Of a stretch of DNA of 64,000 bases, positions 1-64,000 are shown one piece after another. The translations under genes and the position numbers were made by a program. The number at the start of each line of letters is the position of its first letter. The stretch's first letter is position 1. The stretch spans positions 33,351 to 97,350 of the forward strand of contig JBIKVS010000004.1 in the NCBI GenBank assembly GCA_044356725.1, read 5' to 3'. The notes below the pieces were generated by a model. The model was not told the DNA's origin and did not search any database. It saw nothing but the letters and a program-made list of their open reading frames with translations. This DNA comes from Minisyncoccia bacterium. GTDB taxonomy: Bacteria; Patescibacteriota; Minisyncoccia; SW-4-49-11.

Positions 1-373
1 CGGGTATAACCTCTCCTTTGATGGATAAAATATCACCAGCAGTTTTGACAGCTTCTTCAAAATTACCAGTAATTTTTTCTAGAGCTGATAAAAATAAATT
101 TCCAAAATTATGTCCAGTCAATTCTCCACAGTCAAATCTATAGTTGAATAAATGTCTTAGAATTTCAGGTGATTCAGCAAGAGCCACTAGACATTGTCTA
201 ATATCTCCTGGTGGTAAAACTCCCAATTCATCTCTTAGCTTACCAGTAGAACCACCATTATCCACCATATTAACTATAGCTTTAAGATTTAGATTGCTAA
301 ATAATTTTAATCCAGATAAAACAGTGAAAGAGCCAGTTCCTCCACCAATCACCACTATATTTTTATTAGACAT
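1..373 (-). CDS. yvcK: YvcK/CofD-family UDP-GlcNAc-binding gluconeogenesis factor (5' part; runs off window)
   Basis: Manual translation: MSNKNIVVIGGGTGSFTVLSGLK...VDNGGSTGKLRDELGVLPPGDIRQCLVAL...GHNFGNLFLSAL. Not in ORF track because it is truncated. Confidence 0.92.
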   Translation of the reverse strand, partial: MSNKNIVVIGGGTGSFTVLSGLKLFSNLNLKAIVNMVDNGGSTGKLRDELGVLPPGDIRQCLVALAESPEILRHLFNYRFDCGELTGHNFGNLFLSALEKITGNFEEAVKTAGDILSIKGEVIP

Positions 374-393
374 AAACAAAATTTAATAATAAT

Positions 394-440
394 TGTGGAT
401 AACTTGGGTATAAGTCGGGGTTTCTCACAAGTTATCCACA
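394..440. promoter_or_regulatory. DnaA-box cluster, probable oriC core
   Basis: Perfect TGTGGATAA 394-402 and TTATCCACA 432-440, each with a degenerate partner 2 bp away (405-413, 421-429). Flanked by AT-rich DNA, between divergent genes. Confidence 0.7.
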
Positions 441-540
441 AAATGGAATATGATATGATTATAATAAATACATATACATATATTAAATATATATTATTCT
501 TTAGCTGATAGCAAGATTAGATTATTGAAAAGTAAATGAA

Positions 541-1803
541 ATGCAGAATAAAATTAAATTATTTATATATACTAGTATAGGCATAAGTTTGCCATTTTTG
601 ATAAGGACAACCTTATTTGAATATAATATTAGAAATATTAGTTCTCCGTATGCAACTATATATTTACATAGTCTAGATATAATCTTTCTTATAGCTATAT
701 TCTTTTTTTGGTGGAAAACTAAAAATCTACCATTTAGTGATATAAAAAATGTGGATAAGTTATGGATAACTTTATTTTCTCTTATATTTTTACACTTGTT
801 TTGGGTAAAATATCCTCTTTTGACTTGGGTTTCTGGAATGAGATTTTATTTAGGACTAGCCTTGATTTGGTATATAAGTAGATTTCAATATTTAGCCAGA
901 GACCTGAAATACACTATAAACGGACTCTTTATTGGGATGTTAGCTCAAGCTATTATAGTTATAGCTCAATTTGGATTACAAAAAAATCTTGGATTACCTC
1001 TTGTGATAGAACCGGTTTTATCTAATAGTATTGCAGGTGTGGCTAAAGTTGATATTTTTAACAATACCTTTATAAGGGGTTATGGAACTTTTCCACATCC
1101 TAATATATTGGGTTATGTTGGTATATTAGCTTTAATTTTGTTATATGCTCAAAAACTAGGCAGAAAACTATCTATAATAATTTACTCGGCTACTATTATT
1201 ATTGCAGGACTTATAGATCATTATATCTTAACCTCAATACAAGCTTTTGGGATATCTATTTTGACAGCAACATATCTTTTATACGCTAGATTAGATGGAT
1301 TTGGTAAGGTTTTTCGTAAATTTATAATTCTTATTCTACACCTTTTAATCTTACTTAGTTTTTCTAAAACGGCTATAGCATTGCTTTTAGCGTTAGACTT
1401 AGTATATTTGACAACATCGACTCAAAAGTCAATGTTCCACGTGGAACAATTTCAAAGAATATTAAAATCCCTGCCAAGATTATTCGTCAACGCAATGTCC
1501 GTATCGGGAATCATATTCTTATGGATTATTCCATATGCACAAATTATAGACACCATAACCAAAAGGTTTCTATATGTACAGGATGCTTTTCAAATGATAG
1601 GTTCTAATTTATTCTTTGGAGTTGGGTTGGGGCAGTATGTTATAAATTTATCTGATAATCGTGAATTATGGCAATATGAGCCGGTGCATAATATACTTTT
1701 ATTACTATGGAGCGAGCTTGGCTTTATTGGACTTAGTCTTATAATAGTAATTTTTTGTGTGGAATGTTACACTTATGTATATGGATACAAAAAACAAAGG
1801 TGA
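541..1803 (+). CDS. O-antigen ligase (Wzy_C)-family membrane protein
   Basis: Multi-TM protein with motifs RGYGTFPHPNILG and GVGLGQY...PVHNILLLLWSELGFIG. Confidence 0.8.
   Translation: MQNKIKLFIYTSIGISLPFLIRTTLFEYNIRNISSPYATIYLHSLDIIFLIAIFFFWWKTKNLPFSDIKNVDKLWITLFSLIFLHLFWVKYPLLTWVSGMRFYLGLALIWYISRFQYLARDLKYTINGLFIGMLAQAIIVIAQFGLQKNLGLPLVIEPVLSNSIAGVAKVDIFNNTFIRGYGTFPHPNILGYVGILALILLYAQKLGRKLSIIIYSATIIIAGLIDHYILTSIQAFGISILTATYLLYARLDGFGKVFRKFIILILHLLILLSFSKTAIALLLALDLVYLTTSTQKSMFHVEQFQRILKSLPRLFVNAMSVSGIIFLWIIPYAQIIDTITKRFLYVQDAFQMIGSNLFFGVGLGQYVINLSDNRELWQYEPVHNILLLLWSELGFIGLSLIIVIFCVECYTYVYGYKKQR
1433..1448. promoter_or_regulatory. parS site (inside CDS)
   Basis: Perfect palindrome TGTTCCACGTGGAACA matching the canonical ParB-binding parS. 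Confidence 0.85.
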
Positions 1804-2167
1804 TTTGGGTGAAAGATTGGCGGTAAAATTATTACTATCCAAAGGGTTTGAAATTATAGACCAAAATGTAAGATTGGGTAAGTTCTCAGAACTAGACATT
1901 ATTGCTATTAAGGATAAAGTTTTACACATCATAGAAGTCAAAACTGTGTATAAATGTGGAAAACTTGGGGATAACTTAGATTTTCCTATATATAATATCA
2001 CTCCAAGAAAGATCAAACATCTCAAACTAGGTGCTCAAATGTATGTGCAGAAGCGGAAATTACAAGATATGGATATGACAATAGATGCTATTGCCTGTAT
2101 TGTGGATAATTGTCATAAGAAAAGTTGGATTAAGCTTTATCCTAATATTCTAGAGGGGCTTGACTAA
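1781..2167 (+). CDS. YraN/UPF0102 family putative endonuclease
   Basis: KGDLGERLAVKLL..KGFEII..N.R....ELDIIA....LHIIEVKT. Start placed at ATG 1781. Confidence 0.85.
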   Translation: MDTKNKGDLGERLAVKLLLSKGFEIIDQNVRLGKFSELDIIAIKDKVLHIIEVKTVYKCGKLGDNLDFPIYNITPRKIKHLKLGAQMYVQKRKLQDMDMTIDAIACIVDNCHKKSWIKLYPNILEGLD

Positions 2168-2169
2168 AT

Positions 2170-2185
2170 TGTTCCACGTGGAACA
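2170..2185. promoter_or_regulatory. parS site
   Basis: Second identical TGTTCCACGTGGAACA palindrome, intergenic. Confidence 0.88.
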
Positions 2186-2286
2186 ATGGCGAAATATTGA
2201 AAAATAAAAGTTTTTACAGTACAATTATATTTATCATTTAATTCAAAGATCAGAATTATTGAACAGTATAAATAATAGATTTTAAT

Positions 2287-3420
2287 ATGGACAAAATAGA
2301 AAAGATTTTTACAGAAGCTATGGCTCTTGGAGATATTAAGGTAAATGGAGATAGAGTTTGGGACTTTCAGGTTAAAAATCCAGCTATTTGGCAAAGAATG
2401 CTGAAAGATGGTTCAATGGGTGTCGGTGAGGGGTATGTAGAAGGTTGGTGGGATGTAGAGGCTTTGGATGAATTCTTATTTAGAATAAGAAAATATAAAG
2501 TTTTGGATGCTTTATCTGATGTTTTTGGGGGTTCTTGGCAAAATCGACTATATGTTTTACAAAGTAAGGTTTTGAATTTACAAGATAAAGAAAAAAGTAA
2601 GAGAGTAGCTAAAGAGCATTATGATATAGGGAATGATTTGTATACTAGAATGCTTGATCCTTATATGCAATATACCTGTGCTTATTGGAAAAATGCTGAT
2701 AATTTAAATCAAGCTCAAGAGAATAAATTAGATTTGATTTGCCGTAAATTAAAGTTAGAAAAAGGAATGAGAGTACTAGACATTGGTTGTGGTTGGGGCG
2801 GTTTATTGAAGTTTGCTTCAGAGAGATATGGTGTTATTGGAGTTGGGATTACTATTTCACAAGAGCAACAAAAATTAGCTCAAGATACTGTTAAGGAGCT
2901 TCCAATAGAAATTGTTTTAGCTGATTATAGAGAATATTCATCAGAGCCTTTTGATAGGGTGGTTTCAGTTGGGATGTTAGAGCATGTAGGGTATAAAAAT
3001 TATAAAGAGTATATGGAGGCTGTGAATAAGAATCTAAAAGATGATGGTTTAGCTCTTTTACATACTATTGGAGATAGTGTTTCTACTACCACTACTGAAC
3101 CTTGGATAGACAAATATATATTCCCAGGAGGTCAAATACCATCTTTGCAACAATTATCTAAATCTTGGGAAAGCATATTAACTATACAAGATTTGCATAA
3201 TATTGGACCAGATTATGACCTTACTCTGATGGCTTGGTATGAGAATTTCACACAATCTTGGCCAGAGTTAAAAGATAAATACGGAGAAGAGTTTTATAGA
3301 CTATGGGAATATTATCTTTTGAGTTGCGCTGGTAGTTTTAGGTCTGGATATCTACAGTTGTGGCAAATGGTATTCACTAAGCAATATAATCGACTAGAAA
3401 GATACGAAGCTGAGAGATAG
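2287..3420 (+). CDS. cfa: Cyclopropane-fatty-acyl-phospholipid synthase
   Basis: HYDIGNDLY..MLDPYMQYTCAYW, VLDIGCGWGG, VSVGMLEHVG, WIDKYIFPGG. Confidence 0.95.
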   Translation: MDKIEKIFTEAMALGDIKVNGDRVWDFQVKNPAIWQRMLKDGSMGVGEGYVEGWWDVEALDEFLFRIRKYKVLDALSDVFGGSWQNRLYVLQSKVLNLQDKEKSKRVAKEHYDIGNDLYTRMLDPYMQYTCAYWKNADNLNQAQENKLDLICRKLKLEKGMRVLDIGCGWGGLLKFASERYGVIGVGITISQEQQKLAQDTVKELPIEIVLADYREYSSEPFDRVVSVGMLEHVGYKNYKEYMEAVNKNLKDDGLALLHTIGDSVSTTTTEPWIDKYIFPGGQIPSLQQLSKSWESILTIQDLHNIGPDYDLTLMAWYENFTQSWPELKDKYGEEFYRLWEYYLLSCAGSFRSGYLQLWQMVFTKQYNRLERYEAER

Positions 3421-3489
3421 AAACTTTAATGGTGAATTACTCTCTTCTTGTCAAAATTCTAAAAATAAGATATAATGATTTCACTATCA

Positions 3490-3574
3490 GCTAGGGTGGC
3501 GGAATGGTAGACGCAACGGACTTAAAATCCGTCGGTGATTAAACACTGTGAGGGTTCAAGTCCCTCTCCTAGTA
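3490..3574 (+). tRNA. tRNA-Leu(UAA)
   Basis: Cloverleaf; anticodon arm ACGGA-CTTAAAA-TCCGT; long variable arm; GGTTCAAGTCC T-arm; CCA not encoded. Confidence 0.95.
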
Positions 3575-3745
3575 CAAATTATAGAAACAAAAAAGCAATA
3601 GTCAGTTTTGACTATTGCTCAGGACTTGAAGGTCGGAGCGATGTGTGAGTTTGTGCGAAGCACAAGGCGAACACCGCGAGACGGGGTCGCGAGAATTTTC
3701 CGTCAGGAAAATTACTTGTGACCAAGTCCCTCTCCTAGTACAAAT
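3557..3745 (+). repeat. 23-bp direct repeat of the tRNA-Leu 3' end flanking a structured 143-bp insert
   Basis: caagtccctctcctagtacaaat at 3557-3579 and 3723-3745. Confidence 0.85.
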
Positions 3746-3777
3746 AGAGAAGCAGTCCGTTTGGACTGTTTTTTAAT

Positions 3778-4074
3778 TCCCCTCTTGAAGGGTGTCCCAA
3801 AGGGGCGGGGTGGATGGATTTATAAAACACAGGTGACATAAGGTCGCCCCTACGGGATGAGTGTAAAGCAAATGTCATTGCCTGCTTTAGGCAGAGATGT
3901 CTCCATTGAGCGACCGAAAATACTGTCCTCCCTTGGGGGAGGTGTCACGAAGTGACGGAGGAGGACAAAAAGCTCAAGTTTCAAAATACTTCCACCCCGT
4001 CCAGCGAAGCTGTCCACCCCCTCAATTTATCTCCATCCCTACGGGAGGTAAACCCGTAGGCAGAGAGGGGAATT
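3778..4074. repeat. Cluster of REP-like palindromic repeats
   Basis: Two-hairpin repeats at 3778-3814 (+), 3924-3967 (+) and 3991-4074 (-), plus GTAG-type REP ggtgacataaggtcgcccctac at 3832-3853. Confidence 0.8.
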
Positions 4075-4120
4075 TAAGGCAACTGAAAGATCGTTCTCTC
4101 CTAGTATATCTTTAAAATAT

Positions 4121-4206
4121 AGACAAAAGTTTCAAAATATGGTATGTTTCTGATTGTACGGACTCTAGAGCAATTTAGAGTCAAATTTTCTCTACCCTGA
4201 GGAGGG
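4121..4206 (+). promoter_or_regulatory. Conserved cassette leader copy 1 (promoter, GNRA hairpin, SD)
   Basis: 78/86 nt identical to 4801-4886. Confidence 0.85.
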
Positions 4207-4209
4207 GTT

Positions 4210-4659
4210 ATGTCTAACTCTCAATCGGATATAGATCCATTTGAAGAAGCACAATTTTTCATTCCCAACTCATCATACTTTAGTAGATTGTATTGTTTGG
4301 ATTATATACTTACAAAACTTGATAGGGAACATAGAAGAATGGCTTTAAATATTTCTGATGACTCTAAACTTGCATTTGAAGGTGCTAATATACAACCTCC
4401 TGAGTATATTTATATTAAATTCATTGAAGAGTGGGAGTTAAGTGATAGTGATGTCCTGCACTTTGATTATCAGAGAAGAGGAGGAATTATCCCCAAATGG
4501 GGTCCTGGTGAAAAGTCGAAAGAATCACTTTTGCACATTGGGGCAATTATAAGGTTAAATCTTTTATATCAAATTAGAATGATAGGGCCAATAGATCCTA
4601 GCCCAAATGACTGTGAGTGGAGAAGAGTAGGAAAGATTGAAGTGGTAAAGCAAAGTTAA
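4210..4659 (+). CDS. Orphan hypothetical protein (cassette 1)
   Basis: 149-aa ORF with own promoter, GAGGAGG SD and terminator. Confidence 0.75.
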   Translation: MSNSQSDIDPFEEAQFFIPNSSYFSRLYCLDYILTKLDREHRRMALNISDDSKLAFEGANIQPPEYIYIKFIEEWELSDSDVLHFDYQRRGGIIPKWGPGEKSKESLLHIGAIIRLNLLYQIRMIGPIDPSPNDCEWRRVGKIEVVKQS

Positions 4660-4674
4660 TAAGTGTTTTCATTT

Positions 4675-4716
4675 CCCCCGCGTGCGATGCGGGGGTTTTT
4701 ATTTTCGACTATTTAT
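4675..4716 (+). terminator. Intrinsic terminator, cassette copy 1
   Basis: cccccgcgtgcgatgcgggggtttttattttcgactatttat, identical to 5265-5306. Confidence 0.85.
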
Positions 4717-4800
4717 TCACTCTCTCCACCACTTCCTAAACTTAAAGTATAGGAGGAACTTAAAGCCCTACGACAAGAATAGATTATCTCTTCGCAATAT

Positions 4801-4886
4801 TGACAAAAGTTTCAAAATATGATATGTTTCTGTTTGTCCAGGCTCTAAAGTAATTTAGAGTCAAATTTTCTCTACCCTGAGGAGGG
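4801..4886 (+). promoter_or_regulatory. Conserved cassette leader copy 2
   Basis: TTGACA..TGATATGTT promoter, GGCTCTAAA-GTAA-TTTAGAGTC hairpin, GAGGAGG SD. Confidence 0.85.
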
Positions 4887-4890
4887 TTTT

Positions 4891-5253
4891 ATGTTGAATG
4901 TTCATTCGGCTGCATCAGCTGCAGAATTTTTTGTAGTAGATAGAATAACTGGGAAAGCTAGAATATATGACTTATCTTGTAAAGAGACTAAGGAAACAAG
5001 AATATTTTGGCTTCAAACTAGTCCTCTGAAAACAGAGTATATAGTTCTATTTTGCGATGTAACTTTAGACAATGGCAGAACAATTTCAGGTGGTGGTGAA
5101 ATATCTATTATAAAAGAAGAGTTTGATAAACTCGAAATTAATGATAATGTAGAAATAGGATTTGAGATACGTCAGAATTTCGGAGAACCTAGGAAATTAT
5201 ACCCACTTACATTAAAGTTTATAGATAGAGAAGGAGCTCTCGATCTTTCTTGA
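4891..5253 (+). CDS. Orphan hypothetical protein (cassette 2), possibly OB-fold-like
   Basis: 120-aa ORF with own promoter, SD and terminator. The fold is a guess from the beta-strand pattern. Confidence 0.75.
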   Translation: MLNVHSAASAAEFFVVDRITGKARIYDLSCKETKETRIFWLQTSPLKTEYIVLFCDVTLDNGRTISGGGEISIIKEEFDKLEINDNVEIGFEIRQNFGEPRKLYPLTLKFIDREGALDLS

Positions 5254-5264
5254 TTACCCCCCCC

Positions 5265-5306
5265 CCCCCGCGTGCGATGCGGGGGTTTTTATTTTCGACT
5301 ATTTAT
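5265..5306 (+). terminator. Intrinsic terminator, cassette copy 2, with its 5' C arm extended to a C13 run
   Basis: Identical to 4675-4716; poly-C at 5257-5269. Confidence 0.85.
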
Positions 5307-5355
5307 CTATAATTTGGTATAATAAATATACTTCAAATTAAGAAAATATACTGTT

Positions 5356-7911
5356 ATGCCCTCGCCGATGATGACTCAGTTTTATGAAATCAAAAAATCT
5401 TATCCGAATGATATTTTGTTTTTCCGCCTTGGGGACTTTTATGAAATGTTTGCAGAGGATGCGAAGTTAGCAGCTCCAATACTGGATTTAGTGCTAACAG
5501 CAAGAAAGAATACAGTAGATGGTAGTATTCCAATGTGTGGGGTACCTTATCATTCATCTACTCAATATATTCAAAAACTAATCAAAGCTGGACATTCCGT
5601 AGCTTTATGCGAACAACAAGGATCAGCTCAAGATACTAAAGGTTTAGTCACTAGAAAGGTGGTAAAAGTCATTACTCCGGGGACAGCCTTATTTGAGACT
5701 GAGACAAGTGAATCAAGATATATAGCTAGTATTTATAAACAGAAAGATATTATATATATCGCTTTTGCTGACTTAGGGACTGGAATTTTTGAAGTGGGGG
5801 AATTTAGTTCTCAAGAATTAAAAGATATTTTAAGTTCAAGACAAGTCAAAGAAATTATATTGCCACAAAATAGTGATTTGAGTGAAGAATTAAAAGATTT
5901 GGGTATAAAATTAAGTATAGAGTCAAAGTGGAACTTTCAATTAGAGCGGTCTATTGAGACTTTGACTAAACATTTTGGAGTTACTAGTATGTCCGGATTC
6001 GGTTTTGAAATTGATGATTTACGGTTAGCCCCAGCAGGAGCTTTACTTAATTATCTTATTTATACTCAACAAGAGGATTTGAAGCATATTACAAAATTGC
6101 AAAGCATGAAGTTATCTCGATATATGCGATTAGATGCCCAAACCATTCAAAATTTAGAGTTGTTTTATCTATCAAGAGCTAGTCAAAAGGGAAAAAGTTT
6201 TTATCAAGCTATTAATTATACTAGAAATCCTCTGGGATCTAGAATGTTGAAAAACTGGATATTAGCTCCATTATTAGATATTAAGTCAATTCAAACTCGT
6301 CAGAATCATATACAAAATTATATTCAAAACCCTAGTAAAATTGACCAAATTAGAGATTTATTAGCTCAAATTGCTGATATTGAGAGACTATTAGCTAGAC
6401 TTTCTAGTAATGTCGGCGGACCTAGAGATATGTTATTATTATCCAAAAGTTTTGAATATATTATTAAAGTTTTAGAGATTGATAATGAGGATTATATAAA
6501 GTCTGCTATAAAGGCTTTGAGTCAATTAAACCCTCTACAACAAGAATTGCAAAAAGCTCTACAAGAAAATGTTCCAATATTAGCTCGGGATGGTGGATTC
6601 GTGGCCAAAGGTTATAGAGCAGAAATTGATGAGTTACTAGATTTAAGTCAAGGAGGTAAGGAGTGGCTACTAGAATTACAAACCAAAGAACAAGCGAGAA
6701 CCGGGATTAATTCTCTTAAAGTTAAGTATAATAAGGTCTTTGGATATTATATAGAAATTAGCAATGCTCATAAGAATCAGGTTTTACCAGACAATTATAT
6801 CAAAAAGCAAACTTTAGCTAATGCAGAGCGATATATTACTCCTGAATTAAAAGAATTTGAGGAAAAGATATTAAGTTCAGAGTCTCAACTATTAAATTTA
6901 GAACAAATAGTTTTTGAAGAATTAAGACAAGCTATTATAGCCGAGGCGGAACAAATTTATACTATTGCTGAGACTTTAGCCTATATTGATTGTATACAAG
7001 CTGGGGCCAAATTAGCCCTAGATTGGAATTATATAAAGCCTATAATTACTAAAAAATCTAAATTATATATAGAGGCCGGCCGACATCCAGTTTTGGAGCA
7101 GTTAATTACAGATTATATACCTAATAATTGTAAACTCACCGAACCAAATCACTCTCTAATGTTAATTACAGGTCCTAATATGGGAGGTAAATCTACTTAT
7201 ATTAGGCAAGTAGCTTTGATTGTGCTTCTAGCTCAAATTGGATACTATGTCCCAGCTATTGAGGCTGAGATTGGAATAGTGGATAGAATTTTTACTCGAG
7301 TAGGAGCTTCGGATAATATGAGTGAGGGACAAAGTACTTTTATGGTGGAAATGCTTGAAGTTGCAAATATTTTGCATAATGCTACCAAATCTAGTTTGGT
7401 TATTTTAGATGAAGTCGGTAGAGGCACTTCTACTTATGATGGGATGAGTATAGCCAAGGCTTTGATTGAATATATTCATAATACAATTGGAGCTAGAACT
7501 CTATTTGCGACTCATTATCACGAATTATTAAATTTGGAAGCAGAATTAGAGGGAGTGGTGAATTATCAGGTTTTAATTCAAGACTCTGAGGATGATATTA
7601 TTTTCCTACATCGTATTGAACAAGGTGGAGCTGATAAAAGCTATGGAATTGCCATTGCTAAATTAGCAGGATTTCCAATAGATGTGCTAGAATTAGCTAA
7701 AGGAGCACTTATTCAATATGAACAAAAAAAGTCTCAATTATCTTTTTTACCAACAAATAATCTAAAATCGCCTCAAGATCCAGCAATAAACCCAAAAATT
7801 GAGAAATACAATAATTTATTACAAAATCTGCACTCTTATAATTTGAATAATTTAACTCCGATGCAGGCATTATCTATATTAGATGACTTACAAAAGAATA
7901 ATCCACTATGA
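5356..7911 (+). CDS. mutS: DNA mismatch repair protein MutS
   Basis: FFRLGDFYEMF, ITGPNMGGKSTYIRQ, STFMVEM, DEVGRGTST, FATHYHEL. Confidence 0.98.
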   Translation: MPSPMMTQFYEIKKSYPNDILFFRLGDFYEMFAEDAKLAAPILDLVLTARKNTVDGSIPMCGVPYHSSTQYIQKLIKAGHSVALCEQQGSAQDTKGLVTRKVVKVITPGTALFETETSESRYIASIYKQKDIIYIAFADLGTGIFEVGEFSSQELKDILSSRQVKEIILPQNSDLSEELKDLGIKLSIESKWNFQLERSIETLTKHFGVTSMSGFGFEIDDLRLAPAGALLNYLIYTQQEDLKHITKLQSMKLSRYMRLDAQTIQNLELFYLSRASQKGKSFYQAINYTRNPLGSRMLKNWILAPLLDIKSIQTRQNHIQNYIQNPSKIDQIRDLLAQIADIERLLARLSSNVGGPRDMLLLSKSFEYIIKVLEIDNEDYIKSAIKALSQLNPLQQELQKALQENVPILARDGGFVAKGYRAEIDELLDLSQGGKEWLLELQTKEQARTGINSLKVKYNKVFGYYIEISNAHKNQVLPDNYIKKQTLANAERYITPELKEFEEKILSSESQLLNLEQIVFEELRQAIIAEAEQIYTIAETLAYIDCIQAGAKLALDWNYIKPIITKKSKLYIEAGRHPVLEQLITDYIPNNCKLTEPNHSLMLITGPNMGGKSTYIRQVALIVLLAQIGYYVPAIEAEIGIVDRIFTRVGASDNMSEGQSTFMVEMLEVANILHNATKSSLVILDEVGRGTSTYDGMSIAKALIEYIHNTIGARTLFATHYHELLNLEAELEGVVNYQVLIQDSEDDIIFLHRIEQGGADKSYGIAIAKLAGFPIDVLELAKGALIQYEQKKSQLSFLPTNNLKSPQDPAINPKIEKYNNLLQNLHSYNLNNLTPMQALSILDDLQKNNPL

Positions 7912-9683
7912 TACAATTATTACCCAAGAATATTATCAATCAAATTGCTGCCGGTGAAGTAGTCGAGAGACCAGCCTCTATTGTCAAAGAATTATTAGAA
8001 AATTCTATAGATGCCGGCGCTACTGAAATTAAAATTGAAATTCTAGATGCTGGATTAACCGAAATATCAATTCAAGACAATGGTTCTGGGATTGATAAGG
8101 CTGATTTTGAAAATTTATTCAAAAGGCATGCTACCAGTAAAATCGAGAAAATTGAGGACTTACATAGCTTGTCTACTATGGGTTTTCGAGGAGAGGCTTT
8201 ATCTAGTATTCAAGCCGTAGCTCAGGTAGAACTTATCACTAAGACTGAATCAGATAAGACAGGTTATTATTATAATCCCCATACTACTGAAATTAAAGCA
8301 ATAGCTAAGTCTAATACAGGGACAACTATCACTATTAGAAATCTATTCTATAATGTGCCTGCCCGTAAAAAATTCCTCAAAAGCAATACCACCGAACTCT
8401 CACATATTACCAAAATTATTGAAGAAATTGCTCTAGTAAATCCAGATATAGCTTTTATTTATAAATCTCAAAATAGAGAACTTATCAATGTTAAGACAAG
8501 TGATTTATTAACCAGAACAGTGAACATACTCAAAGTCCAAGAGCCAGATTATTTATTATTAGTCGATTCTCAAAAGCATAATATCAAGGCTATCGGGTAT
8601 ATTGGACATCCTAGAATTTCTAAAAAATCACCCCAATATCATATTTTTATCAATAATCGCCCGGTTATACAGCCTCTCATCAATAAAGCTATTCAACAAG
8701 GTTTTGACACTATGCTAGAAGTCGGTCATTATCCTTTTGCTTTTGTGTCTATTTTTATCCCGCCACAAGAACTCGATGTTAATGTACATCCAAGAAAAAC
8801 CGAAGTCAAATTCACTGACGATAGAGCTATATTTCAAAGTATCAAATATTTAATCAGAGACACCTTACAGCAGTCGGCTTTTGAAGTTATTTTAAAACCA
8901 CAAAACAGTAAACAAGAGACATCTCAAATTAGTCCAAGTTTTAATAGCAATAACCCTAAAAACTATAATTTTAAGCCATATAATCAGACTTATAATAGCA
9001 ACACTAAATCTACAATAGCGGAACCCAATTTTGCTCAATATACTCCTAAACAAATCCTAAAAGCTCAATATAACTTCCACAACATACAGCCAAATTTCAG
9101 GGAATTATTAGAAGCTGAGACTGAAAAACCTAATTTTCTACATATTTTTGACACCTATGTAGTATATCCTAATCAAAAAGGGATAATGATTTTAGACCAA
9201 CATGCTGTACATGAGAAAGTGATTTTAGAGCAATTAATAAATCAAGCAGATACGGTTAAATCACAACCTTTATTATTTCCATTAGCTATCAGTGTACCAC
9301 AATCACAAAAAGATTTTACAATAGAGGTATTAACTCAACTCCCAGGTTTCGAAGCAGATGATTTTGGAGCTAATGAGATTATAATAAGAGCCTTACCGAC
9401 ATTCTTAGCCAAAACTCAAAAGGCAGAAGAGCATATACATACCCTAATTGCTCAAATTCAAGACAGAGGTCATACTATAGAATTATCTGAATTAAGAATA
9501 GAATTATTGAAAACCATAGCTTGTAAATCGGCTATCAAAGCTGGTTATAGTATGACAAAATCAGAAATAGAGGCCTTAATAAAAGATGCAGCTAAGACTG
9601 ACTTTGGATTTGCCTGCTGTCATGGGCGGCCAACTATGGTACAATTAGATCAGGATTGGTTTGAAAAACAGTTCTCAAGATAA
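7908..9683 (+). CDS. mutL: DNA mismatch repair endonuclease MutL
   Basis: IAAGEVVERPASIVKELLENSIDAGA, GFRGEAL, DQHAVHE, ACKSAIK, CCHGRP. Confidence 0.97.
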   Translation: MIQLLPKNIINQIAAGEVVERPASIVKELLENSIDAGATEIKIEILDAGLTEISIQDNGSGIDKADFENLFKRHATSKIEKIEDLHSLSTMGFRGEALSSIQAVAQVELITKTESDKTGYYYNPHTTEIKAIAKSNTGTTITIRNLFYNVPARKKFLKSNTTELSHITKIIEEIALVNPDIAFIYKSQNRELINVKTSDLLTRTVNILKVQEPDYLLLVDSQKHNIKAIGYIGHPRISKKSPQYHIFINNRPVIQPLINKAIQQGFDTMLEVGHYPFAFVSIFIPPQELDVNVHPRKTEVKFTDDRAIFQSIKYLIRDTLQQSAFEVILKPQNSKQETSQISPSFNSNNPKNYNFKPYNQTYNSNTKSTIAEPNFAQYTPKQILKAQYNFHNIQPNFRELLEAETEKPNFLHIFDTYVVYPNQKGIMILDQHAVHEKVILEQLINQADTVKSQPLLFPLAISVPQSQKDFTIEVLTQLPGFEADDFGANEIIIRALPTFLAKTQKAEEHIHTLIAQIQDRGHTIELSELRIELLKTIACKSAIKAGYSMTKSEIEALIKDAAKTDFGFACCHGRPTMVQLDQDWFEKQFSR

Positions 9684-9693
9684 TATAAAATAT

Positions 9694-10629
9694 ATGCAGA
9701 ATCAAAAAACAGTATTAATAGAAGTCGGTATAAGTGCTTTACTTTGGATCACTATTGTGATGATATTAAATTCAGTACTTGGCAGTATACCCACTCTATT
9801 AGGAGGTATATTGGCAGGACTTTTAGGGATAATATATATTTCAACACTATCATTATATGTCTGTATTGAAGATACTCCGAAGCATATTGTACAATTTATA
9901 CTTTTACAAATTTTACCATTAATTTTTATAGGTCTTTGGTTTGACCTAATGACAGCCTTAATTATAGTATTTACATTAATCCTAGGGATACAAACATTAT
10001 TCAAGACTATTAAAGATATGAATGAAAGTGCCAGTGACCATATCAGATTTAGGGTAAAGACTATCGTGCTACCACATACCAAAAGGATGATTATATGGTT
10101 AATGCTCTTAACCTCAGTCTTTATCTACGGGAACACTATTAGAACCAATCCTAATGGTATTTTGCTCGAAGAATCTTTTGTAGGCAATCAAATTCAAGCC
10201 TGGCTTCCTATTGTTCAAGAAATTGCTCCAGACTTTGACCCTAATATCTCAGTTGGAAATTATGTCTCCGAGCAATTAGACTCCCAGATAGAATCTCAAA
10301 ATCTAGATACAAGGCTAATTAATAGAGATACAGCTATTCAAAATCAAATCAGCACTCTATCCAATAGATTCCAAATCCCTATTAATCGAGACACCCCAAT
10401 CATTCAAGCTTTTATCACTTATATTAATAAATTTATTTCTCCTTGGATGAGTGGTCCACTTTGGGGAATTATAGTCTCCTTGATAGTATTTTTGACCTTT
10501 TTACCATTTGTGTGGGTATTCCAAATAGGAATTAGACTTATTACAAATTTGATAAAATATTGGAGCATTAAAACTAATTTAGTTAAATTGAATGTTAAAA
10601 GCACTGAGAAAGAGAGATTGAGGTTGTAG
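9694..10629 (+). CDS. Hypothetical multi-pass membrane protein
   Basis: Several hydrophobic segments; start moved to ATG 9694. Confidence 0.7.
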   Translation: MQNQKTVLIEVGISALLWITIVMILNSVLGSIPTLLGGILAGLLGIIYISTLSLYVCIEDTPKHIVQFILLQILPLIFIGLWFDLMTALIIVFTLILGIQTLFKTIKDMNESASDHIRFRVKTIVLPHTKRMIIWLMLLTSVFIYGNTIRTNPNGILLEESFVGNQIQAWLPIVQEIAPDFDPNISVGNYVSEQLDSQIESQNLDTRLINRDTAIQNQISTLSNRFQIPINRDTPIIQAFITYINKFISPWMSGPLWGIIVSLIVFLTFLPFVWVFQIGIRLITNLIKYWSIKTNLVKLNVKSTEKERLRL

Positions 10630-10646
10630 TTAGTGAATTGAATTAA

Positions 10647-10752
10647 AATTCCCCTCTCTTCCTACGGTTTACCTACCGCAGGCAGGGAGATAAATTGAGG
10701 GGTGCCCATAGGGCAAGGTGGAAAAACCAGGCGACTGAAAGGTCGCCCCTAC
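10647..10752 (+). repeat. Two-hairpin REP-like repeat followed by GTAG-type REP
   Basis: 10647-10722 resembles 3991-4074 (reverse complement); ggcgactgaaaggtcgcccctac at 10730-10752. Confidence 0.8.
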
Positions 10753-10840
10753 GAGAACTATGAACTAAAATGAGGAATATATTATAGACAAAAGTGGGGA
10801 AATATGCTATTGTCTAGGAGTTCCCTCAAACCATCAGGCT

Positions 10841-11131
10841 ATGACCATGTCACAAACTGATAAAGATAGAGCTTTGCAAGAGGCAAGAGGTGCCTACCAG
10901 GATTCTGACGGAGCTCTCGTGGCTCTTGCTGCTGCTGCCAAAGAGTATCAGGACATTTTTGCCCTTACCAGGCACCCCAACTTTAAGGATAGTGTCATGA
11001 CAGGAGAGGTTTTCGCTGATCTGACCCAGGCTAGGCGAAAAATGAAGGAGGCTTTTGATGAAGTCTCTCGCACAGAAACAGCTCTTTTTAAGCAAGTTGC
11101 TAGTCTTCTTGCACCGGCATCGGGTGATTGA
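10841..11131 (+). CDS. Orphan helical hypothetical protein in a standalone transcription unit
   Basis: 96 aa, visibly more GC-rich than its neighbours. TAGACA..TGCTATTGT promoter upstream; hairpin plus T8 downstream (about 11158-11188). Confidence 0.7.
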   Translation: MTMSQTDKDRALQEARGAYQDSDGALVALAAAAKEYQDIFALTRHPNFKDSVMTGEVFADLTQARRKMKEAFDEVSRTETALFKQVASLLAPASGD

Positions 11132-11196
11132 ATCAATCTTCACCTCCACGCCCTCCCCCCCGACCGTTTCGCGGCTCGGGTTTTTTTTACATCAAA

Positions 11197-11223
11197 ATAG
11201 CACTCTGTACAGATTAGTGCTAA
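11197..11223. promoter_or_regulatory. CIRCE element (HrcA operator)
   Basis: ATAGCACTC-N9-TAGTGCTAA versus consensus TTAGCACTC-N9-GAGTGCTAA, directly upstream of dnaJ. Confidence 0.85.
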
Positions 11224-11267
11224 TATTGTATAATATTTGGTATAAAACAATTTTAGATATCAAGTCA

Positions 11268-12371
11268 ATGGCAAAAGATTATTATCAAATACTAGGAGTG
11301 TCCAAAGATGCTAATGAGGCGGAGATCAAAAAGGCCTATCGTAAATTAGCTCATCAATATCACCCAGATAAAAAAGGAGGAGATGAAGCTAAGTTCAAAG
11401 AAATTAATGAGGCTTATCAGACTCTGAGTGATCCTCAAAAACGACAACAATATAATCAATTTGGGTCTAATTATCAGCAAGCAGGTGGAGGTGCTGGAGG
11501 TTTCTCTGGATTTAGTGGAGGACAGGGATTTTCTTTTGACGATATTTTTGGGCAGAGTGGATTTTCTTTTGGAGGAGGAGGTTTTGAGGATGTTTTCTCA
11601 GATGTTTTTGGTGGTGGAAGCTCAAGAGGTGGTTCTAGAAGGCAGTCAAGAGGTAGGGATATTGAGCTTGCCGTAGATATAACTTTAGAAGAAGCTTATG
11701 CGGGAATATCTAAAACTATAGATTTAGAACTTAATTCTACTTGTGATGTTTGTGATGGAACTGGTGCTCAGAATAAAACCACCAAACAATGTCCCACTTG
11801 TAATGGGAATGGTTATATAGATCAGCAAGTCAGAACTATGCTCGGGACATTTAATCAAAGAGCCACTTGTGGCACTTGTCAGGGACGTGGTGTAATTCCA
11901 GAATCTAATTGTAAAGCTTGTCAAGGAACAGGTGTCAAGCGACAGAAGAAATCTATCAAAATTGAGATTCCAAAAGGAATTGCTAATGGCCAAACTTTAG
12001 AAATGCGAGGAGAAGGAGAAGCAGCCCCATTTGGTGGAGCTAATGGAAATATATATATTCATATCAAAGTCAAGCCACATAAAAGATTTGAAAGACGAGG
12101 TGATGATATTCATTTAACTCAAGATATAGTCTATACCACAGCTGTATTAGGTGGAAATGTAGACATAGACACTTTAGCTGGAGAATTAAATTTAAAAATT
12201 CCAAAACATACCCAATCAGGAGAAATATTCAGACTTCGAGAAAAAGGTATGCCTCATTTACAAGGTAGAGGCTATGGAGATATGTATGTCACAGTCAGAA
12301 TTACCACCCCAAAGCATATTTCTCGCCGAGCTCAGCAATTACTAAAAGATTTGCAATTTGAAGGAATGTGA
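11268..12371 (+). CDS. dnaJ: Chaperone DnaJ
   Basis: MAKDYYQILGV, HPD motif, G/F region, four CxxCxGxG repeats; true start at ATG 11268. Confidence 0.97.
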   Translation: MAKDYYQILGVSKDANEAEIKKAYRKLAHQYHPDKKGGDEAKFKEINEAYQTLSDPQKRQQYNQFGSNYQQAGGGAGGFSGFSGGQGFSFDDIFGQSGFSFGGGGFEDVFSDVFGGGSSRGGSRRQSRGRDIELAVDITLEEAYAGISKTIDLELNSTCDVCDGTGAQNKTTKQCPTCNGNGYIDQQVRTMLGTFNQRATCGTCQGRGVIPESNCKACQGTGVKRQKKSIKIEIPKGIANGQTLEMRGEGEAAPFGGANGNIYIHIKVKPHKRFERRGDDIHLTQDIVYTTAVLGGNVDIDTLAGELNLKIPKHTQSGEIFRLREKGMPHLQGRGYGDMYVTVRITTPKHISRRAQQLLKDLQFEGM

Positions 12372-12405
12372 TATAATATAAAAATATAGTTTTAAATATA
12401 AAAAT

Positions 12406-12927
12406 ATGGATGCATTAGAACCTCTATTTGGCAAAGTAACTCCTAGCTCAATTTCGGGAGACTTATTTATTAGTATAGTTTTAATTTTAGGCTTATCTTT
12501 TTATATTTATAAAAAAGGAGTAAAAGATATCTTTATTCTAGCCATTGCTTTGTATATTGCCCAAGTTTTATCCACCGTTTATCCCTGGGAGATTTCTAAT
12601 ATAGGAAGTTTTCCAGGAGACGGGGCATTGTTTTTAGTATTAACTTTGATTATAAACTGGGCATTACAAAGCTCAGCCATAGCCTCCAACCTCAGCATTG
12701 CCAAAAAACCACTGTGGCGAAATTTATTGTTCGGAGTCTCAGTAGTTGGATTATTATTAGTCAATGTCTTAAGTGTGATCAAAACTCAAGATAAATCAGT
12801 TCTAAACATTATTGAACAATCTTTATTCAGTAAAGAATCATTTCAAATTTTTTGGACTATTTCTCCATTATTATTTTTCCCATTTCTTAAAGCTACAGCT
12901 AAAAAGTCTAGCTCCAAATCCAAATGA
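12406..12927 (+). CDS. Hypothetical membrane protein
   Basis: 173 aa with about 5 hydrophobic segments. Confidence 0.7.
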   Translation: MDALEPLFGKVTPSSISGDLFISIVLILGLSFYIYKKGVKDIFILAIALYIAQVLSTVYPWEISNIGSFPGDGALFLVLTLIINWALQSSAIASNLSIAKKPLWRNLLFGVSVVGLLLVNVLSVIKTQDKSVLNIIEQSLFSKESFQIFWTISPLLFFPFLKATAKKSSSKSK

Positions 12928-13376
12928 AATGCCCACAATGTTCCAATATAGATACTAGAATTACTGACTCCAGATTGTCTCGGGATGATATGATAGTCAG
13001 ACGAAGACGAATTTGTGAAAAATGCCAGTATAGATTTACCACCGCTGAGACCAGAGAAGTCTTAGATGTGATGGTAGTAAAAAAATCTGGCATTAAAGAG
13101 AGATATAGCACAGATAAATTGCTAAAGGCCGTATCTATATCATTACACAAAAGACCATTTACTCAAGATAAAATTAGAGATTTTATAATAAAACTAGAAG
13201 TAGATTTATTCAAAAAAGATCCAAAAGAAATCTCTACCAAGCAAATTGGAGACACAGTATTAAAGCATCTTAAAGTTTTTGACGAAGTAGCCTATATTAG
13301 ATTTGCTTCTATTTATCGCGACTTTAGAACTATCAAAGGATTTAGACACGAAATAGACAAATTATCACAAGATTAA
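12924..13376 (+). CDS. nrdR: Transcriptional repressor NrdR
   Basis: MKCPQC...DSR...RRRRICEKC..RFTT.E, ATP cone, DEVAYIRFASIY. Confidence 0.96.
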   Translation: MKCPQCSNIDTRITDSRLSRDDMIVRRRRICEKCQYRFTTAETREVLDVMVVKKSGIKERYSTDKLLKAVSISLHKRPFTQDKIRDFIIKLEVDLFKKDPKEISTKQIGDTVLKHLKVFDEVAYIRFASIYRDFRTIKGFRHEIDKLSQD

Positions 13377-13386
13377 ATTAATCAAT

Positions 13387-14115
13387 TTACATTTGATTAT
13401 AAAGTCTCAGGATGGTATTAGTATCATCATAAGCGACTAATTCACCTTTATGTAGCAAAATACATTTATTACAATGTTGTTGAATCTCATCCATATTATG
13501 GCTAACAATAATAGCGGTTTTACCCATTTGTTTTAATCTTTGGAGGCGATTATTAACTTTGGCTTGAAAATTAGCATCAGTAGTAGCTGGAATTTCATCA
13601 AACAGATAAATATCAGCATTAATATTGAGAATTAAACCTAAAATTAACCTAGTTTTCATCCCAGTAGATAAAAATTTTATCTTTTGAGAGGTAAAGTCAT
13701 GTAATTCTGAAAAATTAATAATATTCTGATAAATTTTATTAATATCCTCTCTTGGCAATCCAACCTGCAAAGCTTTCACTAGAACAGCATCCTCAGCTCT
13801 ACCTTCAGGATGCAGCATTTCATCAGGCCCAAAGAAGGGTAAAACCGAACCCTCCACTGTTACCTGTCCTTGGTCAGGAGTATGAATACCAGCTAATAAC
13901 TTCAAAAAAGTGCTCTTCCCACTACCATTTTTACCAATAATACCAATCCACTCACCCTGATTTATATCCAAAGTAATATCTTTTAATACAGGATTAGCTG
14001 TGGTTTTAAAAGATTGAAAACCGTCCATTTGACCTCCAGAACGACTATTATTCTTACTCTGTAAGTTAAAATATTTAGAAACACTATCTATCTGAATTAA
14101 TTTTTTTGTAGCCAT
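13387..14115 (-). CDS. Polysaccharide/teichoic-acid export ABC ATPase (Wzt/TagH-like)
   Basis: GKNGSGKST, LSTGMKTRL signature, LFDE, IIVSH. Confidence 0.82.
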   Translation of the reverse strand: MATKKLIQIDSVSKYFNLQSKNNSRSGGQMDGFQSFKTTANPVLKDITLDINQGEWIGIIGKNGSGKSTFLKLLAGIHTPDQGQVTVEGSVLPFFGPDEMLHPEGRAEDAVLVKALQVGLPREDINKIYQNIINFSELHDFTSQKIKFLSTGMKTRLILGLILNINADIYLFDEIPATTDANFQAKVNNRLQRLKQMGKTAIIVSHNMDEIQQHCNKCILLHKGELVAYDDTNTILRLYNQM

Positions 14116-14276
14116 ATTTAATAATTGTATACAATATTGTATTTATTATAAAGAATTTAGATAAAAAAAGCAAGGAAAAGAAAAAATACTTCAACATATT
14201 TGAAGATCTAATTAATATCTTTTTAATAATATGAGTGGAAAAAAGGGGAGGATTTATAGTAGACTTGAATTAGGTG

Positions 14277-15233
14277 TTATCTGAATATATCTCTAAAGAA
14301 ATCTTTAAGAGGATTTGTAATTACTGTTTCACCAGGAGCTCCAATTGCTCGGTTAATATCACTATGATTATACTTACTTCCATCTACTACCGAAACATCC
14401 ACATTCACAGAACGTAGTTTATCTATGAAGGCCAATGTATTAGCTGTTTTAGTAGTGGTCCCACGTTTTGCTATAAAAAACTTTGGGTAAGAAGTCCCTG
14501 GAAACAGATTATTAATTGGTGATGCTTCAAATAATACTGCTGGATCAGTTCCAAATGCATTTTTATATAAATCCAACTCAGCTTCTTCCACTCTTTGTGA
14601 AATGTCATATCCTTCTGTATCAATAGAAGCTACTCCCTTTATAGCGTCGAGTGGAATATCTCTTTGAGGTAAAAATTGCTTACTTGTACCGGACAAACTA
14701 ACTAAGTGGCCTCCAGCACTATGTCCTAGTAAAGCAATTTTTTTATTATTTCCTCCATAAGTACTAATGTTTTCATACGTCCATTTAATAGCATCAGCTA
14801 CATCATTATTATGGGTAGGGTACATTACTCGATTTGGATCAGTATCCCCTGAATTAGTGCTAAGTCGATAATTAATACTTACAAGTATATACCCCTCTTC
14901 AGCAGTAAGATTTAGTTTATTATTTAATCCATTAGACTTGTCGCCAGCTCTCCAGCCACCTCCATGTACCCAAATAACTACAGGTGATTTTTTGGCTACA
15001 TTATTAAAATGGTATATATCTAAACTTAATAAGTTTGGATCAACATTTTCTATAGTTTTATATTCTCGTGTCACCTTTTTGTAAATATCAGGAACTGTAG
15101 TGATATAAGTTGGGATAACAATATTTTTTGAATTTACAAGAAAAAATATAAGAAGGACTATTATTATTGACAATGATATATAATATATATTTCTATTTTT
15201 TTTTGCATACTTTGCATACATAATTACATACAT
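14277..15233 (-). CDS. Membrane-anchored alpha/beta hydrolase (HSL-like esterase)
   Basis: N-terminal TM segment; HGGGW; GHSAGG nucleophile elbow. Confidence 0.85.
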   Translation of the reverse strand: MYVIMYAKYAKKNRNIYYISLSIIIVLLIFFLVNSKNIVIPTYITTVPDIYKKVTREYKTIENVDPNLLSLDIYHFNNVAKKSPVVIWVHGGGWRAGDKSNGLNNKLNLTAEEGYILVSINYRLSTNSGDTDPNRVMYPTHNNDVADAIKWTYENISTYGGNNKKIALLGHSAGGHLVSLSGTSKQFLPQRDIPLDAIKGVASIDTEGYDISQRVEEAELDLYKNAFGTDPAVLFEASPINNLFPGTSYPKFFIAKRGTTTKTANTLAFIDKLRSVNVDVSVVDGSKYNHSDINRAIGAPGETVITNPLKDFFRDIFR

Positions 15234-15250
15234 TATTCATATAACAGTTG

Positions 15251-15332
15251 TGCCGAGGAGAGGACTCGAACCTCCACATCATAAGATACATGCTCCTAAG
15301 GCATGCGTGTCTACCAATTCCACCACCTCGGC
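15251..15332 (-). tRNA. tRNA-Leu(UAG)
   Basis: Reverse complement GCCGAGGTGGTGGAATTGGTAGACACG CATGC-CTTAGGA-GCATG ... GGTTCGAGTCC TCTCCTCGGCA. Confidence 0.95.
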
Positions 15333-15476
15333 TTATGTTATACATTGTACTATATATTGACATTTTGTCAATTATGTGCTATAATTTTTCCCATCTCTCA
15401 AATATAAGACCTATTTTATATTTGTCTACACTGTTTTTGGCTGAATTTTGGGAGAGGTTATCAGTTGTCCTAGTTA

Positions 15477-16037
15477 ATGGATATATTATATATAATTTTG
15501 GCTGCAGTTATTGGAATTACGGGAGTTCTTCCAAGCAATACTCAGCCCGCGGTTGCAAGTTCATTTGATTTAGAAGTGACCAACTCAGTTATCAATGGAG
15601 TTAATCCCGTTGAAACTATCATAACCCCTAAACCTGAGCCTGAAAAACCTAAACAAGCTCAAGTTAAACAAGCTACAGTACAAACCAAAACTTCTTTCTA
15701 TGCTTCAGTAGAAGCCGAATTAAGCAATATTCCAGCACAAGGTTCTTGTTTTGATTACGTGCCTGAGATGGCCGCTAAATATGGAGTAGATGCTGACTTG
15801 ATGACTAGAATTATCAAGGCTGAATCTGGAGGAAATCCTCTTGCTAAGAATAAAAACTCTACCGCCTCTGGTTGTGGACAGTTTATTCGAGGTACTTGGG
15901 CAGGAACATTGAGACAAATGGGTAGAGAATGGGTAACTCCGTTCGATGCCAAAACCAATGTCGAGGCTATGGCTTTCAAAATCTCTCGTGGAGGTATTGG
16001 AGCTTGGAATGCCAGTAAATCTAAGTGGTCTAAATAA
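15477..16037 (+). CDS. Secreted lytic transglycosylase (SLT domain)
   Basis: Signal peptide; AAKYGVD..LM..IIKAESGGNP.AKN..STASGCGQFI..TW. Confidence 0.85.
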   Translation: MDILYIILAAVIGITGVLPSNTQPAVASSFDLEVTNSVINGVNPVETIITPKPEPEKPKQAQVKQATVQTKTSFYASVEAELSNIPAQGSCFDYVPEMAAKYGVDADLMTRIIKAESGGNPLAKNKNSTASGCGQFIRGTWAGTLRQMGREWVTPFDAKTNVEAMAFKISRGGIGAWNASKSKWSK

Positions 16038-16109
16038 TACTGTTTATTAGCCACTACCAAAAGCCCTCTTTAATCGGAGAGCTTTTTGGTTTATAGGGAG
16101 ATTTTCTTT

Positions 16110-16133
16110 GTAGGGGCGAACTTATTAGTCGCC
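16110..16133 (+). repeat. GTAG-type REP
   Basis: gtaggggcgaacttattagtcgcc, with a degenerate inverted partner near 16158-16180. Confidence 0.7.
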
Positions 16134-16225
16134 TGTATTTTATCTAAATTCTAGCAAGCGACTGAGAGGTCACCCCCTCCTAATATCTCTTTTCAAGAGC
16201 TAATAGGAGGGACAAAAACCCTACG

Positions 16226-16274
16226 AATTAAAAATTCACAATTCATAATTCACCATTCACAATTTATAATTTTA
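16226..16274. repeat. Heptamer tandem repeat (AATTCAC-like)
   Basis: Seven units; 16244-16271 is identical to the reverse complement of 26697-26724. Confidence 0.75.
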
Positions 16275-16347
16275 CTTACCTCCTCTTGCAATATAATTCA
16301 AATTATGTTATATTTATATCAACTACTAAGATAATATATTTTAAGTT

Positions 16348-16614
16348 ATGTTAAACTCAGACTCAAAAGGGCAGATTATTAGCAAATTCCAAACACATGA
16401 AACTGATAATGGATCAGCTCCAGTTCAGATTGCTTTGATTACAGAAAGAATCCTTTATTTAACAGAACATTTGAAGACAAATCGTAAAGATTTTCATTCT
16501 AGAAAAGGTTTGATCCAACTAGTTTCTCAAAGAAAAAAACTTTTAGCTTATCTTAAAAAAACAGACTTAAGTTTATTTGAAAAAACCGTCAAAGAGCTTG
16601 GGCTTAGAGCATAG
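16348..16614 (+). CDS. rpsO: 30S ribosomal protein S15
   Basis: HETDNGSAPVQIALITERI..LTEHLK.NRKDFHSRKGL. Confidence 0.97.
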   Translation: MLNSDSKGQIISKFQTHETDNGSAPVQIALITERILYLTEHLKTNRKDFHSRKGLIQLVSQRKKLLAYLKKTDLSLFEKTVKELGLRA

Positions 16615-16629
16615 ACTCACCCTAATTAT

Positions 16630-18690
16630 ATGAACTTCAAAACATATCAAACACAAATAGCAGGACAAAACCTAATAGTAGAAATTGGTAAATTAGCAAA
16701 ACAGGCTAATGGCTCAGTTATGGTTTCTTTGGGTGAGACCACAGTTTTGGTCACCGCTGTAATGTCCAGCAAGCCAGTGAGTTCTAATTATTTACCACTA
16801 TTTGTAGATTATCAAGAGAAGTTTTATGCTAATGGTAAAATCAAGGGCAGCCGTTTTGTAAAAAGAGAGGGTAAACCTAGCGATGACTCTATCTTGACTG
16901 GTAGATTGGTAGATAGAGCAATACGTCCATTTTTTGACCAATCTCTTCGCAATGAAATACAGGTAGTGGTGACAACTCTTTCTATGGATGATAGTAATGA
17001 TCCTGATGCAGTAGCTTTGTTTGGAGCTTCGTTGGCACTGTCTATCTCAGATATTCCTTGGAATGGTCCGGTAGCTGCTTTAAGAGTAGCAATGGCAGGT
17101 GGTCAAATTATCGTCAATCCTTCCTTTGAACAAAGAGAGGCTGGAGATTTTGATACGATTATAACCTTAAATTCAGATAACAGATTGGTAATGATGGAGT
17201 TTGGGGGGCGTCAGATTCCAGAAAGTACTATTTTAGATGCGTTTACTCAAGTTGCTCCTGAAATCAATAAGATGATTCAATTTCAAAATAGTATTGTCTT
17301 AGAGATAGGAATGGAAAAACAAGATTTAATAAAATCTGAGTCTAATATAGAAATCGTTGAAGGGATTAAAAATATTATCCAGGGTAGATTGGATTCTGCA
17401 ATATACGGCGATTCTATTTCGACCAAACAAGCACATCATCAATTATTGACCGAATTAAATCAATCATATCCAGAGTATAGAGATTTAGTAGAACATACTC
17501 TAGACAAAGAATTAAACAGAGTTTTTAAAGAAAAACTATTAGAGCAAGAGTTAAGACCAGATGGTAGGGCATTAAATCAAATTCGTGAATTAAGTTCAGA
17601 AATAGATATTTTACCTAGGGTTCATGGTACAGGGTTATTTAATAGAGGTGCTACTCAGACTTTATCGGTGTTGACTTTAGGTTCTCCCGGAGAAGCTCAA
17701 ATTATAGATGAGATGAAAGATGAAATCAAAAAAAGATTTATGCATCATTATAATTTTCCTCCTTTCTCAGTGGGTGAAGTTGGGCAATTAAGGGGTCCAG
17801 GAAGAAGAGAAATAGGGCATGGAGCTTTGGCTGAGAAAGCTTTAGAAGGAGTCTTGCCACCTGTGGAAGATTTTCCATATACAATTAGAATTGTCACAGA
17901 AGTCTTAGGGTCTAATGGGTCATCTTCTATGGCCAGTGTTTGTTCATCAACCTTAGCATTGTTAGCAGCAGGAGTTCCTATAATGGCACCAGTAGCTGGA
18001 ATCGCTATGGGGATAGTAGAACAAGATGGTAAATATAAAATCTTAACAGATATTCAGGGATTAGAAGATCACTTTGGTGAGATGGACTTCAAGGTGGCTG
18101 GTACACATAATGGTGTCAACGCAATCCAGATGGATATCAAAGGACAAGGAATGTCAAAAGAAATGTTTGTTGAAGCTCTAGAAGCTGCTAAAAAAGCTAG
18201 ATTTACTATTCTTGACAATCTATCTCAAACTATATCAGAAGTTAGAACAGAAGTTTCTCAATATGCTCCTAAGATTGATACATTTACAATTAACCCTACT
18301 AAAATTAGAGATGTAATTGGAGCGGGGGGTAAGACAATTAATGCTATAATAGAAGCAACAGGAGTAAAAATAGATATAGAAGATGATGGAAAAGTCTTTA
18401 TAACAGGAGAAGATTTATCTAAAGTAATTCAAGCTAAGGATAAGATTTTAGATTTAGTATATGTGCCTAAAGAAGGAGATGTATTCGATGGTAAAGTAGT
18501 TAAAATAATGCCTTTTGGAGCTTTTGTAAATATCAAAAATGGAATAGATGGACTTATTCACATTTCTGAACTTTCAGATAAGCATATCAAAATGGTAGAA
18601 GATGTGATACAATTAAATCAAAGCATTAGGGTGAAAATCAAAAAAGTAGATTCAGACGGTAGAATAAGTCTGACACCCTACCTTGAATAA
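16630..18690 (+). CDS. pnp: Polyribonucleotide nucleotidyltransferase
   Basis: Two RNase PH domains (RPDGR, HYNFPPFSVGE, SNGSSSMASVC, GEMDFKVAGT), KH and S1. Confidence 0.97.
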   Translation: MNFKTYQTQIAGQNLIVEIGKLAKQANGSVMVSLGETTVLVTAVMSSKPVSSNYLPLFVDYQEKFYANGKIKGSRFVKREGKPSDDSILTGRLVDRAIRPFFDQSLRNEIQVVVTTLSMDDSNDPDAVALFGASLALSISDIPWNGPVAALRVAMAGGQIIVNPSFEQREAGDFDTIITLNSDNRLVMMEFGGRQIPESTILDAFTQVAPEINKMIQFQNSIVLEIGMEKQDLIKSESNIEIVEGIKNIIQGRLDSAIYGDSISTKQAHHQLLTELNQSYPEYRDLVEHTLDKELNRVFKEKLLEQELRPDGRALNQIRELSSEIDILPRVHGTGLFNRGATQTLSVLTLGSPGEAQIIDEMKDEIKKRFMHHYNFPPFSVGEVGQLRGPGRREIGHGALAEKALEGVLPPVEDFPYTIRIVTEVLGSNGSSSMASVCSSTLALLAAGVPIMAPVAGIAMGIVEQDGKYKILTDIQGLEDHFGEMDFKVAGTHNGVNAIQMDIKGQGMSKEMFVEALEAAKKARFTILDNLSQTISEVRTEVSQYAPKIDTFTINPTKIRDVIGAGGKTINAIIEATGVKIDIEDDGKVFITGEDLSKVIQAKDKILDLVYVPKEGDVFDGKVVKIMPFGAFVNIKNGIDGLIHISELSDKHIKMVEDVIQLNQSIRVKIKKVDSDGRISLTPYLE

Positions 18691-18717
18691 TTATTAAATA
18701 TATAAATTATAAAAACT

Positions 18718-20073
18718 ATGGCAGATCAAAATCAAAATCCACAAACTCAAATTCCAGGAACTCTAAGAACACTCAAAACCGACTTGGAATTAAATAAGTT
18801 GAATCCTCAAGACAGATTACAGCAAGCTGGTAATTTTGTGCAAGCAAGACCAGAAATTAGTAATAATTTAGGTGCTTTAAATACATCAGATGCTCCTCTT
18901 AGTGATATAAATACACCCCCAAACACTCCTGCACAAGAACCTAAAGCAGAAAATCAAAAGAAGGACATTCCAGCAGTTAAGCCTGAAACGAATCCACAGC
19001 CTAATTATACATGGAGCAATATGAGTGCTCCTTCAAGTCCATCACCAGCTTTTAATTCTAATAATGTCAGCACTAAACCTAATACTCAAAATCAGCAAGC
19101 TCAACCTATGGCAGAATCTAAATCTGGATTCTCAGTTTTAGATGATAGTATAGATTTACCTTTAGATAGTAATTCATCAACAAAGTCTCAAGCTCCAAAT
19201 CCAATTAATTTTGATACAACACCTAAAACACCTGCAACAACGCCAAATATAGATGCTAATAATCAAAACAATCAATTTGATATCAACAGTCTTAATTTAC
19301 AAGATGACGTAAAAGATGTTAATTCTAAAAAATCATCAGCTAAGGGATTATCCCCACTCTTAATAGTAATTTTATTATTAGGATTAATCGGAGGAGGAGT
19401 ATATTTTTATTTTAATATTTATTCTAATGATGTTGTTACAGATGTAGCTACCGATATGGATACGAATACTGATAACACTAATCCAACAAATGAGCCAACA
19501 GAAACAGATAATACAACACCAATTGCAACCTTTAACTCACCTTTAATTCCAAATTCCACCTTAGACATAGCTTTTGTTGACTCAGAGCCGATTCGTAGAA
19601 CTATTACAACAGCAATAGCAGATAAATCGGATACTTTAATAGAATTAAACCTAATAAAAGATAATAGTCCTGTAAGTCTAATAGATATTGCTGATATAAT
19701 GGGGATAACTATTCCATCAATTGGAACAATAGAAAACTATAAATTTTATGCCTATAATCAACAAGGAGTTTATAAATTAGTAGCAGTACTGGGATTAGTT
19801 GAAGATCAAGAGGCTAAGACCTTTGTAGAAAATTGGTCTAGTGCCATTCCTCGTGATTTAGCAGGATTTTCAATTAACCTTCCTTCTAGAATAGTAAACT
19901 CTCCTGAAATTAAAAAATCTACTATTACTAATAATTCTGGCAAAGTCTTTGATAATTATTATTACAATTATACTTCATCTACAGACTCAATAGATGTGTC
20001 AAGTTATGAAAACTTTGTTTTAATAGCCTCTTCTCAAGATTCAATGAAATATGTCTTAGAACAAATTCGATAA
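18718..20073 (+). CDS. Hypothetical bitopic membrane protein with low-complexity N/P/T-rich linkers
   Basis: Single central TM segment; disordered N-terminal half. Confidence 0.75.
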   Translation: MADQNQNPQTQIPGTLRTLKTDLELNKLNPQDRLQQAGNFVQARPEISNNLGALNTSDAPLSDINTPPNTPAQEPKAENQKKDIPAVKPETNPQPNYTWSNMSAPSSPSPAFNSNNVSTKPNTQNQQAQPMAESKSGFSVLDDSIDLPLDSNSSTKSQAPNPINFDTTPKTPATTPNIDANNQNNQFDINSLNLQDDVKDVNSKKSSAKGLSPLLIVILLLGLIGGGVYFYFNIYSNDVVTDVATDMDTNTDNTNPTNEPTETDNTTPIATFNSPLIPNSTLDIAFVDSEPIRRTITTAIADKSDTLIELNLIKDNSPVSLIDIADIMGITIPSIGTIENYKFYAYNQQGVYKLVAVLGLVEDQEAKTFVENWSSAIPRDLAGFSINLPSRIVNSPEIKKSTITNNSGKVFDNYYYNYTSSTDSIDVSSYENFVLIASSQDSMKYVLEQIR

Positions 20074-20517
20074 ATTGTGGATAACTTCTCTAGTATACAT
20101 GTCCTTACTTTGATAAAATATAAGAGTAAGGACATCAGAGTAATCATACAATCACAAGTATAAAATTTTAATAAAGATATAAAAATACTTGTGGTTGAAT
20201 TCTTGCTCTAATCTTTACAATCATAAACATAAACTCAAACTAATAATCGTTTAAGTAAAATATAAACAAAGTAATATTCATCAAAATTGCACCTTTGGTA
20301 AAAATAAAAAGGCGTCAGCCAAAGATTAGATGAGGATATCTACTTTCTGGCAATCTCGAAATATATAAAGAGTTTGTCAGAAATAGAGCAAAATAAAGTA
20401 CTCTTACCCCCCTTTACACTAACAGAGTCAAGAAGGAGAAGGAAGGGTATTTTATTTTTATATTCACCAATATATAGGTATACAGTTTGCAGTAAAATGA
20501 TTTGAGATAAATAGGTA

Positions 20518-20546
20518 TTGACAAAATTAGTAGTATATAATATAAT
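20518..20546 (+). promoter_or_regulatory. Consensus sigma70 promoter of the infA-alpha operon
   Basis: TTGACA-17 nt-TATAAT. Confidence 0.8.
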
Positions 20547-20581
20547 TAGGTTTATATTATGTATATAGAGTTGTATAATTT

Positions 20582-20815
20582 ATGCCCGAAAGTCAAGATT
20601 TGAACTCAAAGAACCTCCTCATTCAAGAAGGTGTAGTCAGTGAAGTCTTGCCAAACACAACCTTCCGTGTTATATTAGAGAATAATTCAGAGGTTTTAGC
20701 TCATCTCTCTGGTAAAATGCGTATGCATTATATCAAAGTTTTGCCGGGAGATAAAGTTACGGTTGAGTTAAGTGCTTATAATTTGACACAGGGTAGAATT
20801 ACTAGGAGAAATTAA
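20582..20815 (+). CDS. infA: Translation initiation factor IF-1
   Basis: [18 protein letters not shown]...[22 protein letters not shown]. Confidence 0.97.
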
Positions 20816-20823
20816 GATACTAT

Positions 20824-20940
20824 ATGAAAGTTCAAGCTTCAGTTAAGAAAAGATGTATTAAGTGTAAGGTTATTAAGCGAAAGCGAGTAATTCGTGTTAT
20901 TTGTGAAGCTAATCCGCGTCACAAGCAAAGACAAGGATAA
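20824..20940 (+). CDS. rpmJ: 50S ribosomal protein L36
   Basis: Manual translation [38 protein letters not shown]; below the ORF-track cutoff. Confidence 0.97.
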
Positions 20941-20958
20941 TATAAGATATATTAAATT

Positions 20959-21342
20959 ATGGTAAGAATTGCAGGAGTTGTCATCCCAGATTATAAAAAT
21001 GTTGAAATAGCTTTAACTTATATTTATGGTGTTGGTCTTACTCGTTCTAAAAAAGTATTAGCTATTACAGGAATTGATCCTTATAAAAAGGCAAAAGAGC
21101 TAGATGAAAAAGAAATAGCTTTACTAAAAGAATGTATTGAGAAAAATTATAAAATTGAAGGAGATCTTAGAAGAGAGGTTGCTAATAATATCAAGAGATT
21201 AAAAGATATTAATTCATATCGTGGAAGTCGTCACTCCAAAAAACTACCTATAAAGGGTAGAACTAAAACTAACTCTAGAACTATTAGAGGTAATGTGGTC
21301 CGAACTATGGGAAGTGGACGACGAAAAGTTGAGAAGACATAA
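20959..21342 (+). CDS. rpsM: 30S ribosomal protein S13
   Basis: RIAGV.IP...IALTYIYGVG; IEGDLRRE; YRGSRH..LP. Confidence 0.97.
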   Translation: MVRIAGVVIPDYKNVEIALTYIYGVGLTRSKKVLAITGIDPYKKAKELDEKEIALLKECIEKNYKIEGDLRREVANNIKRLKDINSYRGSRHSKKLPIKGRTKTNSRTIRGNVVRTMGSGRRKVEKT

Positions 21343-21369
21343 TCATTAAGTAATTAAGGAAACTTTTAT

Positions 21370-21798
21370 ATGGGAAAGAAGCGTGTAGCACAAAAAGGAG
21401 ATTCAGTATCTTCATTGAAAATGGGAGTAAAAGAGACTTCTTCAAAAAAGAAGGTAGTAAGAGGTACTGCTTTTATTGTTTCTACCTACAATAATACTAT
21501 GGTCTCTTTAGCTGACTTATCTGGAAATATACTAGCTTGGTCATCCTCAGGATCTCTTGGGTTTAAAGGAGCTAAAAAAGCTACTCCTTATGCGGCAACT
21601 ATGGTAGCTAAAACTGTTGTAGAAAAAGTCAAAAAAACTGGTCTACAAGAGATTAAAGTTATTATTAAGGGTGTTGGTCCAGGTAGAGAAGCTTCAATTA
21701 GAGGTTTGGCAGGAGCAGGGCTTAATATTATGTCTATTAAAGATTTAACTCCTGTTCCACATAATGGAGTTCGTCCTCGCAAACCAAGAAGAGTATAA
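21370..21798 (+). CDS. rpsK: 30S ribosomal protein S11
   Basis: STYNNT, GFKGAKKATPYAA, GPGRE, TPVPHNG.RP. Confidence 0.97.
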   Translation: MGKKRVAQKGDSVSSLKMGVKETSSKKKVVRGTAFIVSTYNNTMVSLADLSGNILAWSSSGSLGFKGAKKATPYAATMVAKTVVEKVKKTGLQEIKVIIKGVGPGREASIRGLAGAGLNIMSIKDLTPVPHNGVRPRKPRRV

Positions 21799-21815
21799 TA
21801 GATTTATAAGAGTAT

Positions 21816-22415
21816 ATGTATAGTCGTAAGAAAGTTAAAATTTGTAGAAAATTTGGAGAGAGAATCTTTTCAGAGGTTAAAATTACTGATGAAAAGTTAG
21901 CGAAGGCTCCTGGAGTTCATGGAGCAAAGAGACGTCGTTCAGCTTCTGAATTTGGTAAGCAACTTCAAGAAAAGCAAAAAGTTAAGTATGTATATGGTCT
22001 TCGTGAGAAACAATTCCGACGATTTTATGAAAAAGCTTTGGCTGATGCTGAGCCAACCCCAACAGCTTTATTGAGAATTCTAGAAACAAGACTAGATAAT
22101 GTTGTCTATAGAGCTACTATGGCATATACTAGAGAACAAGCTAGACAAATGATTTCTCATGGACATATTTTAGTTAATGGTAAAAAAGTTACTATTCCTA
22201 GCTTTATGGTTAAGCCAGGGGATGTAATTACATATTCAGCTACTAAATCTAAATTGGTTGCTGAATACAAAGATAAGTTAAAAGATTCAGACCTTCCTTC
22301 TTGGCTAACTTTAGACAAGAAAAATCAAACTGTCGAAGTAGCTCACACTCCTGGAGTGGAGGAATTGAGTCAAAACTTCAACATTGCTCTAGTGATTCAG
22401 TATTATTCCCGATAA
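21816..22415 (+). CDS. rpsD: 30S ribosomal protein S4
   Basis: PGVHG, QLQEKQK, LETRLDNVVYR, ARQMISHGHI. Confidence 0.97.
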   Translation: MYSRKKVKICRKFGERIFSEVKITDEKLAKAPGVHGAKRRRSASEFGKQLQEKQKVKYVYGLREKQFRRFYEKALADAEPTPTALLRILETRLDNVVYRATMAYTREQARQMISHGHILVNGKKVTIPSFMVKPGDVITYSATKSKLVAEYKDKLKDSDLPSWLTLDKKNQTVEVAHTPGVEELSQNFNIALVIQYYSR

Positions 22416-22433
22416 TAATAATCAAATACTCTT

Positions 22434-23363
22434 ATGTCTAATTATATCATTCTTCCAAAAGCACCTGTACTAGTACAAGAAATTAGTTCTTCTCAAGCTA
22501 TATATGCTATTGAGCCACTTAACCCAGGATACGGAGTTACTATTGCTAATTCTCTAAGAAGAGTTATGTTGTCTTCATTAGAAGGAGTTGCAGTTACTAG
22601 ATATAGTATTAAGGGAGTAAGTCATGAATTTACTACTATCCCTAATGTTCTGGAAGATATTCTAGATATTACCCTTAATATTAAGGCTTTAAGATTTGAT
22701 GCTGTTATAGATTCTCCAACTCTATTAACTCTAAAAGCACAAGGTTCTAAAGTTGTTACAGGAGCAGACTTAAAATTACCTGGAGGAGTAACTGTAGTGA
22801 ATCCTGAGACACCTATTCTAACTTTGACTAGCAAAGATGCTAAAATTGAAATGGAATTAATTATTGAGAAAGGATTTGGATTTAGAAAGGATATAGAGCA
22901 AAATTTACAAGGAGAAGTTGGAATTATTGCTGTAGATTCAATTTTTACTCCAGTGACTAAAGTTTCTTATGATGTAGAAGATACTCGAGTAGGAGATAAG
23001 ACTAATTATAATAGGGTAGTTTTCAATATTAAAACTGATGGTACAATTACTCCATTAGAAGTAATTCAGAAATCTGCTACTATTTTGGTCGAACAATTTA
23101 ATGCCTTGACTGTGGAAGGAGCTAAAATCGAGGAGGTTAAAGAAGAAAAACCAGCTCTAGATATTGAAACTTCAAGTATTAAGATTGCAACTCTAGACTT
23201 ATCTCAGAGAACTATTAAAGCTCTTGAGACTTCTGGAATCAAGAACATTGCTCAATTAGCACAATTTACACAAGAAGATTTATTAGCTATCAAAGGAGTC
23301 TCAACCAGTGCTGTCAAAAAATTGGCAGACCAAATAGCTCAATATGGTATCACTCTTGCATAA
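22434..23363 (+). CDS. rpoA: RNA polymerase alpha subunit
   Basis: EPLNPGYGVTIANSLRRVMLSS, HEF.TI..V.ED, alpha C-terminal domain. Confidence 0.97.
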   Translation: MSNYIILPKAPVLVQEISSSQAIYAIEPLNPGYGVTIANSLRRVMLSSLEGVAVTRYSIKGVSHEFTTIPNVLEDILDITLNIKALRFDAVIDSPTLLTLKAQGSKVVTGADLKLPGGVTVVNPETPILTLTSKDAKIEMELIIEKGFGFRKDIEQNLQGEVGIIAVDSIFTPVTKVSYDVEDTRVGDKTNYNRVVFNIKTDGTITPLEVIQKSATILVEQFNALTVEGAKIEEVKEEKPALDIETSSIKIATLDLSQRTIKALETSGIKNIAQLAQFTQEDLLAIKGVSTSAVKKLADQIAQYGITLA

Positions 23364-23411
23364 ATAGCAAAAATAAGGTATAATGCAAAACATTAACAGG
23401 ATCACACGATT

Positions 23412-23762
23412 ATGAATAAGGGAAATAAGTTACATAAGATTGGAAGAAATAGAGAGCAAAGAAAAGCGCTTTTGCGAAGTCTTTCTAATGATTTAATTAC
23501 TCGTGGTTCTATTACCACTACAGAAGCTAAAGCTAAAGCTTTAAAACCTTTTGTAGAAAGAATGGTGACTCATGCGAAGACAGGTTCTCTATCTTCTAGA
23601 AGATATGTGCTTAGATTTTTGACTCAAGGAGCTACTCATAAGTTGTTTGATGAAATTGCACCTAATTATGCAGATAGAGTAGGTGGATATACTAGAATTA
23701 TTAAAGCTCCTATTAGACAAAGTGATGTTAGTAAAATGGCTATCATTGAATTAGTTAAGTAA
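23412..23762 (+). CDS. rplQ: 50S ribosomal protein L17
   Basis: RKALLRSL, ITTTEAKAK, GGYTRIIK. Confidence 0.96.
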   Translation: MNKGNKLHKIGRNREQRKALLRSLSNDLITRGSITTTEAKAKALKPFVERMVTHAKTGSLSSRRYVLRFLTQGATHKLFDEIAPNYADRVGGYTRIIKAPIRQSDVSKMAIIELVK

Positions 23763-23768
23763 TATAAT

Positions 23769-24134
23769 ATGCAGAGAGAAATTATTACCATTGATGCAGA
23801 TAATAAAAGATTAGGGACTCTTGCTACGGAGGTAGCTACTCTTTTGATGGGAAAAAACACAGCCAACTTTGAATATCATGTAGATGGGGGAGCTAAAGTT
23901 ATTGTCTATAACACTAACAAATTATCCATTCATCCTAATAAACTAGGATCTAAAACATATTATAGACATACAGGTTATCCAGGAGGAATTAAGTCAATAA
24001 CTGCAGATAAGCAGATGGCTAAAGATTCAACTGAGGTTTTGAGAAAAGCTGTATATGGTATGCTTCCAAAAAATCGATTAAGAGCTAAAATGTTAGCTAG
24101 ATTGGTATTACATAAGAATGATATAACTAAATAA
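23769..24134 (+). CDS. rplM: 50S ribosomal protein L13
   Basis: IDA....LG.LA..VA..LMGK, YYRHTGYPGG, AVYGMLPKNRL. Confidence 0.96.
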   Translation: MQREIITIDADNKRLGTLATEVATLLMGKNTANFEYHVDGGAKVIVYNTNKLSIHPNKLGSKTYYRHTGYPGGIKSITADKQMAKDSTEVLRKAVYGMLPKNRLRAKMLARLVLHKNDITK

Positions 24135-24137
24135 TTT

Positions 24138-24557
24138 ATGGCCACAACTACTACAACCAAAGCAAGTCATTATTATGAAGGAGTAGGACGAAGAAAAGCT
24201 GCTACTGCTAGAGTAAGAGTAACCTTATCTCGTAAAAAAGAACATAGTATTATAGTTAATGATAAATCTCTTCAAGAATATTTTGATTTAAGTGATCATC
24301 AAAATAATGTAATTAAGCCTTTATCTGTTTTAGGAGTAGAAAACTTTGATATTACAGTAAAAGTTACCGGAGGTGGTGTTACTGGACAAGCTGATGCTAT
24401 ACAATTAGGATTAGCTAGAGCTTTAGTTAAGTATGATGAGAATTTGAAAAAGCAACTTAAAGACAATAACTATCTAACTCGTGATCCAAGAGGTAAGGAA
24501 AGAAAGAAACCAGGACTCAAAAAAGCAAGAAAGTCTCCACAGTGGGCAAAAAGATAA
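24138..24557 (+). CDS. rpsI: 30S ribosomal protein S9
   Basis: GVGRRK.A.ARV, GGGVTGQA.AI, LTRDPR.KERKKPG..KAR..PQW.KR. Confidence 0.97.
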   Translation: MATTTTTKASHYYEGVGRRKAATARVRVTLSRKKEHSIIVNDKSLQEYFDLSDHQNNVIKPLSVLGVENFDITVKVTGGGVTGQADAIQLGLARALVKYDENLKKQLKDNNYLTRDPRGKERKKPGLKKARKSPQWAKR

Positions 24558-24661
24558 ATTATACTGCAAAAAAGAGGGAATATTACCCTCTTTTTTGTTT
24601 ATCCAATAATTAAAAATGTGTATAGGGCGATGGATCTTAGATAAAGCAATAAATAATTAAT

Positions 24662-24722
24662 TGTCCTCCTTTCTACCTACGGCAGATAAATGGAGGAGGT
24701 GGCACGAAGTGCCGGTGGTGGA
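24662..24722 (+). repeat. Two-hairpin REP-like repeat
   Basis: tgtcctcct...ggaggaggtggcacgaagtgccggtggtgga; same family as 27301-27342. Confidence 0.75.
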
Positions 24723-24763
24723 TAGATTTTAATACTGTAAGTAATTAAATAAATTATTGAGGT

Positions 24764-26209
24764 CTAATTATTAAAGTTAATTAAAGGAGTTCTTATAGGA
24801 AATTGGAAGTATTGAACCTTATTCTCAATATCACTAATTAGAGTTCTAGCATCATTGTTAATTCTAATTGAAATAAAGTTTTGAGTATTGTCTAATAAGG
24901 TATAACTATTAATATTACCACGAGTATCTGATTCTACTACTTTCAGAGTATTATTTTCTACAAACATTATATATTCAGAGTTAGGCTCCCAGAATTCAGA
25001 TTTAGTGATAGCTTCTTTAGAAGTATATAAAGTATCAAAATCTCCCTCAATTCTCGACTTATACCCTTCAATCGTATCAAGATATAGTTTAGAAATGGCA
25101 TTTTCACCCTTTAGAAGGGCTTTTTTTGAATCTAGGCTAAATTGTATATCTTTTATCTCAAGTTCTGAAATTTTGTTAAATTCTGGGGTTTTAGCTCCTA
25201 GAGATTTAAGCCAAGCTTGTTGTTTGTCATCGATTAGTATAATATGCCCTTGACTTGGGCTTACAAAAATTTTACTAATTTGGATTTCAGGCATATCTAT
25301 GGAGGTATTTTGTTTGGTATCAATATTATATATGCGAACTAAGTTTTTAGAGATATCTTTTGTAGAGGTATAATAAATATTATTATTTACAAATTTATAT
25401 TGTTCCATATCTCCCACTAATGGCTCTGATATAGTACTAAACTGTTGTTTGACTTCATATAATGAACCTGCTTGTGTGAAGAATAGTCTATCTGTATCTA
25501 GACTTACAATTTTGACGGGGTTTGCAATTGTATCGGCTACAGGAATAAGATTAGTAATATTGAATATTATAGGGTTGGTATCTACATTAATAATAACAAA
25601 ATATTGAAAAATATTATTAATAGAGGTTTTAAAGCTAAGAGTGGTACCAGTAGCATCCCAAATAAAATCAGAGTAATCTTGATTATCTAGACCACCTAAA
25701 GCCACGCTATCGGTAATTCTTTTACGAAGTTTGGTGTCTAAATCTAATATCCAAAGACCAGACTCTTGAGGGATATAAGAGGTATAAAGTAGAGAAGAGG
25801 GGTTAGGGAGTCTACTAATATTACGAGCTACTGATAAATCTGTAAATTTATCTAAATTAGGTTTTTCTGGAAATAGAGTTACTTCACTTATCAATTGAAC
25901 TAAAGAAGGTTTGATAGATATTTTTTTAGCCCATGGTTGATATCCCTTTGAAGATAATACTACATCTAAATCTTGTGGAGCTAAACCTACCTTTAGAAGA
26001 GGGCTTTTTGACTCAAACTTGTCATTAATTGCAATCTCATAAGCTATTCTAGTATTAATTCTAATCCCTCCAGTACTAGTCAAAATTGCACCATCACCGC
26101 TATCTTTGCTTAGACGATACCCCATACTATATAGGACAATAGCAGGAGCTATGATAAAGAATAAGAAGATAAGTGTCCAAGCGAAGATTTTTTGTATAGT
26201 TCTATTCAT
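24764..26209 (-). CDS. Membrane-anchored PEGA-domain / beta-propeller-like protein
   Basis: N-terminal TM segment, YSMGYR...TGGI, PEGA-like KGYQPWAKKI..LFP. Confidence 0.7.
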   Translation of the reverse strand: MNRTIQKIFAWTLIFLFFIIAPAIVLYSMGYRLSKDSGDGAILTSTGGIRINTRIAYEIAINDKFESKSPLLKVGLAPQDLDVVLSSKGYQPWAKKISIKPSLVQLISEVTLFPEKPNLDKFTDLSVARNISRLPNPSSLLYTSYIPQESGLWILDLDTKLRKRITDSVALGGLDNQDYSDFIWDATGTTLSFKTSINNIFQYFVIINVDTNPIIFNITNLIPVADTIANPVKIVSLDTDRLFFTQAGSLYEVKQQFSTISEPLVGDMEQYKFVNNNIYYTSTKDISKNLVRIYNIDTKQNTSIDMPEIQISKIFVSPSQGHIILIDDKQQAWLKSLGAKTPEFNKISELEIKDIQFSLDSKKALLKGENAISKLYLDTIEGYKSRIEGDFDTLYTSKEAITKSEFWEPNSEYIMFVENNTLKVVESDTRGNINSYTLLDNTQNFISIRINNDARTLISDIENKVQYFQFPIRTPLINFNN

Positions 26210-26218
26210 ATATTTATG

Positions 26219-26632
26219 TTAATTTTCATCTAGAGCCTTATTAGCAAGGGCATCAGCTTGTTTATTTAATTCTCTTCGAATATGGATAAACTCCACTGAG
26301 GAAAATTTAATTCTCAAATTCCAAATTTTAATAAAAGCTTTTTGAATAGCTTCGTCTTTTAGCTCATATATACCTGTTAGTTGTTTTTGAGCTAATTCAG
26401 AGTCAAGATAAAGTTCTACTGAATAATTTTTAGTATTAGTTTTGCCTACAAGAGCCTTAGCCTTTTCTAAAGCAACAATAATAGCTTGATACTCAGCATA
26501 ATTATTAGTAGCGATACCAAGGGTTTGATGATAAGTTTTCACTGTACCATCTGGTAATTCTATTACTACTCCTATTGATGCTGGACCTGGATTACCTCTG
26601 GAGGCTCCGTCTGTATGTATTTTGATTGTCAT
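26219..26632 (-). CDS. rnhA: Ribonuclease HI family protein
   Basis: HTDGASRGNPGPA, ATNNYAEY.A, DSEL, HIRRELNKQADALAN. Confidence 0.92.
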   Translation of the reverse strand: MTIKIHTDGASRGNPGPASIGVVIELPDGTVKTYHQTLGIATNNYAEYQAIIVALEKAKALVGKTNTKNYSVELYLDSELAQKQLTGIYELKDEAIQKAFIKIWNLRIKFSSVEFIHIRRELNKQADALANKALDEN

Positions 26633-26812
26633 ATAAAATATAGATTAAAATTATTATATCATATATTTTATATTTGTGTATAGTAGTGGGGGGATTAATT
26701 ATAAATTGTGAATGGTGAATTATGCTTCGACAAGCTCAGCAAACTCAATTTACTCTCGCTTGAGAGGGTCACTATAAAATATAATTATAAATTTAAATAT
26801 TTTTTATAAATG

Positions 26813-26885
26813 TGGGTGCAGGTGGGCTCGAACCACCGACCAAAGGCTTAAAAGGCCTCTGCTCTACCAACTGAGCTATGCACCC
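26813..26885 (-). tRNA. tRNA-Lys(UUU)
   Basis: Reverse complement GGGTGCATAGCTCAGTTGGTAGAGCA GAGGC-CTTTTAA-GCCTT ... GGTTCGAGCCC. Confidence 0.95.
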
Positions 26886-26954
26886 TTAAAAACTTAATAC
26901 CAACATAGTATACACAAAATAAAATATTTTGCAACTATTATTGATACTTTTATG

Positions 26955-27039
26955 TGGGCAGAGTAGGACTCGCACCTACGTAGCCTGAAAAGGCGTCGGT
27001 TTTACAGACCGATGCGTTTGACTGCTCCGCCATCTGCCC
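26955..27039 (-). tRNA. tRNA-Tyr(GUA)
   Basis: Anticodon arm TCGGT-CTGTAAA-ACCGA, long variable arm; T-loop reads TGCGAGT. Confidence 0.93.
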
Positions 27040-27072
27040 AAATGTACATACATTATACCATAGAAATATCTA

Positions 27073-27148
27073 TGGAGCCGAAAAGAGGACTTGAACCCCC
27101 GACCTACCGCTTACAAGGCGGTTGCTCTACCAGCTGAGCTATTTCGGC
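27073..27148 (-). tRNA. tRNA-Thr(UGU)
   Basis: Anticodon arm ACCGC-CTTGTAA-GCGGT; encoded CCA. Confidence 0.95.
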
Positions 27149-27300
27149 TATGGGTAATATAACTTTATAATGCACTCTATCAAATATATCACAATTTTAA
27201 ATTTTTGTCTATTGTTTGTACTAGATGAGATGATCGTAGACAAATTGCAAAATAAAAAGTTAAAGAATGGAAGGAACATATAAAGTATTATATAATTCAC

Positions 27301-27541
27301 TGTCCTCCTTTGGAGGAGGTGGCACGAAGTGCCGGTGGTGGATTGAGTTTAATATTATTATAAACAAGTGTTTATTTTAGTATTCCAAAGTATATCCACT
27401 CTCCCCCGTCGCAAATGGCATTTGCTCCTGGGAAACCTCACAGGTTTGACCAACCTTCCTCCACGGGAAAACTACCGTTTTCCCGACCCCTTTCCCAAAG
27501 GCCAAAGCCTTTTTTACGGGTACTCCCTCCAAAGGGAGACA
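27301..27541. repeat. Inverted pair of REP-like repeats, the second carrying a structured insert
   Basis: 27301-27342 (+) and 27395-27541 (-); the insert is shared with 62780-62884. Confidence 0.8.
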
Positions 27542-27594
27542 CAATAAATTTCAACCTTAAAGTAATGTCTGTGATATTTCTCATCTTTTTCATA

Positions 27595-29487
27595 TTAGGT
27601 AGAAGTAGATGATGGAGTGGTCTCAGGAGTGGGAGTGTCGAGTTTATAATCATCTTTCATCTCCTCCCATAATGCCTTGACAAAAGATAAGTCTGGTTGC
27701 CTTAGAGTACTTAAATCTAATAGTCCAAAATGTAAATGTTCTTTTGCTGTTTCTAGGTTAATCCCAGATACTAATATAAGATTTTGAAGTTCAGGGTGTC
27801 TTAAGATCTCTTCTACTACTGCTTTTTGTTCAAGATAGGCAGTATCTTTGGTAGAAGGAATAGACCGGTCTGTATTATTAAAGTTTATTGAGTTACGGAA
27901 TAATCTTCTAGCACTACTAAGAGCTGTTTTAAGAGCTAATGATTTTGACTTTTTTGGATTAACAGATATAGTACTTTCATAATAAGCCTTTACACAATCT
28001 AAATAATCTCCACCAGCTTGTTTTGCTGCCATAGCTCTAATATAGTGTGGTACCGGAGGACTAGCGAATCCAAATAATTCTTGAGATGCTTTATCTTGAT
28101 AATACATTGCTCCGCCTTCTTGAAATAAAACAGATCTATCACCTCCAATTTGGTCGGGATGAGTATAGAGAGGTAGTCCTATTTCCGCTGTATTTTCATC
28201 TTGTAAAACATGGACTATTTCATGTACTGTACCCTTAGTTAGGACATCTATAATAGACCTATTTTTAATTGGTATAAATATAGTTTTACTTTTAGGGTGG
28301 GTTTCAAACACAGATTGGTTGGGCTTTATATAACATCTCCATTTATTGTCAGGAGGTTTAATATTATTATCTATTTGCTCTTGATCAGAAGGATGTTCAC
28401 TTAATAATCCATACTCTGATAAAATTCTATCTAAATATATTTTTATTTGCTCGGGCTCAACACTTTCGAACTCCATTTTATTTATATCTAATCCTTGTTC
28501 TGCTAAAATTGAGGCTTTTTCTTGGTTTAATTTAATATGTTCTTCAGCTATTTCATCAGCTTGTTGGAATAGTCTATCATCGACTTGGTCATAATTTCCA
28601 TCTGCATTCATTTTGCCAACTCCATATCTAAATTTATCTAATTTATACTTTGATTTGTGAGATTTTAAATCTGATTCAGCATCTAAAATAGCTTTATCTT
28701 CTAACGTTACAGCTAATAATACATTCACTTTTTTAATTATATGTTTGAGGCTATATAATTTTGAATGGATTAGAGCTAGACTTTCTGTTGAAGACTCCTG
28801 CTCCCCATTTGTAACAGCCGCTTCTTCTTGGAATAGGGTTGACCTTGATTGTTCGAGTCTTGACCTTAGTTCTCTTAAGAATTCAATTTTTTTAATTAAC
28901 TCGTCAGGTTTTTTGATAAACATTAATTTCTCGGGATTATCCAAACCTTCCACATCTAAACTACCACTCTCAGTGATGTGAGGTGATAATTGCTCTAACA
29001 TTGTTTTGGTAAAATAATTAAGACTTTTTTTACCTAACAAACTTAAGGATTTAGAATCTAGTTTTCTTAAAACATCAATATTTTCTCTAATATCTATTGC
29101 AAAATTACTATTCTTAGAATCTTCGTCTGAAGATAATCTATCTAAAATAACTTTAGTTTTATCGGTAGAATTATCTAATAAATAAGCTGATAATATGGAT
29201 TCTTGTAATACATTTTGTCCCTCAACGGTATCGAAATATTCAGGATACAATGTTTTTACATTATACTCTATTGAATATGCTTGAGCTAATTCATTTACAA
29301 AGGGGTTTGTAAATTCTATTAAACTATTTTTTTCATCTTCTGTTAATACTTCTTTTTCCCTTTCTCCAGACAAATACTTTAGAATTTCGTTTAAAAGTTT
29401 CTCTGCAGAGTAGGAAGGCCTTTCTGGATATAAGGATCTTCTTTCAGCAGTATTTTCTAAAGGTTTTGGTGTAGTTTCAAAAGACAT
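27595..29487 (-). CDS. Zinc metallopeptidase, DUF1704/MATCAP-like C-terminal domain with long helical N-terminus
   Basis: IFIP..R.....VHEIVHVLQ.EN...FQEGGAM (HExxH plus downstream EG) and KD.AYL. Start placed at MSFETT. Confidence 0.6.
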   Translation of the reverse strand: MSFETTPKPLENTAERRSLYPERPSYSAEKLLNEILKYLSGEREKEVLTEDEKNSLIEFTNPFVNELAQAYSIEYNVKTLYPEYFDTVEGQNVLQESILSAYLLDNSTDKTKVILDRLSSDEDSKNSNFAIDIRENIDVLRKLDSKSLSLLGKKSLNYFTKTMLEQLSPHITESGSLDVEGLDNPEKLMFIKKPDELIKKIEFLRELRSRLEQSRSTLFQEEAAVTNGEQESSTESLALIHSKLYSLKHIIKKVNVLLAVTLEDKAILDAESDLKSHKSKYKLDKFRYGVGKMNADGNYDQVDDRLFQQADEIAEEHIKLNQEKASILAEQGLDINKMEFESVEPEQIKIYLDRILSEYGLLSEHPSDQEQIDNNIKPPDNKWRCYIKPNQSVFETHPKSKTIFIPIKNRSIIDVLTKGTVHEIVHVLQDENTAEIGLPLYTHPDQIGGDRSVLFQEGGAMYYQDKASQELFGFASPPVPHYIRAMAAKQAGGDYLDCVKAYYESTISVNPKKSKSLALKTALSSARRLFRNSINFNNTDRSIPSTKDTAYLEQKAVVEEILRHPELQNLILVSGINLETAKEHLHFGLLDLSTLRQPDLSFVKALWEEMKDDYKLDTPTPETTPSSTST

Positions 29488-29488
29488 A

Positions 29489-30349
29489 TTAGTTTTTAGA
29501 TTCAATTTCTTGTATTATATATTTAGTGATAACTTCAAATAAATTAATACCAGTAGTTGCCATAAATCCTTTAAATTGAGGAGCAGCATTTACCTCCATA
29601 ATATAGTATTTTTTAGTTTCTATATCCTGAATTATATCCACTCCTGCCATATCTAAATCTAGAATTGCCACTGATTTTATAGCCATATTTAACGCTTCAT
29701 CAGGGAGAGTGGCTATTTCTGAAGTCCCACCAAGGGATATATTAGATCTAAACTCACCTTCTTCAGTAGGGCTTCTCTTGATTACCCCAATTACTTTGTT
29801 TTTTAATATCCAAACTCTATAGTCACCATCATTTGGAATCATAGGTTGAGTTATTAGAGGAATTTCAGATTTTTGTACGGTATCCAAGATTGATTCTATA
29901 GATGAATGTTTCAGTATCTCCCTCCCTTTTTTCCCATTGATAGGCTTTGTTATAAACGATTGCTTATATTGAGATGTGAAATACCTTATTTTATCTACAC
30001 TTTTTGATATGAGTGATGGTATTATAGATATGTTATTATTGCTTAAATTATATATTTCAAAGGTTTTAGAATCAATATAATTTGGCTTATGTCCATAAAA
30101 TATAAATGGAATATTATTATTAATAAGATATTGCTTTAAGATAGGGCTGATATGCTTGTGTTTTTCTGTTAATCCTACAAGTACAAATTTAAAATCTTCA
30201 AGTAGTTTATCATCTATAAGTATCTTATTATTCAATAAAGCTACTTCAGTAAACTTAATATGGTGAAACGTATATCCATTATACTCAACAAGCTTTTTAA
30301 ATTCTATCTGAAATGACTCTGGAAAGTTAATAAATAAAATATTTCTCAT
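29489..30349 (-). CDS. RimK-family ATP-grasp ligase
   Basis: KP..GKKGR, DGDYRVW, EFRSNISLGG, AGVDII, EVNAAPQF.GF. Confidence 0.9.
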   Translation of the reverse strand: MRNILFINFPESFQIEFKKLVEYNGYTFHHIKFTEVALLNNKILIDDKLLEDFKFVLVGLTEKHKHISPILKQYLINNNIPFIFYGHKPNYIDSKTFEIYNLSNNNISIIPSLISKSVDKIRYFTSQYKQSFITKPINGKKGREILKHSSIESILDTVQKSEIPLITQPMIPNDGDYRVWILKNKVIGVIKRSPTEEGEFRSNISLGGTSEIATLPDEALNMAIKSVAILDLDMAGVDIIQDIETKKYYIMEVNAAPQFKGFMATTGINLFEVITKYIIQEIESKN

Positions 30350-30353
30350 ACAC

Positions 30354-31211
30354 CTACTCTTTAGTTGATATTAAATACTCCAGTAATAAATCTTCAACTT
30401 TAATATTAAATGTTTTATTAAAACCATAGAACTGAGGGTTTGCATTTATTTCAATAACATAAGGTTTATTATCAGAATCAAATAAGATATCTATTCCTGC
30501 ATATTCTAAAGATAATGTATTAGCTACATCTAGAGCTAGGATTTCTATTTCAGGGGATAGTGTAAATTTTTCACCAATACCTCCTTGAGATATGTTGGTG
30601 ACAATAGAATCTTTATGAGGTTTATTTCTTTTCATAGCTCCAATAACTTTTTTCCCAATTATTAAAACTCTAATATCCCATTCAATTGGAATATACTTTT
30701 GAAATAATATATTGTATGGTTTGTAAGTTTTATAATATTCATCTAATTTTGATTGAGAATCTATAATTTGAATCCCATTACCAAAGGAACCAGAGCTAGG
30801 CTTGACTAAAAATCTATTATCTTGAAAGTAGTTACAAATATCTTTATAGTTTAAAATATCAAATGACCATATAGTAGGGATTAAAGGTATGCTCGGATTG
30901 TTTTGAGATAAATATGAGTACTGTATAGTTTTATCATACTTATGAAATTTTAATAAAAATTCTTTATTTAATTGTTTGGTTGAAGATGGTAGTTGATTAA
31001 CATAAAAACTTTGTACTGGAGAACAATCAAAGTCTCTATGAATTGCAAAATCTATATTATTTAGGCTTTTTTTAATATTATGAAGTTCATGTACAATTTC
31101 CTTAGTATGAATTACTTCTATATTAATATAACATTTTTGAGCAGCTTCTATGAGTTTGCTAATTGTGTTTTTATCAGAGTTATGACGGGTAGTAAATAAT
31201 ATTGTTTTCAT
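30354..31211 (-). CDS. RimK-family ATP-grasp ligase
   Basis: VKPSSGSFGNGI, FQKYIP..WDIRV, TNISQGG, YAGIDI, EINANPQF.GF. Confidence 0.9.
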   Translation of the reverse strand: MKTILFTTRHNSDKNTISKLIEAAQKCYINIEVIHTKEIVHELHNIKKSLNNIDFAIHRDFDCSPVQSFYVNQLPSSTKQLNKEFLLKFHKYDKTIQYSYLSQNNPSIPLIPTIWSFDILNYKDICNYFQDNRFLVKPSSGSFGNGIQIIDSQSKLDEYYKTYKPYNILFQKYIPIEWDIRVLIIGKKVIGAMKRNKPHKDSIVTNISQGGIGEKFTLSPEIEILALDVANTLSLEYAGIDILFDSDNKPYVIEINANPQFYGFNKTFNIKVEDLLLEYLISTKE

Positions 31212-31284
31212 ATTAAGATAAAAGTATATAGACAGGGTTATTACTATCAAGTATAATAATTATTATAACATATAATGTATTTTT

Positions 31285-32253
31285 ATGAAATTAGGTATTT
31301 TTTTGACCCCAATTGTTGAAGAGGCAGAGAATAGAGGTATAAGTATAAAACTATTCCCAGAGATAAGTAAAACTTTTGCTATTTTACAATATGGTAAGCA
31401 TGAGGAATATATTCATAATACTTTAACAAATCATATAGGAGCTTCTACAACCAGGATATTAAAAAACAAGTATTTTCAATCAGTACTATTATCTGAAAAA
31501 GGATATATTACTCCCAAGACTCAAATAGTATATTTAGAGAAGTCCAAGAGAGATGAATTTATCCAAAACTTTAATCAATTTCCCTGCGTGGTTAAGCCAT
31601 TAGATAACTATGGGGGTAGAGGAATTACGGTAAATATTACAAATCATACTGATTTAGAAAAAGCAATTGAACTTGCTTGTGATAATAGTAAAAAGTATAA
31701 AGATAAATGTATAGTACAAGAAATGGTGAGTGGTAAAGAGGAGTATAGATTATTAGTGATTGGGAATAAAGAGGTGTTTTTTGTAAAAAGAACTCCATTT
31801 AGAGTTATTGGAGATGGTCAACATTCAATTCAGGAATTGATTCAAATATATAATGATGATGTTGTAAAGATTGATAAGACGAGATATGTCCGTATAGGAG
31901 ACAGTATAATAAACATATTAAAAGAACAATCTTTAACATTAGATTATATACCTAAAGAGCAGGAAATAATACAATTAAGTTATAAAGCTAACTCACATGA
32001 TGGTGGTTCATCTGAAGAAATGACTGACTTTTTGCCAGATGTATTAAAGCAGTTTGCTATTCAATTGTCTTTAGATTTTAATTTACCAATTGTAGGCATT
32101 GATATTATAACTAATGATATTAATAATCCTAATCAATGTATTTTAGAGTTAAATCTTACTCCAGGCTTAAATATACATGTAGCTCCAACCTTTGGAAAGC
32201 CAACTAAGCCTCAAAAAGCTATTATTGATCTATTGTTCCCAGAAACCATTTAA
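31285..32253 (+). CDS. ATP-grasp ligase similar to the cyanophycin synthetase / GshAB ATP-grasp domain
   Basis: VVKPLDNYGGRGIT, EYRLLV, R.P..VIGDG.HSI.ELI, AN.HDGG, GIDII, ELNLTPGL.IH. Confidence 0.85.
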   Translation: MKLGIFLTPIVEEAENRGISIKLFPEISKTFAILQYGKHEEYIHNTLTNHIGASTTRILKNKYFQSVLLSEKGYITPKTQIVYLEKSKRDEFIQNFNQFPCVVKPLDNYGGRGITVNITNHTDLEKAIELACDNSKKYKDKCIVQEMVSGKEEYRLLVIGNKEVFFVKRTPFRVIGDGQHSIQELIQIYNDDVVKIDKTRYVRIGDSIINILKEQSLTLDYIPKEQEIIQLSYKANSHDGGSSEEMTDFLPDVLKQFAIQLSLDFNLPIVGIDIITNDINNPNQCILELNLTPGLNIHVAPTFGKPTKPQKAIIDLLFPETI

Positions 32254-32269
32254 GTTATTACCAATAAAT

Positions 32270-33703
32270 TTAACTTTCTTTTCTTGGGTCTATAATAAAT
32301 TTTTTAAGGTCATTTTTCCCTAATAAAAATTGATATTTAAGATGTGATCTTCTAACTATAGAGCAAGTAATATTAGTTACTTCATCGCCAACTTTGACTG
32401 GTATTTTAACAAATGGCCTGACTGTATAACCATTTCCTGCTTTAATTATAGCTACTTTTCTCAGTAAATGAAATTCAGGTTTTTCTTTTAATTCTAAGTT
32501 TATTTTATCGGTTAACTTATTTAGTGCATTATATTTTATCTCCTCTGGTATATCTAAAGCCCTAAATTCTTTTAACACATCTCCATAACCAAGTTTAATC
32601 AAAAGATCCTCATCGATACTGGAGGAGTCTGCCCCTGTATCTACCTTAGCCAGTATTGTCTCTTTTTGATTATCTTTGCCAAAGAGGGTAATCTCTTCAA
32701 TTAAGCCTATCACTTGTCGTCCGGTGATTTCCTCAATTTCTTCTTCAATTTCTCCTCCGAATAGGTCTTTTGCTAGTCTGATGGCTCTCTTGATTGTCTT
32801 AACTTTAAGCCCTTTGACCTTTTGTAATCTTTCTTTGAGTGGGGCTAAATTGGCAATTTGAATAGCAAGTCCTGGTCGGGCATTGGCTTCCAAGACTACT
32901 GGTCCAGCATCGCGGTCTATGGCAATATCTACTCCTGTAAATCCTAAATTAGTCACATCAGCAGTACGAATAGCTATTTCTAAAATTGTATTCCAATAGG
33001 GTATTCTAATTCCAGCTAAATTGGTTTTGGTACCTGGTATGGTGTCTATGAACTTCTCTCGCATAATAGCATTGGTAGTAACTCCAGTGGCCATATCTAT
33101 CCCAACACCAATTCCTCCTTGATGTAGATTAGCTTTGCCATCGGATTCTTTGGTCGGAATTCTAATCATTGCCATTACGGGAATACGATTGAATACAATT
33201 ACCCGAATATCAGGTATCCCTTTATAGGCTAAATGTTTGAAGGATTTATTTAGTTTAATTCGCTCTTCAAAAAAGGCTATATCAGGGCTATTGGTACGGG
33301 AATATGTCCCGTCAAGAATATTGCTAATATGATTATGTATCATTGTCTCACTAAGTTTAACTCCTTTGGTTTTGACCCATTGTCTTTCTCCATCGGCAGT
33401 TTTCTTTTTATGTTCTCCAAAAATCACGACAATTCCTTCCCCTCCAAATCCAGAAGTAGGCTTCAACACAAAGCTTTTTGGTAATTTAGTATAGTCAAAG
33501 TTATTTAGCTTTTCATAAGACCTTACGGAGGCTATGAGTTTAGGAGTAGGTATATTATTTTGTTGTAAAACTTTTTTGAATTTGATTTTATTGTCTACTA
33601 ATTTGACCCATTTACGGTAGTTATAGGGCTTGATATAAGAAAGGTTGCGGGCATTCATCCCGAGTATTTTTTGACTAAATACGAATGCTTCCAGCCAATT
33701 CAT
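32270..33703 (-). CDS. Alpha-L-glutamate-ligase-like ATP-grasp protein fused to a retropepsin-like (RimK-associated) protease
   Basis: LGMNARN..YI..YN, GIPDIRVI, SDGKANLHQGG, LEANARPGLAIQIAN; C-terminal AKVDTGADSSSID...LLGK. Confidence 0.88.
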   Translation of the reverse strand: MNWLEAFVFSQKILGMNARNLSYIKPYNYRKWVKLVDNKIKFKKVLQQNNIPTPKLIASVRSYEKLNNFDYTKLPKSFVLKPTSGFGGEGIVVIFGEHKKKTADGERQWVKTKGVKLSETMIHNHISNILDGTYSRTNSPDIAFFEERIKLNKSFKHLAYKGIPDIRVIVFNRIPVMAMIRIPTKESDGKANLHQGGIGVGIDMATGVTTNAIMREKFIDTIPGTKTNLAGIRIPYWNTILEIAIRTADVTNLGFTGVDIAIDRDAGPVVLEANARPGLAIQIANLAPLKERLQKVKGLKVKTIKRAIRLAKDLFGGEIEEEIEEITGRQVIGLIEEITLFGKDNQKETILAKVDTGADSSSIDEDLLIKLGYGDVLKEFRALDIPEEIKYNALNKLTDKINLELKEKPEFHLLRKVAIIKAGNGYTVRPFVKIPVKVGDEVTNITCSIVRRSHLKYQFLLGKNDLKKFIIDPRKES

Positions 33704-33706
33704 AGC

Positions 33707-34348
33707 TTATTGATTGCTAATAATCTTACGGAAACGAATGTATTCAGAAATTCTAAGTCCTTCATATCTACCAAGGAATATAATTCCGGCAAATACCACT
33801 AAAATTATCCATGGATTATAGAATACTAAATCTCGAAGTTGGGTGGTGGTCATTATGAGATTTCCAATTGAGGATAATACTAAAGTTTCTACGGATAAAA
33901 TTACAGCTGTACGATAACCTTTTTCCATCTGAGCATTGATAAACTTCTCTACTAAGGTGATAATTATCAAAATTTGGTAAATCGAGGCTTGGACGAATAT
34001 GGTGCTATCTGAGAATATACCCCAAATAAGACTAAAGAACATAGATAATGCTGTAATAGATAAGATTAAGGCCATCTTAGGTAAATATAATATTCTAATT
34101 TTCCTCAATAAAAATCTCACTACAGAAGCTACTACAAGGGAGACAACAAAAATACTAACTCCATACTTAAAACCAATTTCAGTCAAAGCAAAAGTTATAA
34201 TTAGTGGAGTATAAATACCAAAAGCTTTAATTCCAACCACTTGTCTAGCAGCCACAATAAAACCAGCCATAATTGGAAACATTAACAAAATGTCTATGGT
34301 TTCCCGTGGCACATCATTTCTTAGTAGGTAATCAAAGAATATATCCAT
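33707..34348 (-). CDS. 7TM transglutaminase-associated (7TM_transglut-like) membrane protein
   Basis: LL.FPI....V..RQVVGIKAFGIYTP..I, C-terminal GRYEGLRISEY.RF; typical partner of this ligase family. Confidence 0.85.
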   Translation of the reverse strand: MDIFFDYLLRNDVPRETIDILLMFPIMAGFIVAARQVVGIKAFGIYTPLIITFALTEIGFKYGVSIFVVSLVVASVVRFLLRKIRILYLPKMALILSITALSMFFSLIWGIFSDSTIFVQASIYQILIIITLVEKFINAQMEKGYRTAVILSVETLVLSSIGNLIMTTTQLRDLVFYNPWIILVVFAGIIFLGRYEGLRISEYIRFRKIISNQ

Positions 34349-34431
34349 ATAAGTATTAAAAACTAATTGAGATTATTGTATTATTTTGCTATAGTATAAC
34401 ATAATAATATATTTTGACTAGTAGCAAATTT

Positions 34432-35811
34432 ATGGACAGATCAGTATACGATAATTATAGCTTACATAAGGGAAAATTTCAAACTAAACCTGGATTAACT
34501 CGAGAAGTAATTGTAGAAATATCTAAACAAAAAAACGAGCCTACTTGGATGTTGGAGAAGAGACTAAAAGCTTTTGAATTATATCAAAAAACTCTTTTAC
34601 CAAATTGGGGACCTAGTTTAGATGGTCTGGATTTGGATAAAATTATTTATTTTAGCCGTCCAGATGCGGTGGAGTCTAAGACTTGGGAGGATGTGCCACA
34701 GGATATTCGGGATACTTTTGACAAATTAGGTATTCCAGAGGCTGAAAAACAGGCTCTAGGAGGTGTTGGAGCTCAATATGACTCAGATATGGTGTATCAT
34801 AATTTAAAGCAGGACCTCAAGGACAAAGGAGTGATTTTTGAGAATATGGATACGGCTTTGCAGGAATATCCAGATTTAGTGAAGAAATATTTTATGACTC
34901 AATGTATTCCTATCAATGACCATAAATTTATTATGCTGCATGCCTCGGTTTGGAGTGGAGGGACTTTTATTTATGTGCCAAAAGGAGTGAAAGTAGAGCT
35001 GCCGCTACAGGCTTACTTTAGAATGAATATGGAGGCGGGAGGACAGTTTGAGCATACTTTAATAATTGCGGATGAGGGTTCAGAGCTGACATATATTGAA
35101 GGTTGTTCCGCCCCTAGATGGAATGCTTCAGCCTTGCATGCAGGTGGAGTTGAGATTTTTGTCCATCGAGGGGCTCAAGTTAAGTATATTAGTATAGAGA
35201 ATTGGAGTAAAAATACCTATAATCTAAATACCAAAAGAGCTCTAGTAGATGCTTATGGTACAATTGAATGGTTAAATGGTAATATGGGTAGTGGTGTTAC
35301 TATGTTATATCCTTGTAGTATATTAAGGGGAGAATATGCTCGCTCAGATAGCCTCGGGATAGCCTTTGCTGGCGAGGGTCAAGAGCAAGATACTGGCTCT
35401 AAGGTTATTCATGTAGCTCCAAACACAAAATCTACCATTAGCGCGAAGAGTATTTCTCAAGATAATGGAATATCTTCATATAGGGGGCTTGTTAAAATTT
35501 TACCCAAAGCAGTGGGGAGTGAATCTCATATTGTCTGCGATGCTCTTCTTATGAATGATGGAGCCAAGTCCGATACCTATCCTGTGATGCAGGTGGAAAC
35601 TAGCGATGCTCAAATTGGACATGAGGCTAGAGTGGGAAAAGTCGGGGAGGAAGAAGTTTTTTATTTAATGAGTAGGGGGATGACCGAGTCAGAGGCTCGT
35701 AAAATGATAGTTAATGGTTTTATAGAACCAGTTGTAAAGGCTTTGCCTCTGGAATATGCAATTGAACTTAATCGTTTAATCGAAATTGAAATTACTGATT
35801 CAGCTACTTAA
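34432..35811 (+). CDS. sufB: Fe-S cluster assembly protein SufB
   Basis: GL...VI.EIS..KNEP.WM, AVWSGG-like motif, GQFEHTLII, YIEGCSAP, YLMSRG. Confidence 0.96.
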   Translation: MDRSVYDNYSLHKGKFQTKPGLTREVIVEISKQKNEPTWMLEKRLKAFELYQKTLLPNWGPSLDGLDLDKIIYFSRPDAVESKTWEDVPQDIRDTFDKLGIPEAEKQALGGVGAQYDSDMVYHNLKQDLKDKGVIFENMDTALQEYPDLVKKYFMTQCIPINDHKFIMLHASVWSGGTFIYVPKGVKVELPLQAYFRMNMEAGGQFEHTLIIADEGSELTYIEGCSAPRWNASALHAGGVEIFVHRGAQVKYISIENWSKNTYNLNTKRALVDAYGTIEWLNGNMGSGVTMLYPCSILRGEYARSDSLGIAFAGEGQEQDTGSKVIHVAPNTKSTISAKSISQDNGISSYRGLVKILPKAVGSESHIVCDALLMNDGAKSDTYPVMQVETSDAQIGHEARVGKVGEEEVFYLMSRGMTESEARKMIVNGFIEPVVKALPLEYAIELNRLIEIEITDSAT

Positions 35812-35814
35812 AAT

Positions 35815-36471
35815 ATGTCAATTTATACTACTACCACCCCCGCAGATGAAAAATATCTGGTTATAAAATCTAGAAACAAAGCAGTTTTAGATATTCTCGA
35901 TTTATCACCCAATACAATTATCCATATTGCCGAACAGGCTCAATTAGAATTAAGTATAGTAGCCGGAGAGTATAATCATAATCTTAATATTATTTTGACC
36001 AAAGGAGCTAAACTGAATATTATGGAGAAAGAAAACTGGAGTGGGAATTTACATTGGACTATAGATTTAATAGAACCATACTCAGAGGTCAAATATATAA
36101 CCCGTCTGGAGGTAGAAAAAAATTCTAATAATTTTATTAAAATCAATCATCAAGCTGCTTATACTCAATCTAAAGTCGATTCGAGATATTGTGTTATTAG
36201 TCAAAACAAAATTCAACAACATACTATTATAGATATACCCAAAAATATTAAATATTGCCAAGCTAGTCAATCGGCGGAAATTTTGTTATTAACTGACCGA
36301 CCGCAAATCAAAATTATACCCGAGCTCAGAGTAGCCACTGATAATAGTAATGCCAGTCACGGAGTGTCTATACATTCAATTCGAGAGACAGATATATTTT
36401 ATCTAATGGCTCGAGGCATCAGCCAGGCAAAAGCAATCAAAATTCTCAAAAAAGGCTTTTTGGAAGGGTAG
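35815..36471 (+). CDS. sufD: SufD-like protein (short)
   Basis: IPELRV...NASHGVSI....IFYLMARGI. Confidence 0.8.
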   Translation: MSIYTTTTPADEKYLVIKSRNKAVLDILDLSPNTIIHIAEQAQLELSIVAGEYNHNLNIILTKGAKLNIMEKENWSGNLHWTIDLIEPYSEVKYITRLEVEKNSNNFIKINHQAAYTQSKVDSRYCVISQNKIQQHTIIDIPKNIKYCQASQSAEILLLTDRPQIKIIPELRVATDNSNASHGVSIHSIRETDIFYLMARGISQAKAIKILKKGFLEG

Positions 36472-36496
36472 AGAGTTTGTGGTATGATTAGAGTAT

Positions 36497-37057
36497 ATGA
36501 GTAATATAATTATAATTCATGGTACTGGTGGGAGCCCTAATCTTAATTGGTTTCCATGGCTTAAGTCTGAACTTGAAAGTTCAGACTATAAGGTTTTTAT
36601 CCCCACTTTTCCTACTCCAGAAAATCAAAATATAAATAATTGGCTTAAGGTATTTGAAGAGTATAGGAAGTATTTAGATAATGAATCTATAGTGATTGGA
36701 CACAGCTTAGGAGTAGCTTTTCTAATGAATATTATTGAAAGTATAGACTTTGAAATTAAATCAGCTTTTTTTGTAGCTGGGTTTTCTAGTCTTTTAGATA
36801 ATTCTGAATTTGATATACTGAATCACACATTTGTAAATAAGAGTTTTAATTGGTCTAAAATAAAGAAAAACTGTAAAAATTTTTATGTTATTAATTCAGA
36901 CAATGATCCATATGTAGATCTTGAAAAAGGATATTTTATTGCAAAAAAGTTAGATACTAAAATAATTATATTAGAGAAAGCCGGACATATTAATCAAGAC
37001 TCAGGATATAAAGAGTTCCCGTTTTTGCTGAATTTAATAAAAAATGATTTGTTATAG
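36497..37057 (+). CDS. RBBP9/YdeN-family serine hydrolase
   Basis: IIHG....NWFPWL, GHSLG, SDNDPYV, AGHIN. Confidence 0.9.
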   Translation: MSNIIIIHGTGGSPNLNWFPWLKSELESSDYKVFIPTFPTPENQNINNWLKVFEEYRKYLDNESIVIGHSLGVAFLMNIIESIDFEIKSAFFVAGFSSLLDNSEFDILNHTFVNKSFNWSKIKKNCKNFYVINSDNDPYVDLEKGYFIAKKLDTKIIILEKAGHINQDSGYKEFPFLLNLIKNDLL

Positions 37058-37059
37058 TT

Positions 37060-37458
37060 ATGAATAAAAGAGTTTCAGCAATAATTATTAAAAATAATCA
37101 AATTTTACTAATACATAGAATTAAAAATGATATAGAGTATTTTGTTTTGCCAGGTGGAACAGTTGAAGTGGGGGAGGGTAATGAAATAGCTTTGATAAGA
37201 GAGATAAAAGAAGAGACAAACTTAGATATTGTAAATTATAAATTATTATCTCAGGTCAGGGAAGAGTCGAAATTATGGTATATTTATAGAATTGATGAGT
37301 ATTTTGGTAAAATTAGGCTTGGGTATCCAGAAATAGGAAGACAAAATAAACAAAATCAATATATTTTGGAATGGTATAATATCGAAGATTTAGTAAATAT
37401 AAACATTATACCCAATAAGATAAAATTAGAAATTATAGATAAATTAACTTTAAAATAA
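37060..37458 (+). CDS. NUDIX hydrolase
   Basis: LPGG.VE.GE....ALIREIKEETNL. Confidence 0.9.
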   Translation: MNKRVSAIIIKNNQILLIHRIKNDIEYFVLPGGTVEVGEGNEIALIREIKEETNLDIVNYKLLSQVREESKLWYIYRIDEYFGKIRLGYPEIGRQNKQNQYILEWYNIEDLVNINIIPNKIKLEIIDKLTLK

Positions 37459-37546
37459 GCTTTTGCCCCTCCTCAAAGCTGGCTTTTTGGAGGGGTAGGG
37501 GGAGTGTGGTATACTCAATAAGTAATCAATTTAAATAAATTATACT

Positions 37547-37873
37547 ATGGATACTTTAGATAAAATGCAACAAGAAGTGGTGGAAATATTTAGAAAATAT
37601 GATGCTCAAGGTACAAAAACATGGACTTATGAGGTGGCTTCTCATGATTTACAATATCAGGTGGGGAATTTGTCTAAATGTATCTTACAATTGCAAAACT
37701 ATAGATATAGAGAAGGCTTAGATGAATCTCAGATTAAAGATAAATTATCTGATGAATTAGCAGATATTATGGCAGAAGTCTTATTTATAGCTCATGAATT
37801 AGATATTAATTTACATTCTGCTTGGGCAAATATGTTAGCTAGTGATCAGAAAAAAATTAGTGATAGGTCTTAG
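37547..37873 (+). CDS. MazG-like nucleotide pyrophosphohydrolase fold protein
   Basis: L..QVG.L.K...L.DELADI...VL.IA..L.I.L pattern. Confidence 0.65.
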   Translation: MDTLDKMQQEVVEIFRKYDAQGTKTWTYEVASHDLQYQVGNLSKCILQLQNYRYREGLDESQIKDKLSDELADIMAEVLFIAHELDINLHSAWANMLASDQKKISDRS

Positions 37874-37905
37874 ATAAAAAATCACCCCGCTCAGTGCGAG
37901 GTGGG

Positions 37906-38178
37906 TTAAAGATATTGTCTGATTTCTCGCCATTCTTTCAGTAGAATAGTCGGTGGGTTTAGAGGTTCTCCATATTCATCACAGGGTAGTATAAAATAAC
38001 AAGTTTCACTACCAATTAATTCTCCCTGTGGCCCATATATTTTAGTTTCAGTAAAGTTTTGGTAGAACTTCCAATGAGAATCGATATTTATAGTCTGATA
38101 AGGAAGATTGACTATATTTATTGTTTCAAAAATAGCGAATAGTTGCGGCCAAATTTCAAGAAATTGTTGATAGTTCAA
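37906..38178 (-). CDS. Orphan hypothetical protein in a standalone unit
   Basis: TTGCTA-17-TATGAT promoter, GAGGA SD, TTG start, GC hairpin at about 37882-37905. Confidence 0.6.
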   Translation of the reverse strand: MNYQQFLEIWPQLFAIFETINIVNLPYQTINIDSHWKFYQNFTETKIYGPQGELIGSETCYFILPCDEYGEPLNPPTILLKEWREIRQYL

Positions 38179-38234
38179 AAATTATCCTCAAATGGATATA
38201 GATCATAACATAAAAATACTTTATTAGCAAGGTT

Positions 38235-39485
38235 TTATTGAGTTTTTAATCCTAATACTCTTTGTGCTGCAATTTGAAAGTGACTTCTATTAAATTCTTC
38301 AGCTTGAGGATCTCCTGGATGATGATATTCTCTTGCCAAAAAACCAACTTTATCTGGATCAACAGCATTTTTACTGGTTGAATAACTTTCTGAAGCTCGA
38401 GACATTTCACTAGCTTGAGTTTTTATTTGTATTTTATGCATTTGTAGAACATTTGATAAATTGATACCTTGAGTCTTTAATTCTGGATCAATATCATTCA
38501 AATTGACATCTTTATTTACTCTGATTATATCTCCTAAAATTTTACTTCTAGGATTTACTAAAGAATTCTCACCATAATTTACTATATGCTCTAATAAAAC
38601 TGTTTGATAATCTGCTATCAGCTTAGATAAAGCTAATTGTATTTCTTGATAACTTATAGAATCTCTTAGTTCTGGTCTTATGGTGATTGCAATTGTATCA
38701 GCTTTATGTCTAGTATCTCCAATCGAAAATTTAGGAATATCTATAGTAGCTATTACTCCTGGAACTTCTACTAATTCCTCAGTAACTATTCTTTCTGATT
38801 CTGAACCTTTTGAATCATCTTGGAAAGTTGTCTTTTGTCCATCTGTTAAAAATCTTTGATTTCCTGTACTTGTTAATTTTGATATTTCTATAAAACCTTC
38901 AAATTCAGGATTTTTAGTATCTGGAATTGTTAAGTGTTCTAGAAAATCTATTTCTAATGGCTTTCCTTCAGCATTTCCAAATCCATACTTTTGATCTATT
39001 TTAGTTTCAGCTATGATTTCTAGTAGTTTGCTATAATATGCAGACATAATACTCTCAATATCAGACTTAGCAAGATGTATTTCAGTCATTTCTACAGATT
39101 TTAAAAGTTCTTTATAAATTCGGTATCTTTCTAATAAAAATTCAACAGAATCACTTTCTATTTCTAAACTACCCTCTGTATTATATGAATTTAATTCTTT
39201 GTAAACCTCATAATTTTTAATAGATGTTTGAATATTCTCCAATGTCCTTCTGTAATCATTTAATTGTCTTTGAACTCTCGGATTAGTTGTTTTTGTATTT
39301 TCAGAAATAAGGACTTCTAATGCAGTAGATTCATGTTGCTTTTTAGTAATTAAAGTTGTAAGTTCGGTATCTAAATCTAAATTTTCTTCATTAGGATCGG
39401 TAGAGTATATTAAACTTAAAAACTCTTCACTACTATACTCTGATAAATCTTTTGGTTTCTCTCGTGTTTCAACTAAAGTTTCCAT
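38235..39485 (-). CDS. Hypothetical protein with coiled-coil N-terminus and possible PD-(D/E)xK-like C-terminus
   Basis: 416 aa; GSESERIV..L, D...KAD.I, KIQIKT motifs. Confidence 0.65.
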   Translation of the reverse strand: METLVETREKPKDLSEYSSEEFLSLIYSTDPNEENLDLDTELTTLITKKQHESTALEVLISENTKTTNPRVQRQLNDYRRTLENIQTSIKNYEVYKELNSYNTEGSLEIESDSVEFLLERYRIYKELLKSVEMTEIHLAKSDIESIMSAYYSKLLEIIAETKIDQKYGFGNAEGKPLEIDFLEHLTIPDTKNPEFEGFIEISKLTSTGNQRFLTDGQKTTFQDDSKGSESERIVTEELVEVPGVIATIDIPKFSIGDTRHKADTIAITIRPELRDSISYQEIQLALSKLIADYQTVLLEHIVNYGENSLVNPRSKILGDIIRVNKDVNLNDIDPELKTQGINLSNVLQMHKIQIKTQASEMSRASESYSTSKNAVDPDKVGFLAREYHHPGDPQAEEFNRSHFQIAAQRVLGLKTQ

Positions 39486-39540
39486 TTAATTTTATATTTA
39501 CTATACACTTATTATAGCATATTTAGTATAATAAGTCTAT

Positions 39541-40746
39541 ATGGATAATATTTTACAAACAATTAGGTCAGATTTTGAAATTTTGAACTCTAAGATCACA
39601 TATCTTGATTCTGGGGCTTCTAGTCTTACTCCAAAGCCAGTATTGGAGGCTATGAATGAGTATTATAATGAGTATAGGGCTAATATTCATCGTGGTAGTT
39701 ATCGTCTCTCAGAAAGGGCTACTACTGAATATGAGAATGCAAGACAAAAAATCTCAGACTTTCTTGGGGCCAATAGACCAGAGGAAATTATCTTTACTCG
39801 AGGAGCTACAGATGGGCTTAATATGTTGGCTGAGATGTTGGCTTCTCGCCTTAAAGAGGGGCAAAATATGATAATCCCGGTCACAGAACATCATAGTAAT
39901 ATGCTACCTTGGAGGGAATTAGCTCATAAATGTAATCTGGAAATCAAATATATTTATCTTAAAGACGGGGTATTAGATGAAGAAGCTTTAATCAATACTA
40001 TAGATGATAATACGGCTATTGTGGTAATTGGACATATTTCTAATGTTCTTGGAACTATTCACAATGTCAAAGCTATTGCAGATAAAGCTCATACAAAAGG
40101 GGCTCTGTGCATAGTAGATGGAGCTCAGGCAGTGGCTCATATTCCTGTATCTGTAAAGGATTTAGGGGTGGATGCTTATGCTTTTTCTGGACATAAATTA
40201 TATGGACCAACTGGAGTCGGAGTTTTATGGGTGAATTATGAACTTTTAGAGAGCTTGACACCTACTCGCACTGGTGGGGATATGGTAGATTATGTAAATT
40301 TAGAAACCATAGAGTATGCTCCTATCCCACAACGATTTGAAGCGGGTACTCCACCGATTGCGGAGGCTATTGGTCTTGCCCGAGCAATTGATTGGGTTCA
40401 AAATGTAGGCTGGGATTATATTCAGCAACATGAACAAGATTTGGTAAAGTATATCTGGGAGCAAGTTTTTCTGCGGCCTTGGCTAAAAGTGTTAGGTGGA
40501 GGACCAGAGCAGACGAGAATTGCTTGTTTTTCTTTTATAATAGATAATATTCATACTCATGATATAGCTTATTTATTGGCTAAAGAAAATATTTGCGTGC
40601 GTTCAGGACAACATTGTGCTAGTGGAATTGCTCAAGTTTTAGGTATTGCTGGTAGTACTAGAGCAACTTTTGGGGTTTATAATAGTAAGGAGGAAGTAGA
40701 TATTCTAATGCAGGCTTTAGACCAAATTTATACTAAATTTCAATAG
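39541..40746 (+). CDS. sufS: Cysteine desulfurase SufS
   Basis: YLDSGA, ANIHRG, EHHSN, FSGHKLYGPTG, FEAGTP, VRSGQHCA. Confidence 0.95.
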   Translation: MDNILQTIRSDFEILNSKITYLDSGASSLTPKPVLEAMNEYYNEYRANIHRGSYRLSERATTEYENARQKISDFLGANRPEEIIFTRGATDGLNMLAEMLASRLKEGQNMIIPVTEHHSNMLPWRELAHKCNLEIKYIYLKDGVLDEEALINTIDDNTAIVVIGHISNVLGTIHNVKAIADKAHTKGALCIVDGAQAVAHIPVSVKDLGVDAYAFSGHKLYGPTGVGVLWVNYELLESLTPTRTGGDMVDYVNLETIEYAPIPQRFEAGTPPIAEAIGLARAIDWVQNVGWDYIQQHEQDLVKYIWEQVFLRPWLKVLGGGPEQTRIACFSFIIDNIHTHDIAYLLAKENICVRSGQHCASGIAQVLGIAGSTRATFGVYNSKEEVDILMQALDQIYTKFQ

Positions 40747-40748
40747 TT

Positions 40749-41108
40749 ATGGATGATATTTACCGAGAATATATTTTAGATTTATACCGCAATCCTCTTA
40801 ATAAAGGGGTTTTAGATACTCCAACTCATAAATTACATGGTCACAATGCGAATTGTGGAGATGATATCTGGATTTATATTATTCTTAAAAATGGAATAAT
40901 CCAAGATATTGCTTTTGATGGAGTTGGATGTGCTTTATGCATTGCTGGGGCTTCAGTGACAACTGAAAAACTTAAAGGACTAACTTTAAAAGAATTGCAG
41001 CAAATTTCAATTGAGCAGTTATATGAATGGTTAGGTCTAGAGATAGAGTTAACTCGAGTTAAGTGTGTGTCCTTAGCTTTACGAACAGTTCAAGAAGTGG
41101 TAGAATAA
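40749..41108 (+). CDS. sufU: SufU/IscU-type scaffold
   Basis: YRE.ILD.YRNP.NKG, N..CGD, F.G.GCA, R.KC..L. Confidence 0.92.
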   Translation: MDDIYREYILDLYRNPLNKGVLDTPTHKLHGHNANCGDDIWIYIILKNGIIQDIAFDGVGCALCIAGASVTTEKLKGLTLKELQQISIEQLYEWLGLEIELTRVKCVSLALRTVQEVVE

Positions 41109-41130
41109 TACAAATTTGGAGTTAATATTT

Positions 41131-41838
41131 ATGCTAAAATTACAAAACATCAGTATTAAAAAAGATGAAAAGATTATCATCAAAGATTTATCTTTTGAGG
41201 TCAAAAAAGATGAGATCCATTACCTGATGGGGCCTAATGGGAGCGGGAAAAGCACTTTGGCTTTAGCTATAATGGGTTATCCCGAATATGAAATTAGTGG
41301 CAATATTATCTGGGAAGGACAAGATATTGCTAACATCTCACCAGATAAAAGAGCAAAATTAGGTCTATTTTTGTCTATGCAATATCCACCAGCTATTAAG
41401 GGAGTTACTATTTTGAGCTTACTGAAAAATGCTTATCAGGCTATATATGGACAAGTGAATGTGTTAGAGTTTAGAAAAAAAGTATTAGACGAGGCTCAGA
41501 AATTAGGTTTAGGGGCTGAGATTTTATCTAGATATGTGAATGACGGATTCTCAGGCGGGGAGAGAAAGAGATTGGAATTATTACAGCTTATAATCTTAAA
41601 GCCTAAGCTGGCAATTTTGGATGAACCTGATTCAGGGTTAGATATTGATGCTATTAAGATAATGTCATCTGAATTAGAAAAATTATCCAAGGAGGGTATG
41701 ACTTTTTTGATTATTACTCATTTAGGTAATCTGTCAGCTAGTCCAGATAAGGTTACAGTTATCAAAAATGGAGTAATAGTAGCAGAAGGAGATAAAAACA
41801 TACTATCTAGATTACAAAAGAAAGGATTTAATGATTAA
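41131..41838 (+). CDS. sufC: Fe-S assembly ATPase SufC
   Basis: MGPNGSGKSTL, QYP..I.GV, VNDGFSGGERKR, ILDEPDSGLDIDA. Confidence 0.95.
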   Translation: MLKLQNISIKKDEKIIIKDLSFEVKKDEIHYLMGPNGSGKSTLALAIMGYPEYEISGNIIWEGQDIANISPDKRAKLGLFLSMQYPPAIKGVTILSLLKNAYQAIYGQVNVLEFRKKVLDEAQKLGLGAEILSRYVNDGFSGGERKRLELLQLIILKPKLAILDEPDSGLDIDAIKIMSSELEKLSKEGMTFLIITHLGNLSASPDKVTVIKNGVIVAEGDKNILSRLQKKGFND

Positions 41839-41847
41839 AATAAAGCA

Positions 41848-42135
41848 ATGATTACAAAAAATGAAGTAATAGCAGTTTGCCAAACTATTCAAGACCCAGA
41901 AGTTCATCTAGACATTTATACTTTAGGCTTAATTTATAATATTGAAGTTACAGCTGAGAATGAAATTAATATATTGATGACCTATACTACACCGCTATGT
42001 CCTTTTGGAGGTAAAATGCAAGAAGAGTTGCGGACAGCTTTATCTGTATTGAATCCAAAATCTATTAATATAGAATTAACCTTTAATCCTACTTGGAAAG
42101 TTAGTGATGAATTAAGAGAGGCTTTAGGGATATAA
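41848..42135 (+). CDS. DUF59/SufT-family metal-sulfur cluster biosynthesis protein
   Basis: DPE..LDI..LGLIY, MT.TTP.CP, F.P.W. Confidence 0.92.
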   Translation: MITKNEVIAVCQTIQDPEVHLDIYTLGLIYNIEVTAENEINILMTYTTPLCPFGGKMQEELRTALSVLNPKSINIELTFNPTWKVSDELREALGI

Positions 42136-42197
42136 TTTGATTTGACAAAATTATTAGTAGTGATATAATTTTTATATAATTATAAATTAACATCAAT

Positions 42198-42974
42198 ATG
42201 AATAAATTATCTAAAATTGTATTAGTCTCTAGTCTCTCAGTTTTATTATCGGTCGTAGTTATTAGTGGAGTTGTCATAGCTCAAGAACCAAATACTGAAC
42301 CTATGAAAGATGATATGTCTCCAATGACTACAGAAGCTCCACAAACAAAGGAAAGACCCATTAGAGTCAACTCTAATGTACAAAATAGAAATGTTGAAAG
42401 ACAAACTAAACAGTCTGAAAGTTCAAATGTATCTACTCAAAACATTGAAAAAAGACAATCAAATATAATTACGAATCAAGAACAAAGAGCTACAAGAATT
42501 CAAGAGCGATGTGAAAGTTTTGGAATCAGAATTGTTAATCATCAGAATATATTTAGAGTCAAATCTCAAGGTAGAATTACTAAATATAATCAAATTACAA
42601 ACAGATTAGAAACAGTTTCAACTAAATTAGCTGAAAAAGGAGTTGATATTGCAACTTATGACTCGTATTTAGTGGAGTTAAACTCTAAAATCAATTCTCT
42701 TAATATATTAAACCAAGACTATATACAATTATTTGGATCTAAAGCTAATACAGGTGAATTTTGTAATAATAAAGAGCAATTATCAACCGAAGTAGATACC
42801 AGAAAAGCAAAATTACAATTAGTAATAGATAAAGATAAGGAAATCAGAATGTATATTAAAGATATAATCATCCCATACCTAAGAAGTATCAAACCTCAAA
42901 CACAGACAACAGTTCCAAGTACTGTGGAGGCTCCAGTTACTTCACCTACAAACTCTAATCAAGTCTTAGAATAA
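42198..42974 (+). CDS. Secreted coiled-coil hypothetical protein
   Basis: Signal peptide and long helices; TTGACA..TGATATAAT promoter at 42142-42169. Confidence 0.75.
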   Translation: MNKLSKIVLVSSLSVLLSVVVISGVVIAQEPNTEPMKDDMSPMTTEAPQTKERPIRVNSNVQNRNVERQTKQSESSNVSTQNIEKRQSNIITNQEQRATRIQERCESFGIRIVNHQNIFRVKSQGRITKYNQITNRLETVSTKLAEKGVDIATYDSYLVELNSKINSLNILNQDYIQLFGSKANTGEFCNNKEQLSTEVDTRKAKLQLVIDKDKEIRMYIKDIIIPYLRSIKPQTQTTVPSTVEAPVTSPTNSNQVLE

Positions 42975-42993
42975 TAATCAATAAAATACTAAT

Positions 42994-43419
42994 ATGGATA
43001 ATCAAGAATTAAATAGCAATGCCAAATTAACTTCTTTCACTCCTGAGGAAGCTACACCGATTAATAACAGTAACTCTAATATTGAAACTAAAGTCAATAA
43101 TGACTCCGATAATATCTTAAAAAAAGAAGTAGTGACTAGACCGGTATTATGGGGATTAGTTGTGTTCTTAGTATTTTTCTCCCTAGTAATTGGAGCTGTC
43201 AGTATATATAGAATGTATCAGCCAGAGGATCTAGTTGAGGAAGTAAATGTTGAGCCTACTAATACAATTACCCCATCTATCACCCCCGATAATACTTTAG
43301 AGACAACTCCAGTAACTGAAGATACTAGTTTAGAAGCAGACTTAATAGAATCAGAAATACAGTCTATAGACCAAGATTTAGAAGAGGATATTTATTCTGA
43401 TGAAGCTTTAGGATTATAG
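42994..43419 (+). CDS. Hypothetical single-TM protein with acidic tail
   Basis: One TM segment; E/D/T-rich C-terminus. Confidence 0.7.
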   Translation: MDNQELNSNAKLTSFTPEEATPINNSNSNIETKVNNDSDNILKKEVVTRPVLWGLVVFLVFFSLVIGAVSIYRMYQPEDLVEEVNVEPTNTITPSITPDNTLETTPVTEDTSLEADLIESEIQSIDQDLEEDIYSDEALGL

Positions 43420-43484
43420 TATATATTTGACAGTAATTTGTATCTAGAGTAGTTTATTAATGTATAGTTTAGAATAAAATCAGG

Positions 43485-44858
43485 ATGAAATACTTTATTA
43501 TTACAGGAGCTACCGGAGATTTAGCTACAACTAAGTTATACCCAGCTTTGGCTGAGACTTTTGCTTATAATAAATATTTACCAGATACTCAGTTTTTGGG
43601 AGCGGGTAGAAAAGATTTATCACAAGAAGAATATCAGCAATTAGTTCACAGTAGCCTGTCTCAATTTGAAGGCAAAAAAGATTTTATTCAAGATTTACAA
43701 TATGTTCAAATAGACTTTGATAATATTGAGACTATAAAAAATTTTTTTGTAAAATATAATATTAAAGCAGGAGATGAGGTTATCTTATATATGGCTATAC
43801 CCCCACAGGCCTTTGACTCTGTTATAGATACTTTAGCAGAAGTAAAAAACTCTCATTCAAATATAAAATATAAATTAGTTTTTGAAAAACCATTTGGTTC
43901 AGACTTGCAATCAGCTCAACATTTGAATCAAAAAGTATCTCAATATTTTAGAGAAGAAGAAATTTATAGAGTAGATCATTATTTAGGTAAAGAGACAATT
44001 CAAAATATCTTAGCCCTTAGATTTGGCAATAGTATGTTTGAACCACTGTTGAATAATCACTATGTAGAATCGATTAAGATAGATGTTTGGGAAGAGCGAG
44101 GTATAGATAAAAGAGCTGATTACTTCGATAAAACAGGTATTATAAAAGATATTTTGCAAAATCATATATTGCAAACTCTAGCACTTATTACAATGGAAGC
44201 CCCAGTTGCTATGGAGGCTGAGTATATTCGTGATGAAAAGCATAAATTGATTAAATCACTAAGACCAATTCAAAACCAAGATGTTATTTTAGGACAATAT
44301 ATATCATCAGATGGAAAGTTAGGATATTTACAAGAAGATGGAGTAGAGGCTCATTCTAAAACTGAAACTTATGTTCAACTCACATCCTATATAGATAATC
44401 TTAGATGGGAGGGTGTTCCAATTTATATTTCCACAGGTAAAAGACTGTCTGAGACTAAAGCCGAGATAAGAATTTCTTTTAAACCAAGATTTCAATATTT
44501 TAGCCATACTGATGAAGGATGTAACCCACAAAAGAATGAATTAGTAGTTAGTATACAGCCTCATGAAGAGGTATATTATACTGTTAATGCTAAGTTTCCA
44601 GGCAAGGGAATGTGTATTCAGCCAGTCAAATTACACTTCACTTATGAAGAGTCTTTTGGGCAAAGAAGTCAAGGAGCATATACTAGACTCATACAAGATA
44701 TTCTAGATTCAGACCAATCTTTGTTTATTCGTTCAGATGAGATAGAGGCGGCTTGGAGTTATGTAGATATATTAATTCAAGATAATAATATTCAAAATAG
44801 AAAACTTATTCCATATCCAGTAGGAATAGAAGCTACTAAAATTGTGGAAAAACTGTAG
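43485..44858 (+). CDS. zwf: Glucose-6-phosphate 1-dehydrogenase
   Basis: GATGDLA..KLYPAL, EKPFG, YRVDHYLGKE, QNHILQ. Confidence 0.96.
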   Translation: MKYFIITGATGDLATTKLYPALAETFAYNKYLPDTQFLGAGRKDLSQEEYQQLVHSSLSQFEGKKDFIQDLQYVQIDFDNIETIKNFFVKYNIKAGDEVILYMAIPPQAFDSVIDTLAEVKNSHSNIKYKLVFEKPFGSDLQSAQHLNQKVSQYFREEEIYRVDHYLGKETIQNILALRFGNSMFEPLLNNHYVESIKIDVWEERGIDKRADYFDKTGIIKDILQNHILQTLALITMEAPVAMEAEYIRDEKHKLIKSLRPIQNQDVILGQYISSDGKLGYLQEDGVEAHSKTETYVQLTSYIDNLRWEGVPIYISTGKRLSETKAEIRISFKPRFQYFSHTDEGCNPQKNELVVSIQPHEEVYYTVNAKFPGKGMCIQPVKLHFTYEESFGQRSQGAYTRLIQDILDSDQSLFIRSDEIEAAWSYVDILIQDNNIQNRKLIPYPVGIEATKIVEKL

Positions 44859-44915
44859 TGAAAAAGTTTGATTAATTGTGATATAATAAATAAGGAATAT
44901 TAATTAATAATATAT

Positions 44916-45053
44916 ATGGCAACAAAAAAGAAGCAAAAGCAAAATACAGACAGGTACTATAGATTTTTATTAAATCTTATAGCTATTATATTTATATCTA
45001 CATTTGCATACACTACATCTATGATTGTGGTCAACTATCAAATGGGATACTAA
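44916..45053 (+). CDS. Small (45 aa) single-TM protein
   Basis: Manual translation MATKKKQKQNTDRYYRFLLNLIAIIFISTFAYTTSMIVVNYQMGY; extended -10 TGATATAAT upstream. Confidence 0.55.
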   Translation: MATKKKQKQNTDRYYRFLLNLIAIIFISTFAYTTSMIVVNYQMGY

Positions 45054-45060
45054 TATTATT

Positions 45061-45567
45061 TTAAGTTTTAAGTAAATATCCAAGACTAGATTGACAACAT
45101 AAGGCAACAGCAAGACCATCAGCTGCGTCGTCTGGTTTTGGAATAGATTTGAGCCCAAGAATGGTGGCGACCATTTGTTGTATTTGGGACTTCGGTGCTT
45201 TACCATAGCCTGTTATGGCTTGTTTGATTTGTAGCGGTGTAAATTCAAAAAGTTGTAAATTATGAAGCTCGGCATTCAGTAATACTACTCCACGAGCTTG
45301 AGCTACAGTAATAATCGTTGTGGTATTACGAAAGAAAAATAATTTCTCAACGGCTAAAATATTGGGCTTATGAGTTTTGATAAGTTGTTTGAGACTCTCA
45401 TCTATAATAGATAGCCTCTTAGAGTCAGTCAGGGTTGCATCAGTAGTTATAACCCCATAATCTACTACATTAGAGACTTTAGAAATAGTAGTATCAATAA
45501 TACCAAAACCTGTGGTCGCTGTCCCAGGATCAATTCCTAATATGCGATATGGTGCAGATTTAGACAT
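45061..45567 (-). CDS. ruvC: Holliday junction resolvase RuvC
   Basis: ILGIDPG, AVE.LFF..N, AQARGV, GYGKA.K.Q, PDDAAD.LA.A.C. Confidence 0.96.
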   Translation of the reverse strand: MSKSAPYRILGIDPGTATTGFGIIDTTISKVSNVVDYGVITTDATLTDSKRLSIIDESLKQLIKTHKPNILAVEKLFFFRNTTTIITVAQARGVVLLNAELHNLQLFEFTPLQIKQAITGYGKAPKSQIQQMVATILGLKSIPKPDDAADGLAVALCCQSSLGYLLKT

Positions 45568-45570
45568 ACT

Positions 45571-46104
45571 CTAAACTGAAGCAGTAGTCCAAATTTCCTC
45601 TACATCATCTAATTCTTCTAGAATTTCAATCAAATTTTCTAGTTTTTCTTTAGTTTCATCAGATATTTCAGTTGGAATATTCACTTTATACTCTTGCTCT
45701 CTGGTAATTTCTTCAAACATCCAAATCACAGAACCATTAGCTCCAAGAGTACCACCATTTTTAGATAAAAGATGCCGTAAATCAGCTACGGTACGATTCG
45801 GGTTGTCGGTATAAGTCTTGATTAATAAACCAACTCCCTCTGGACCAAACCCCTCATACATAATCACTTGGCCACTAGTATTGGAAGCTTTCTCTAAAAT
45901 TCGATTAATATTATCTTTAGGCATATTAACTTCTTTAGCCTTTTCGAGAGCTAATCTTAACTCTGGATTCATAGCAGGGTCAGTAGAACCTTTTCGAGCT
46001 GCAATTTGAATCATTTTGACTACTTTGGAAAAATTTTGAGCCTTAAGTTTATCTGTAGCTGCTTTTTTATGCTTAATTTTAGAGAATTTATTATGCCCAG
46101 CCAT
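45571..46104 (-). CDS. yebC: YebC/PmpR-family protein (short form)
   Basis: MAGHNKFSKIKHKK, NP.LR, NMPKDNI, YEGFGP.G, TDNPNRT. Confidence 0.92.
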   Translation of the reverse strand: MAGHNKFSKIKHKKAATDKLKAQNFSKVVKMIQIAARKGSTDPAMNPELRLALEKAKEVNMPKDNINRILEKASNTSGQVIMYEGFGPEGVGLLIKTYTDNPNRTVADLRHLLSKNGGTLGANGSVIWMFEEITREQEYKVNIPTEISDETKEKLENLIEILEELDDVEEIWTTASV

Positions 46105-46211
46105 AGAGTTATTTATTATCTTATTGTTTATAATTATAGCATAAAATTAGCTAAATTTCAAGAATAGGGGTTGATGTAATTATGAATGGTAAGTTGTAAA
46201 TTATGAATTTA

Positions 46212-46234
46212 GTAGGGGCGACCTTTCAGTCGCC
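46212..46234 (+). repeat. GTAG-type REP
   Basis: gtaggggcgacctttcagtcgcc. Confidence 0.8.
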
Positions 46235-46314
46235 TGTATTCTATATACCTCATAAAACTAGACAAAAATGTAAAAATATGGTATAAGATTAAAGTAAATT
46301 ATGGAGCGATCTCC

Positions 46315-46701
46315 ATGTCCCGTTTCAATCGCTTTGTTCTGTTTTTTCTTTCCACAACACTCCTCCTAGGAGTGTCAGGGTGTAATGGAATGCCAAAAAG
46401 TGAAAGAAAAATTTTTAATGAAATGAGATATACAGTACATTTATACTCCGTTGATAATACAGATGCTAAAGAGATGGTCATGCATAAAGATGTAAAGCAA
46501 GAGGATTTAAGGGATATGTGTAAATCCACATCAAAATTTACCAGGTTATGTCATATTGTATCTATGCTTCCAGCTGGGCAGCCAAATTTTAATGGTAACT
46601 ATATAAGAGTTATTCCTGAGGATATTGTAGTGCCAGGATATTCATCCCTCCTCATAGATGGGAGTGATACTGTCTTATTGCTTCAAAAACCTACCCAGTA
46701 G
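46315..46701 (+). CDS. Orphan putative lipoprotein
   Basis: Signal peptide ending in lipobox-like VSGC; own promoter and terminator (about 46721-46744). Confidence 0.7.
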   Translation: MSRFNRFVLFFLSTTLLLGVSGCNGMPKSERKIFNEMRYTVHLYSVDNTDAKEMVMHKDVKQEDLRDMCKSTSKFTRLCHIVSMLPAGQPNFNGNYIRVIPEDIVVPGYSSLLIDGSDTVLLLQKPTQ

Positions 46702-46880
46702 GTCACATTCTATACTCTAAAGCCCGGCATTGACCGGGTTTTTTATTTTGACCCCGTAGTGATGACTTTATATTTACTTGTGCTTTATAAACCTCTAAAG
46801 AATAGAATAAAATTAGAAAAAGTTGAATAAATTGAAAGGAGTCACTCTTGAGAGACTCCAATGTAATGTTATTGCTCATT

Positions 46881-47099
46881 TTAATCTTCTAATTTAGCTA
46901 TAATACAATAACACAATACTACTGCTATTAAATATATAATTATATAAAGCAAATTAGCAAAAAATTTTTCCCAATACCCAACAATCAGATGAACAAATAT
47001 AGAAAAATAATTCCAGAAAAGACACAATACAAATATATAAGAAACAACAGTGAGAATATATTTGCACAATTCTAGTAACTCAAATTTAAGATTAGGCAC
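46881..47099 (-). CDS. Small orphan two-TM protein
   Basis: TAGACA..TGATATAAG promoter, GGAG SD, GTG start, downstream hairpin at about 46838-46859. Confidence 0.55.
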   Translation of the reverse strand: MPNLKFELLELCKYILTVVSYIFVLCLFWNYFSIFVHLIVGYWEKFFANLLYIIIYLIAVVLCYCIIAKLED

Positions 47100-47167
47100 G
47101 GAAAGTCTCCGTATAGTACAATAGACTTATATCATATTTTAATACTTTTGTCTATATTTAAATTCCA

Positions 47168-47190
47168 GGCGACTGAGAGGTCGCCCCTAC
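47168..47190 (-). repeat. GTAG-type REP
   Basis: ggcgactgagaggtcgcccctac. Confidence 0.8.
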
Positions 47191-47352
47191 GAAAGTCTAA
47201 GTGTAAGGTTTGAAGTTCCTTATAATGGCTTGTATAAAAGCGATATATAAGATGAATATCTCGATTTACTGGGTATTGAGTTTATATAGTTATTAACATT
47301 GAAAAACTTTGGGGAATATGATATTTTTTATATACATCTCTGGAGAGTTCCG

Positions 47353-47712
47353 ATGGACAAGGCTGTCCCTGTAGGACTGGGTACATTTTTACAAATAATA
47401 AAATGGCTACTTATTTGGTTTGTGCTTATAACAGTTTTAACAGTAGCTAGTATTGCGATAGAAGATAATTCAGAGTATGAGATCAGGAGAGTTGAAATAT
47501 ATGAACTTGTCATAAATGATAATATAATAGAACATCAAATACCTTTTCGAAGTAATTTAGACGCTCAAAATACTTGTCCCAATAAATATTATTTAGTCAA
47601 TTCGAATTCGCTATACATTGATCAAATAGTAGAGGAGCAAATGAGGATACCTTCATATTGTTTTATTTATTATCCTCACTATGATGGGGTATTGCTTATA
47701 CCAAGACAATAA
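47353..47712 (+). CDS. Orphan single-TM protein, probable distant paralog of 46315-46701
   Basis: Start at ATG 47353 after GGAG; terminator aagagcttc-gctta-gaagctctt followed by a T run. Confidence 0.65.
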   Translation: MDKAVPVGLGTFLQIIKWLLIWFVLITVLTVASIAIEDNSEYEIRRVEIYELVINDNIIEHQIPFRSNLDAQNTCPNKYYLVNSNSLYIDQIVEEQMRIPSYCFIYYPHYDGVLLIPRQ

Positions 47713-47792
47713 ATACAAGAGCTTCGCTTAGAAGCTCTTTTTTCTTTATAGAAATTTCCTACATTAATCTAACCTATGCTATAATAAACTAT

Positions 47793-50375
47793 ATGAGTAA
47801 AAAAATTGTTATTCTAGATAGTAATGCGGTGATTCATAGGGCTTATCATGCCTTACCTCCTTTTAGTACTGCTGATGGGGTGATGGTGAATGCGGTGTAT
47901 GGATATGCAAAACTGCTATTAAAAGTCATTAAAGACATTAAGCCAGACATTGTCTTGGCGGCCTTTGATGTTGCTGGAGATACCTTCCGGCATAATCAAT
48001 TTGAGGACTATAAGGCTAATAGAGTGGCTGCAGATCAGGATTTATATGACCAAATCCCATTAGTAAAAGAATTATTGCAGGCTATAGATATCCCAGTTTT
48101 AGAGCTGTCTGGCTATGAAGCTGATGATATTATAGGTACTGTTGCTGAGCAAACTCATAAAACTAGCAATGAATTAGTGATTGTGACTGGAGATATGGAT
48201 ACTATGCAATTAGTAAGACCAAGAATTTCGGTTTATACTTTGAGAAAAAGTATCAATGATACGGTGATTTTTGATACAGAGGCGGTTATTGCTAAATATC
48301 AGATTCATCCAAATCAAGTACGAGATTTTAAGGGTCTGAAAGGAGACCCTTCGGATAATATACCTGGAGTGCCTGGAATTGGAGATATGCGGGCAGTGAA
48401 TTTATTAAAAAGATTTGAGACTTTAGAGAATGTTTATGCTTTTGTCGATAAGTATGAGAAATTTGAGGATATAGATAAAGACAATAGAGAGGCATTTACT
48501 AAATCTATATTTGAGAACTTGAAGAATAATAAAGAACAGGCTTTTTTTAGTCGGGAATTGGCTACTATCATCATAGATGCTCCAATTGGGGAAGTAGTGA
48601 ATGATTCTATTGAATATTCTTTTCCAGTAGAGAAGGCTAAGGAAATTTTCAAACATTTTGAATTTTATTCTCTAGTAAAAGAGCTAAATACTCAATTAGA
48701 AAAGTTAAATAATCATAAAGCCCAGGCTAACTTTTTTTCTAGCTCCAATCAATCTAATTTGGAAGCTATGTCTCAAGGACAGCCTAGTAAATATCTGGAT
48801 CTGAATAAATTGACTAATTTACCTTTGGCAATTTTTACAACTCAAAATGAGTATTTGGTGATAGATTCCAAATCTCAAAAAGCTAAGATTACAAAATCTG
48901 AGTTAAAAGATTTACTGCAAACAGAGCAAATTTTAATCTGTGCAGATATTAAATCTATAATTCGTCAACTTTACCCTTTTGAAATTAAAGCTAAACTACA
49001 AGATGTAGTACTTATGGCTTATTTGATTAATCCTGGAGAAAGACAGTTGTCCTTGGAGTCTGTTTGTAATGCTTATGGGGTACAATATAACTCTACTCAA
49101 CCAGAATTATGTCTACATCAGATATATCAGGTGATTGTAGATAAGATGAAAACACTACATATTGAGGAGGTTTACAATACGATTGAGAGACCATTGTTGC
49201 CTGTATTAGCTAAAATGGAGGCTAAGGGGGTATTGTTCAATACTTCTAAGCTACAATCCACCAAAAACTTTGTAGAGGATAAAATTGCTAACTTGACTAG
49301 AGATATTTATGCACTGTCTGGAGAGGAATTTAATCTAAATTCACCTAAACAACTAGCTGATATCTTATTCAATAAATTGCAACTATCAGTAAAAGGGGTT
49401 AAAAAAACCAATGGAGGAAAGGTTTCTACCTCAGCTCAAGCACTAGAAGCTATGCGAGGTAAATTTGAAATTGTGGATCTTATTTTACAATATCGAGAAG
49501 TGGCTAAATTAAAGTCAACCTACATAGATAGCTTACCAACACTTATGGATGATAGGGGTAGAATACACACTACTTATCAGCAAAATATTGCAGCTACAGG
49601 ACGACTGTCCTCAGTTGATCCTAACTTACAAAATATCCCAGCTAGAAGTGAGCTTGGACGGCAAATTAAAAATTGTTTTGTAGCTCCTGAGGATTGGACA
49701 TTATTGATCTGTGATTATTCTCAAATTGAGTTGAGATTAGCCGCTCATCTGTCTCAAGATCAGGCAATGTTGGATATTTTTAGACAAGGTGTAGATTTTC
49801 ATTCTGCCACTGCTCAGCGAGTATATGGAGTAAAACCAGAAGAAGTCACGAAGGAAATGAGAAGTTTTGCTAAGACTATTAATTTTGGAATTTTATATGG
49901 TATGGGAGCTACTAGTCTAGCTCAAAATTTGAAAATAAAAAGAACCGAAGCTCAAGAATTTTTGGATAAATATCGCCAAGCCTATCCAGAGTTGCATCAA
50001 TATATGGAATCGCTAAAACAATTCTCACGCAAACACGGCTATGCTCAAACCGAATACGGACGAATTAGAGACTTATCTAATATAGATATAAGAAACCCTA
50101 GAAACCAGGCTCTTTTGGATAGAATTGCTGTCAATATGCCAATACAAGGCTTACAGGCAGATATAATAAAATTGGCAATGATTCAGATTGATGAATATTT
50201 AGCTGACAGAGACGATATTCATATGATTTTACAAGTCCATGATGAATTGGTTTTTGAAGTCAAAACTGACAAAGCAGAAATTTACAAAGATAAAATTCTC
50301 AAGATTATGGAATCAGTATACAAAGCTACTATCCCAATCAAAGTAGAGGCAGTAATTAAAGATTTTTGGGGTTAA
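47793..50375 (+). CDS. polA: DNA polymerase I
   Basis: 5'-3' exonuclease motifs (YEADD, GDPSDNIPGVPGIG), TGRLSS.DPNLQNIP, DYSQIELR, AKTINFG..YG, LQVHDEL. Confidence 0.97.
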   Translation: MSKKIVILDSNAVIHRAYHALPPFSTADGVMVNAVYGYAKLLLKVIKDIKPDIVLAAFDVAGDTFRHNQFEDYKANRVAADQDLYDQIPLVKELLQAIDIPVLELSGYEADDIIGTVAEQTHKTSNELVIVTGDMDTMQLVRPRISVYTLRKSINDTVIFDTEAVIAKYQIHPNQVRDFKGLKGDPSDNIPGVPGIGDMRAVNLLKRFETLENVYAFVDKYEKFEDIDKDNREAFTKSIFENLKNNKEQAFFSRELATIIIDAPIGEVVNDSIEYSFPVEKAKEIFKHFEFYSLVKELNTQLEKLNNHKAQANFFSSSNQSNLEAMSQGQPSKYLDLNKLTNLPLAIFTTQNEYLVIDSKSQKAKITKSELKDLLQTEQILICADIKSIIRQLYPFEIKAKLQDVVLMAYLINPGERQLSLESVCNAYGVQYNSTQPELCLHQIYQVIVDKMKTLHIEEVYNTIERPLLPVLAKMEAKGVLFNTSKLQSTKNFVEDKIANLTRDIYALSGEEFNLNSPKQLADILFNKLQLSVKGVKKTNGGKVSTSAQALEAMRGKFEIVDLILQYREVAKLKSTYIDSLPTLMDDRGRIHTTYQQNIAATGRLSSVDPNLQNIPARSELGRQIKNCFVAPEDWTLLICDYSQIELRLAAHLSQDQAMLDIFRQGVDFHSATAQRVYGVKPEEVTKEMRSFAKTINFGILYGMGATSLAQNLKIKRTEAQEFLDKYRQAYPELHQYMESLKQFSRKHGYAQTEYGRIRDLSNIDIRNPRNQALLDRIAVNMPIQGLQADIIKLAMIQIDEYLADRDDIHMILQVHDELVFEVKTDKAEIYKDKILKIMESVYKATIPIKVEAVIKDFWG

Positions 50376-50938
50376 TTAGTAACTTTTTCCTCATAAATAC
50401 CAGTCTCGGTATTGATACGGATTTTATCTCCTTGATTGATAAACATAGGAACTTTGACCTCAACTCCAGTTTCAACTTTGACCATTTTCATAGCAGCATC
50501 CACGGTATTACCTTTAATAGCAGGAACTGCTTCAGTCACTTCAAGTACTACTTTAGGAGGTAGATTAATAGTAATCGGGTCTCCATTATAGGTCACAATT
50601 TTGACCTTAGCTCCTTCTTGTAAATATCCAACTGTATTCTCACCTAAAGTGTCTAAATCAAAATCATATTGCTCGAAAGTCTTCTCATCCATAAAATGAT
50701 ATTGCTCACCATCAGTATACAAATATTCAGCATAGGTCTCAGCAATATCCGCCTCAGGGAATATATCTGATTGCTTGAAATTCCGCTCTTGAGTATTATT
50801 AGTAATAAGATTTCGCATTTTAACAGTTAAGACTGACCCCGCCCGTCCTTTTTTGGATAATTGACTGAATAAAACTAAATAGGGATTATCATCCACTACA
50901 ATAATTTTACCTTTTTTAATATCAGAAATTGAAAGCAT
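50372..50938 (-). CDS. efp: Elongation factor P
   Basis: YLY.DG..YHFMD..TFEQ, LP.KV.L.V, KGNT, ETG..V.VP.FI..GD.I.INT..G.Y. Confidence 0.93.
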   Translation of the reverse strand: MLSISDIKKGKIIVVDDNPYLVLFSQLSKKGRAGSVLTVKMRNLITNNTQERNFKQSDIFPEADIAETYAEYLYTDGEQYHFMDEKTFEQYDFDLDTLGENTVGYLQEGAKVKIVTYNGDPITINLPPKVVLEVTEAVPAIKGNTVDAAMKMVKVETGVEVKVPMFINQGDKIRINTETGIYEEKVTN

Positions 50939-51091
50939 AATATGATTATTTAAATAACCTTAATATTATATTGGATTTTAGCCTAAAATGCAATTAAAGG
51001 GAGTTATAAGTTATGAATGGAGAGTTATGGATTATATTAAAATAAGTAATCATACTTGAAAGTAAATTTCTTTTCAGATATAATTTTGTAT

Positions 51092-51694
51092 ATGAAAAGA
51101 ATATGTATATTTGGAGCAAGTATAACTTGGGGAGCTTTTGATAAAAAAGGTGGTGGTTGGATACACAGATTAAACAGTAATTTTATAAATAAAAAAACTG
51201 ATATTCAAATTTATAATCTTGGAGTACCAGGCAATAATACAAATGATTTATTAAAAAGATTTGATAATGAGTGTTCTGCTAGAAAACCAGATTTAATAAT
51301 TTTTGGTTTGGGAGGAAATGATGCTAGTTACATAGATACTGAAAATAATATGGTGGTAAGCATAGATCAATTTAAAAATAATATTTTAAAATTAATACAA
51401 CAAGGCAAATATTTTACAGATAAAATATTGTTTTTGGGATTAACAAAGGTAAATGAATCAAAAACTATGCCTTCATTTCGTAATAAGCGAAAATTTATTT
51501 CTAATAAAAATATAGCTAAATATGACTCAATTATAAATACAACTTGCAATGAAATGGGAATTTTATTCCTGCCCATGATAGATTTATTAGATATTGATGA
51601 TTTGAGTAATGATGGAAGGCATCCTAATGATAATGGTTATCAAAAAATTTCTAATTGTGTCAGAGATTACTTATACAAAAATAATCTAATATAA
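51092..51694 (+). CDS. SGNH/GDSL hydrolase
   Basis: IFGASITWG, YNLGVPG, GGND, DGRHPN..G. Confidence 0.9.
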   Translation: MKRICIFGASITWGAFDKKGGGWIHRLNSNFINKKTDIQIYNLGVPGNNTNDLLKRFDNECSARKPDLIIFGLGGNDASYIDTENNMVVSIDQFKNNILKLIQQGKYFTDKILFLGLTKVNESKTMPSFRNKRKFISNKNIAKYDSIINTTCNEMGILFLPMIDLLDIDDLSNDGRHPNDNGYQKISNCVRDYLYKNNLI

Positions 51695-51695
51695 C

Positions 51696-52130
51696 TTATT
51701 TTTTCCACTTCTTCATTACAAATTTATAGTATTTGTATATCCATATCCCATATAATATTGTAAGAACAATATAAAATAATCTTAAATATATCCAATATTG
51801 AGGGTCAAAATTTTCGCGGAACACCAATCCAAAAGGATACCAGTATTCTCGGTCTAGATAGGTTCTAGCAAGATAGTTTTGAATAGAAGTGATTAGACAT
51901 CCTCCAAATACACTTTGAGAAATAGATATACTAAAGGTAAAAAACAAAATAAATAGTTTACTATATATAATAGCTTTACCATACTTAAATTTAGGAATAA
52001 TATCTCTTTTAGGGAATAGATTATTCTCGAGCAGTATATACAAAGCAATAAACCAAAATATAATCCAATAATTAGGATTATGAATTATATCTATCCATTG
52101 ATTAATAAGTAGAGCTGTTTGGCTACTCAT
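51696..52130 (-). CDS. Membrane protein (DUF2784-like)
   Basis: TM segments with GGCLITSIQNYL, resembling CPLT.LE..L. Confidence 0.5.
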   Translation of the reverse strand: MSSQTALLINQWIDIIHNPNYWIIFWFIALYILLENNLFPKRDIIPKFKYGKAIIYSKLFILFFTFSISISQSVFGGCLITSIQNYLARTYLDREYWYPFGLVFRENFDPQYWIYLRLFYIVLTILYGIWIYKYYKFVMKKWKK

Positions 52131-52218
52131 AACATATTATAAACCTACTATAAATACTAGTATTATAGCACTTTTGGCGGATTTTTGTAGGGGAATAATT
52201 GTGGGATATTGCCCTTCG

Positions 52219-52318
52219 TCCACCCTCCCCCTTTGGGGACTCCCTCCAAAGGGAGACATTTTAGGACAATGAATTTTTGTCCCCCTTCGGAGGGGGAAGC
52301 CCGCGGGGCGGGGGTGGA
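52219..52318. repeat. Divergent pair of two-hairpin REP-like repeats
   Basis: 52219-52258 (-) and 52278-52318 (+). Confidence 0.8.
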
Positions 52319-52416
52319 TAACTTAATAACAAAGGTAGGACAGAAAACAAGAGTAATAGTAGTAATATTCTCAGTATAAAGAGAAAAGACCAGCCTCAAG
52401 GTGAGGCGGTCTGTGG

Positions 52417-52641
52417 TTAGTCGAGGAAGCTTTTTCTTGCAGATCTAGCATTATTTGCAATTGCTTTTGCCGCAATCACTATGATGCTCTCTGTCGAGCT
52501 TCCTCCAACTACTTTAGGCTCTTGATTGTTAGAATTAAATTGTCCGAGTTTCTCCTCTCTCAGAATTTGATTCCATTTTTCAGGTTTGGTTATTTGACGC
52601 CATATTTCTAGATCAACTAGGTCTATTCCTAGTCCTGGCAT
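52417..52641 (-). CDS. Orphan small protein with AcpS-like N-terminal motif
   Basis: MPGLGIDLVDL; followed by hairpin gaccgcctca-cct-tgaggctggtc and a T run. Confidence 0.5.
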   Translation of the reverse strand: MPGLGIDLVDLEIWRQITKPEKWNQILREEKLGQFNSNNQEPKVVGGSSTESIIVIAAKAIANNARSARKSFLD

Positions 52642-52738
52642 TTTCTTCTCCAAAAAACAACTTTAAAATATTATCATAATTCTAAATCTCAATCAATATG
52701 TTATAATAAAAACATCTTAGAAATTAATTAATAGAAGG

Positions 52739-53923
52739 ATGAAACATTATAATTATATTATTATTGGAGCGGGAATTGCAGGGACTAATGGGGCGATGGC
52801 TATTCGTAAGGAGTCTCCAGAATCTAGTATTGTCTTGATTGGGGAGGAGAATTATCCTGTTTATTCTCGGGTTAATATTAGCAAGATTGTCTCTAATGCC
52901 AAGCAACCACAAGAGTTATTATTAAAAACTGAAGAACAATTTCAACAACAGAGTATTGATAGAATTATTGCAAGAGTGACTAGTCTTAATAAAGATGAAA
53001 AAAGTATAACTTTAGATAATGGTGAAGTCTTGGGATATGATAAGGTTCTGATTGCAACTGGTGGAAGGGCTAGAACTTTGACACAGGCTGGAGCGGGTTC
53101 ACAGGGAGTTTTTTCCTTTCAAACTTTAGATGATGCAATTGAGGTGAGAGACTATATCCAAGACAAGGAGAAGATTACTATTGTAGGAGGAGGATTTATT
53201 GGGATTGAATTTGTAGAGTTATTATCTAATCTCGGTAAACAAGTTACTCTAATTCTTCGGGATGACTGGTATTGGCAAGGTATGATTGACCAAATTGGAG
53301 GTAATATCTTGAATGAATATTTGTCCAAAAGAGCCAAAATTTACTATGAAAGTGAAATTAAGGAAATCCGTGGGAATCAGATGGGGCAGATTGCTGAGAT
53401 TGAGCTGACTTCTGGTGAGATTATTCCAACTGAGGCTATGTGTGTAGGTATTGGTTTGGAATTAAATAAAGACTTTTTGCCCACGGAGCTTTGTAATCGT
53501 GGACTGAAGGTTAATCAGTATTTACAAAGTGAGGATGAGAATATCTTTGGAGCGGGAGATATGGTGGAGTACTATGATATTATCCAAGAGCAATATTCTG
53601 GTTCTGGTACTTGGGCTCAGGCTTCTCTACAAGGTATGATAGCGGGGTATAATATGGTGCATTCTGAGGTGATGAAGGAGTTTAGTCTGATTCCAGCTTA
53701 CTGCCCCAAGACTAGTTTAGCGATTGCTTTTGTAGGACAATGTAGAGTTAATCCTGAGACTATGCAGTCAGTAGTCATAGAACAAGGGGAGCGATATGTG
53801 CAAGTCAATACTAATTCTAAGGGAGAGATTGTAGGGGGTGTGGTAATAGGCGAGTCAGCTTATATGGCTACTATTAGGAAATGGATAGTGGATAAGTTAA
53901 AGCTAGAAGATATTATTAAATAG
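52739..53923 (+). CDS. NAD(P)/FAD-dependent oxidoreductase (rubredoxin/ferredoxin reductase-like)
   Basis: IIGAGIAG, YSR, YDKVLIATG, IVGGGFIG.E, IFGAGD. Confidence 0.9.
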   Translation: MKHYNYIIIGAGIAGTNGAMAIRKESPESSIVLIGEENYPVYSRVNISKIVSNAKQPQELLLKTEEQFQQQSIDRIIARVTSLNKDEKSITLDNGEVLGYDKVLIATGGRARTLTQAGAGSQGVFSFQTLDDAIEVRDYIQDKEKITIVGGGFIGIEFVELLSNLGKQVTLILRDDWYWQGMIDQIGGNILNEYLSKRAKIYYESEIKEIRGNQMGQIAEIELTSGEIIPTEAMCVGIGLELNKDFLPTELCNRGLKVNQYLQSEDENIFGAGDMVEYYDIIQEQYSGSGTWAQASLQGMIAGYNMVHSEVMKEFSLIPAYCPKTSLAIAFVGQCRVNPETMQSVVIEQGERYVQVNTNSKGEIVGGVVIGESAYMATIRKWIVDKLKLEDIIK

Positions 53924-54016
53924 ACATAACTTTTGTCATAAATTAACAAAAGTTAACAAGACTTGACAAAATTATTAAAAAGGTATAGATTAAATTTGCC
54001 TCCATTTTTCTGTGGA

Positions 54017-54181
54017 ATGCCTTCAAATCGTCGTCACAAGATTAATCGCAAGGTCAGAAAAGCAATAACATATTGGGGTCTTAGTCAAAGATCCTGTGAA
54101 AATCGTATTTTTCAAAGAGCCAGAAGCTGGCCTCAACCAAGAACAGGAAAATTAATTATTGATATGCCTGAGTCCACATAG
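54017..54181 (+). CDS. Small basic orphan protein (54 aa)
   Basis: TTGACA-17-TAGATT promoter at 53963; hairpin agcctccga-caa-tcggaggct downstream. Confidence 0.5.
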   Translation: MPSNRRHKINRKVRKAITYWGLSQRSCENRIFQRARSWPQPRTGKLIIDMPEST

Positions 54182-54299
54182 CTCAATACAACAACTGAAT
54201 ACCCTCCCCTTCCACTCAGCCTCCGACAATCGGAGGCTTTGTAAATTTTATAGGTATTAATTTTCCCTCTGAGTTGGTGGGAGTGGATAAGAAGTCATG

Positions 54300-54339
54300 T
54301 CCACCCTCCCCCTACGGGTACTCCCTCCGAAGGGAGACA
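54300..54339 (-). repeat. Two-hairpin REP-like repeat
   Basis: Near-identical to 52219-52258 and to the flanks of 27395-27541. Confidence 0.75.
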
Positions 54340-54449
54340 GAATATAAGATCCACCTCCTCCAACTACCTATGGAAGTTAAAAAGGAGGGCGGTTAGGTCA
54401 ATGATATGTTATAATAAATAAATATATACATATTTAATAATAAAACTTT

Positions 54450-56030
54450 GTGACGGGCAAGCAATTAGATACTTATTTTGAGGATATTATTAGGGAGCGT
54501 GGGGAGCGGGCTTTATATAGTATTCAGGTTTTCTTGGCTCATACTAAACCATCATATAGACAGGCTGCTCTGCGGGCTTTGATTAATTTCGAATGGTCTC
54601 GAGTGGGGGATTTAATTTTACCCTTATTGCAAGATTCGTCCTTATTGGTAAAAAAAGAAGCGATTAGAACTTTATCTCATTTTCCAGAGGGTAGGGATTA
54701 TTTGGTGCAAAATAAAAATGGTATTCCTGAATCTTTGGTTCAATATGCTGATATTAAAATTAAAACTCCAAGTCTTGCCTCTGAGGTCTTGAGTGTTTCA
54801 GCTTTTATTCAACAAATCAACTCTATTATTGGAGAGCAAACTGTACAAATTGAGGGAGAGGTATCAGCTTTTCAAATGTCTAGTTTTGCCAATAATCAAT
54901 GGGTGTTTTTTGACCTTAAAGATGAACAAAAAGAAGCTAAAATTAGATGTTTTACGACTGTAGCTAATTTAAGAAAGTCTAGAATTTCACCTGTAGATGG
55001 TATGAGAATTATTGTCACTGGTAAGTCTCGTCTCTCTCCTAAATCTGGTATTTTTAGTGTAATGGTAGATACTTTGGCTGTCTCAGGGGAGGGTGAATTA
55101 GCTAAGGCTTTTGAGCTATTGAAACAAAAGTTAGAGTTAGAAGGATTATTTAATGAAACTAGAAAGCGAGCGATTCCTGATATGCCACAAAAAATTGGGG
55201 TTATCACCTCTCAAGATGCGGCGGCTTATAAAGATTTTATGAAAGTTTTAGGTGCTAGGATGGGGGACTTAGAGTTATATTTTCATCATGCTCAGGTACA
55301 AGGTGAGCGAGCGGTGGATAGTATAATTAATGCTATTGATAATCTTAACTCTTACCCAGAAATTGAGGTAATTGTATTAACTAGAGGTGGTGGAGCTATG
55401 GATGACTTGCATGCATTCAATGATGAAACTGTGGCTAGAGCTATCTATAACTCGGCTAAACCTATTATTTCTGCGATTGGACATGAGCGAGATTTCACAA
55501 TTGTAGATTTTGTGGCTGATATGAGAGCTTCTACTCCGTCTAATGCGGCAGAACTATTAACTCCACATCGAGATGAATTACTGGCTAGTGTTACTCAAAA
55601 GGAAAGAATTATACAAAGCAGTATTCAATATCAGCTGCAGACATTAATCTCTCAAATAGATCAAAATTTACATACATTAGAAAGATATATTCGTCGTACT
55701 TCAGACCAAGTGAAAATGGGTATTCAAAAATTAGAATACTTGACTTTTCAGAAATTGAGTGAAATTCAACAATATCAACATCAAGTTGGGAATAATGTAA
55801 ATCAGTTAGAAACTTTAATCTCGAACAATTTATCTCAATTTAAAAATAAATTAGCTTTATTACAATCTAAATTGGCGGCCTTTGACCCACAGTCTATTTT
55901 ACAAAAAGGCTATAGTATTACTAAAATTTATGATAAAATTATAACAGACAGTAAGCAGCTCAAGGAAGGAGATATACTTACAACTCAATTTCATAATGGT
56001 CAAATCAATAGCATAGTCACTAAAAAATAA
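54450..56030 (+). CDS. xseA: Exodeoxyribonuclease VII large subunit with N-terminal HEAT-like extension
   Basis: VLSVS, GEVS, FF.LKD, IGVITS..AA..D, VQG, RGGG..DL.AFNDE, SAIGHE.D, ASTPSNAAE, L.KGYSI. Confidence 0.93.
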   Translation: MTGKQLDTYFEDIIRERGERALYSIQVFLAHTKPSYRQAALRALINFEWSRVGDLILPLLQDSSLLVKKEAIRTLSHFPEGRDYLVQNKNGIPESLVQYADIKIKTPSLASEVLSVSAFIQQINSIIGEQTVQIEGEVSAFQMSSFANNQWVFFDLKDEQKEAKIRCFTTVANLRKSRISPVDGMRIIVTGKSRLSPKSGIFSVMVDTLAVSGEGELAKAFELLKQKLELEGLFNETRKRAIPDMPQKIGVITSQDAAAYKDFMKVLGARMGDLELYFHHAQVQGERAVDSIINAIDNLNSYPEIEVIVLTRGGGAMDDLHAFNDETVARAIYNSAKPIISAIGHERDFTIVDFVADMRASTPSNAAELLTPHRDELLASVTQKERIIQSSIQYQLQTLISQIDQNLHTLERYIRRTSDQVKMGIQKLEYLTFQKLSEIQQYQHQVGNNVNQLETLISNNLSQFKNKLALLQSKLAAFDPQSILQKGYSITKIYDKIITDSKQLKEGDILTTQFHNGQINSIVTKK

Positions 56031-56031
56031 T

Positions 56032-56325
56032 ATGCGAATAAATACAGTCTTACAAAAAAAATATCCGGTTAGTTCGGATATGTATAATAAAGTTGAAAGC
56101 ACTAAGGTTTGTATGTTGTATAATGAATTGGTGCAGACTTCTTTGGTAGATTTAAAAGCCTCAGAAGCAGTATCTATTCAAAATGGCTCTCTGGCAATAG
56201 TGGTTAATTCTAACTATGAAGCCCAAAAAATAAAACTATATGAATTTGATATTATTCAAAGTTTAAATCAAGCGATTGATACTTTACAATTTCAAGTACA
56301 AAGATTACAAATTAGAATCAGATGA
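56032..56325 (+). CDS. DUF721/DciA-like protein
   Basis: A.SI.NG.L.I.V.S...AQ.I.L....II..LN...V..L.I pattern. Confidence 0.6.
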   Translation: MRINTVLQKKYPVSSDMYNKVESTKVCMLYNELVQTSLVDLKASEAVSIQNGSLAIVVNSNYEAQKIKLYEFDIIQSLNQAIDTLQFQVQRLQIRIR

Positions 56326-56705
56326 AACAATTAATTAAATTGAAAAAAAATTTTATTCTACCAAGTGCTTATCTAGGTTTAATTATTACTTTCTGTATAG
56401 GAATGTTATTACTCATATTCAGAATACAGACACAGTACGCGGATACTTTGATTAATTTAAGAGCAACTTTTTATGATGGAGTGACTGTCATAGGATCTCC
56501 TAATAATGTTTGGCAATATTTGATTTATGCTATTGTTTTTAGTGTGTTGAATGGATTTGCAATCTGGTATATTAAAAAAAGGTTTACTAAATCAGAAATT
56601 CAAGATATAATAGTTTACTGGATATTTGGTTCTAGTGCGTTAACTTTAAGTTTATTAGTCTATTATTTATTTTTAGTTTTGGATATAAATAATATTGGTA
56701 GTTAA
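56322..56705 (+). CDS. Hypothetical membrane protein
   Basis: Three hydrophobic segments; operonic position. Confidence 0.7.
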   Translation: MKQLIKLKKNFILPSAYLGLIITFCIGMLLLIFRIQTQYADTLINLRATFYDGVTVIGSPNNVWQYLIYAIVFSVLNGFAIWYIKKRFTKSEIQDIIVYWIFGSSALTLSLLVYYLFLVLDINNIGS

Positions 56706-56707
56706 TT

Positions 56708-58237
56708 ATGTATATTTATCCTGACCCAAAAACTAATAATCCAACGCAAAGATTTTGGCAAAGATTTTTTGAAATGTTACCAGCTATTCTAGCTTGGGGA
56801 ACATTTATAGCTTTGATTGGACTATCTTTTGTGCTACCTTTTCAAGTAGCTCTATTTGTGTTGATTTTTGATTTATATTGGCTGTTTAAAGCTGTATATT
56901 TAAGTGTACATTTAATTGTAGCCTATAGACAAATGAAAAGAGATATTCAGCTTGATTGGTTAGATAAGGCAAAGTCTCTCAAGGACTTTGATGAGATTAA
57001 TCATATCGTGATGTTCTTGACTTATGATGAGTCTCCAGAGGTCCTAGCTCAAAGTGTTGAATCATTAGCTAAAATGGAATATCCTCTAGACAAGGTGCTT
57101 GTGGTGGTAGCTACAGAAGAGAGAGAAGGCAAAGCTAGAGAGAAAAAAGAAAAATATTTAATTAAAAAGTTTAAAGGAACATTCAGAGATTTTATTGTAA
57201 CTACTCATCCAGATGGCATTGAAGGTGAGATGAAAGCTAAAGGAGCTAATGCAACTTATGCTGCTAAACAGATGAAGGAGTATTTGGGTCAGAAAAATAT
57301 AGACCTAGACCGTACAGTTATCTCTGTTTTTGATAGTGATACTGTTGCTCATCCAAAATATTTTGCGGCTTTGACTTATCAATTCTTGACTGCAAAAAAT
57401 CCTCATAAGCATAGTTATCAGCCATTACCAATGTATCATAATAATATCTGGGATGCCCCTGCCTTTACTAGAGTGGTGGCAATTAGTTCTAGTTTTTGGC
57501 ATATGATGGAATCAGTGAGATTTGATAGAATGGTAACATTTTCTAGTCACTCTATGAGCTTCAAAACTTTAGTAAAAGTGAACTATTGGCCAGTTAATAT
57601 GGTCTCAGATGACTCAGTGATTTATTGGAAATGTGTTAATTATTATAATGGAGACTATAGTGTAATCCCAATTCATATTCCTGTCTCTCTAGATGCAGTG
57701 CAGGCTCATAATCCAATACAGGCTTTCAAAAATCAATATTTTCAAATGCGTAGATGGGCTTATGGTATTGAAAATTTAGCTACGACTATGAGGTCTTATG
57801 CTATTAATTCCAAAGCACCTCTGGGCGACAGAATTCGTAGAATTGGGAATATGATAGAGGGACATTATACTTGGGCAACCTCCGCCTTTATTCTGGCTAT
57901 ATTTATTTGGTTCCCAATTTGGTTTGGGGGAGATGCTTTTAAAGCCACAGTCTTTTCTAATAATTTACCTCAATACGCTAGTATAATTATGAATATAACT
58001 TTATTAGGATTAATAATTACGGCTTATATTAATATTTTATTACTTCCGCCAAAGCCAAAGAGATATTCTGCTTGGCGAACTATTATGATGTATCTACAGT
58101 GGATATTTATTCCAGTAGTAGCTTTAGCTTTGGGAGCATTGCCAGCCTTAGAGGCTCAAACAAGGTTGTTCTTCGGTAAATATTTAGGATTCTGGGTCAC
58201 TCCAAAGGTGCGTACTGATATTAAGTCTAAAAAATAG
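56708..58237 (+). CDS. Membrane-bound GT2-family glycosyltransferase
   Basis: Y.E, KG.N, FDSD, SDD, Q.RRW motifs flanked by TM segments. Confidence 0.85.
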
Positions 58238-58240
58238 TTT

Positions 58241-61084
58241 ATGAATGAAATTAGGATAAAAGGAGCTAGAGTACATAATCTAAAGAATATAGACATTACT
58301 ATTCCAAGAGATAAGCTTGTAGTTATCACAGGTCTATCTGGTTCTGGTAAATCCTCGCTTGCCTTTGATACTATTTATGCAGAGGGTCAGAGACGATATG
58401 TAGAAAGTTTATCAGCCTATGCTAGGCAGTTTTTAGGTATGATGGACAAGCCTGACGTTGATGTGATAGAAGGTTTGTCTCCCGCTATTTCTATTGACCA
58501 GAAAAGTGTTTCTCGCAACCCACGATCTACTGTAGGTACGGTGACCGAGATTTATGATTATTTAAGACTATTATATGCTCGAGTTGGTATACCATTTAAT
58601 CCAGACACAGGAGAATTAATCCGAATGCAAGATGCCAAGCAAATGGCAGATACTATTGCTAAATATAAAGATAAGCAAATTATAATTTTAGCTCCAGTAA
58701 TTCGGGATAAAAAAGGAGAACATAAAGGTATTTTACAAAAAGCTTTTCAAGATGGATTTATGCGAGTTAGAGTAGATGGAATAATTTATCTAACAGAAGA
58801 AGCTTTAGAATTAAATCTAGATAAACAAAAAAAACACTCTATTGAATTAGTGATAGATAGACTTTTGGAACCATCTGGATTTGAAGGAGCTAGAGTTTTA
58901 GACTCAGTAGAAATAGCCCTTAGATTAGGGGAGGGAATGCTTATAGTATCCGAAATTCTGGATAGGAATAAAAATCTATATCACGATGAGTTGATGAGTG
59001 AGAAATATATTATGGACTCAGGCGAGAGTTTTGGTGAATTAGAGACTAGAAATTTTTCTTTTAATAGTCCGCATGGAGCTTGTAATACTTGTGATGGTCT
59101 AGGATATACTCCAGAAATTTCACCAGACTTAGTGATCCCAAATCCTAGGCTAACTATTAATCAAGGAGCTATCAAGCCTTGGGGAGTTGGTAAACAAAAA
59201 GGAGCTTTTGGTTGGTATATGAAAGTTTTGGAAACTGTGGCTGAGATGAGAGGTATTAGTTTGACAATACCAGTCCAAGACCTTAAGCCAGAAGATTTAA
59301 ACTTTGTATTATACGGATCTGAGACTCCAATGAAAGTGCCAATTAGGTCAGGATCTCATACCGTAGAAGCGACTTATGAAGGAGTTATTCCTAATTTATT
59401 AAGAAGATATCAAGAAACTGATTCAGAATTTATTAGAGCTGAGATTGAGAAATATATGCTCAATACAATTTGTCCTACCTGTAATGGAAAGAGGCTTAAA
59501 AAACAATTTTTAGCTGTACAAGTAGCCCATAAAACTATTGACCAGATAGTCAATATGAGTATTGATGAATTATCTGCTTATGTTGATAAAGTGCAAAATA
59601 ATAGAGAGTACTTTAATGAAAGAGATATTGCCATTAGTACCCCAATTTTTAAAGAAATTCAATCAAGATTAAAGTTTTTACTCAATGTAGGATTGGATTA
59701 TCTCACCCTAGATAGGTCTAGTAATACACTTTCCGGAGGAGAAGCACAACGAATTCGTTTAGCTACGCAAATAGGTTCAGGTTTGATGGGAGTTTTGTAT
59801 ATTCTAGATGAACCATCCATTGGACTACATCAGCGAGATAATAATCGTTTAATCCAGACTTTACAGCATCTAAGAGACTTAGGAAATACAGTAATTGTAG
59901 TAGAGCATGACGAAGACACAATTAGGGCATCAGATTATGTAATAGATGTTGGTCCAGGAGCTGGAGCGGCCGGAGGTAGAATTATTGCTCAGGGTCATCC
60001 CGATGATTTTATAAATCAAGAAGGGATAACAGCAGAATATTTATCAGGTAGAAGAGCAATAGCTCCTCCTAAAAAATACCGTAAAGGCAATGATCAAGAA
60101 ATTTTGATCAAAGGGGCAGCTGAGAATAATCTTAAGAATATTGATGTATCTATCCCACTAGGTAAAATGGTATGTATCACAGGTGTATCTGGTTCAGGTA
60201 AAAGTACTTTGATACAGGATATTCTATATAAACACATTGCTCATACTCGATATGGGGCTAAAGATTTACCAGGTAAATTCAAAGATATTACAGGCCTTGA
60301 GAATATAGATAAGATGGTTAACATAGACCAGTCCCCAATTGGTAGAACTCCAAGGTCTAATCCGGCCACCTATACTGGATTATTCACTATTGTTAGAGAT
60401 TTATTTGCTAAGACACCAGAGGCTCAACTCAAGGGTTATCAGACAGGAAGATTTAGTTTTAATGTTAAAGGGGGAAGATGTGAAACTTGTAAAGGAGATG
60501 GAGTGCTCAAGATTGAGATGAATTTCTTACCAGATATTTATGTAGATTGTGAAGATTGTCATGGTAAAAGATATAACAAAGAAGTCTTACAAATTTTATA
60601 TAAAGATAAGAGTATAGCCGATGTTTTGGATATGGATGTCGAGACAGCCTTAGAATTCTTTAAATCTATTCCTAGTCTAAAAGACAAATTAGCTACACTT
60701 TATGATGTCGGACTCGGGTATATGAAATTAGGACAACCAGCACCACATTTATCTGGAGGAGAAGCCCAGAGAATTAAATTGGCAACCGAATTATCCAAAA
60801 GAGCCACTGGTAAGACTTTGTATATTTTAGATGAGCCTACTACGGGACTACACTTTGAAGATGTCGCCAAATTATTAAGAGTGCTAAATCAATTAGCAGA
60901 TAAGGGGAATACTATTCTCATAATTGAACATAACTTAGATATTATTAAAAGTTCTGATCATATCATAGACATCGGACCTGAAGGGGGAGCGAAAGGGGGA
61001 ATGGTAGTTGCAGCTGGTACGCCAAAAGAAATTGCGAAGAATACAAAGAGCCATACTGGTAAATACCTCAAGCCACTTTTATAA
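58241..61084 (+). CDS. uvrA: Excinuclease ABC subunit A
   Basis: [33 protein letters not shown], two LSGGEAQRI motifs. Confidence 0.98.
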
Positions 61085-61120
61085 ATGTGCTATAATAGAG
61101 ATAATTAAAATCGATTAAGT

Positions 61121-62008
61121 ATGCATCCATTACTTTATACTTTGGCATATGCAAACTCTCAAAAGAGATTATTGACCTTAGAGGAAATATATAGATATCA
61201 AATTGGAAGTACCTATTCACTATCAGAATTGGCTTTAGAAATAGCCAAAACTCCTCAAATTAGGACAGAAAATGGATTATATGGACTGGATATAGATTTT
61301 GTAGAATTGATAAATTTAAGACAAGAAAAAGGCCGTGAAAGCATTAGACGATATAGAAGAGTTATCAAATATGCCAGACTTTTAATAAGTATTCCATATA
61401 TTAAAGGGATATTTTTAGCAGGATCCTCTAGCTTTAGTACAGGTAATGCCAAGAAAAGTAGCGACATAGATATATTTATAGTAACTGACCCTAATCGTAT
61501 GTGGTTTGCTAGATTTTGCTTAACTATAATAACTCAAATTTTAGGTATTAGACGAGTAGGAGAGCTAGAAGAGAATAGATTTTGTTTGAATCATTATATT
61601 ACCGCCAATAATCTAGAGCGACAAGACCACACTCTATATGCAGCTCAACTATACTCAGACTATATTGCTATTGGAGCTGATTCACAAGTATTATTACAAA
61701 AATTTTGGCAAGCTAATCCTTGGAGAGAAGACTATCTCAGGCAGGCAGTATCTAGAGAATATCCAATTTTAAGTCAGCTAAAACCATATCCAATTAAGTA
61801 CTGGGTAGAAAAGTTTTTTAATCATTTTTCAATAGATTTCTGGAATTCTCTAGCCAAAATTATACAAAGGCAAAAAATTAATTCTAATGCAATTCAATCC
61901 AATTCTCATAATAGAATACAAGTAGATGATCAGGAATTAGAGTTTCACCCTGAGCCAAATAGTATTAAAGCCGACAAAATAATGCAGCAAGTATTGCAAA
62001 ATTTATGA
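61121..62008 (+). CDS. Pol-beta-like nucleotidyltransferase domain protein
   Basis: IPYIKGIFLAGS......SDIDIFIVT...RMWFAR, FCLNHY. Confidence 0.75.
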   Translation: MHPLLYTLAYANSQKRLLTLEEIYRYQIGSTYSLSELALEIAKTPQIRTENGLYGLDIDFVELINLRQEKGRESIRRYRRVIKYARLLISIPYIKGIFLAGSSSFSTGNAKKSSDIDIFIVTDPNRMWFARFCLTIITQILGIRRVGELEENRFCLNHYITANNLERQDHTLYAAQLYSDYIAIGADSQVLLQKFWQANPWREDYLRQAVSREYPILSQLKPYPIKYWVEKFFNHFSIDFWNSLAKIIQRQKINSNAIQSNSHNRIQVDDQELEFHPEPNSIKADKIMQQVLQNL

Positions 62009-62688
62009 TAGGTTTTTATGATAGCGGGATGGGAGGTCAGAGAATAGCCGACATGTTTGAGGAATCCTCAGACATCCCATATATTTGCTATCAAGACCGA
62101 GAATCTTTACCATTAGGAGATAAAACTACAGAACAGATTAGAGAAATAGTCATAGCTGGAGTTGAAAAATTATTTAATCAAGGTTGTAATCTAGTTATTT
62201 TAGCCTGTAATACCGCTTCAGTAACTACAATAAGGTATATACAATCTACTTGGCTCCCGCAAAATTACCCAAACAGACAAGTTCTAGGTGTGACAGTTCC
62301 CTTGATAGAATATTTAGATAATTTTACAGGATTAAAAATCAAAAAAGGTCTATTATTAGCCACACAAGCCACTATACAGACAGGGTTTTATCAAGAATAT
62401 TTAGCAGAGGCAGGGTATAATATAGACTATTTAGCTTGCCCAAATTTAGCTCAGGCAATAGAGCAGGATATATCTAAGCAAGACAATAATTATACTGAAT
62501 CAGTCAGAATATTACAAAACTTATCAGAAAACATTATAAATAAACCAGATTATATAGTTCTTGCCTGCACCCATTATGGTTATATAGCCACACAAATTCA
62601 AAATGTTTTTGAGGTTACTCAAATTATAGACCCTAGCCAGTACATAGCCAATAGAGTGCTAGATTATATACAAAGACATAAAATTTAA
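62005..62688 (+). CDS. murI: Glutamate racemase
   Basis: GFYDSGMGG, P.G.K, LACNTAS, LACTHY. Confidence 0.93.
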   Translation: MIGFYDSGMGGQRIADMFEESSDIPYICYQDRESLPLGDKTTEQIREIVIAGVEKLFNQGCNLVILACNTASVTTIRYIQSTWLPQNYPNRQVLGVTVPLIEYLDNFTGLKIKKGLLLATQATIQTGFYQEYLAEAGYNIDYLACPNLAQAIEQDISKQDNNYTESVRILQNLSENIINKPDYIVLACTHYGYIATQIQNVFEVTQIIDPSQYIANRVLDYIQRHKI

Positions 62689-62733
62689 TGTTGAGTTGTG
62701 AATGGTTAGTTATAAAATCAGAGTATTTTTAAT

Positions 62734-62994
62734 TGTCCTCCCTTGGGGGAGGTGGCACGAAGTTAGACTGTAAGTCTGTGAAAGGGGTCGGGAAAACGGG
62801 AGTTTTCCCGTGGAGGAAGGCAACGAGGTCAAAGACCGAGTGTTGGAAACCGTGGGTTTTCAAGGAGCAAATCCCATTTGCGACAGCGGAGAGAGGACTT
62901 AGCTAAATTTATATTTTAGTAGAGTCGGTAACCTTTGAGTTTAACCGTCATTATTCAAAAACACGAAATACAGGCGACATAAGGTCGCCCCTAC
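62734..62994. repeat. REP-like repeat with structured insert, followed by GTAG-type REP
   Basis: 62734-62897; ggcgacataaggtcgcccctac at 62973-62994. Confidence 0.8.
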
Positions 62995-63064
62995 GATAAG
63001 GTTAAACTTACCTTTTACTACTTTTATAAAATTTTCAACCCCATCTCCAAAATTTGAAGTGGGG

Positions 63065-63268
63065 TTAATATTGGCCTAAAATACTCAGTAAAGTGTCTAA
63101 TTTATCTTCCAGTAAATTTCTTTCATTTATACTTTTATCAGCTATTTCATTCTGAATATTTACTATCTTTTGTCTTAATTCTTCCTTAGACTTTTTATAA
63201 GGGTTATTTATAATCTCATTTATACCTTCTAATGTTGATGAATACACAGTATTTTCTATAAAGGTCAA
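63065..63268 (-). CDS. Small orphan coiled-coil protein
   Basis: TTGACA..TATTGT promoter at about 63299; hairpin at about 63038-63065. Confidence 0.5.
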   Translation of the reverse strand: MTFIENTVYSSTLEGINEIINNPYKKSKEELRQKIVNIQNEIADKSINERNLLEDKLDTLLSILGQY

Positions 63269-63362
63269 TTTACAATACCTAAAATTTAGACTTTTGTCAA
63301 ATTAGGGTTTACAAAAATATATATTTATGATATAAATATGTTGACCACTGTTGTCAAAACCC

Positions 63363-63548
63363 ATGCAAGAAAATGATCTAAGAGAATCAATTAGTTCGCC
63401 TATTCAAAAAAGAAACAAGTTAGGACATGTGATTTTAGCATTGTGCCCTATCTATCTAATAGCGTACAGTCCCAATATCAAATTTTCTAATATAATATAT
63501 ATATTACAGAACGAAGTACTATATGCATTAAATAAAATAAGATCATAA
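63363..63548 (+). CDS. Small orphan protein
   Basis: TTTACA..TGATATAAA promoter; GC hairpin at about 63566-63590. Confidence 0.45.
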   Translation: MQENDLRESISSPIQKRNKLGHVILALCPIYLIAYSPNIKFSNIIYILQNEVLYALNKIRS

Positions 63549-63656
63549 TCTATCAAATCACTACAGTCCCCGCAGGTCAACTTCGGGGGCTTTAAATACA
63601 TACTATTGACAAAATTTTTGGTTGTGGTAGAATAATTTTTGGTATACTCTAGAAAA

Positions 63657-63830
63657 ATGGAAGCAACTAGGTTGATGATTCCAAACTCAAACAGAAATAT
63701 TATGTCTGAAATAATCAGAGTACGGTATATAGTAGATACCATAGAGGGGAAAAAAAATATATCTTTGTGTGAGAAGAGAACTCTAGCTCACTGTAAGAAG
63801 AAGCTTCTACGACTTCAATCTCTAATCTGA
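63657..63830 (+). CDS. Small orphan protein
   Basis: TTGACA..TGGTAGAAT promoter at 63606-63633; hairpin aatctgacca-cctcg-tggtcagatt followed by a T run. Confidence 0.45.
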   Translation: MEATRLMIPNSNRNIMSEIIRVRYIVDTIEGKKNISLCEKRTLAHCKKKLLRLQSLI

Positions 63831-64000
63831 CCACCTCGTGGTCAGATTTTTTCTATCTAAAACTTGGCAAAACAAAAAAACTATGTTATATAAAATATGT
63901 ACCTGTCTAGGATGAAACACATCGTGGAAAGAGAGAAGAGGGAGGATAAATAGGAAGAGGAGCCGTAAGGCTCCTCTTCCTATGGGGAATAAGATATAAT

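Follow-up and report, generated by a model that had tools for sequence, protein, structure and literature searches.

Why should two neighbouring units of a bacterial chromosome carry nearly the same promoter, leader and terminator while encoding proteins that bear no detectable resemblance to each other? The question is posed by a tandem pair in the window, as we call the whole stretch of 64,000 nucleotides analysed here, which derives from an 897-kb metagenome-assembled genome (MAG) of the Paceibacteria (CPR; 20 contigs, 33% GC, 99% complete). An initial annotation had offered two explanations, namely cargo swapped between conserved flanks or extreme diversifying selection on the open reading frames (ORFs). 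The tandem arrangement is real and the locus is unusual. We put at roughly 0.68 the probability that the tRNA-Leu–mutS region of this freshwater genus is a fixed expression socket, in which conserved flanks double as recombination arms for replaceable ORFs.

Two tandem units between tRNA-Leu and mutS

The two units lie on the forward strand in a direct repeat of 105 nt (4105–4209 and 4785–4889; ~88–89% identity) with a spacing of 680 nt, and a BLAST search of the leader against the 897-kb genome aligned 4116–4206 with 4796–4886 over 91 nt (8 mismatches, E 3.6e-28); the shared 5′ block is thus slightly longer than the 86 nt originally described, its spacing and mismatch count being as first given. 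The 42 nt of terminator and tail at 4675–4716 and 5265–5306 are 100% identical (E 2.6e-18, whole assembly), and ORFs of 149 aa (4210–4659) and 120 aa (4891–5253) lie between these flanks, all as the initial annotation had it. Full copies of the leader were found in a whole-assembly search in just these two units, and a covariance model added for this genome a weak, promoter-only resemblance on the minus strand at 47067–47158. That only two copies exist, a finding which would have told against a cassette, is therefore true inside this genome only; relatives hold further copies.

Cassette a opens with a predicted promoter (4120–4148; TAGACA, 17 nt, TATGTT with the TG of an extended -10) that is conserved in 13 of 13 leaders, followed by a leader hairpin (4161–4182; predicted fold and alignment) with a 9-bp stem and a GCAA loop, a Shine-Dalgarno sequence (GAGGAGG, 4199–4205; sequence and alignment), the 149-aa ORF of cargo type A, an orphan family, and a terminator (4675–4716) comprising a 9-bp stem, a 3-nt loop, a T-run and a 15-nt tail that matches the mutS-proximal one exactly, so repeating the 15 nt that elsewhere run into the mutS promoter. 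Cassette b repeats this order with a predicted promoter at 4800–4828 (TTGACA, 17 nt, TATGTT with TG), a hairpin at 4841–4862 (predicted fold and alignment; 9-bp stem, GTAA loop), a Shine-Dalgarno sequence at 4879–4885, the 120-aa ORF of cargo type B, a tiny and fast-evolving family, and a run of 13 C with the second terminator and its tail (5257–5306). Across the units the Shine-Dalgarno sequence GAGGAGG stands 4–5 nt ahead of the ATG, and the 3′ end consists of a run of 5–13 C, then a GC-rich 9-bp stem, a 3-nt loop and a T-run, the terminator hairpin being a perfect one of 21 nt (fold z-score -3.05). Homology between units ends ~4–9 nt from the start codon and returns at the C-run, 4 to ~50 nt past the stop (usually <30 nt); a repeat-derived spacer of 65–100 nt separates each terminator from the next promoter.

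The pair is held between two anchors. Upstream lies a tRNA-Leu(taa) gene (3490–3575, forward strand; ARAGORN and Rfam tRNA), which bounds the variable region in all genomes of the genus, and downstream lies mutS (5356–7911, forward strand), the anchor in every locus examined, with a predicted promoter (5295–5323; TCGACT, 17 nt, TATAAT with TG) that overlaps the terminator tail and is kept as ‘variant 1’ in mL025, G002, G005, G006 and mL027. The neighbouring genes (window 1–12371) are wzy-like, yraN, cfa, mutS, mutL and dnaJ, and no phage or recombinase gene was found in these flanks over the same interval. Just upstream of cassette a, a GC-rich, REP/MITE-like dispersed repeat (3985–4104, forward strand) has 24 further partial matches in the genome, and the spacer between the units (4717–4784) carries a decayed repeat fragment. 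The proposal that a decayed REP precedes each unit accordingly stands for the first, whereas the second interval (4716–4790) has only 2 short matches elsewhere in the genome; part of the inter-unit spacer (query 618–669) also has matches in several genomes. Very high word depth was seen in lake metagenomes at bin 3918–3991.

A degenerate leader pattern occurs in 7 of 17 genomes of the family, all of them in the genus (7 of 12), and in 0 of 5 family genomes from four other genera. Among 185,579 species-representative genomes it was met in only 6 records, the same MAGs of this genus, and 4 contigs of the JGI metagenomes carry the same arrangement; a covariance model of 13 leaders matched 3 of 151 genomes of the class, again all in the genus. 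At each locus, one unit or a pair sits between tRNA-Leu upstream and mutS directly downstream, with at most two complete cassettes in any genome sampled. The site is empty in four genomes (G001, G003, G010 and G007), where the same tRNA-Leu is kept upstream of mutS and the mutS promoter follows a small terminator of another sort; G006 retains the 3′ half of a cassette terminator as a scar, and mL026 contains one truncated leader. Read across these assemblies, the site is fixed and its predicted expression signals are conserved, and units have evidently been both lost and allowed to decay.

A site beside a tRNA gene raises the prospect of a mobile-element remnant (a prophage, an integron-like element or another site-specific one) in which a dedicated recombinase moved the cassettes. 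The 23 nt at the 3′ terminus of tRNA-Leu (3557–3579) do recur on the forward strand at 3723–3745, 166 nt further on, as an att-like scar found by repeat search, and a similar duplication is present in G010 and G007; moreover, each unit runs from promoter to terminator as a module of its own, which is how morons are defined (PMC3594210), and one cargo, type H, is phage-related. Against this, the flanks lack phage or recombinase genes across window 1–12371, the only tyrosine recombinase found (PF00589, a single match) is encoded on another contig, C19, the leader pattern occurs in 0 of 2.9 million viral contigs of IMG/VR, cassettes are present at one locus only, and each has its own promoter, unlike integron cassettes. 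We regard such an origin as very improbable indeed.

The leader hairpin

The initial annotation had described a conserved leader hairpin with a GNRA loop in the two window units; the predicted folds match that description, with this hairpin as their dominant feature, and the 13 leaders bear it out. The 9-bp stem is paired in 117 of 117 cells (13 of 13 leaders) although 5 of its 9 pairs vary, through G-U, A-U and G-C changes, one position being A-U, G-U or G-C in 5, 3 and 5 sequences, respectively; when the 3′ partner is slid by one column, pairing falls to ≤51%. The loop is of GNRA type in 12 of 13 (GCAA, GTAA, GTGA, GAGA or GAAA), the exception being one TAGA. The covariation is that of 13 related sequences, mostly transitions through G-U with 1 of 9 pairs changing on both sides, and in a shuffle control the observed score was reached in 10 of 500 shuffles.

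We considered a reading of the stem as a DNA-palindrome operator and set it aside: 16 of the 117 cells are G-U, pairs that the opposite strand would present as A-C mismatches, and such abundant G-U variation places the constraint on the plus-strand RNA rather than on a DNA palindrome. A mini-hairpin around the Shine-Dalgarno sequence, also reported at the outset, is present in both window copies; it fails as a conserved structure, with 67% of cells paired over 9 copies. No Rfam 15 family matched the leader (window 3300–5400, E ≤ 1), where the tRNA alone passed.

Transcription would start a few bases 5′ of the leader stem. Two genes for RNase J are present in the genome, in which no RNase E/G gene was found. 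In Bacillus subtilis, 5′-proximal stem-loops stabilise mRNAs against RNase J, and by analogy the leader hairpin most likely protects the 5′ end of the mRNA.

Cargo of the units

The 13 complete cassettes (L028 repeats G004 and was left out of the count) contain eight types of cargo. Type A is found in G000 and G008 (79% identical), type B in G000 and mL026 (41% identical) and type C in G009, mL025, G002 and G005, two of its four copies being disrupted, in G002 by a 32-nt tandem duplication and in G005 by an in-frame stop at codon 6; types D (G009), E (G011), F (G004), G (mL026) and H (mL027) were each met once. The proteins are 92–149 aa long, and inspection of the sequences by eye revealed no N-terminal signal-like segment in any of them. 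The refuting case that relatives would show invariant cargo is the reverse of what we see, since the same flanks at the same site enclose eight types in 13 cassettes, and the cassette model of the initial annotation is supported.

In an all-against-all BLASTP comparison only pairs of the same type were linked at E < 0.01. The faint collinear motifs that had been noticed between the 149- and 120-aa proteins found no support: the sole A–B match is a non-collinear one of 32 residues (E 0.068), and hhalign gives the pair a probability of 0.1%, so that neither method detects A and B as paralogues. Hhalign was run on 10 of the 28 possible type pairs, and eight of these scored ≤2.6% (besides A–B: B–H 0.1%, A–H 0.8%, B–C 0.7%, B–E 0.1%, B–F 2.6%, C–F 0.5%, C–D 2.5%); the other two are B–D, with 77% over 47 columns, and B–G, with 13% in a collinear alignment. 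Cargo thus appears mostly non-homologous between species; B and D, and perhaps G, may be remote homologues, in which case part of the diversity would be divergence rather than replacement.

One could go further and derive all cargo from a single ancestral gene, as ordinary tandem paralogues under extreme diversifying selection whose flanks are conserved for regulation only. The dN/dS of ~0.86 for cargo B (a single pair of a short gene), which is almost neutral or adaptive and points to diversifying or relaxed evolution within that family, sits well with this idea, as do the B–D and B–G alignments, a G/N-D-x-V/I-x-V/I-x-F strand motif shared by several types, and the small beta-barrels that are the ESM Atlas neighbours of both A and B (those of A only at TM <0.5). 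It is hard to reconcile with the A–B probability given above, with lengths that range so widely, with the strong acidity of E (pI 4.1) beside basic D, G and one copy of B, and with the purifying selection on A (dN/dS ~0.2 between G000 and G008, likewise a single pair of a short gene). It must further account for type H, which belongs to a widespread phage family, and we consider common descent of all types very unlikely. Replacement and divergence, the two alternatives of the initial annotation, nevertheless both seem to contribute, the first being visible in the eight types and the second in the dN/dS of B and its possible homology with D.

Type H matches phrog_36680 (E 1.8e-13, residues 8–105), a family that none of the nine other cargo proteins scanned against PHROGs matched. 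Its homologues lie on three viral contigs (36–60% identity; GC 47%, 70% and 47%) in a polycistronic phage context without the cassette flanks, so that a phage-family gene has been gained at least once; no relatives of A and B were found in viral contigs. Searches of all cargo with Pfam, NCBIfam and PADLOC returned sub-threshold matches only. Families A and B are small, with 7 and 2 matches, respectively, among 5.8 billion clusters. A profile of B matched 7 of 1.84 billion representatives, of which five small proteins remain: P0015, a repeat-rich protein, was discarded as a relative since it matched in repeated short stretches only, and P0010 (6424 aa, 4 short stretches) was discarded as presumably repeat-rich like it.

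AlphaFold2 models of A (8-sequence alignment, pLDDT 38) and B (3 sequences, pLDDT 33) were too poor for a fold search. In the ESM Atlas, the model of B (pLDDT 0.75) is similar to DUF2500, DUF3592, DUF7489 and a viral hypothetical cluster (TM ~0.6), which suggests that B may be a small beta-barrel; A had no Atlas neighbour above TM 0.41. Our best guess, which we offer tentatively and with well under even confidence, is that the cargo ORFs encode small accessory proteins related to those of phages, with a part in defence, exclusion or counter-defence.

Recombination at the flanks and parallels in known systems

Cargo and flanks can be compared on a tree built from MutS residues 1–419. Sister taxa on this tree differ in what they carry: G000 has A and B whereas mL025 has C, and G011 has E whereas mL026 has G and B; likewise, G008 has A, G009 has C and D, and G003 and G010 are empty. 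The leader of cassette a is 93% identical to that of mL025, which precedes cargo C, and 78% identical to that of G008, which precedes cargo A, and for cassette b the nearest leaders are those of mL026. A recent local duplication is therefore no explanation for the two window units. Leader similarity tracks species rather than cargo; leader and cargo are uncoupled, and replacement acts at the level of the ORF.

The 3′ ends behave in a similar way. The terminators of the window are identical despite leaders of ~88–89% identity, a pattern indicative of conversion or recombination having acted on the 3′ end. G009 and mL026 each hold two units; a third tail variant is common to their upstream units, although the cargo is C in one and G in the other, and the mutS-proximal tail is common to their downstream units, although the cargo there is D and B. 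G004 and L028 contain both variants of the mutS promoter, and between them a duplicated 16-codon start of mutS and a 122-aa ORF on the reverse strand; this arrangement records recombination that extended into mutS, and the flanks as a whole bear the marks of having recombined.

Shared tails also invite a history without lateral exchange or ongoing swapping, in which an ancestral array of many cassettes was reduced to the zero to two now kept by deletions between repeated flanks. A deletion of this kind restores a complete cassette that ends in the mutS-proximal tail, as observed, and the empty sites, the terminator scar of G006 and the truncated leader of mL026 all fit. The divergence data do not discriminate in favour of transfer: between G000 and G008, dS is 0.64 for cargo A, 0.76 for yraN, 1.6 for the wzy-like gene and 2.2 for mutS, and we rejected the low value of cargo A as a sign of recent transfer because neighbouring yraN is similarly low, a closeness that fits an ancestral array. 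The host-like GC of all cargo (31–39%) agrees with it too. Such an array, however, requires at least eight cassettes in the ancestor of 0.6–0.9-Mb genomes of which the sampled maximum is two, the phage relatives of type H imply gain at least once, and leaders that follow species rather than cargo demand recombination or conversion of the flanks in any case. We therefore judge reduction from an ancestral array to be unlikely, though not implausible.

Under the expression socket that we prefer, the region would hold zero, one or two single-gene units, each made of a strong sigma-70-type promoter with an extended -10, a leader hairpin, a consensus Shine-Dalgarno sequence, a small ORF for a cytoplasmic protein and a GC-rich intrinsic terminator, and the ORF would be the sole part of the unit that is replaced. 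The flanks would serve two roles: they would give high, insulated expression to any inserted ORF, and they would act as homology arms for RecA-dependent recombination that deletes, duplicates or exchanges cargo while leaving mutS undisturbed. The partner in such an exchange could be the same genome or DNA imported via ComEC/DprA; ComEC, DprA and RecA are all present in the genome, and shuffling within a genome is limited, with at most two full copies in each. In three DNA runs from lake water, analysed as contigs, the assembled sequences end at the leader and terminator repeats, and no cassette-skipping or circular joint was listed; one RNA run, also analysed as contigs, covers the flanks only, and its contigs differ there at so many positions that they represent a relative.

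A bolder version is that the socket works without a recombinase at the level of the population, which would continually swap small phage-like defence and counter-defence proteins via natural competence and RecA while promoter/leader and terminator are retained for their use as homology arms, making it the chromosomal equivalent of the PeSL cassettes discussed below; we advance this as speculation that is more likely wrong than right. It would place such exchange in bacteria with genomes that leave no room for large defence islands. CPR genomes are very small, and little is known of how they acquire and test new genes. If our main reading is true, they possess a dedicated and insulated expression site in which single ORFs are replaced with near-ORF precision, a simple, homology-driven way of sampling orphan or phage-derived genes beside essential repair genes without damage. 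For an uncultured lineage, promoter, hairpin, Shine-Dalgarno sequence and terminator would together provide a portable expression module of natural origin, and new functions of small proteins may be found among the eight cargo families.

In the main texts of the literature searched, no account of a comparable locus in Patescibacteria turned up, and the parallels to this one lie elsewhere. Integron arrays consist of tandem single-ORF cassettes with unrelated cargo on one platform, each ending in a hairpin-forming element. The locus described here differs in having no IntI-type recombinase adjacent to it (window 1–12371) and a promoter for each cassette, and its 3′ element reads as a plain 9-bp terminator with a T-run, not attC. 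Loci of flank-homology replacement, or idiomorphs, such as capsule/O-antigen loci, hold non-homologous sequences at one position between conserved flanks, and the polymorphic mutS–rpoS region of enterobacteria is a replacement locus of this kind that also adjoins mutS. At our locus, by contrast, the part exchanged is one small ORF, whose 5′ boundary falls a few bases from the start codon and which is followed by a short 3′ UTR before the terminator; what flanks it is regulatory sequence, not genes.

Morons are single genes, each transcribed independently from its own promoter to its own terminator, patchy in distribution and often of unknown or host-benefit function (PMC3594210). Each unit of our locus likewise consists of promoter, gene and terminator, as predicted from sequence signals, but there is no surrounding prophage, and all units share one promoter, leader, terminator and chromosomal site.

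Of known systems, the PeSL regulatory cassette comes closest. PeSLs of T4-type phages are conserved blocks of ~100 nt that combine a strong sigma-70 promoter with a terminator stem-loop and flank ORFans; they provide expression signals and sites of homologous recombination, ORFs being inserted, deleted or replaced between them in related genomes, and recombination mini-circles have been detected by inverse PCR (PMC2839356; PMC4122927). PeSLs occur in phages, by the dozen and across hyperplastic regions, with terminator and promoter fused, whereas the present units occupy one fixed locus of a cellular CPR chromosome among housekeeping neighbours, in at most two full copies, with terminator and promoter 65–100 nt apart and with an additional conserved hairpin in the leader RNA. 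In both, promoter and terminator are conserved around ORFs that differ, here of eight mostly non-homologous cargo types, and if the expression socket is real, the idea behind the PeSL, that regulatory cassettes act as recombination modules, would extend from phages to cells.

Disrupted type-C cargo and the C-run

We found the type-C cargo to be broken in two species, at the loci of two relatives (L012 in genome G002 and L014 in genome G005); in one of these species a 32-nt tandem duplication causes a frameshift, and in the other an in-frame TAA stands at codon 6. The pair of broken copies suggests that the cargo is dispensable, with assembly error as a possible alternative cause of the breaks. 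Immediately 5' of the terminator, every cassette carries a run of C residues that varies from 5 to 13 C among all cassettes (5257-5269 in the window), in a genome of 33% GC, and pairing between this C-run and the cassette's G-run is possible for five C only. Such a C-run could be prone to slippage, or it could mark a junction where recombination occurs.

Variation in the flanking genes

The last 23 nt of the tRNA-Leu (3557-3579) are present again 166 nt downstream, at 3723-3745, so enclosing a short segment; a comparable duplication occurs in G010, and in G007, too, the tRNA end has a copy. The repeated end resembles a scar left by some past integration event at this tRNA. Upstream, between yraN and tRNA-Leu, a cyclopropane-fatty-acid synthase gene (2287-3420) is found in the window's own genome, G000, and in G001, G003, G005 and G010, and is missing from that position in G002, G004, G008, G009 and G011. 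On the other side, in the cassette-mutS interval of G004 (locus L013, and L028, which repeats it), mutS has its promoter and its first 16 codons in two copies, a 122-aa reverse-strand ORF separates these copies, and one locus holds both mutS-promoter variants of the genus.

A second kind of unit with conserved flanks

The metagenome locus L026 contains, at oriented positions 100-300 and 1590-1860, a second kind of unit with conserved flanks, which is also present at locus L010. In the L026 units, interiors of ~70 and ~190 nt are flanked by a promoter particular to this kind of unit (TTGACAGATAGTTT...), by a GGAGG and by a common terminator; their ORFs reach only 4-5 codons, and Rfam gave no match. 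Such a unit could encode a small RNA, or else be a decayed cassette of another series.

Promoter copies and the dispersed repeat

Each cassette is preceded by a copy or fragment of a GC-rich repeat (3985-4104 in the window). The cassette promoter occurs a third time, without the rest of the unit (47067-47158, minus strand; 35 bits with the leader covariance model); this promoter-only copy has a fragment of the repeat before it and a 72-aa hydrophobic ORF (46881-47099) after it, and the cassette promoter may travel together with the repeat element. At L026 (oriented 1018-1530), a cassette promoter is cut off just before the hairpin and is followed by unrelated DNA carrying a 127-aa reverse-strand ORF with a hydrophobic, membrane-like stretch. 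The repeat itself has 24 further partial matches in its own genome; in lake metagenomes it reaches a word depth about twenty-fold that of most flanking bins, and it is a REP/MITE-like family widespread in these bacteria.

What the first reader, a model, noticed from the sequence alone, without database searches (positions are those of the whole stretch)
4121..63830. Window-wide class of standalone orphan mini-genes with hairpin-occluded SD sites, often next to GTAG REPs
Seen: at least 12 small orphan ORFs (starts 4210, 4891, 10841, 38178-, 46315, 47099-, 47353, 52641-, 54017, 63268-, 63363, 63657) each have their own sigma70-like promoter (often TAGACA/TTGACA-aaa...aatATGnTA) and a GC-rich terminator. 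Several carry an SD inside a mini-hairpin: CCCT-GAGG-AGGG, GGAG-CGAT-CTCC-ATG (46303), GGA-GAGT-TCC (47342), CGGAG-ACT-TTCCG (47099-), TATCC-ATTTGA-GGATA (38178-). Ribosomal-protein genes here mostly have AT-rich starts without GGAG. Promoters at about 10786, 46259 and 47154 lie within about 35 bp of an intact GTAG REP. Established: GTAG REPs are substrates of RAYT HUH nucleases. Inference: a REP-associated pool of mobile, translationally damped single-gene cassettes, possibly toxins or host-interaction effectors.
Basis: partly seen in the sequence, partly recalled or inferred. Interest (0 to 1): 0.72.

Follow-up and report, generated by a model that had tools for sequence, protein, structure and literature searches.

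The report
Swappable small genes in fixed slots
In this tiny lake bacterium of the candidate phyla radiation, several small unknown genes sit in fixed gaps between housekeeping genes, and related species keep the same on-switch and stop signal there but carry different genes between them. The repeats and hairpins that first drew attention are no commoner beside these genes than elsewhere in the genome.

Summary
The window lies in an 897-kb Paceibacteria (CPR) genome. The 12 "orphans" are a mixed set.
- Five are real lineage-restricted protein genes with homologs (o1, o2, o4, o5, o7).
- Two are gene-like ORFans (o3, o8).
- One is a fast-evolving unit conserved in synteny (o9).
- Four are doubtful as proteins (o6, o10, o11, o12; o12 looks more like a small RNA unit).

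REPs are real: 58 loci with a GTAG head, restricted to this genus. A divergent RAYT-like gene exists. But REPs are not enriched beside variable genes, and SD occlusion by hairpins matches background.

Three things hold up.
- Core genes avoid SD (3% against 9% background) and carry T at -1 (80%), whereas 19% of small variable genes have an SD motif.
- Gene order is conserved, but set gaps hold different small genes in different species.
- Upstream of mutS and dnaJ, promoter/5'UTR and terminator "scaffolds" are 87-98% identical between species whose neighbouring core genes are 73-76% identical, yet they flank ORFs with no detectable similarity.

Best reading: slot-bound expression cassettes whose ORFs turn over by homologous recombination and/or very fast divergence. 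This resembles Neisseria minimal mobile elements and phage morons, not REP/RAYT transposition. Function is unknown.

The parts
3776..4100 (.). GC-rich mosaic of hairpin repeat modules, with a REP copy at 3832-3853 (-), between tRNA-Leu and the first cassette
   Evidence: Repeat families D1, D4, D5, D10. REP locus C10:37182-37203. Very high depth in lake metagenome contigs.
4113..4209 (+). Slot A scaffold, copy 1: promoter (TAGACA-17-TGnTATGTT) plus 5'UTR with a 9-bp hairpin and CCCTGAGGAGG
   Evidence: It is 82-87% identical to the same slot in L009, L014, L017 and L019.
4210..4659 (+). o1, 149 aa, a real lineage-restricted protein gene
   Evidence: 7 homologs at 75-80% identity, with indels in whole codons. 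The G008/L017 homolog is 79% identical and sits in the same slot. Coding score 0.154.
4675..4716 (+). Slot A terminator module, copy 1 (poly-C plus 9-bp GC stem plus T-run)
   Evidence: (D13, 100% identical to copy 2).
4793..4890 (+). Slot A scaffold, copy 2 (promoter plus 5'UTR)
   Evidence: 88% identical to copy 1 over 105 nt. 87-89% identical to L014 and L019.
4891..5253 (+). o2, 120 aa, a real protein gene. It may be a distant homolog of the mutS-proximal cassette ORF of L019.
   Evidence: One homolog at 67% identity. 0 of 150 relatives. hhalign vs L019b: probability 63%, E 7e-5 over 30 aa. Coding score 0.196.
5265..5306 (+). Slot A terminator module, copy 2, directly before the mutS promoter
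   Evidence: 88-97% identical in L009, L010, L014, L017 and L019.
10640..10757 (.). Slot B mosaic repeats with a REP at 10730-10752 (-)
   Evidence: The gap is only 64-89 bp in 7 of 10 relatives.
10778..10840 (+). Slot B promoter plus 5'UTR start
   Evidence: 98% identical over 49 nt to L019, where a different ORF follows. Promoter scan.
10841..11131 (+). o3, 96 aa, an ORFan with gene-like codon usage and 48% GC
   Evidence: Coding score 0.222. 0 of 150 relatives. Only itself in two protein libraries; the one extra hit is inflated by repeats.
11155..11195 (+). Slot B terminator module
   Evidence: 85-97% identical in L009, L014 and L019, behind three other ORFs.
37883..38178 (-). o4 (37906-38178, 90 aa) plus its terminator. 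It is probably the last gene of a variable two-gene unit with the 416-aa gene at 38235-39485.
   Evidence: Homologs in L007 (67%) and G008 (72%), beside the homolog of the 416-aa gene. The gap is 56 nt with no terminator in it; a terminator lies at 37883-37903.
46212..46742 (+). REP (46212-46234), promoter module (46252-46284), o5 lipoprotein gene (46315-46701, 128 aa) and terminator (46719-46742)
   Evidence: Homologs in L005 (72%) and L003/G008 (37%), each with a REP just upstream. Lipobox LGVSGC. Terminator.
46881..47190 (-). o6 (46881-47099, 72 aa, GTG start), doubtful as a gene, with a promoter module (47129-47159) and a REP (47168-47190)
   Evidence: Coding score 0.008. No homolog. Promoter module.
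47293..47739 (+). o7 (47353-47712, 119 aa, N-terminal membrane anchor) with its promoter and a bidirectional terminator
   Evidence: Homolog at 72% identity in L001/G004, same slot. Promoter and terminator.
52393..52692 (-). o8 (52417-52641, 74 aa). Gene-like, no detectable homolog, but both flanks are conserved in G004.
   Evidence: Coding score 0.196. It is one of 7 loci with both flanks conserved. Weak promoter and terminator.
53963..54260 (+). o9 unit: a conserved promoter followed by a fast-evolving 54-aa basic ORF (54017-54181), conserved in position across the genus
   Evidence: Positional analogs of 53-56 aa at 12-26% identity; the promoter block aligns in 4 genomes. Coding score 0.062.
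63065..63548 (.). o10 (63065-63268, -) and o11 (63363-63548, +), both doubtful
   Evidence: o10 has no Met, and its TTG lies 4 nt after the -10 box. o11 has coding score 0.02. No homologs at E<0.01.
63606..63848 (+). o12 unit: strong promoter (11/12, TG), a body of about 190 nt, and an 11-bp terminator. It is a candidate small RNA or a decaying small gene.
   Evidence: 83% nt identity in G004, but the ORF is frameshifted there. Coding score -0.009.

Best explanation
The window does not hold one class of REP-borne mobile mini-genes. It holds a strongly syntenic core genome with a limited number of fixed gaps (slots) where accessory content turns over.

In at least two slots (upstream of mutS and upstream of dnaJ), the turnover unit is a single-gene expression cassette. 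A consensus extended -10 promoter and a conserved 5'UTR (hairpin plus SD-like element in slot A), together with a conserved poly-C/GC-hairpin terminator, form a constant scaffold shared across the genus. The ORF between them differs from species to species.

Most likely mechanism (inferred, not shown): DNA taken up from relatives recombines through the conserved core flanks and through the conserved promoter and terminator modules themselves. Unequal recombination between tandem scaffold copies adds or removes units. Part of the apparent non-homology is very fast in-place divergence of short ORFs.

REPs and the other GC-rich hairpin modules are a separate, genus-specific repeat population that settles in the same long intergenic gaps. 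SD motifs on some cassettes belong to the scaffold or to imported DNA, in a genome whose own genes start translation without SD.
For: Shown:
- Gene order zwf-ruvC-yebC-[gap]-polA-efp-...-xseA and cfa/p541-[gap]-mutS-mutL-p9661-[gap]-dnaJ-nrdR is kept in 7-11 relatives. The gaps vary from 64 to 2943 bp and hold different ORFs.
- Slot A holds six ORF groups (o1/L017; o2; L019a/L010/L012; L019b; L014; L009) between the same 5' module and terminator.
- Slot B holds four different ORFs between the same promoter start and terminator, and is empty in 7 of 10 relatives.
- Against L019, scaffold identity is 87-98% while mutS, mutL and dnaJ nucleotides are 73-76% identical.
- The 5'UTR stem of 9 pairs is unbroken in 8 sequences, with one compensatory pair.
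- Each cassette family occurs only in its own slot in G000, G004 and G008.
- Genome-wide, 66 variable genes without a G004 homolog lie in filled syntenic slots. Of these, 20 keep the upstream flank, 14 the downstream flank and 7 both, against 0 in other-slot controls.
- o1 is 79% identical in a species whose MutS is 72% identical, and is missing from six closer relatives.
- L009 carries a second mutS promoter and N-terminus of the other lineage's type next to an insertion.
- ComEC, DprA and RecA are present.

Inferred: the recombination mechanism itself.
Against: - No recombination event was observed directly.
- Contigs from three other lake samples carry o1, o2 and o3 unchanged, so no within-species polymorphism was seen.
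- o2 and L019b share a 30-aa segment (hhalign probability 63%), and o9 has weak positional analogs. So some "different" ORFs may be diverged orthologs rather than replacements.
- The core/variable classes rest on my own ORF caller and on two relatives.
- Only 11 same-genus genomes exist in the collection.
- No expression data: the RNA run covered only repeats, the tRNA and relatives' sequence.
- AF2 models of o1 and o2 were unusable (pLDDT 40.8 and 38.9), so hidden structural homology among the cassettes cannot be excluded.
Confidence: 0.55

Rival explanations
1. In-place hyper-divergence. The scaffolds and their ORFs are vertically inherited. The short ORFs evolve so fast, or are born and lost so often, that homology is lost while the regulatory signals stay constrained. 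No exchange between lineages is needed.
For: - o2 vs L019b, which hold the same position in two-cassette arrays, give hhalign probability 63% over 30 aa.
- o9 analogs keep their length (53-56 aa) and start motif at 12-26% identity.
- In L010 the cassette ORF is broken by a 33-bp duplication, and o12 is frameshifted in G004. Both show local decay.
- Each family stays in its own slot.
Against: - o1 is more similar (79%) in a distant species than the adjacent MutS (72%), and is absent from six closer relatives.
- Homology stops sharply at the end of the 5'UTR and resumes at the poly-C tract.
- o1 vs o2 and o2 vs the L019a family give hhalign probabilities of 0.1-2%.
- Scaffold identity does not fall with phylogenetic distance: 82-84% to the closest relative and 87-98% to a distant one.
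Confidence: 0.25
2. The mini-genes are cargo moved by REP/RAYT (HUH nuclease) activity and kept translationally damped by SD-occluding hairpins.
For: - A GTAG-headed REP family has 58 loci and is present in 11 of 11 same-genus genomes.
- A RAYT-like ORF has HUH and Tyr motifs.
- A REP lies 8-33 nt from the promoters of o3, o5 and o6.
- REP-promoter-o5 is kept as a unit in L003 and L005.
- 3 of 15 promoter modules lie within 60 nt of a REP.
Against: - REP density is not higher beside small variable genes (0.60 vs 0.58 per kb; p=0.17).
- 28 of 54 intergenic REPs lie between two core genes.
- 71 of 89 gene-bearing slots have no REP.
- No cassette is bounded by REPs on both sides.
- Families never change slot.
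- SD pairing equals background, and the hairpins are not conserved.
- The RAYT scores below both family cut-offs and is not flanked by REPs in G000.
- RAYT was found in only 4 of 11 other same-genus genomes, although all of them have REPs.
Confidence: 0.05
3. Much of the list is not protein-coding. Some units are small RNAs or chance ORFs in AT-rich spacers and repeat islands.
For: - Coding scores of o6 (0.008), o9 (0.062), o11 (0.02) and o12 (-0.009) lie with shadow ORFs (median 0.004) and below 98% of real gene fragments.
- o10 lacks any Met and has no room for a leader.
- The o12 unit is conserved at 83% nt identity but frameshifted in G004.
Against: - It applies to at most 5 of 12.
- o1, o2, o4, o5 and o7 have protein-level homologs.
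- No Rfam family fits any of the units.
Confidence: 0.15

Closest known systems
Minimal mobile elements (MMEs) of Neisseria
   Same: Two conserved flanking genes with different whole-gene cassettes between them in different strains or species, and no dedicated mobility gene. Incorporation is ascribed to homologous recombination (definition read in PMC3082526, section 6). Here there are conserved flanks and differing cassettes, and DNA-uptake and recombination genes are present.
   Different: Here the constant part extends inward to a promoter/5'UTR and a terminator that hug the ORF and are more conserved than the core genes. The cassettes are single ORFs of 50-150 aa. The comparison is between species of a CPR genus, not strains. 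Recombination is inferred only.
Phage morons
   Same: Independent transcription units added between conserved genes and spread by horizontal transfer (abstract of PMC3594210, seen in the listing). o1, o2, o3, o5, o7 and o12 have their own promoter and terminator.
   Different: The setting is chromosomal, not a phage. 0 of 25 cassette ORFs gave a credible PHROGs hit. Morons are not known (my recall) for constant regulatory scaffolds with exchangeable ORFs.
REP/REPIN-RAYT systems and BIME-like mosaics
   Same: Short GC-rich palindromes with a GTAG head, extragenic, many copies, lineage-specific, plus a single-copy HUH/Tyr transposase-like gene. REPINs and RAYTs are described in the abstracts listed. 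The mosaic of several hairpin modules recalls E. coli BIMEs (my recall).
   Different: The RAYT candidate is below the family cut-offs and is not flanked by REPs. Most REPs are singlets rather than inverted doublets. The host is a CPR bacterium: a search for RAYT, REPIN and 'Candidate Phyla Radiation' found no paper holding all three. They are not linked to the orphan genes.
SD-independent initiation with a canonical anti-SD, as in Bacteroidetes
   Same: The 16S 3' end keeps CCUCC, yet only 3% of core genes have GGAG/GAGG at -18..-4, below the 9% intragenic background. Leaders are A-rich and G-poor. The abstract of PMC7797042 (listing) describes the Bacteroidetes case.
   Different: Here there is a very strong T at -1 (80% of 599 core genes). 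A minority of accessory genes do carry SD motifs. Whether the ribosome can use them is unknown.

Membership tests
REP/REPIN-RAYT system | Short (20-40 nt) imperfect palindrome, many copies, extragenic | tested here: met
   58 distinct loci of a roughly 23-nt element with a 6-7-bp GC stem and a variable loop; 54 lie in called intergenic regions. A reversed-pattern control gave 0 in 17 genomes.
REP/REPIN-RAYT system | Conserved 5' GTAG/GTGG tetranucleotide beside the stem | tested here: met
   37 copies carry the exact GTAGGGGCGAC head. Most fuzzy hits also start with GTAG. The role of GTAG as the RAYT cleavage site is recalled, not tested.
REP/REPIN-RAYT system | REPs arranged as inverted doublets (REPINs) | tested here: inconclusive
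   Only 3 pairs lie within 200 nt in G000, one of them tight (C18:28567/28612). A few more have degenerate second arms. Tight doublets were also seen in G002 and G010.
REP/REPIN-RAYT system | Cognate single-copy RAYT with HUH and catalytic Tyr | tested here: inconclusive
   A 186-aa ORF at G000:C5:40598-41155. NF047646 scores 62.3 bits against a cut-off of 80, and PF01797 scores 18.8 against 23. NHFHG and SFYDH align with TnpA-REP 4ER8. It was found in 6 of 17 family genomes, including this one.
REP/REPIN-RAYT system | RAYT gene flanked by its own REPs | tested here: not met
   No REP within about 1.5 kb of the gene in G000, G008, G004, G002-C18 or G011. REPs lie beside or inside only a degraded G002 copy and the G013 copy.
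REP/REPIN-RAYT system | RAYT binds and cleaves the REP hairpin | not testable with these tools
   This needs purified protein and oligonucleotides.
Minimal mobile element (MME) | Two conserved flanking genes | tested here: met
   cfa/p541 and mutS; p9661 and dnaJ; yebC and polA. All are conserved in 7-11 relatives.
Minimal mobile element (MME) | Different whole-gene cassettes between those flanks in different strains or species | tested here: met
   Six ORF groups in slot A, four in slot B and at least eight in slot C, with no BLASTP similarity between groups at E<1e-3 except signal peptides.
Minimal mobile element (MME) | No mobility gene inside the element | tested here: met
   0 transposase or integrase families among the 12 orphans and 13 relatives' cassette ORFs. 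Repeat modules are present, however.
Minimal mobile element (MME) | Incorporated by homologous recombination of the flanks | not testable with these tools
   Indirect evidence only: ComEC, DprA and RecA are present, L009 has a hybrid mutS upstream region, and o1 identity is incongruent with the core.
Phage moron | Own promoter and terminator around one gene | tested here: met
   Consensus scans support this for o1, o2, o3, o5, o7 and o12. These are consensus matches only, with no transcript data.
Phage moron | Resides in a phage or prophage genome | tested here: not met
   The neighbours are housekeeping genes, and no credible PHROGs hit was found.

The most novel reading that the evidence does not exclude
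The genus maintains dedicated "sockets": ultra-conserved promoter/5'UTR-hairpin and terminator modules at fixed chromosomal sites. Their job is to express an exchangeable, hypervariable small protein drawn from a population-wide pool, perhaps for host interaction or phage defence. On this reading the scaffold's SD-like element gives these cassettes a separate translation route in an otherwise SD-less genome. That would be a promoter-and-terminator-delimited analogue of an integron, without an integrase.
Probability: 0.15. Interest if true: 0.75.

Novelty: new variant of a known kind. Interest (0 to 1): 0.45.

Why it matters
CPR bacteria have tiny genomes full of unknown small proteins, and how their accessory genes turn over is poorly understood. 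This window shows a concrete, testable pattern. Non-coding regulatory scaffolds are more conserved than essential genes, they bracket ORFs that are unrelated between species, and the pattern recurs at 7 loci against the closest relative, plus 3 more against a more distant one. If exchange is real, it marks where such organisms keep their fast-evolving functions and offers natural expression modules for them. The analysis also removes a tempting but unsupported link between REPs, hairpins and orphan genes. It documents SD avoidance with T at -1 in core genes, and a REP family with a RAYT-like gene in a CPR genus.

Tried and rejected
- Fold assignment for o1 and o2: AF2 models were too poor to search (pLDDT 40.8 and 38.9).
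- ESM Atlas neighbours of o2 are small beta-barrels (DUF2500, DUF3592, DUF7489 and phage hypotheticals, TM about 0.6). This is a lead only. o1 gave nothing above TM 0.41.
- The HMMER search for o3 gave one hit (E 9e-14). It comes from 13 identical tandem repeats, each matching at 24 bits, so I rejected it as homology.
- Rfam at permissive E-values gave only sub-threshold whalefall-1 hits (21-24 bits vs 37) on GC-rich repeat modules, and nothing for the o9 or o12 units.
- Expression and population polymorphism: the one RNA run laid covered only repeats, the tRNA and relatives' sequence. All runs were contigs. A part without cover is no evidence.
- One abundant related contig (X6 record 29) joins the scaffold 5' module to the terminator region with unknown letters between. 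I did not interpret it further.
- REP-RAYT co-occurrence: the two genomes richest in REPs have intact RAYT-like genes, but a genome with 16 REPs has none. This is too few genomes to test.
- The script had an index error and returned 0 hits. It was corrected.

Full report
**Setting.** The window is G000:C10:33351-97350 of an 897-kb, 20-contig genome with 33% GC, 99% complete. Its right end is the end of the contig. Relatives found with PolA, MutS and UvrA are MAGs labelled Paceibacteria, Parcubacteria or Minisyncoccia, which are candidate phyla radiation bacteria. Runs that hold the DNA are lake-water metagenomes. The larger ORFs are ordinary housekeeping genes: mutS, mutL, dnaJ, nrdR, a ribosomal protein cluster, suf genes, zwf, ruvC, polA, efp, xseA, uvrA and murI.

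**The observation.** All 12 ORFs exist at the stated starts.
- None hits Pfam or NCBIfam (0 of 12). PHROGs and PADLOC gave nothing credible.
- A consensus promoter is listed for 8 of 12. o5 and o6 have a TAGACA-N17-TGnTATAAG variant. A terminator is listed for 7 of 12, and o3 has a visibly conserved one.
- In this AT-rich DNA, promoter-like sites are not above shuffles, but terminator-like sites are.
- A more specific 26-nt promoter module occurs 15 times in the genome and 0 times in the reversed control. Five copies are in this window. Downstream lie 6 variable genes, 1 core gene and 8 stretches with no called gene.

**Which orphans are genes.** I scored ORFs with a codon log-odds trained on long ORFs. 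Real gene fragments have a median of 0.23 per codon (5th percentile 0.10). Shadow ORFs have a median of 0.004.
- Gene-like scores: o1 0.154, o2 0.196, o3 0.222, o8 0.196, o10 0.227.
- Low scores but with protein homologs: o4 0.094, o5 0.082, o7 0.093.
- Scores like non-coding DNA: o6 0.008, o9 0.062, o11 0.02, o12 -0.009.

Homolog evidence:
- o1 has 7 homologs at 75-80% identity.
- o2 has one homolog at 67%.
- o4 has homologs in L007 (67%) and G008 (72%).
- o5 has homologs in L005 (72%) and L003 (37%).
- o7 has a homolog in L001/G004 (72%).
- o2 and o3 were found in 0 of 150 other genomes. o3 has no credible homolog in two very large protein libraries.
- o10 has no methionine, and its TTG lies 4 nt after the -10 box.
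- The o12 unit (promoter 11/12 with TG, 11-bp terminator) is 83% identical in G004, but the ORF is frameshifted there.
- o9 has positional analogs of 53-56 aa at 12-26% identity behind a conserved promoter.
- o4 lies 56 nt behind a 416-aa gene that varies together with it, with no terminator between them, so it is probably not standalone.

**SD and hairpins, genome-wide.** I called 803 genes with my own caller. I classed them by tblastn against two whole same-genus genomes fetched in pieces: G004 (median 89.9% aa identity) and G008 (74.1%). This gave 599 core genes (hit in both) and 204 variable genes, of which 114 hit neither. Starts were chosen without looking at SD: by ortholog alignment where possible, otherwise by the first ATG.

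The 16S rRNA ends in the canonical CCUCC tail. GGAG/GAGG at -18..-4 occurs as follows:

| Gene set | With SD motif |
|---|---|
| Core genes | 16 of 599 (3%) |
| Variable genes | 21 of 204 (10%) |
| Core genes of <=150 aa | 3 of 124 (2%) |
| Variable genes of <=150 aa | 12 of 63 (19%) |
| Internal ATGs (background) | 9.1% of 924 |

For variable vs core genes the odds ratio is 4.2, p=4.6e-5. Most orphans lack SD too.

Core leaders are A-rich and G-poor, and 80% have T at -1. All 11 translation genes in the window follow this pattern.

Occlusion was tested as the pairing probability of the SD bases in a -35..+20 fold.
- It has median 0.52 for the 21 variable SD genes and 0.51 for 892 intragenic SD-like sites (p=0.24).
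- The orphans range from 0.33 to 0.98.
- Their folding energies are within -1.6 to +0.8 sd of shuffles.
- Only o5 has a convincing SD/start hairpin, and it is not kept in its L005 ortholog.
- The CCCT..AGGG arm of o1/o2 is absent from 5 of 8 scaffold copies.

**REPs and RAYT.** The element is a roughly 23-nt sequence with a GTAG head, a 6-7-bp GC stem and a variable loop. It has 58 distinct loci, 54 of them in intergenic regions. It sits in mosaics with several other GC-rich hairpin modules.
- The exact pattern occurs in 11 of 11 other same-genus genomes (1-20 copies; 30 in this genome). It occurs in 0 of 5 genomes of other genera, and the control gave 0.
- A 186-aa ORF on contig C5 matches the REP-associated tyrosine transposase model. 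It scores 62.3 bits (cut-off 80) and has HUH and Tyr motifs aligned to TnpA-REP.
- That ORF is not flanked by REPs. Relatives of it were found in 4 of 11 other same-genus genomes.

REP density per kb of intergenic DNA:

| Gap type | REPs per kb |
|---|---|
| Between two core genes | 0.58 |
| Beside any variable gene | 0.33 |
| Beside a small variable gene | 0.60 (p=0.17) |

Of 579 core-to-core slots, 89 hold 185 variable genes. Only 18 of these 89 slots contain a REP. Of 18 slots holding one small gene, 4 contain a REP. The three REP-promoter proximities in the window are real but are not a genome-wide rule.

**What is really there.** Core synteny is tight: 518 of 579 slots are syntenic with G004 and 502 with G008. 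A minority of gaps vary.
- The yebC-polA gap is 565-2795 bp in seven relatives. It holds o5, o6 and o7 here. In the relatives it holds an o7 homolog alone, an o5 homolog with other genes, a 128-aa protein, a RhuM-family gene, a PIN-like pair, or a 143-aa ORF.
- The p9661-dnaJ gap is 64-89 bp in 7 of 10 relatives, 638 bp here, and 663-921 bp in three others.

In two slots the varying unit has constant edges.
- Upstream of mutS, a module of about 100 nt is shared by eight cassette copies in six genomes. It comprises the promoter, a 9-bp 5'UTR hairpin with one compensatory pair and none broken, and a CCCTGAGGAGG element in 6 of 8 copies. A poly-C plus GC-hairpin terminator is shared as well. The ORFs between them fall into six groups without BLASTP similarity.
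- Upstream of dnaJ, the promoter start (98% over 49 nt to L019) and the terminator (85-97%) bracket four different ORFs.
- Against L019 the scaffolds are 87-98% identical, while mutS, mutL and dnaJ are 73-76% identical at nucleotide level.
- Homology stops sharply at the end of the 5'UTR and resumes at the poly-C tract.
- Genome-wide, 66 variable genes without a G004 homolog lie in filled syntenic slots. Of these, 20 keep the upstream 120 nt, 14 keep the downstream 80 nt and 7 keep both. Controls against other slots gave 0. The seven include o1, o2 and o8. Three more such loci appear against G008.

**Mechanism.** Each cassette family was found only in its own slot in three whole genomes. This argues against transposition.

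For exchange by recombination:
- o1 is 79% identical in a species whose MutS is 72% identical, and it is absent from six closer relatives.
- Scaffold identity does not fall with phylogenetic distance.
- L009 carries a second mutS promoter and N-terminus of the other lineage's type beside an insertion.
- Tandem scaffold copies exist here and in L019.
- ComEC, DprA and RecA are present.

For in-place divergence:
- o2 and L019b, both in the mutS-proximal position, share a 30-aa segment (hhalign probability 63%).
- o9 has only weak positional analogs.
- Cassette ORFs decay locally.

I therefore rate slot-bound turnover, mainly by homologous recombination with some fast divergence, at 0.55. I rate pure in-place divergence at 0.25 and the REP/RAYT cargo model at 0.05.

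The view that up to five of the ORFs are not protein genes (0.15) can hold alongside any of these.

**Function.** Nothing is known.
- o5 has a lipoprotein signal and o7 has a membrane anchor. The others look cytoplasmic.
- AF2 models of o1 and o2 failed.
- The ESM Atlas places o2 near small beta-barrel clusters, some from phages. This is a lead only.
- No transcript evidence could be obtained.

**Comparison with known systems.** The closest concept is the Neisseria minimal mobile element, whose definition I read in PMC3082526, section 6. Phage morons share the promoter-gene-terminator build; I saw only the abstract of PMC3594210 in the listing. The REP family fits REP/REPIN features only in part. 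A search for RAYT, REPIN and "Candidate Phyla Radiation" listed no paper holding all three. Searches for Patescibacteria with Shine-Dalgarno, and for Parcubacteria with palindromic intergenic repeats, found nothing on point. SD avoidance with a canonical anti-SD is known from Bacteroidetes (abstract of PMC7797042, listing).

**Verdict.** The REP-and-hairpin interpretation fails its own test. The cassette idea survives in a different form: fixed slots and conserved regulatory scaffolds around exchangeable or hypervariable small ORFs.

Noticed in passing
whole genome G000; window examples 16348, 20582, 20959, 21370, 21816, 22434, 23412, 23769, 24138: Core genes have T at position -1 in 80% of 599 cases and an A-rich, G-depleted leader. 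SD motifs are rarer upstream of core genes (3%) than at internal ATGs (9%), although the 16S tail is canonical.
   Followed up: partly
window 62733-62900: A GC-rich, apparently structured repeat of about 170 nt. At least 12 copies are >=88% identical over >=120 nt on nine contigs of this genome, and copies also occur in G004. No Rfam family matches it.
   Followed up: partly
window 63901-64000 (contig end): The last 100 nt or so of the contig recur at the ends of contigs C1, C5, C11, C14 and C17 (95-100% identity). An unassembled multi-copy element therefore probably breaks the assembly here.
   Followed up: no
window 52222-52259 (-), 52277-52319 (+), 54303-54340 (-): GC-rich hairpin repeat modules give sub-threshold hits to the metagenome-derived whalefall-1 RNA motif RF01762 (21-24 bits, gathering score 37).
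   Followed up: no
G000:C5:40598-41155 (-) = L008:1450-2010: The RAYT-like 186-aa ORF lies 13 nt downstream of a CCA-adding-enzyme-like gene. Its closest relative is in G008 (87%, with one in-frame TGA) rather than in the closer species G004 (65%). This conflicts with PolA identities of 78% and 89%.
   Followed up: partly
L009:9400-9900 (G004, upstream of mutS): A second mutS promoter plus the first ~14 codons of mutS, of the other lineage's type, is followed by a ~420-bp insertion. The insertion carries a 122-aa minus-strand ORF of no known family. The real mutS follows.
   Followed up: partly
L010:9600-9670: A 33-bp tandem duplication interrupts the slot A cassette ORF of this relative (family of L019a and L012), leaving a pseudogene inside an intact scaffold.
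   Followed up: no
window 3553-3575 and 3722-3745: The 3' end of tRNA-Leu(TAA) is repeated about 165 nt downstream as a direct repeat of about 22 nt. This is the kind of scar left by an element that integrated into the tRNA gene.
   Followed up: no
window 45571-46104 (-): The YebC/PmpR-family gene is only 177 aa and covers positions 1-136 of a 245-position profile. This short form is conserved at 89-94% in all seven relatives, so it is not a recent truncation.
   Followed up: no
window 53924-53962: Upstream of the conserved o9 promoter lies an inverted repeat with arms of about 9 bp (AACTTTTGT...ACAAAAGTT) that aligns in four genomes. It may be an operator.
   Followed up: no
window 3667-4200 and 10609-10875: In contigs of other lake samples these repeat islands have summed depths 10-100 times those of the flanking genes, including in one RNA library. 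The modules are therefore very abundant across the community.
   Followed up: no
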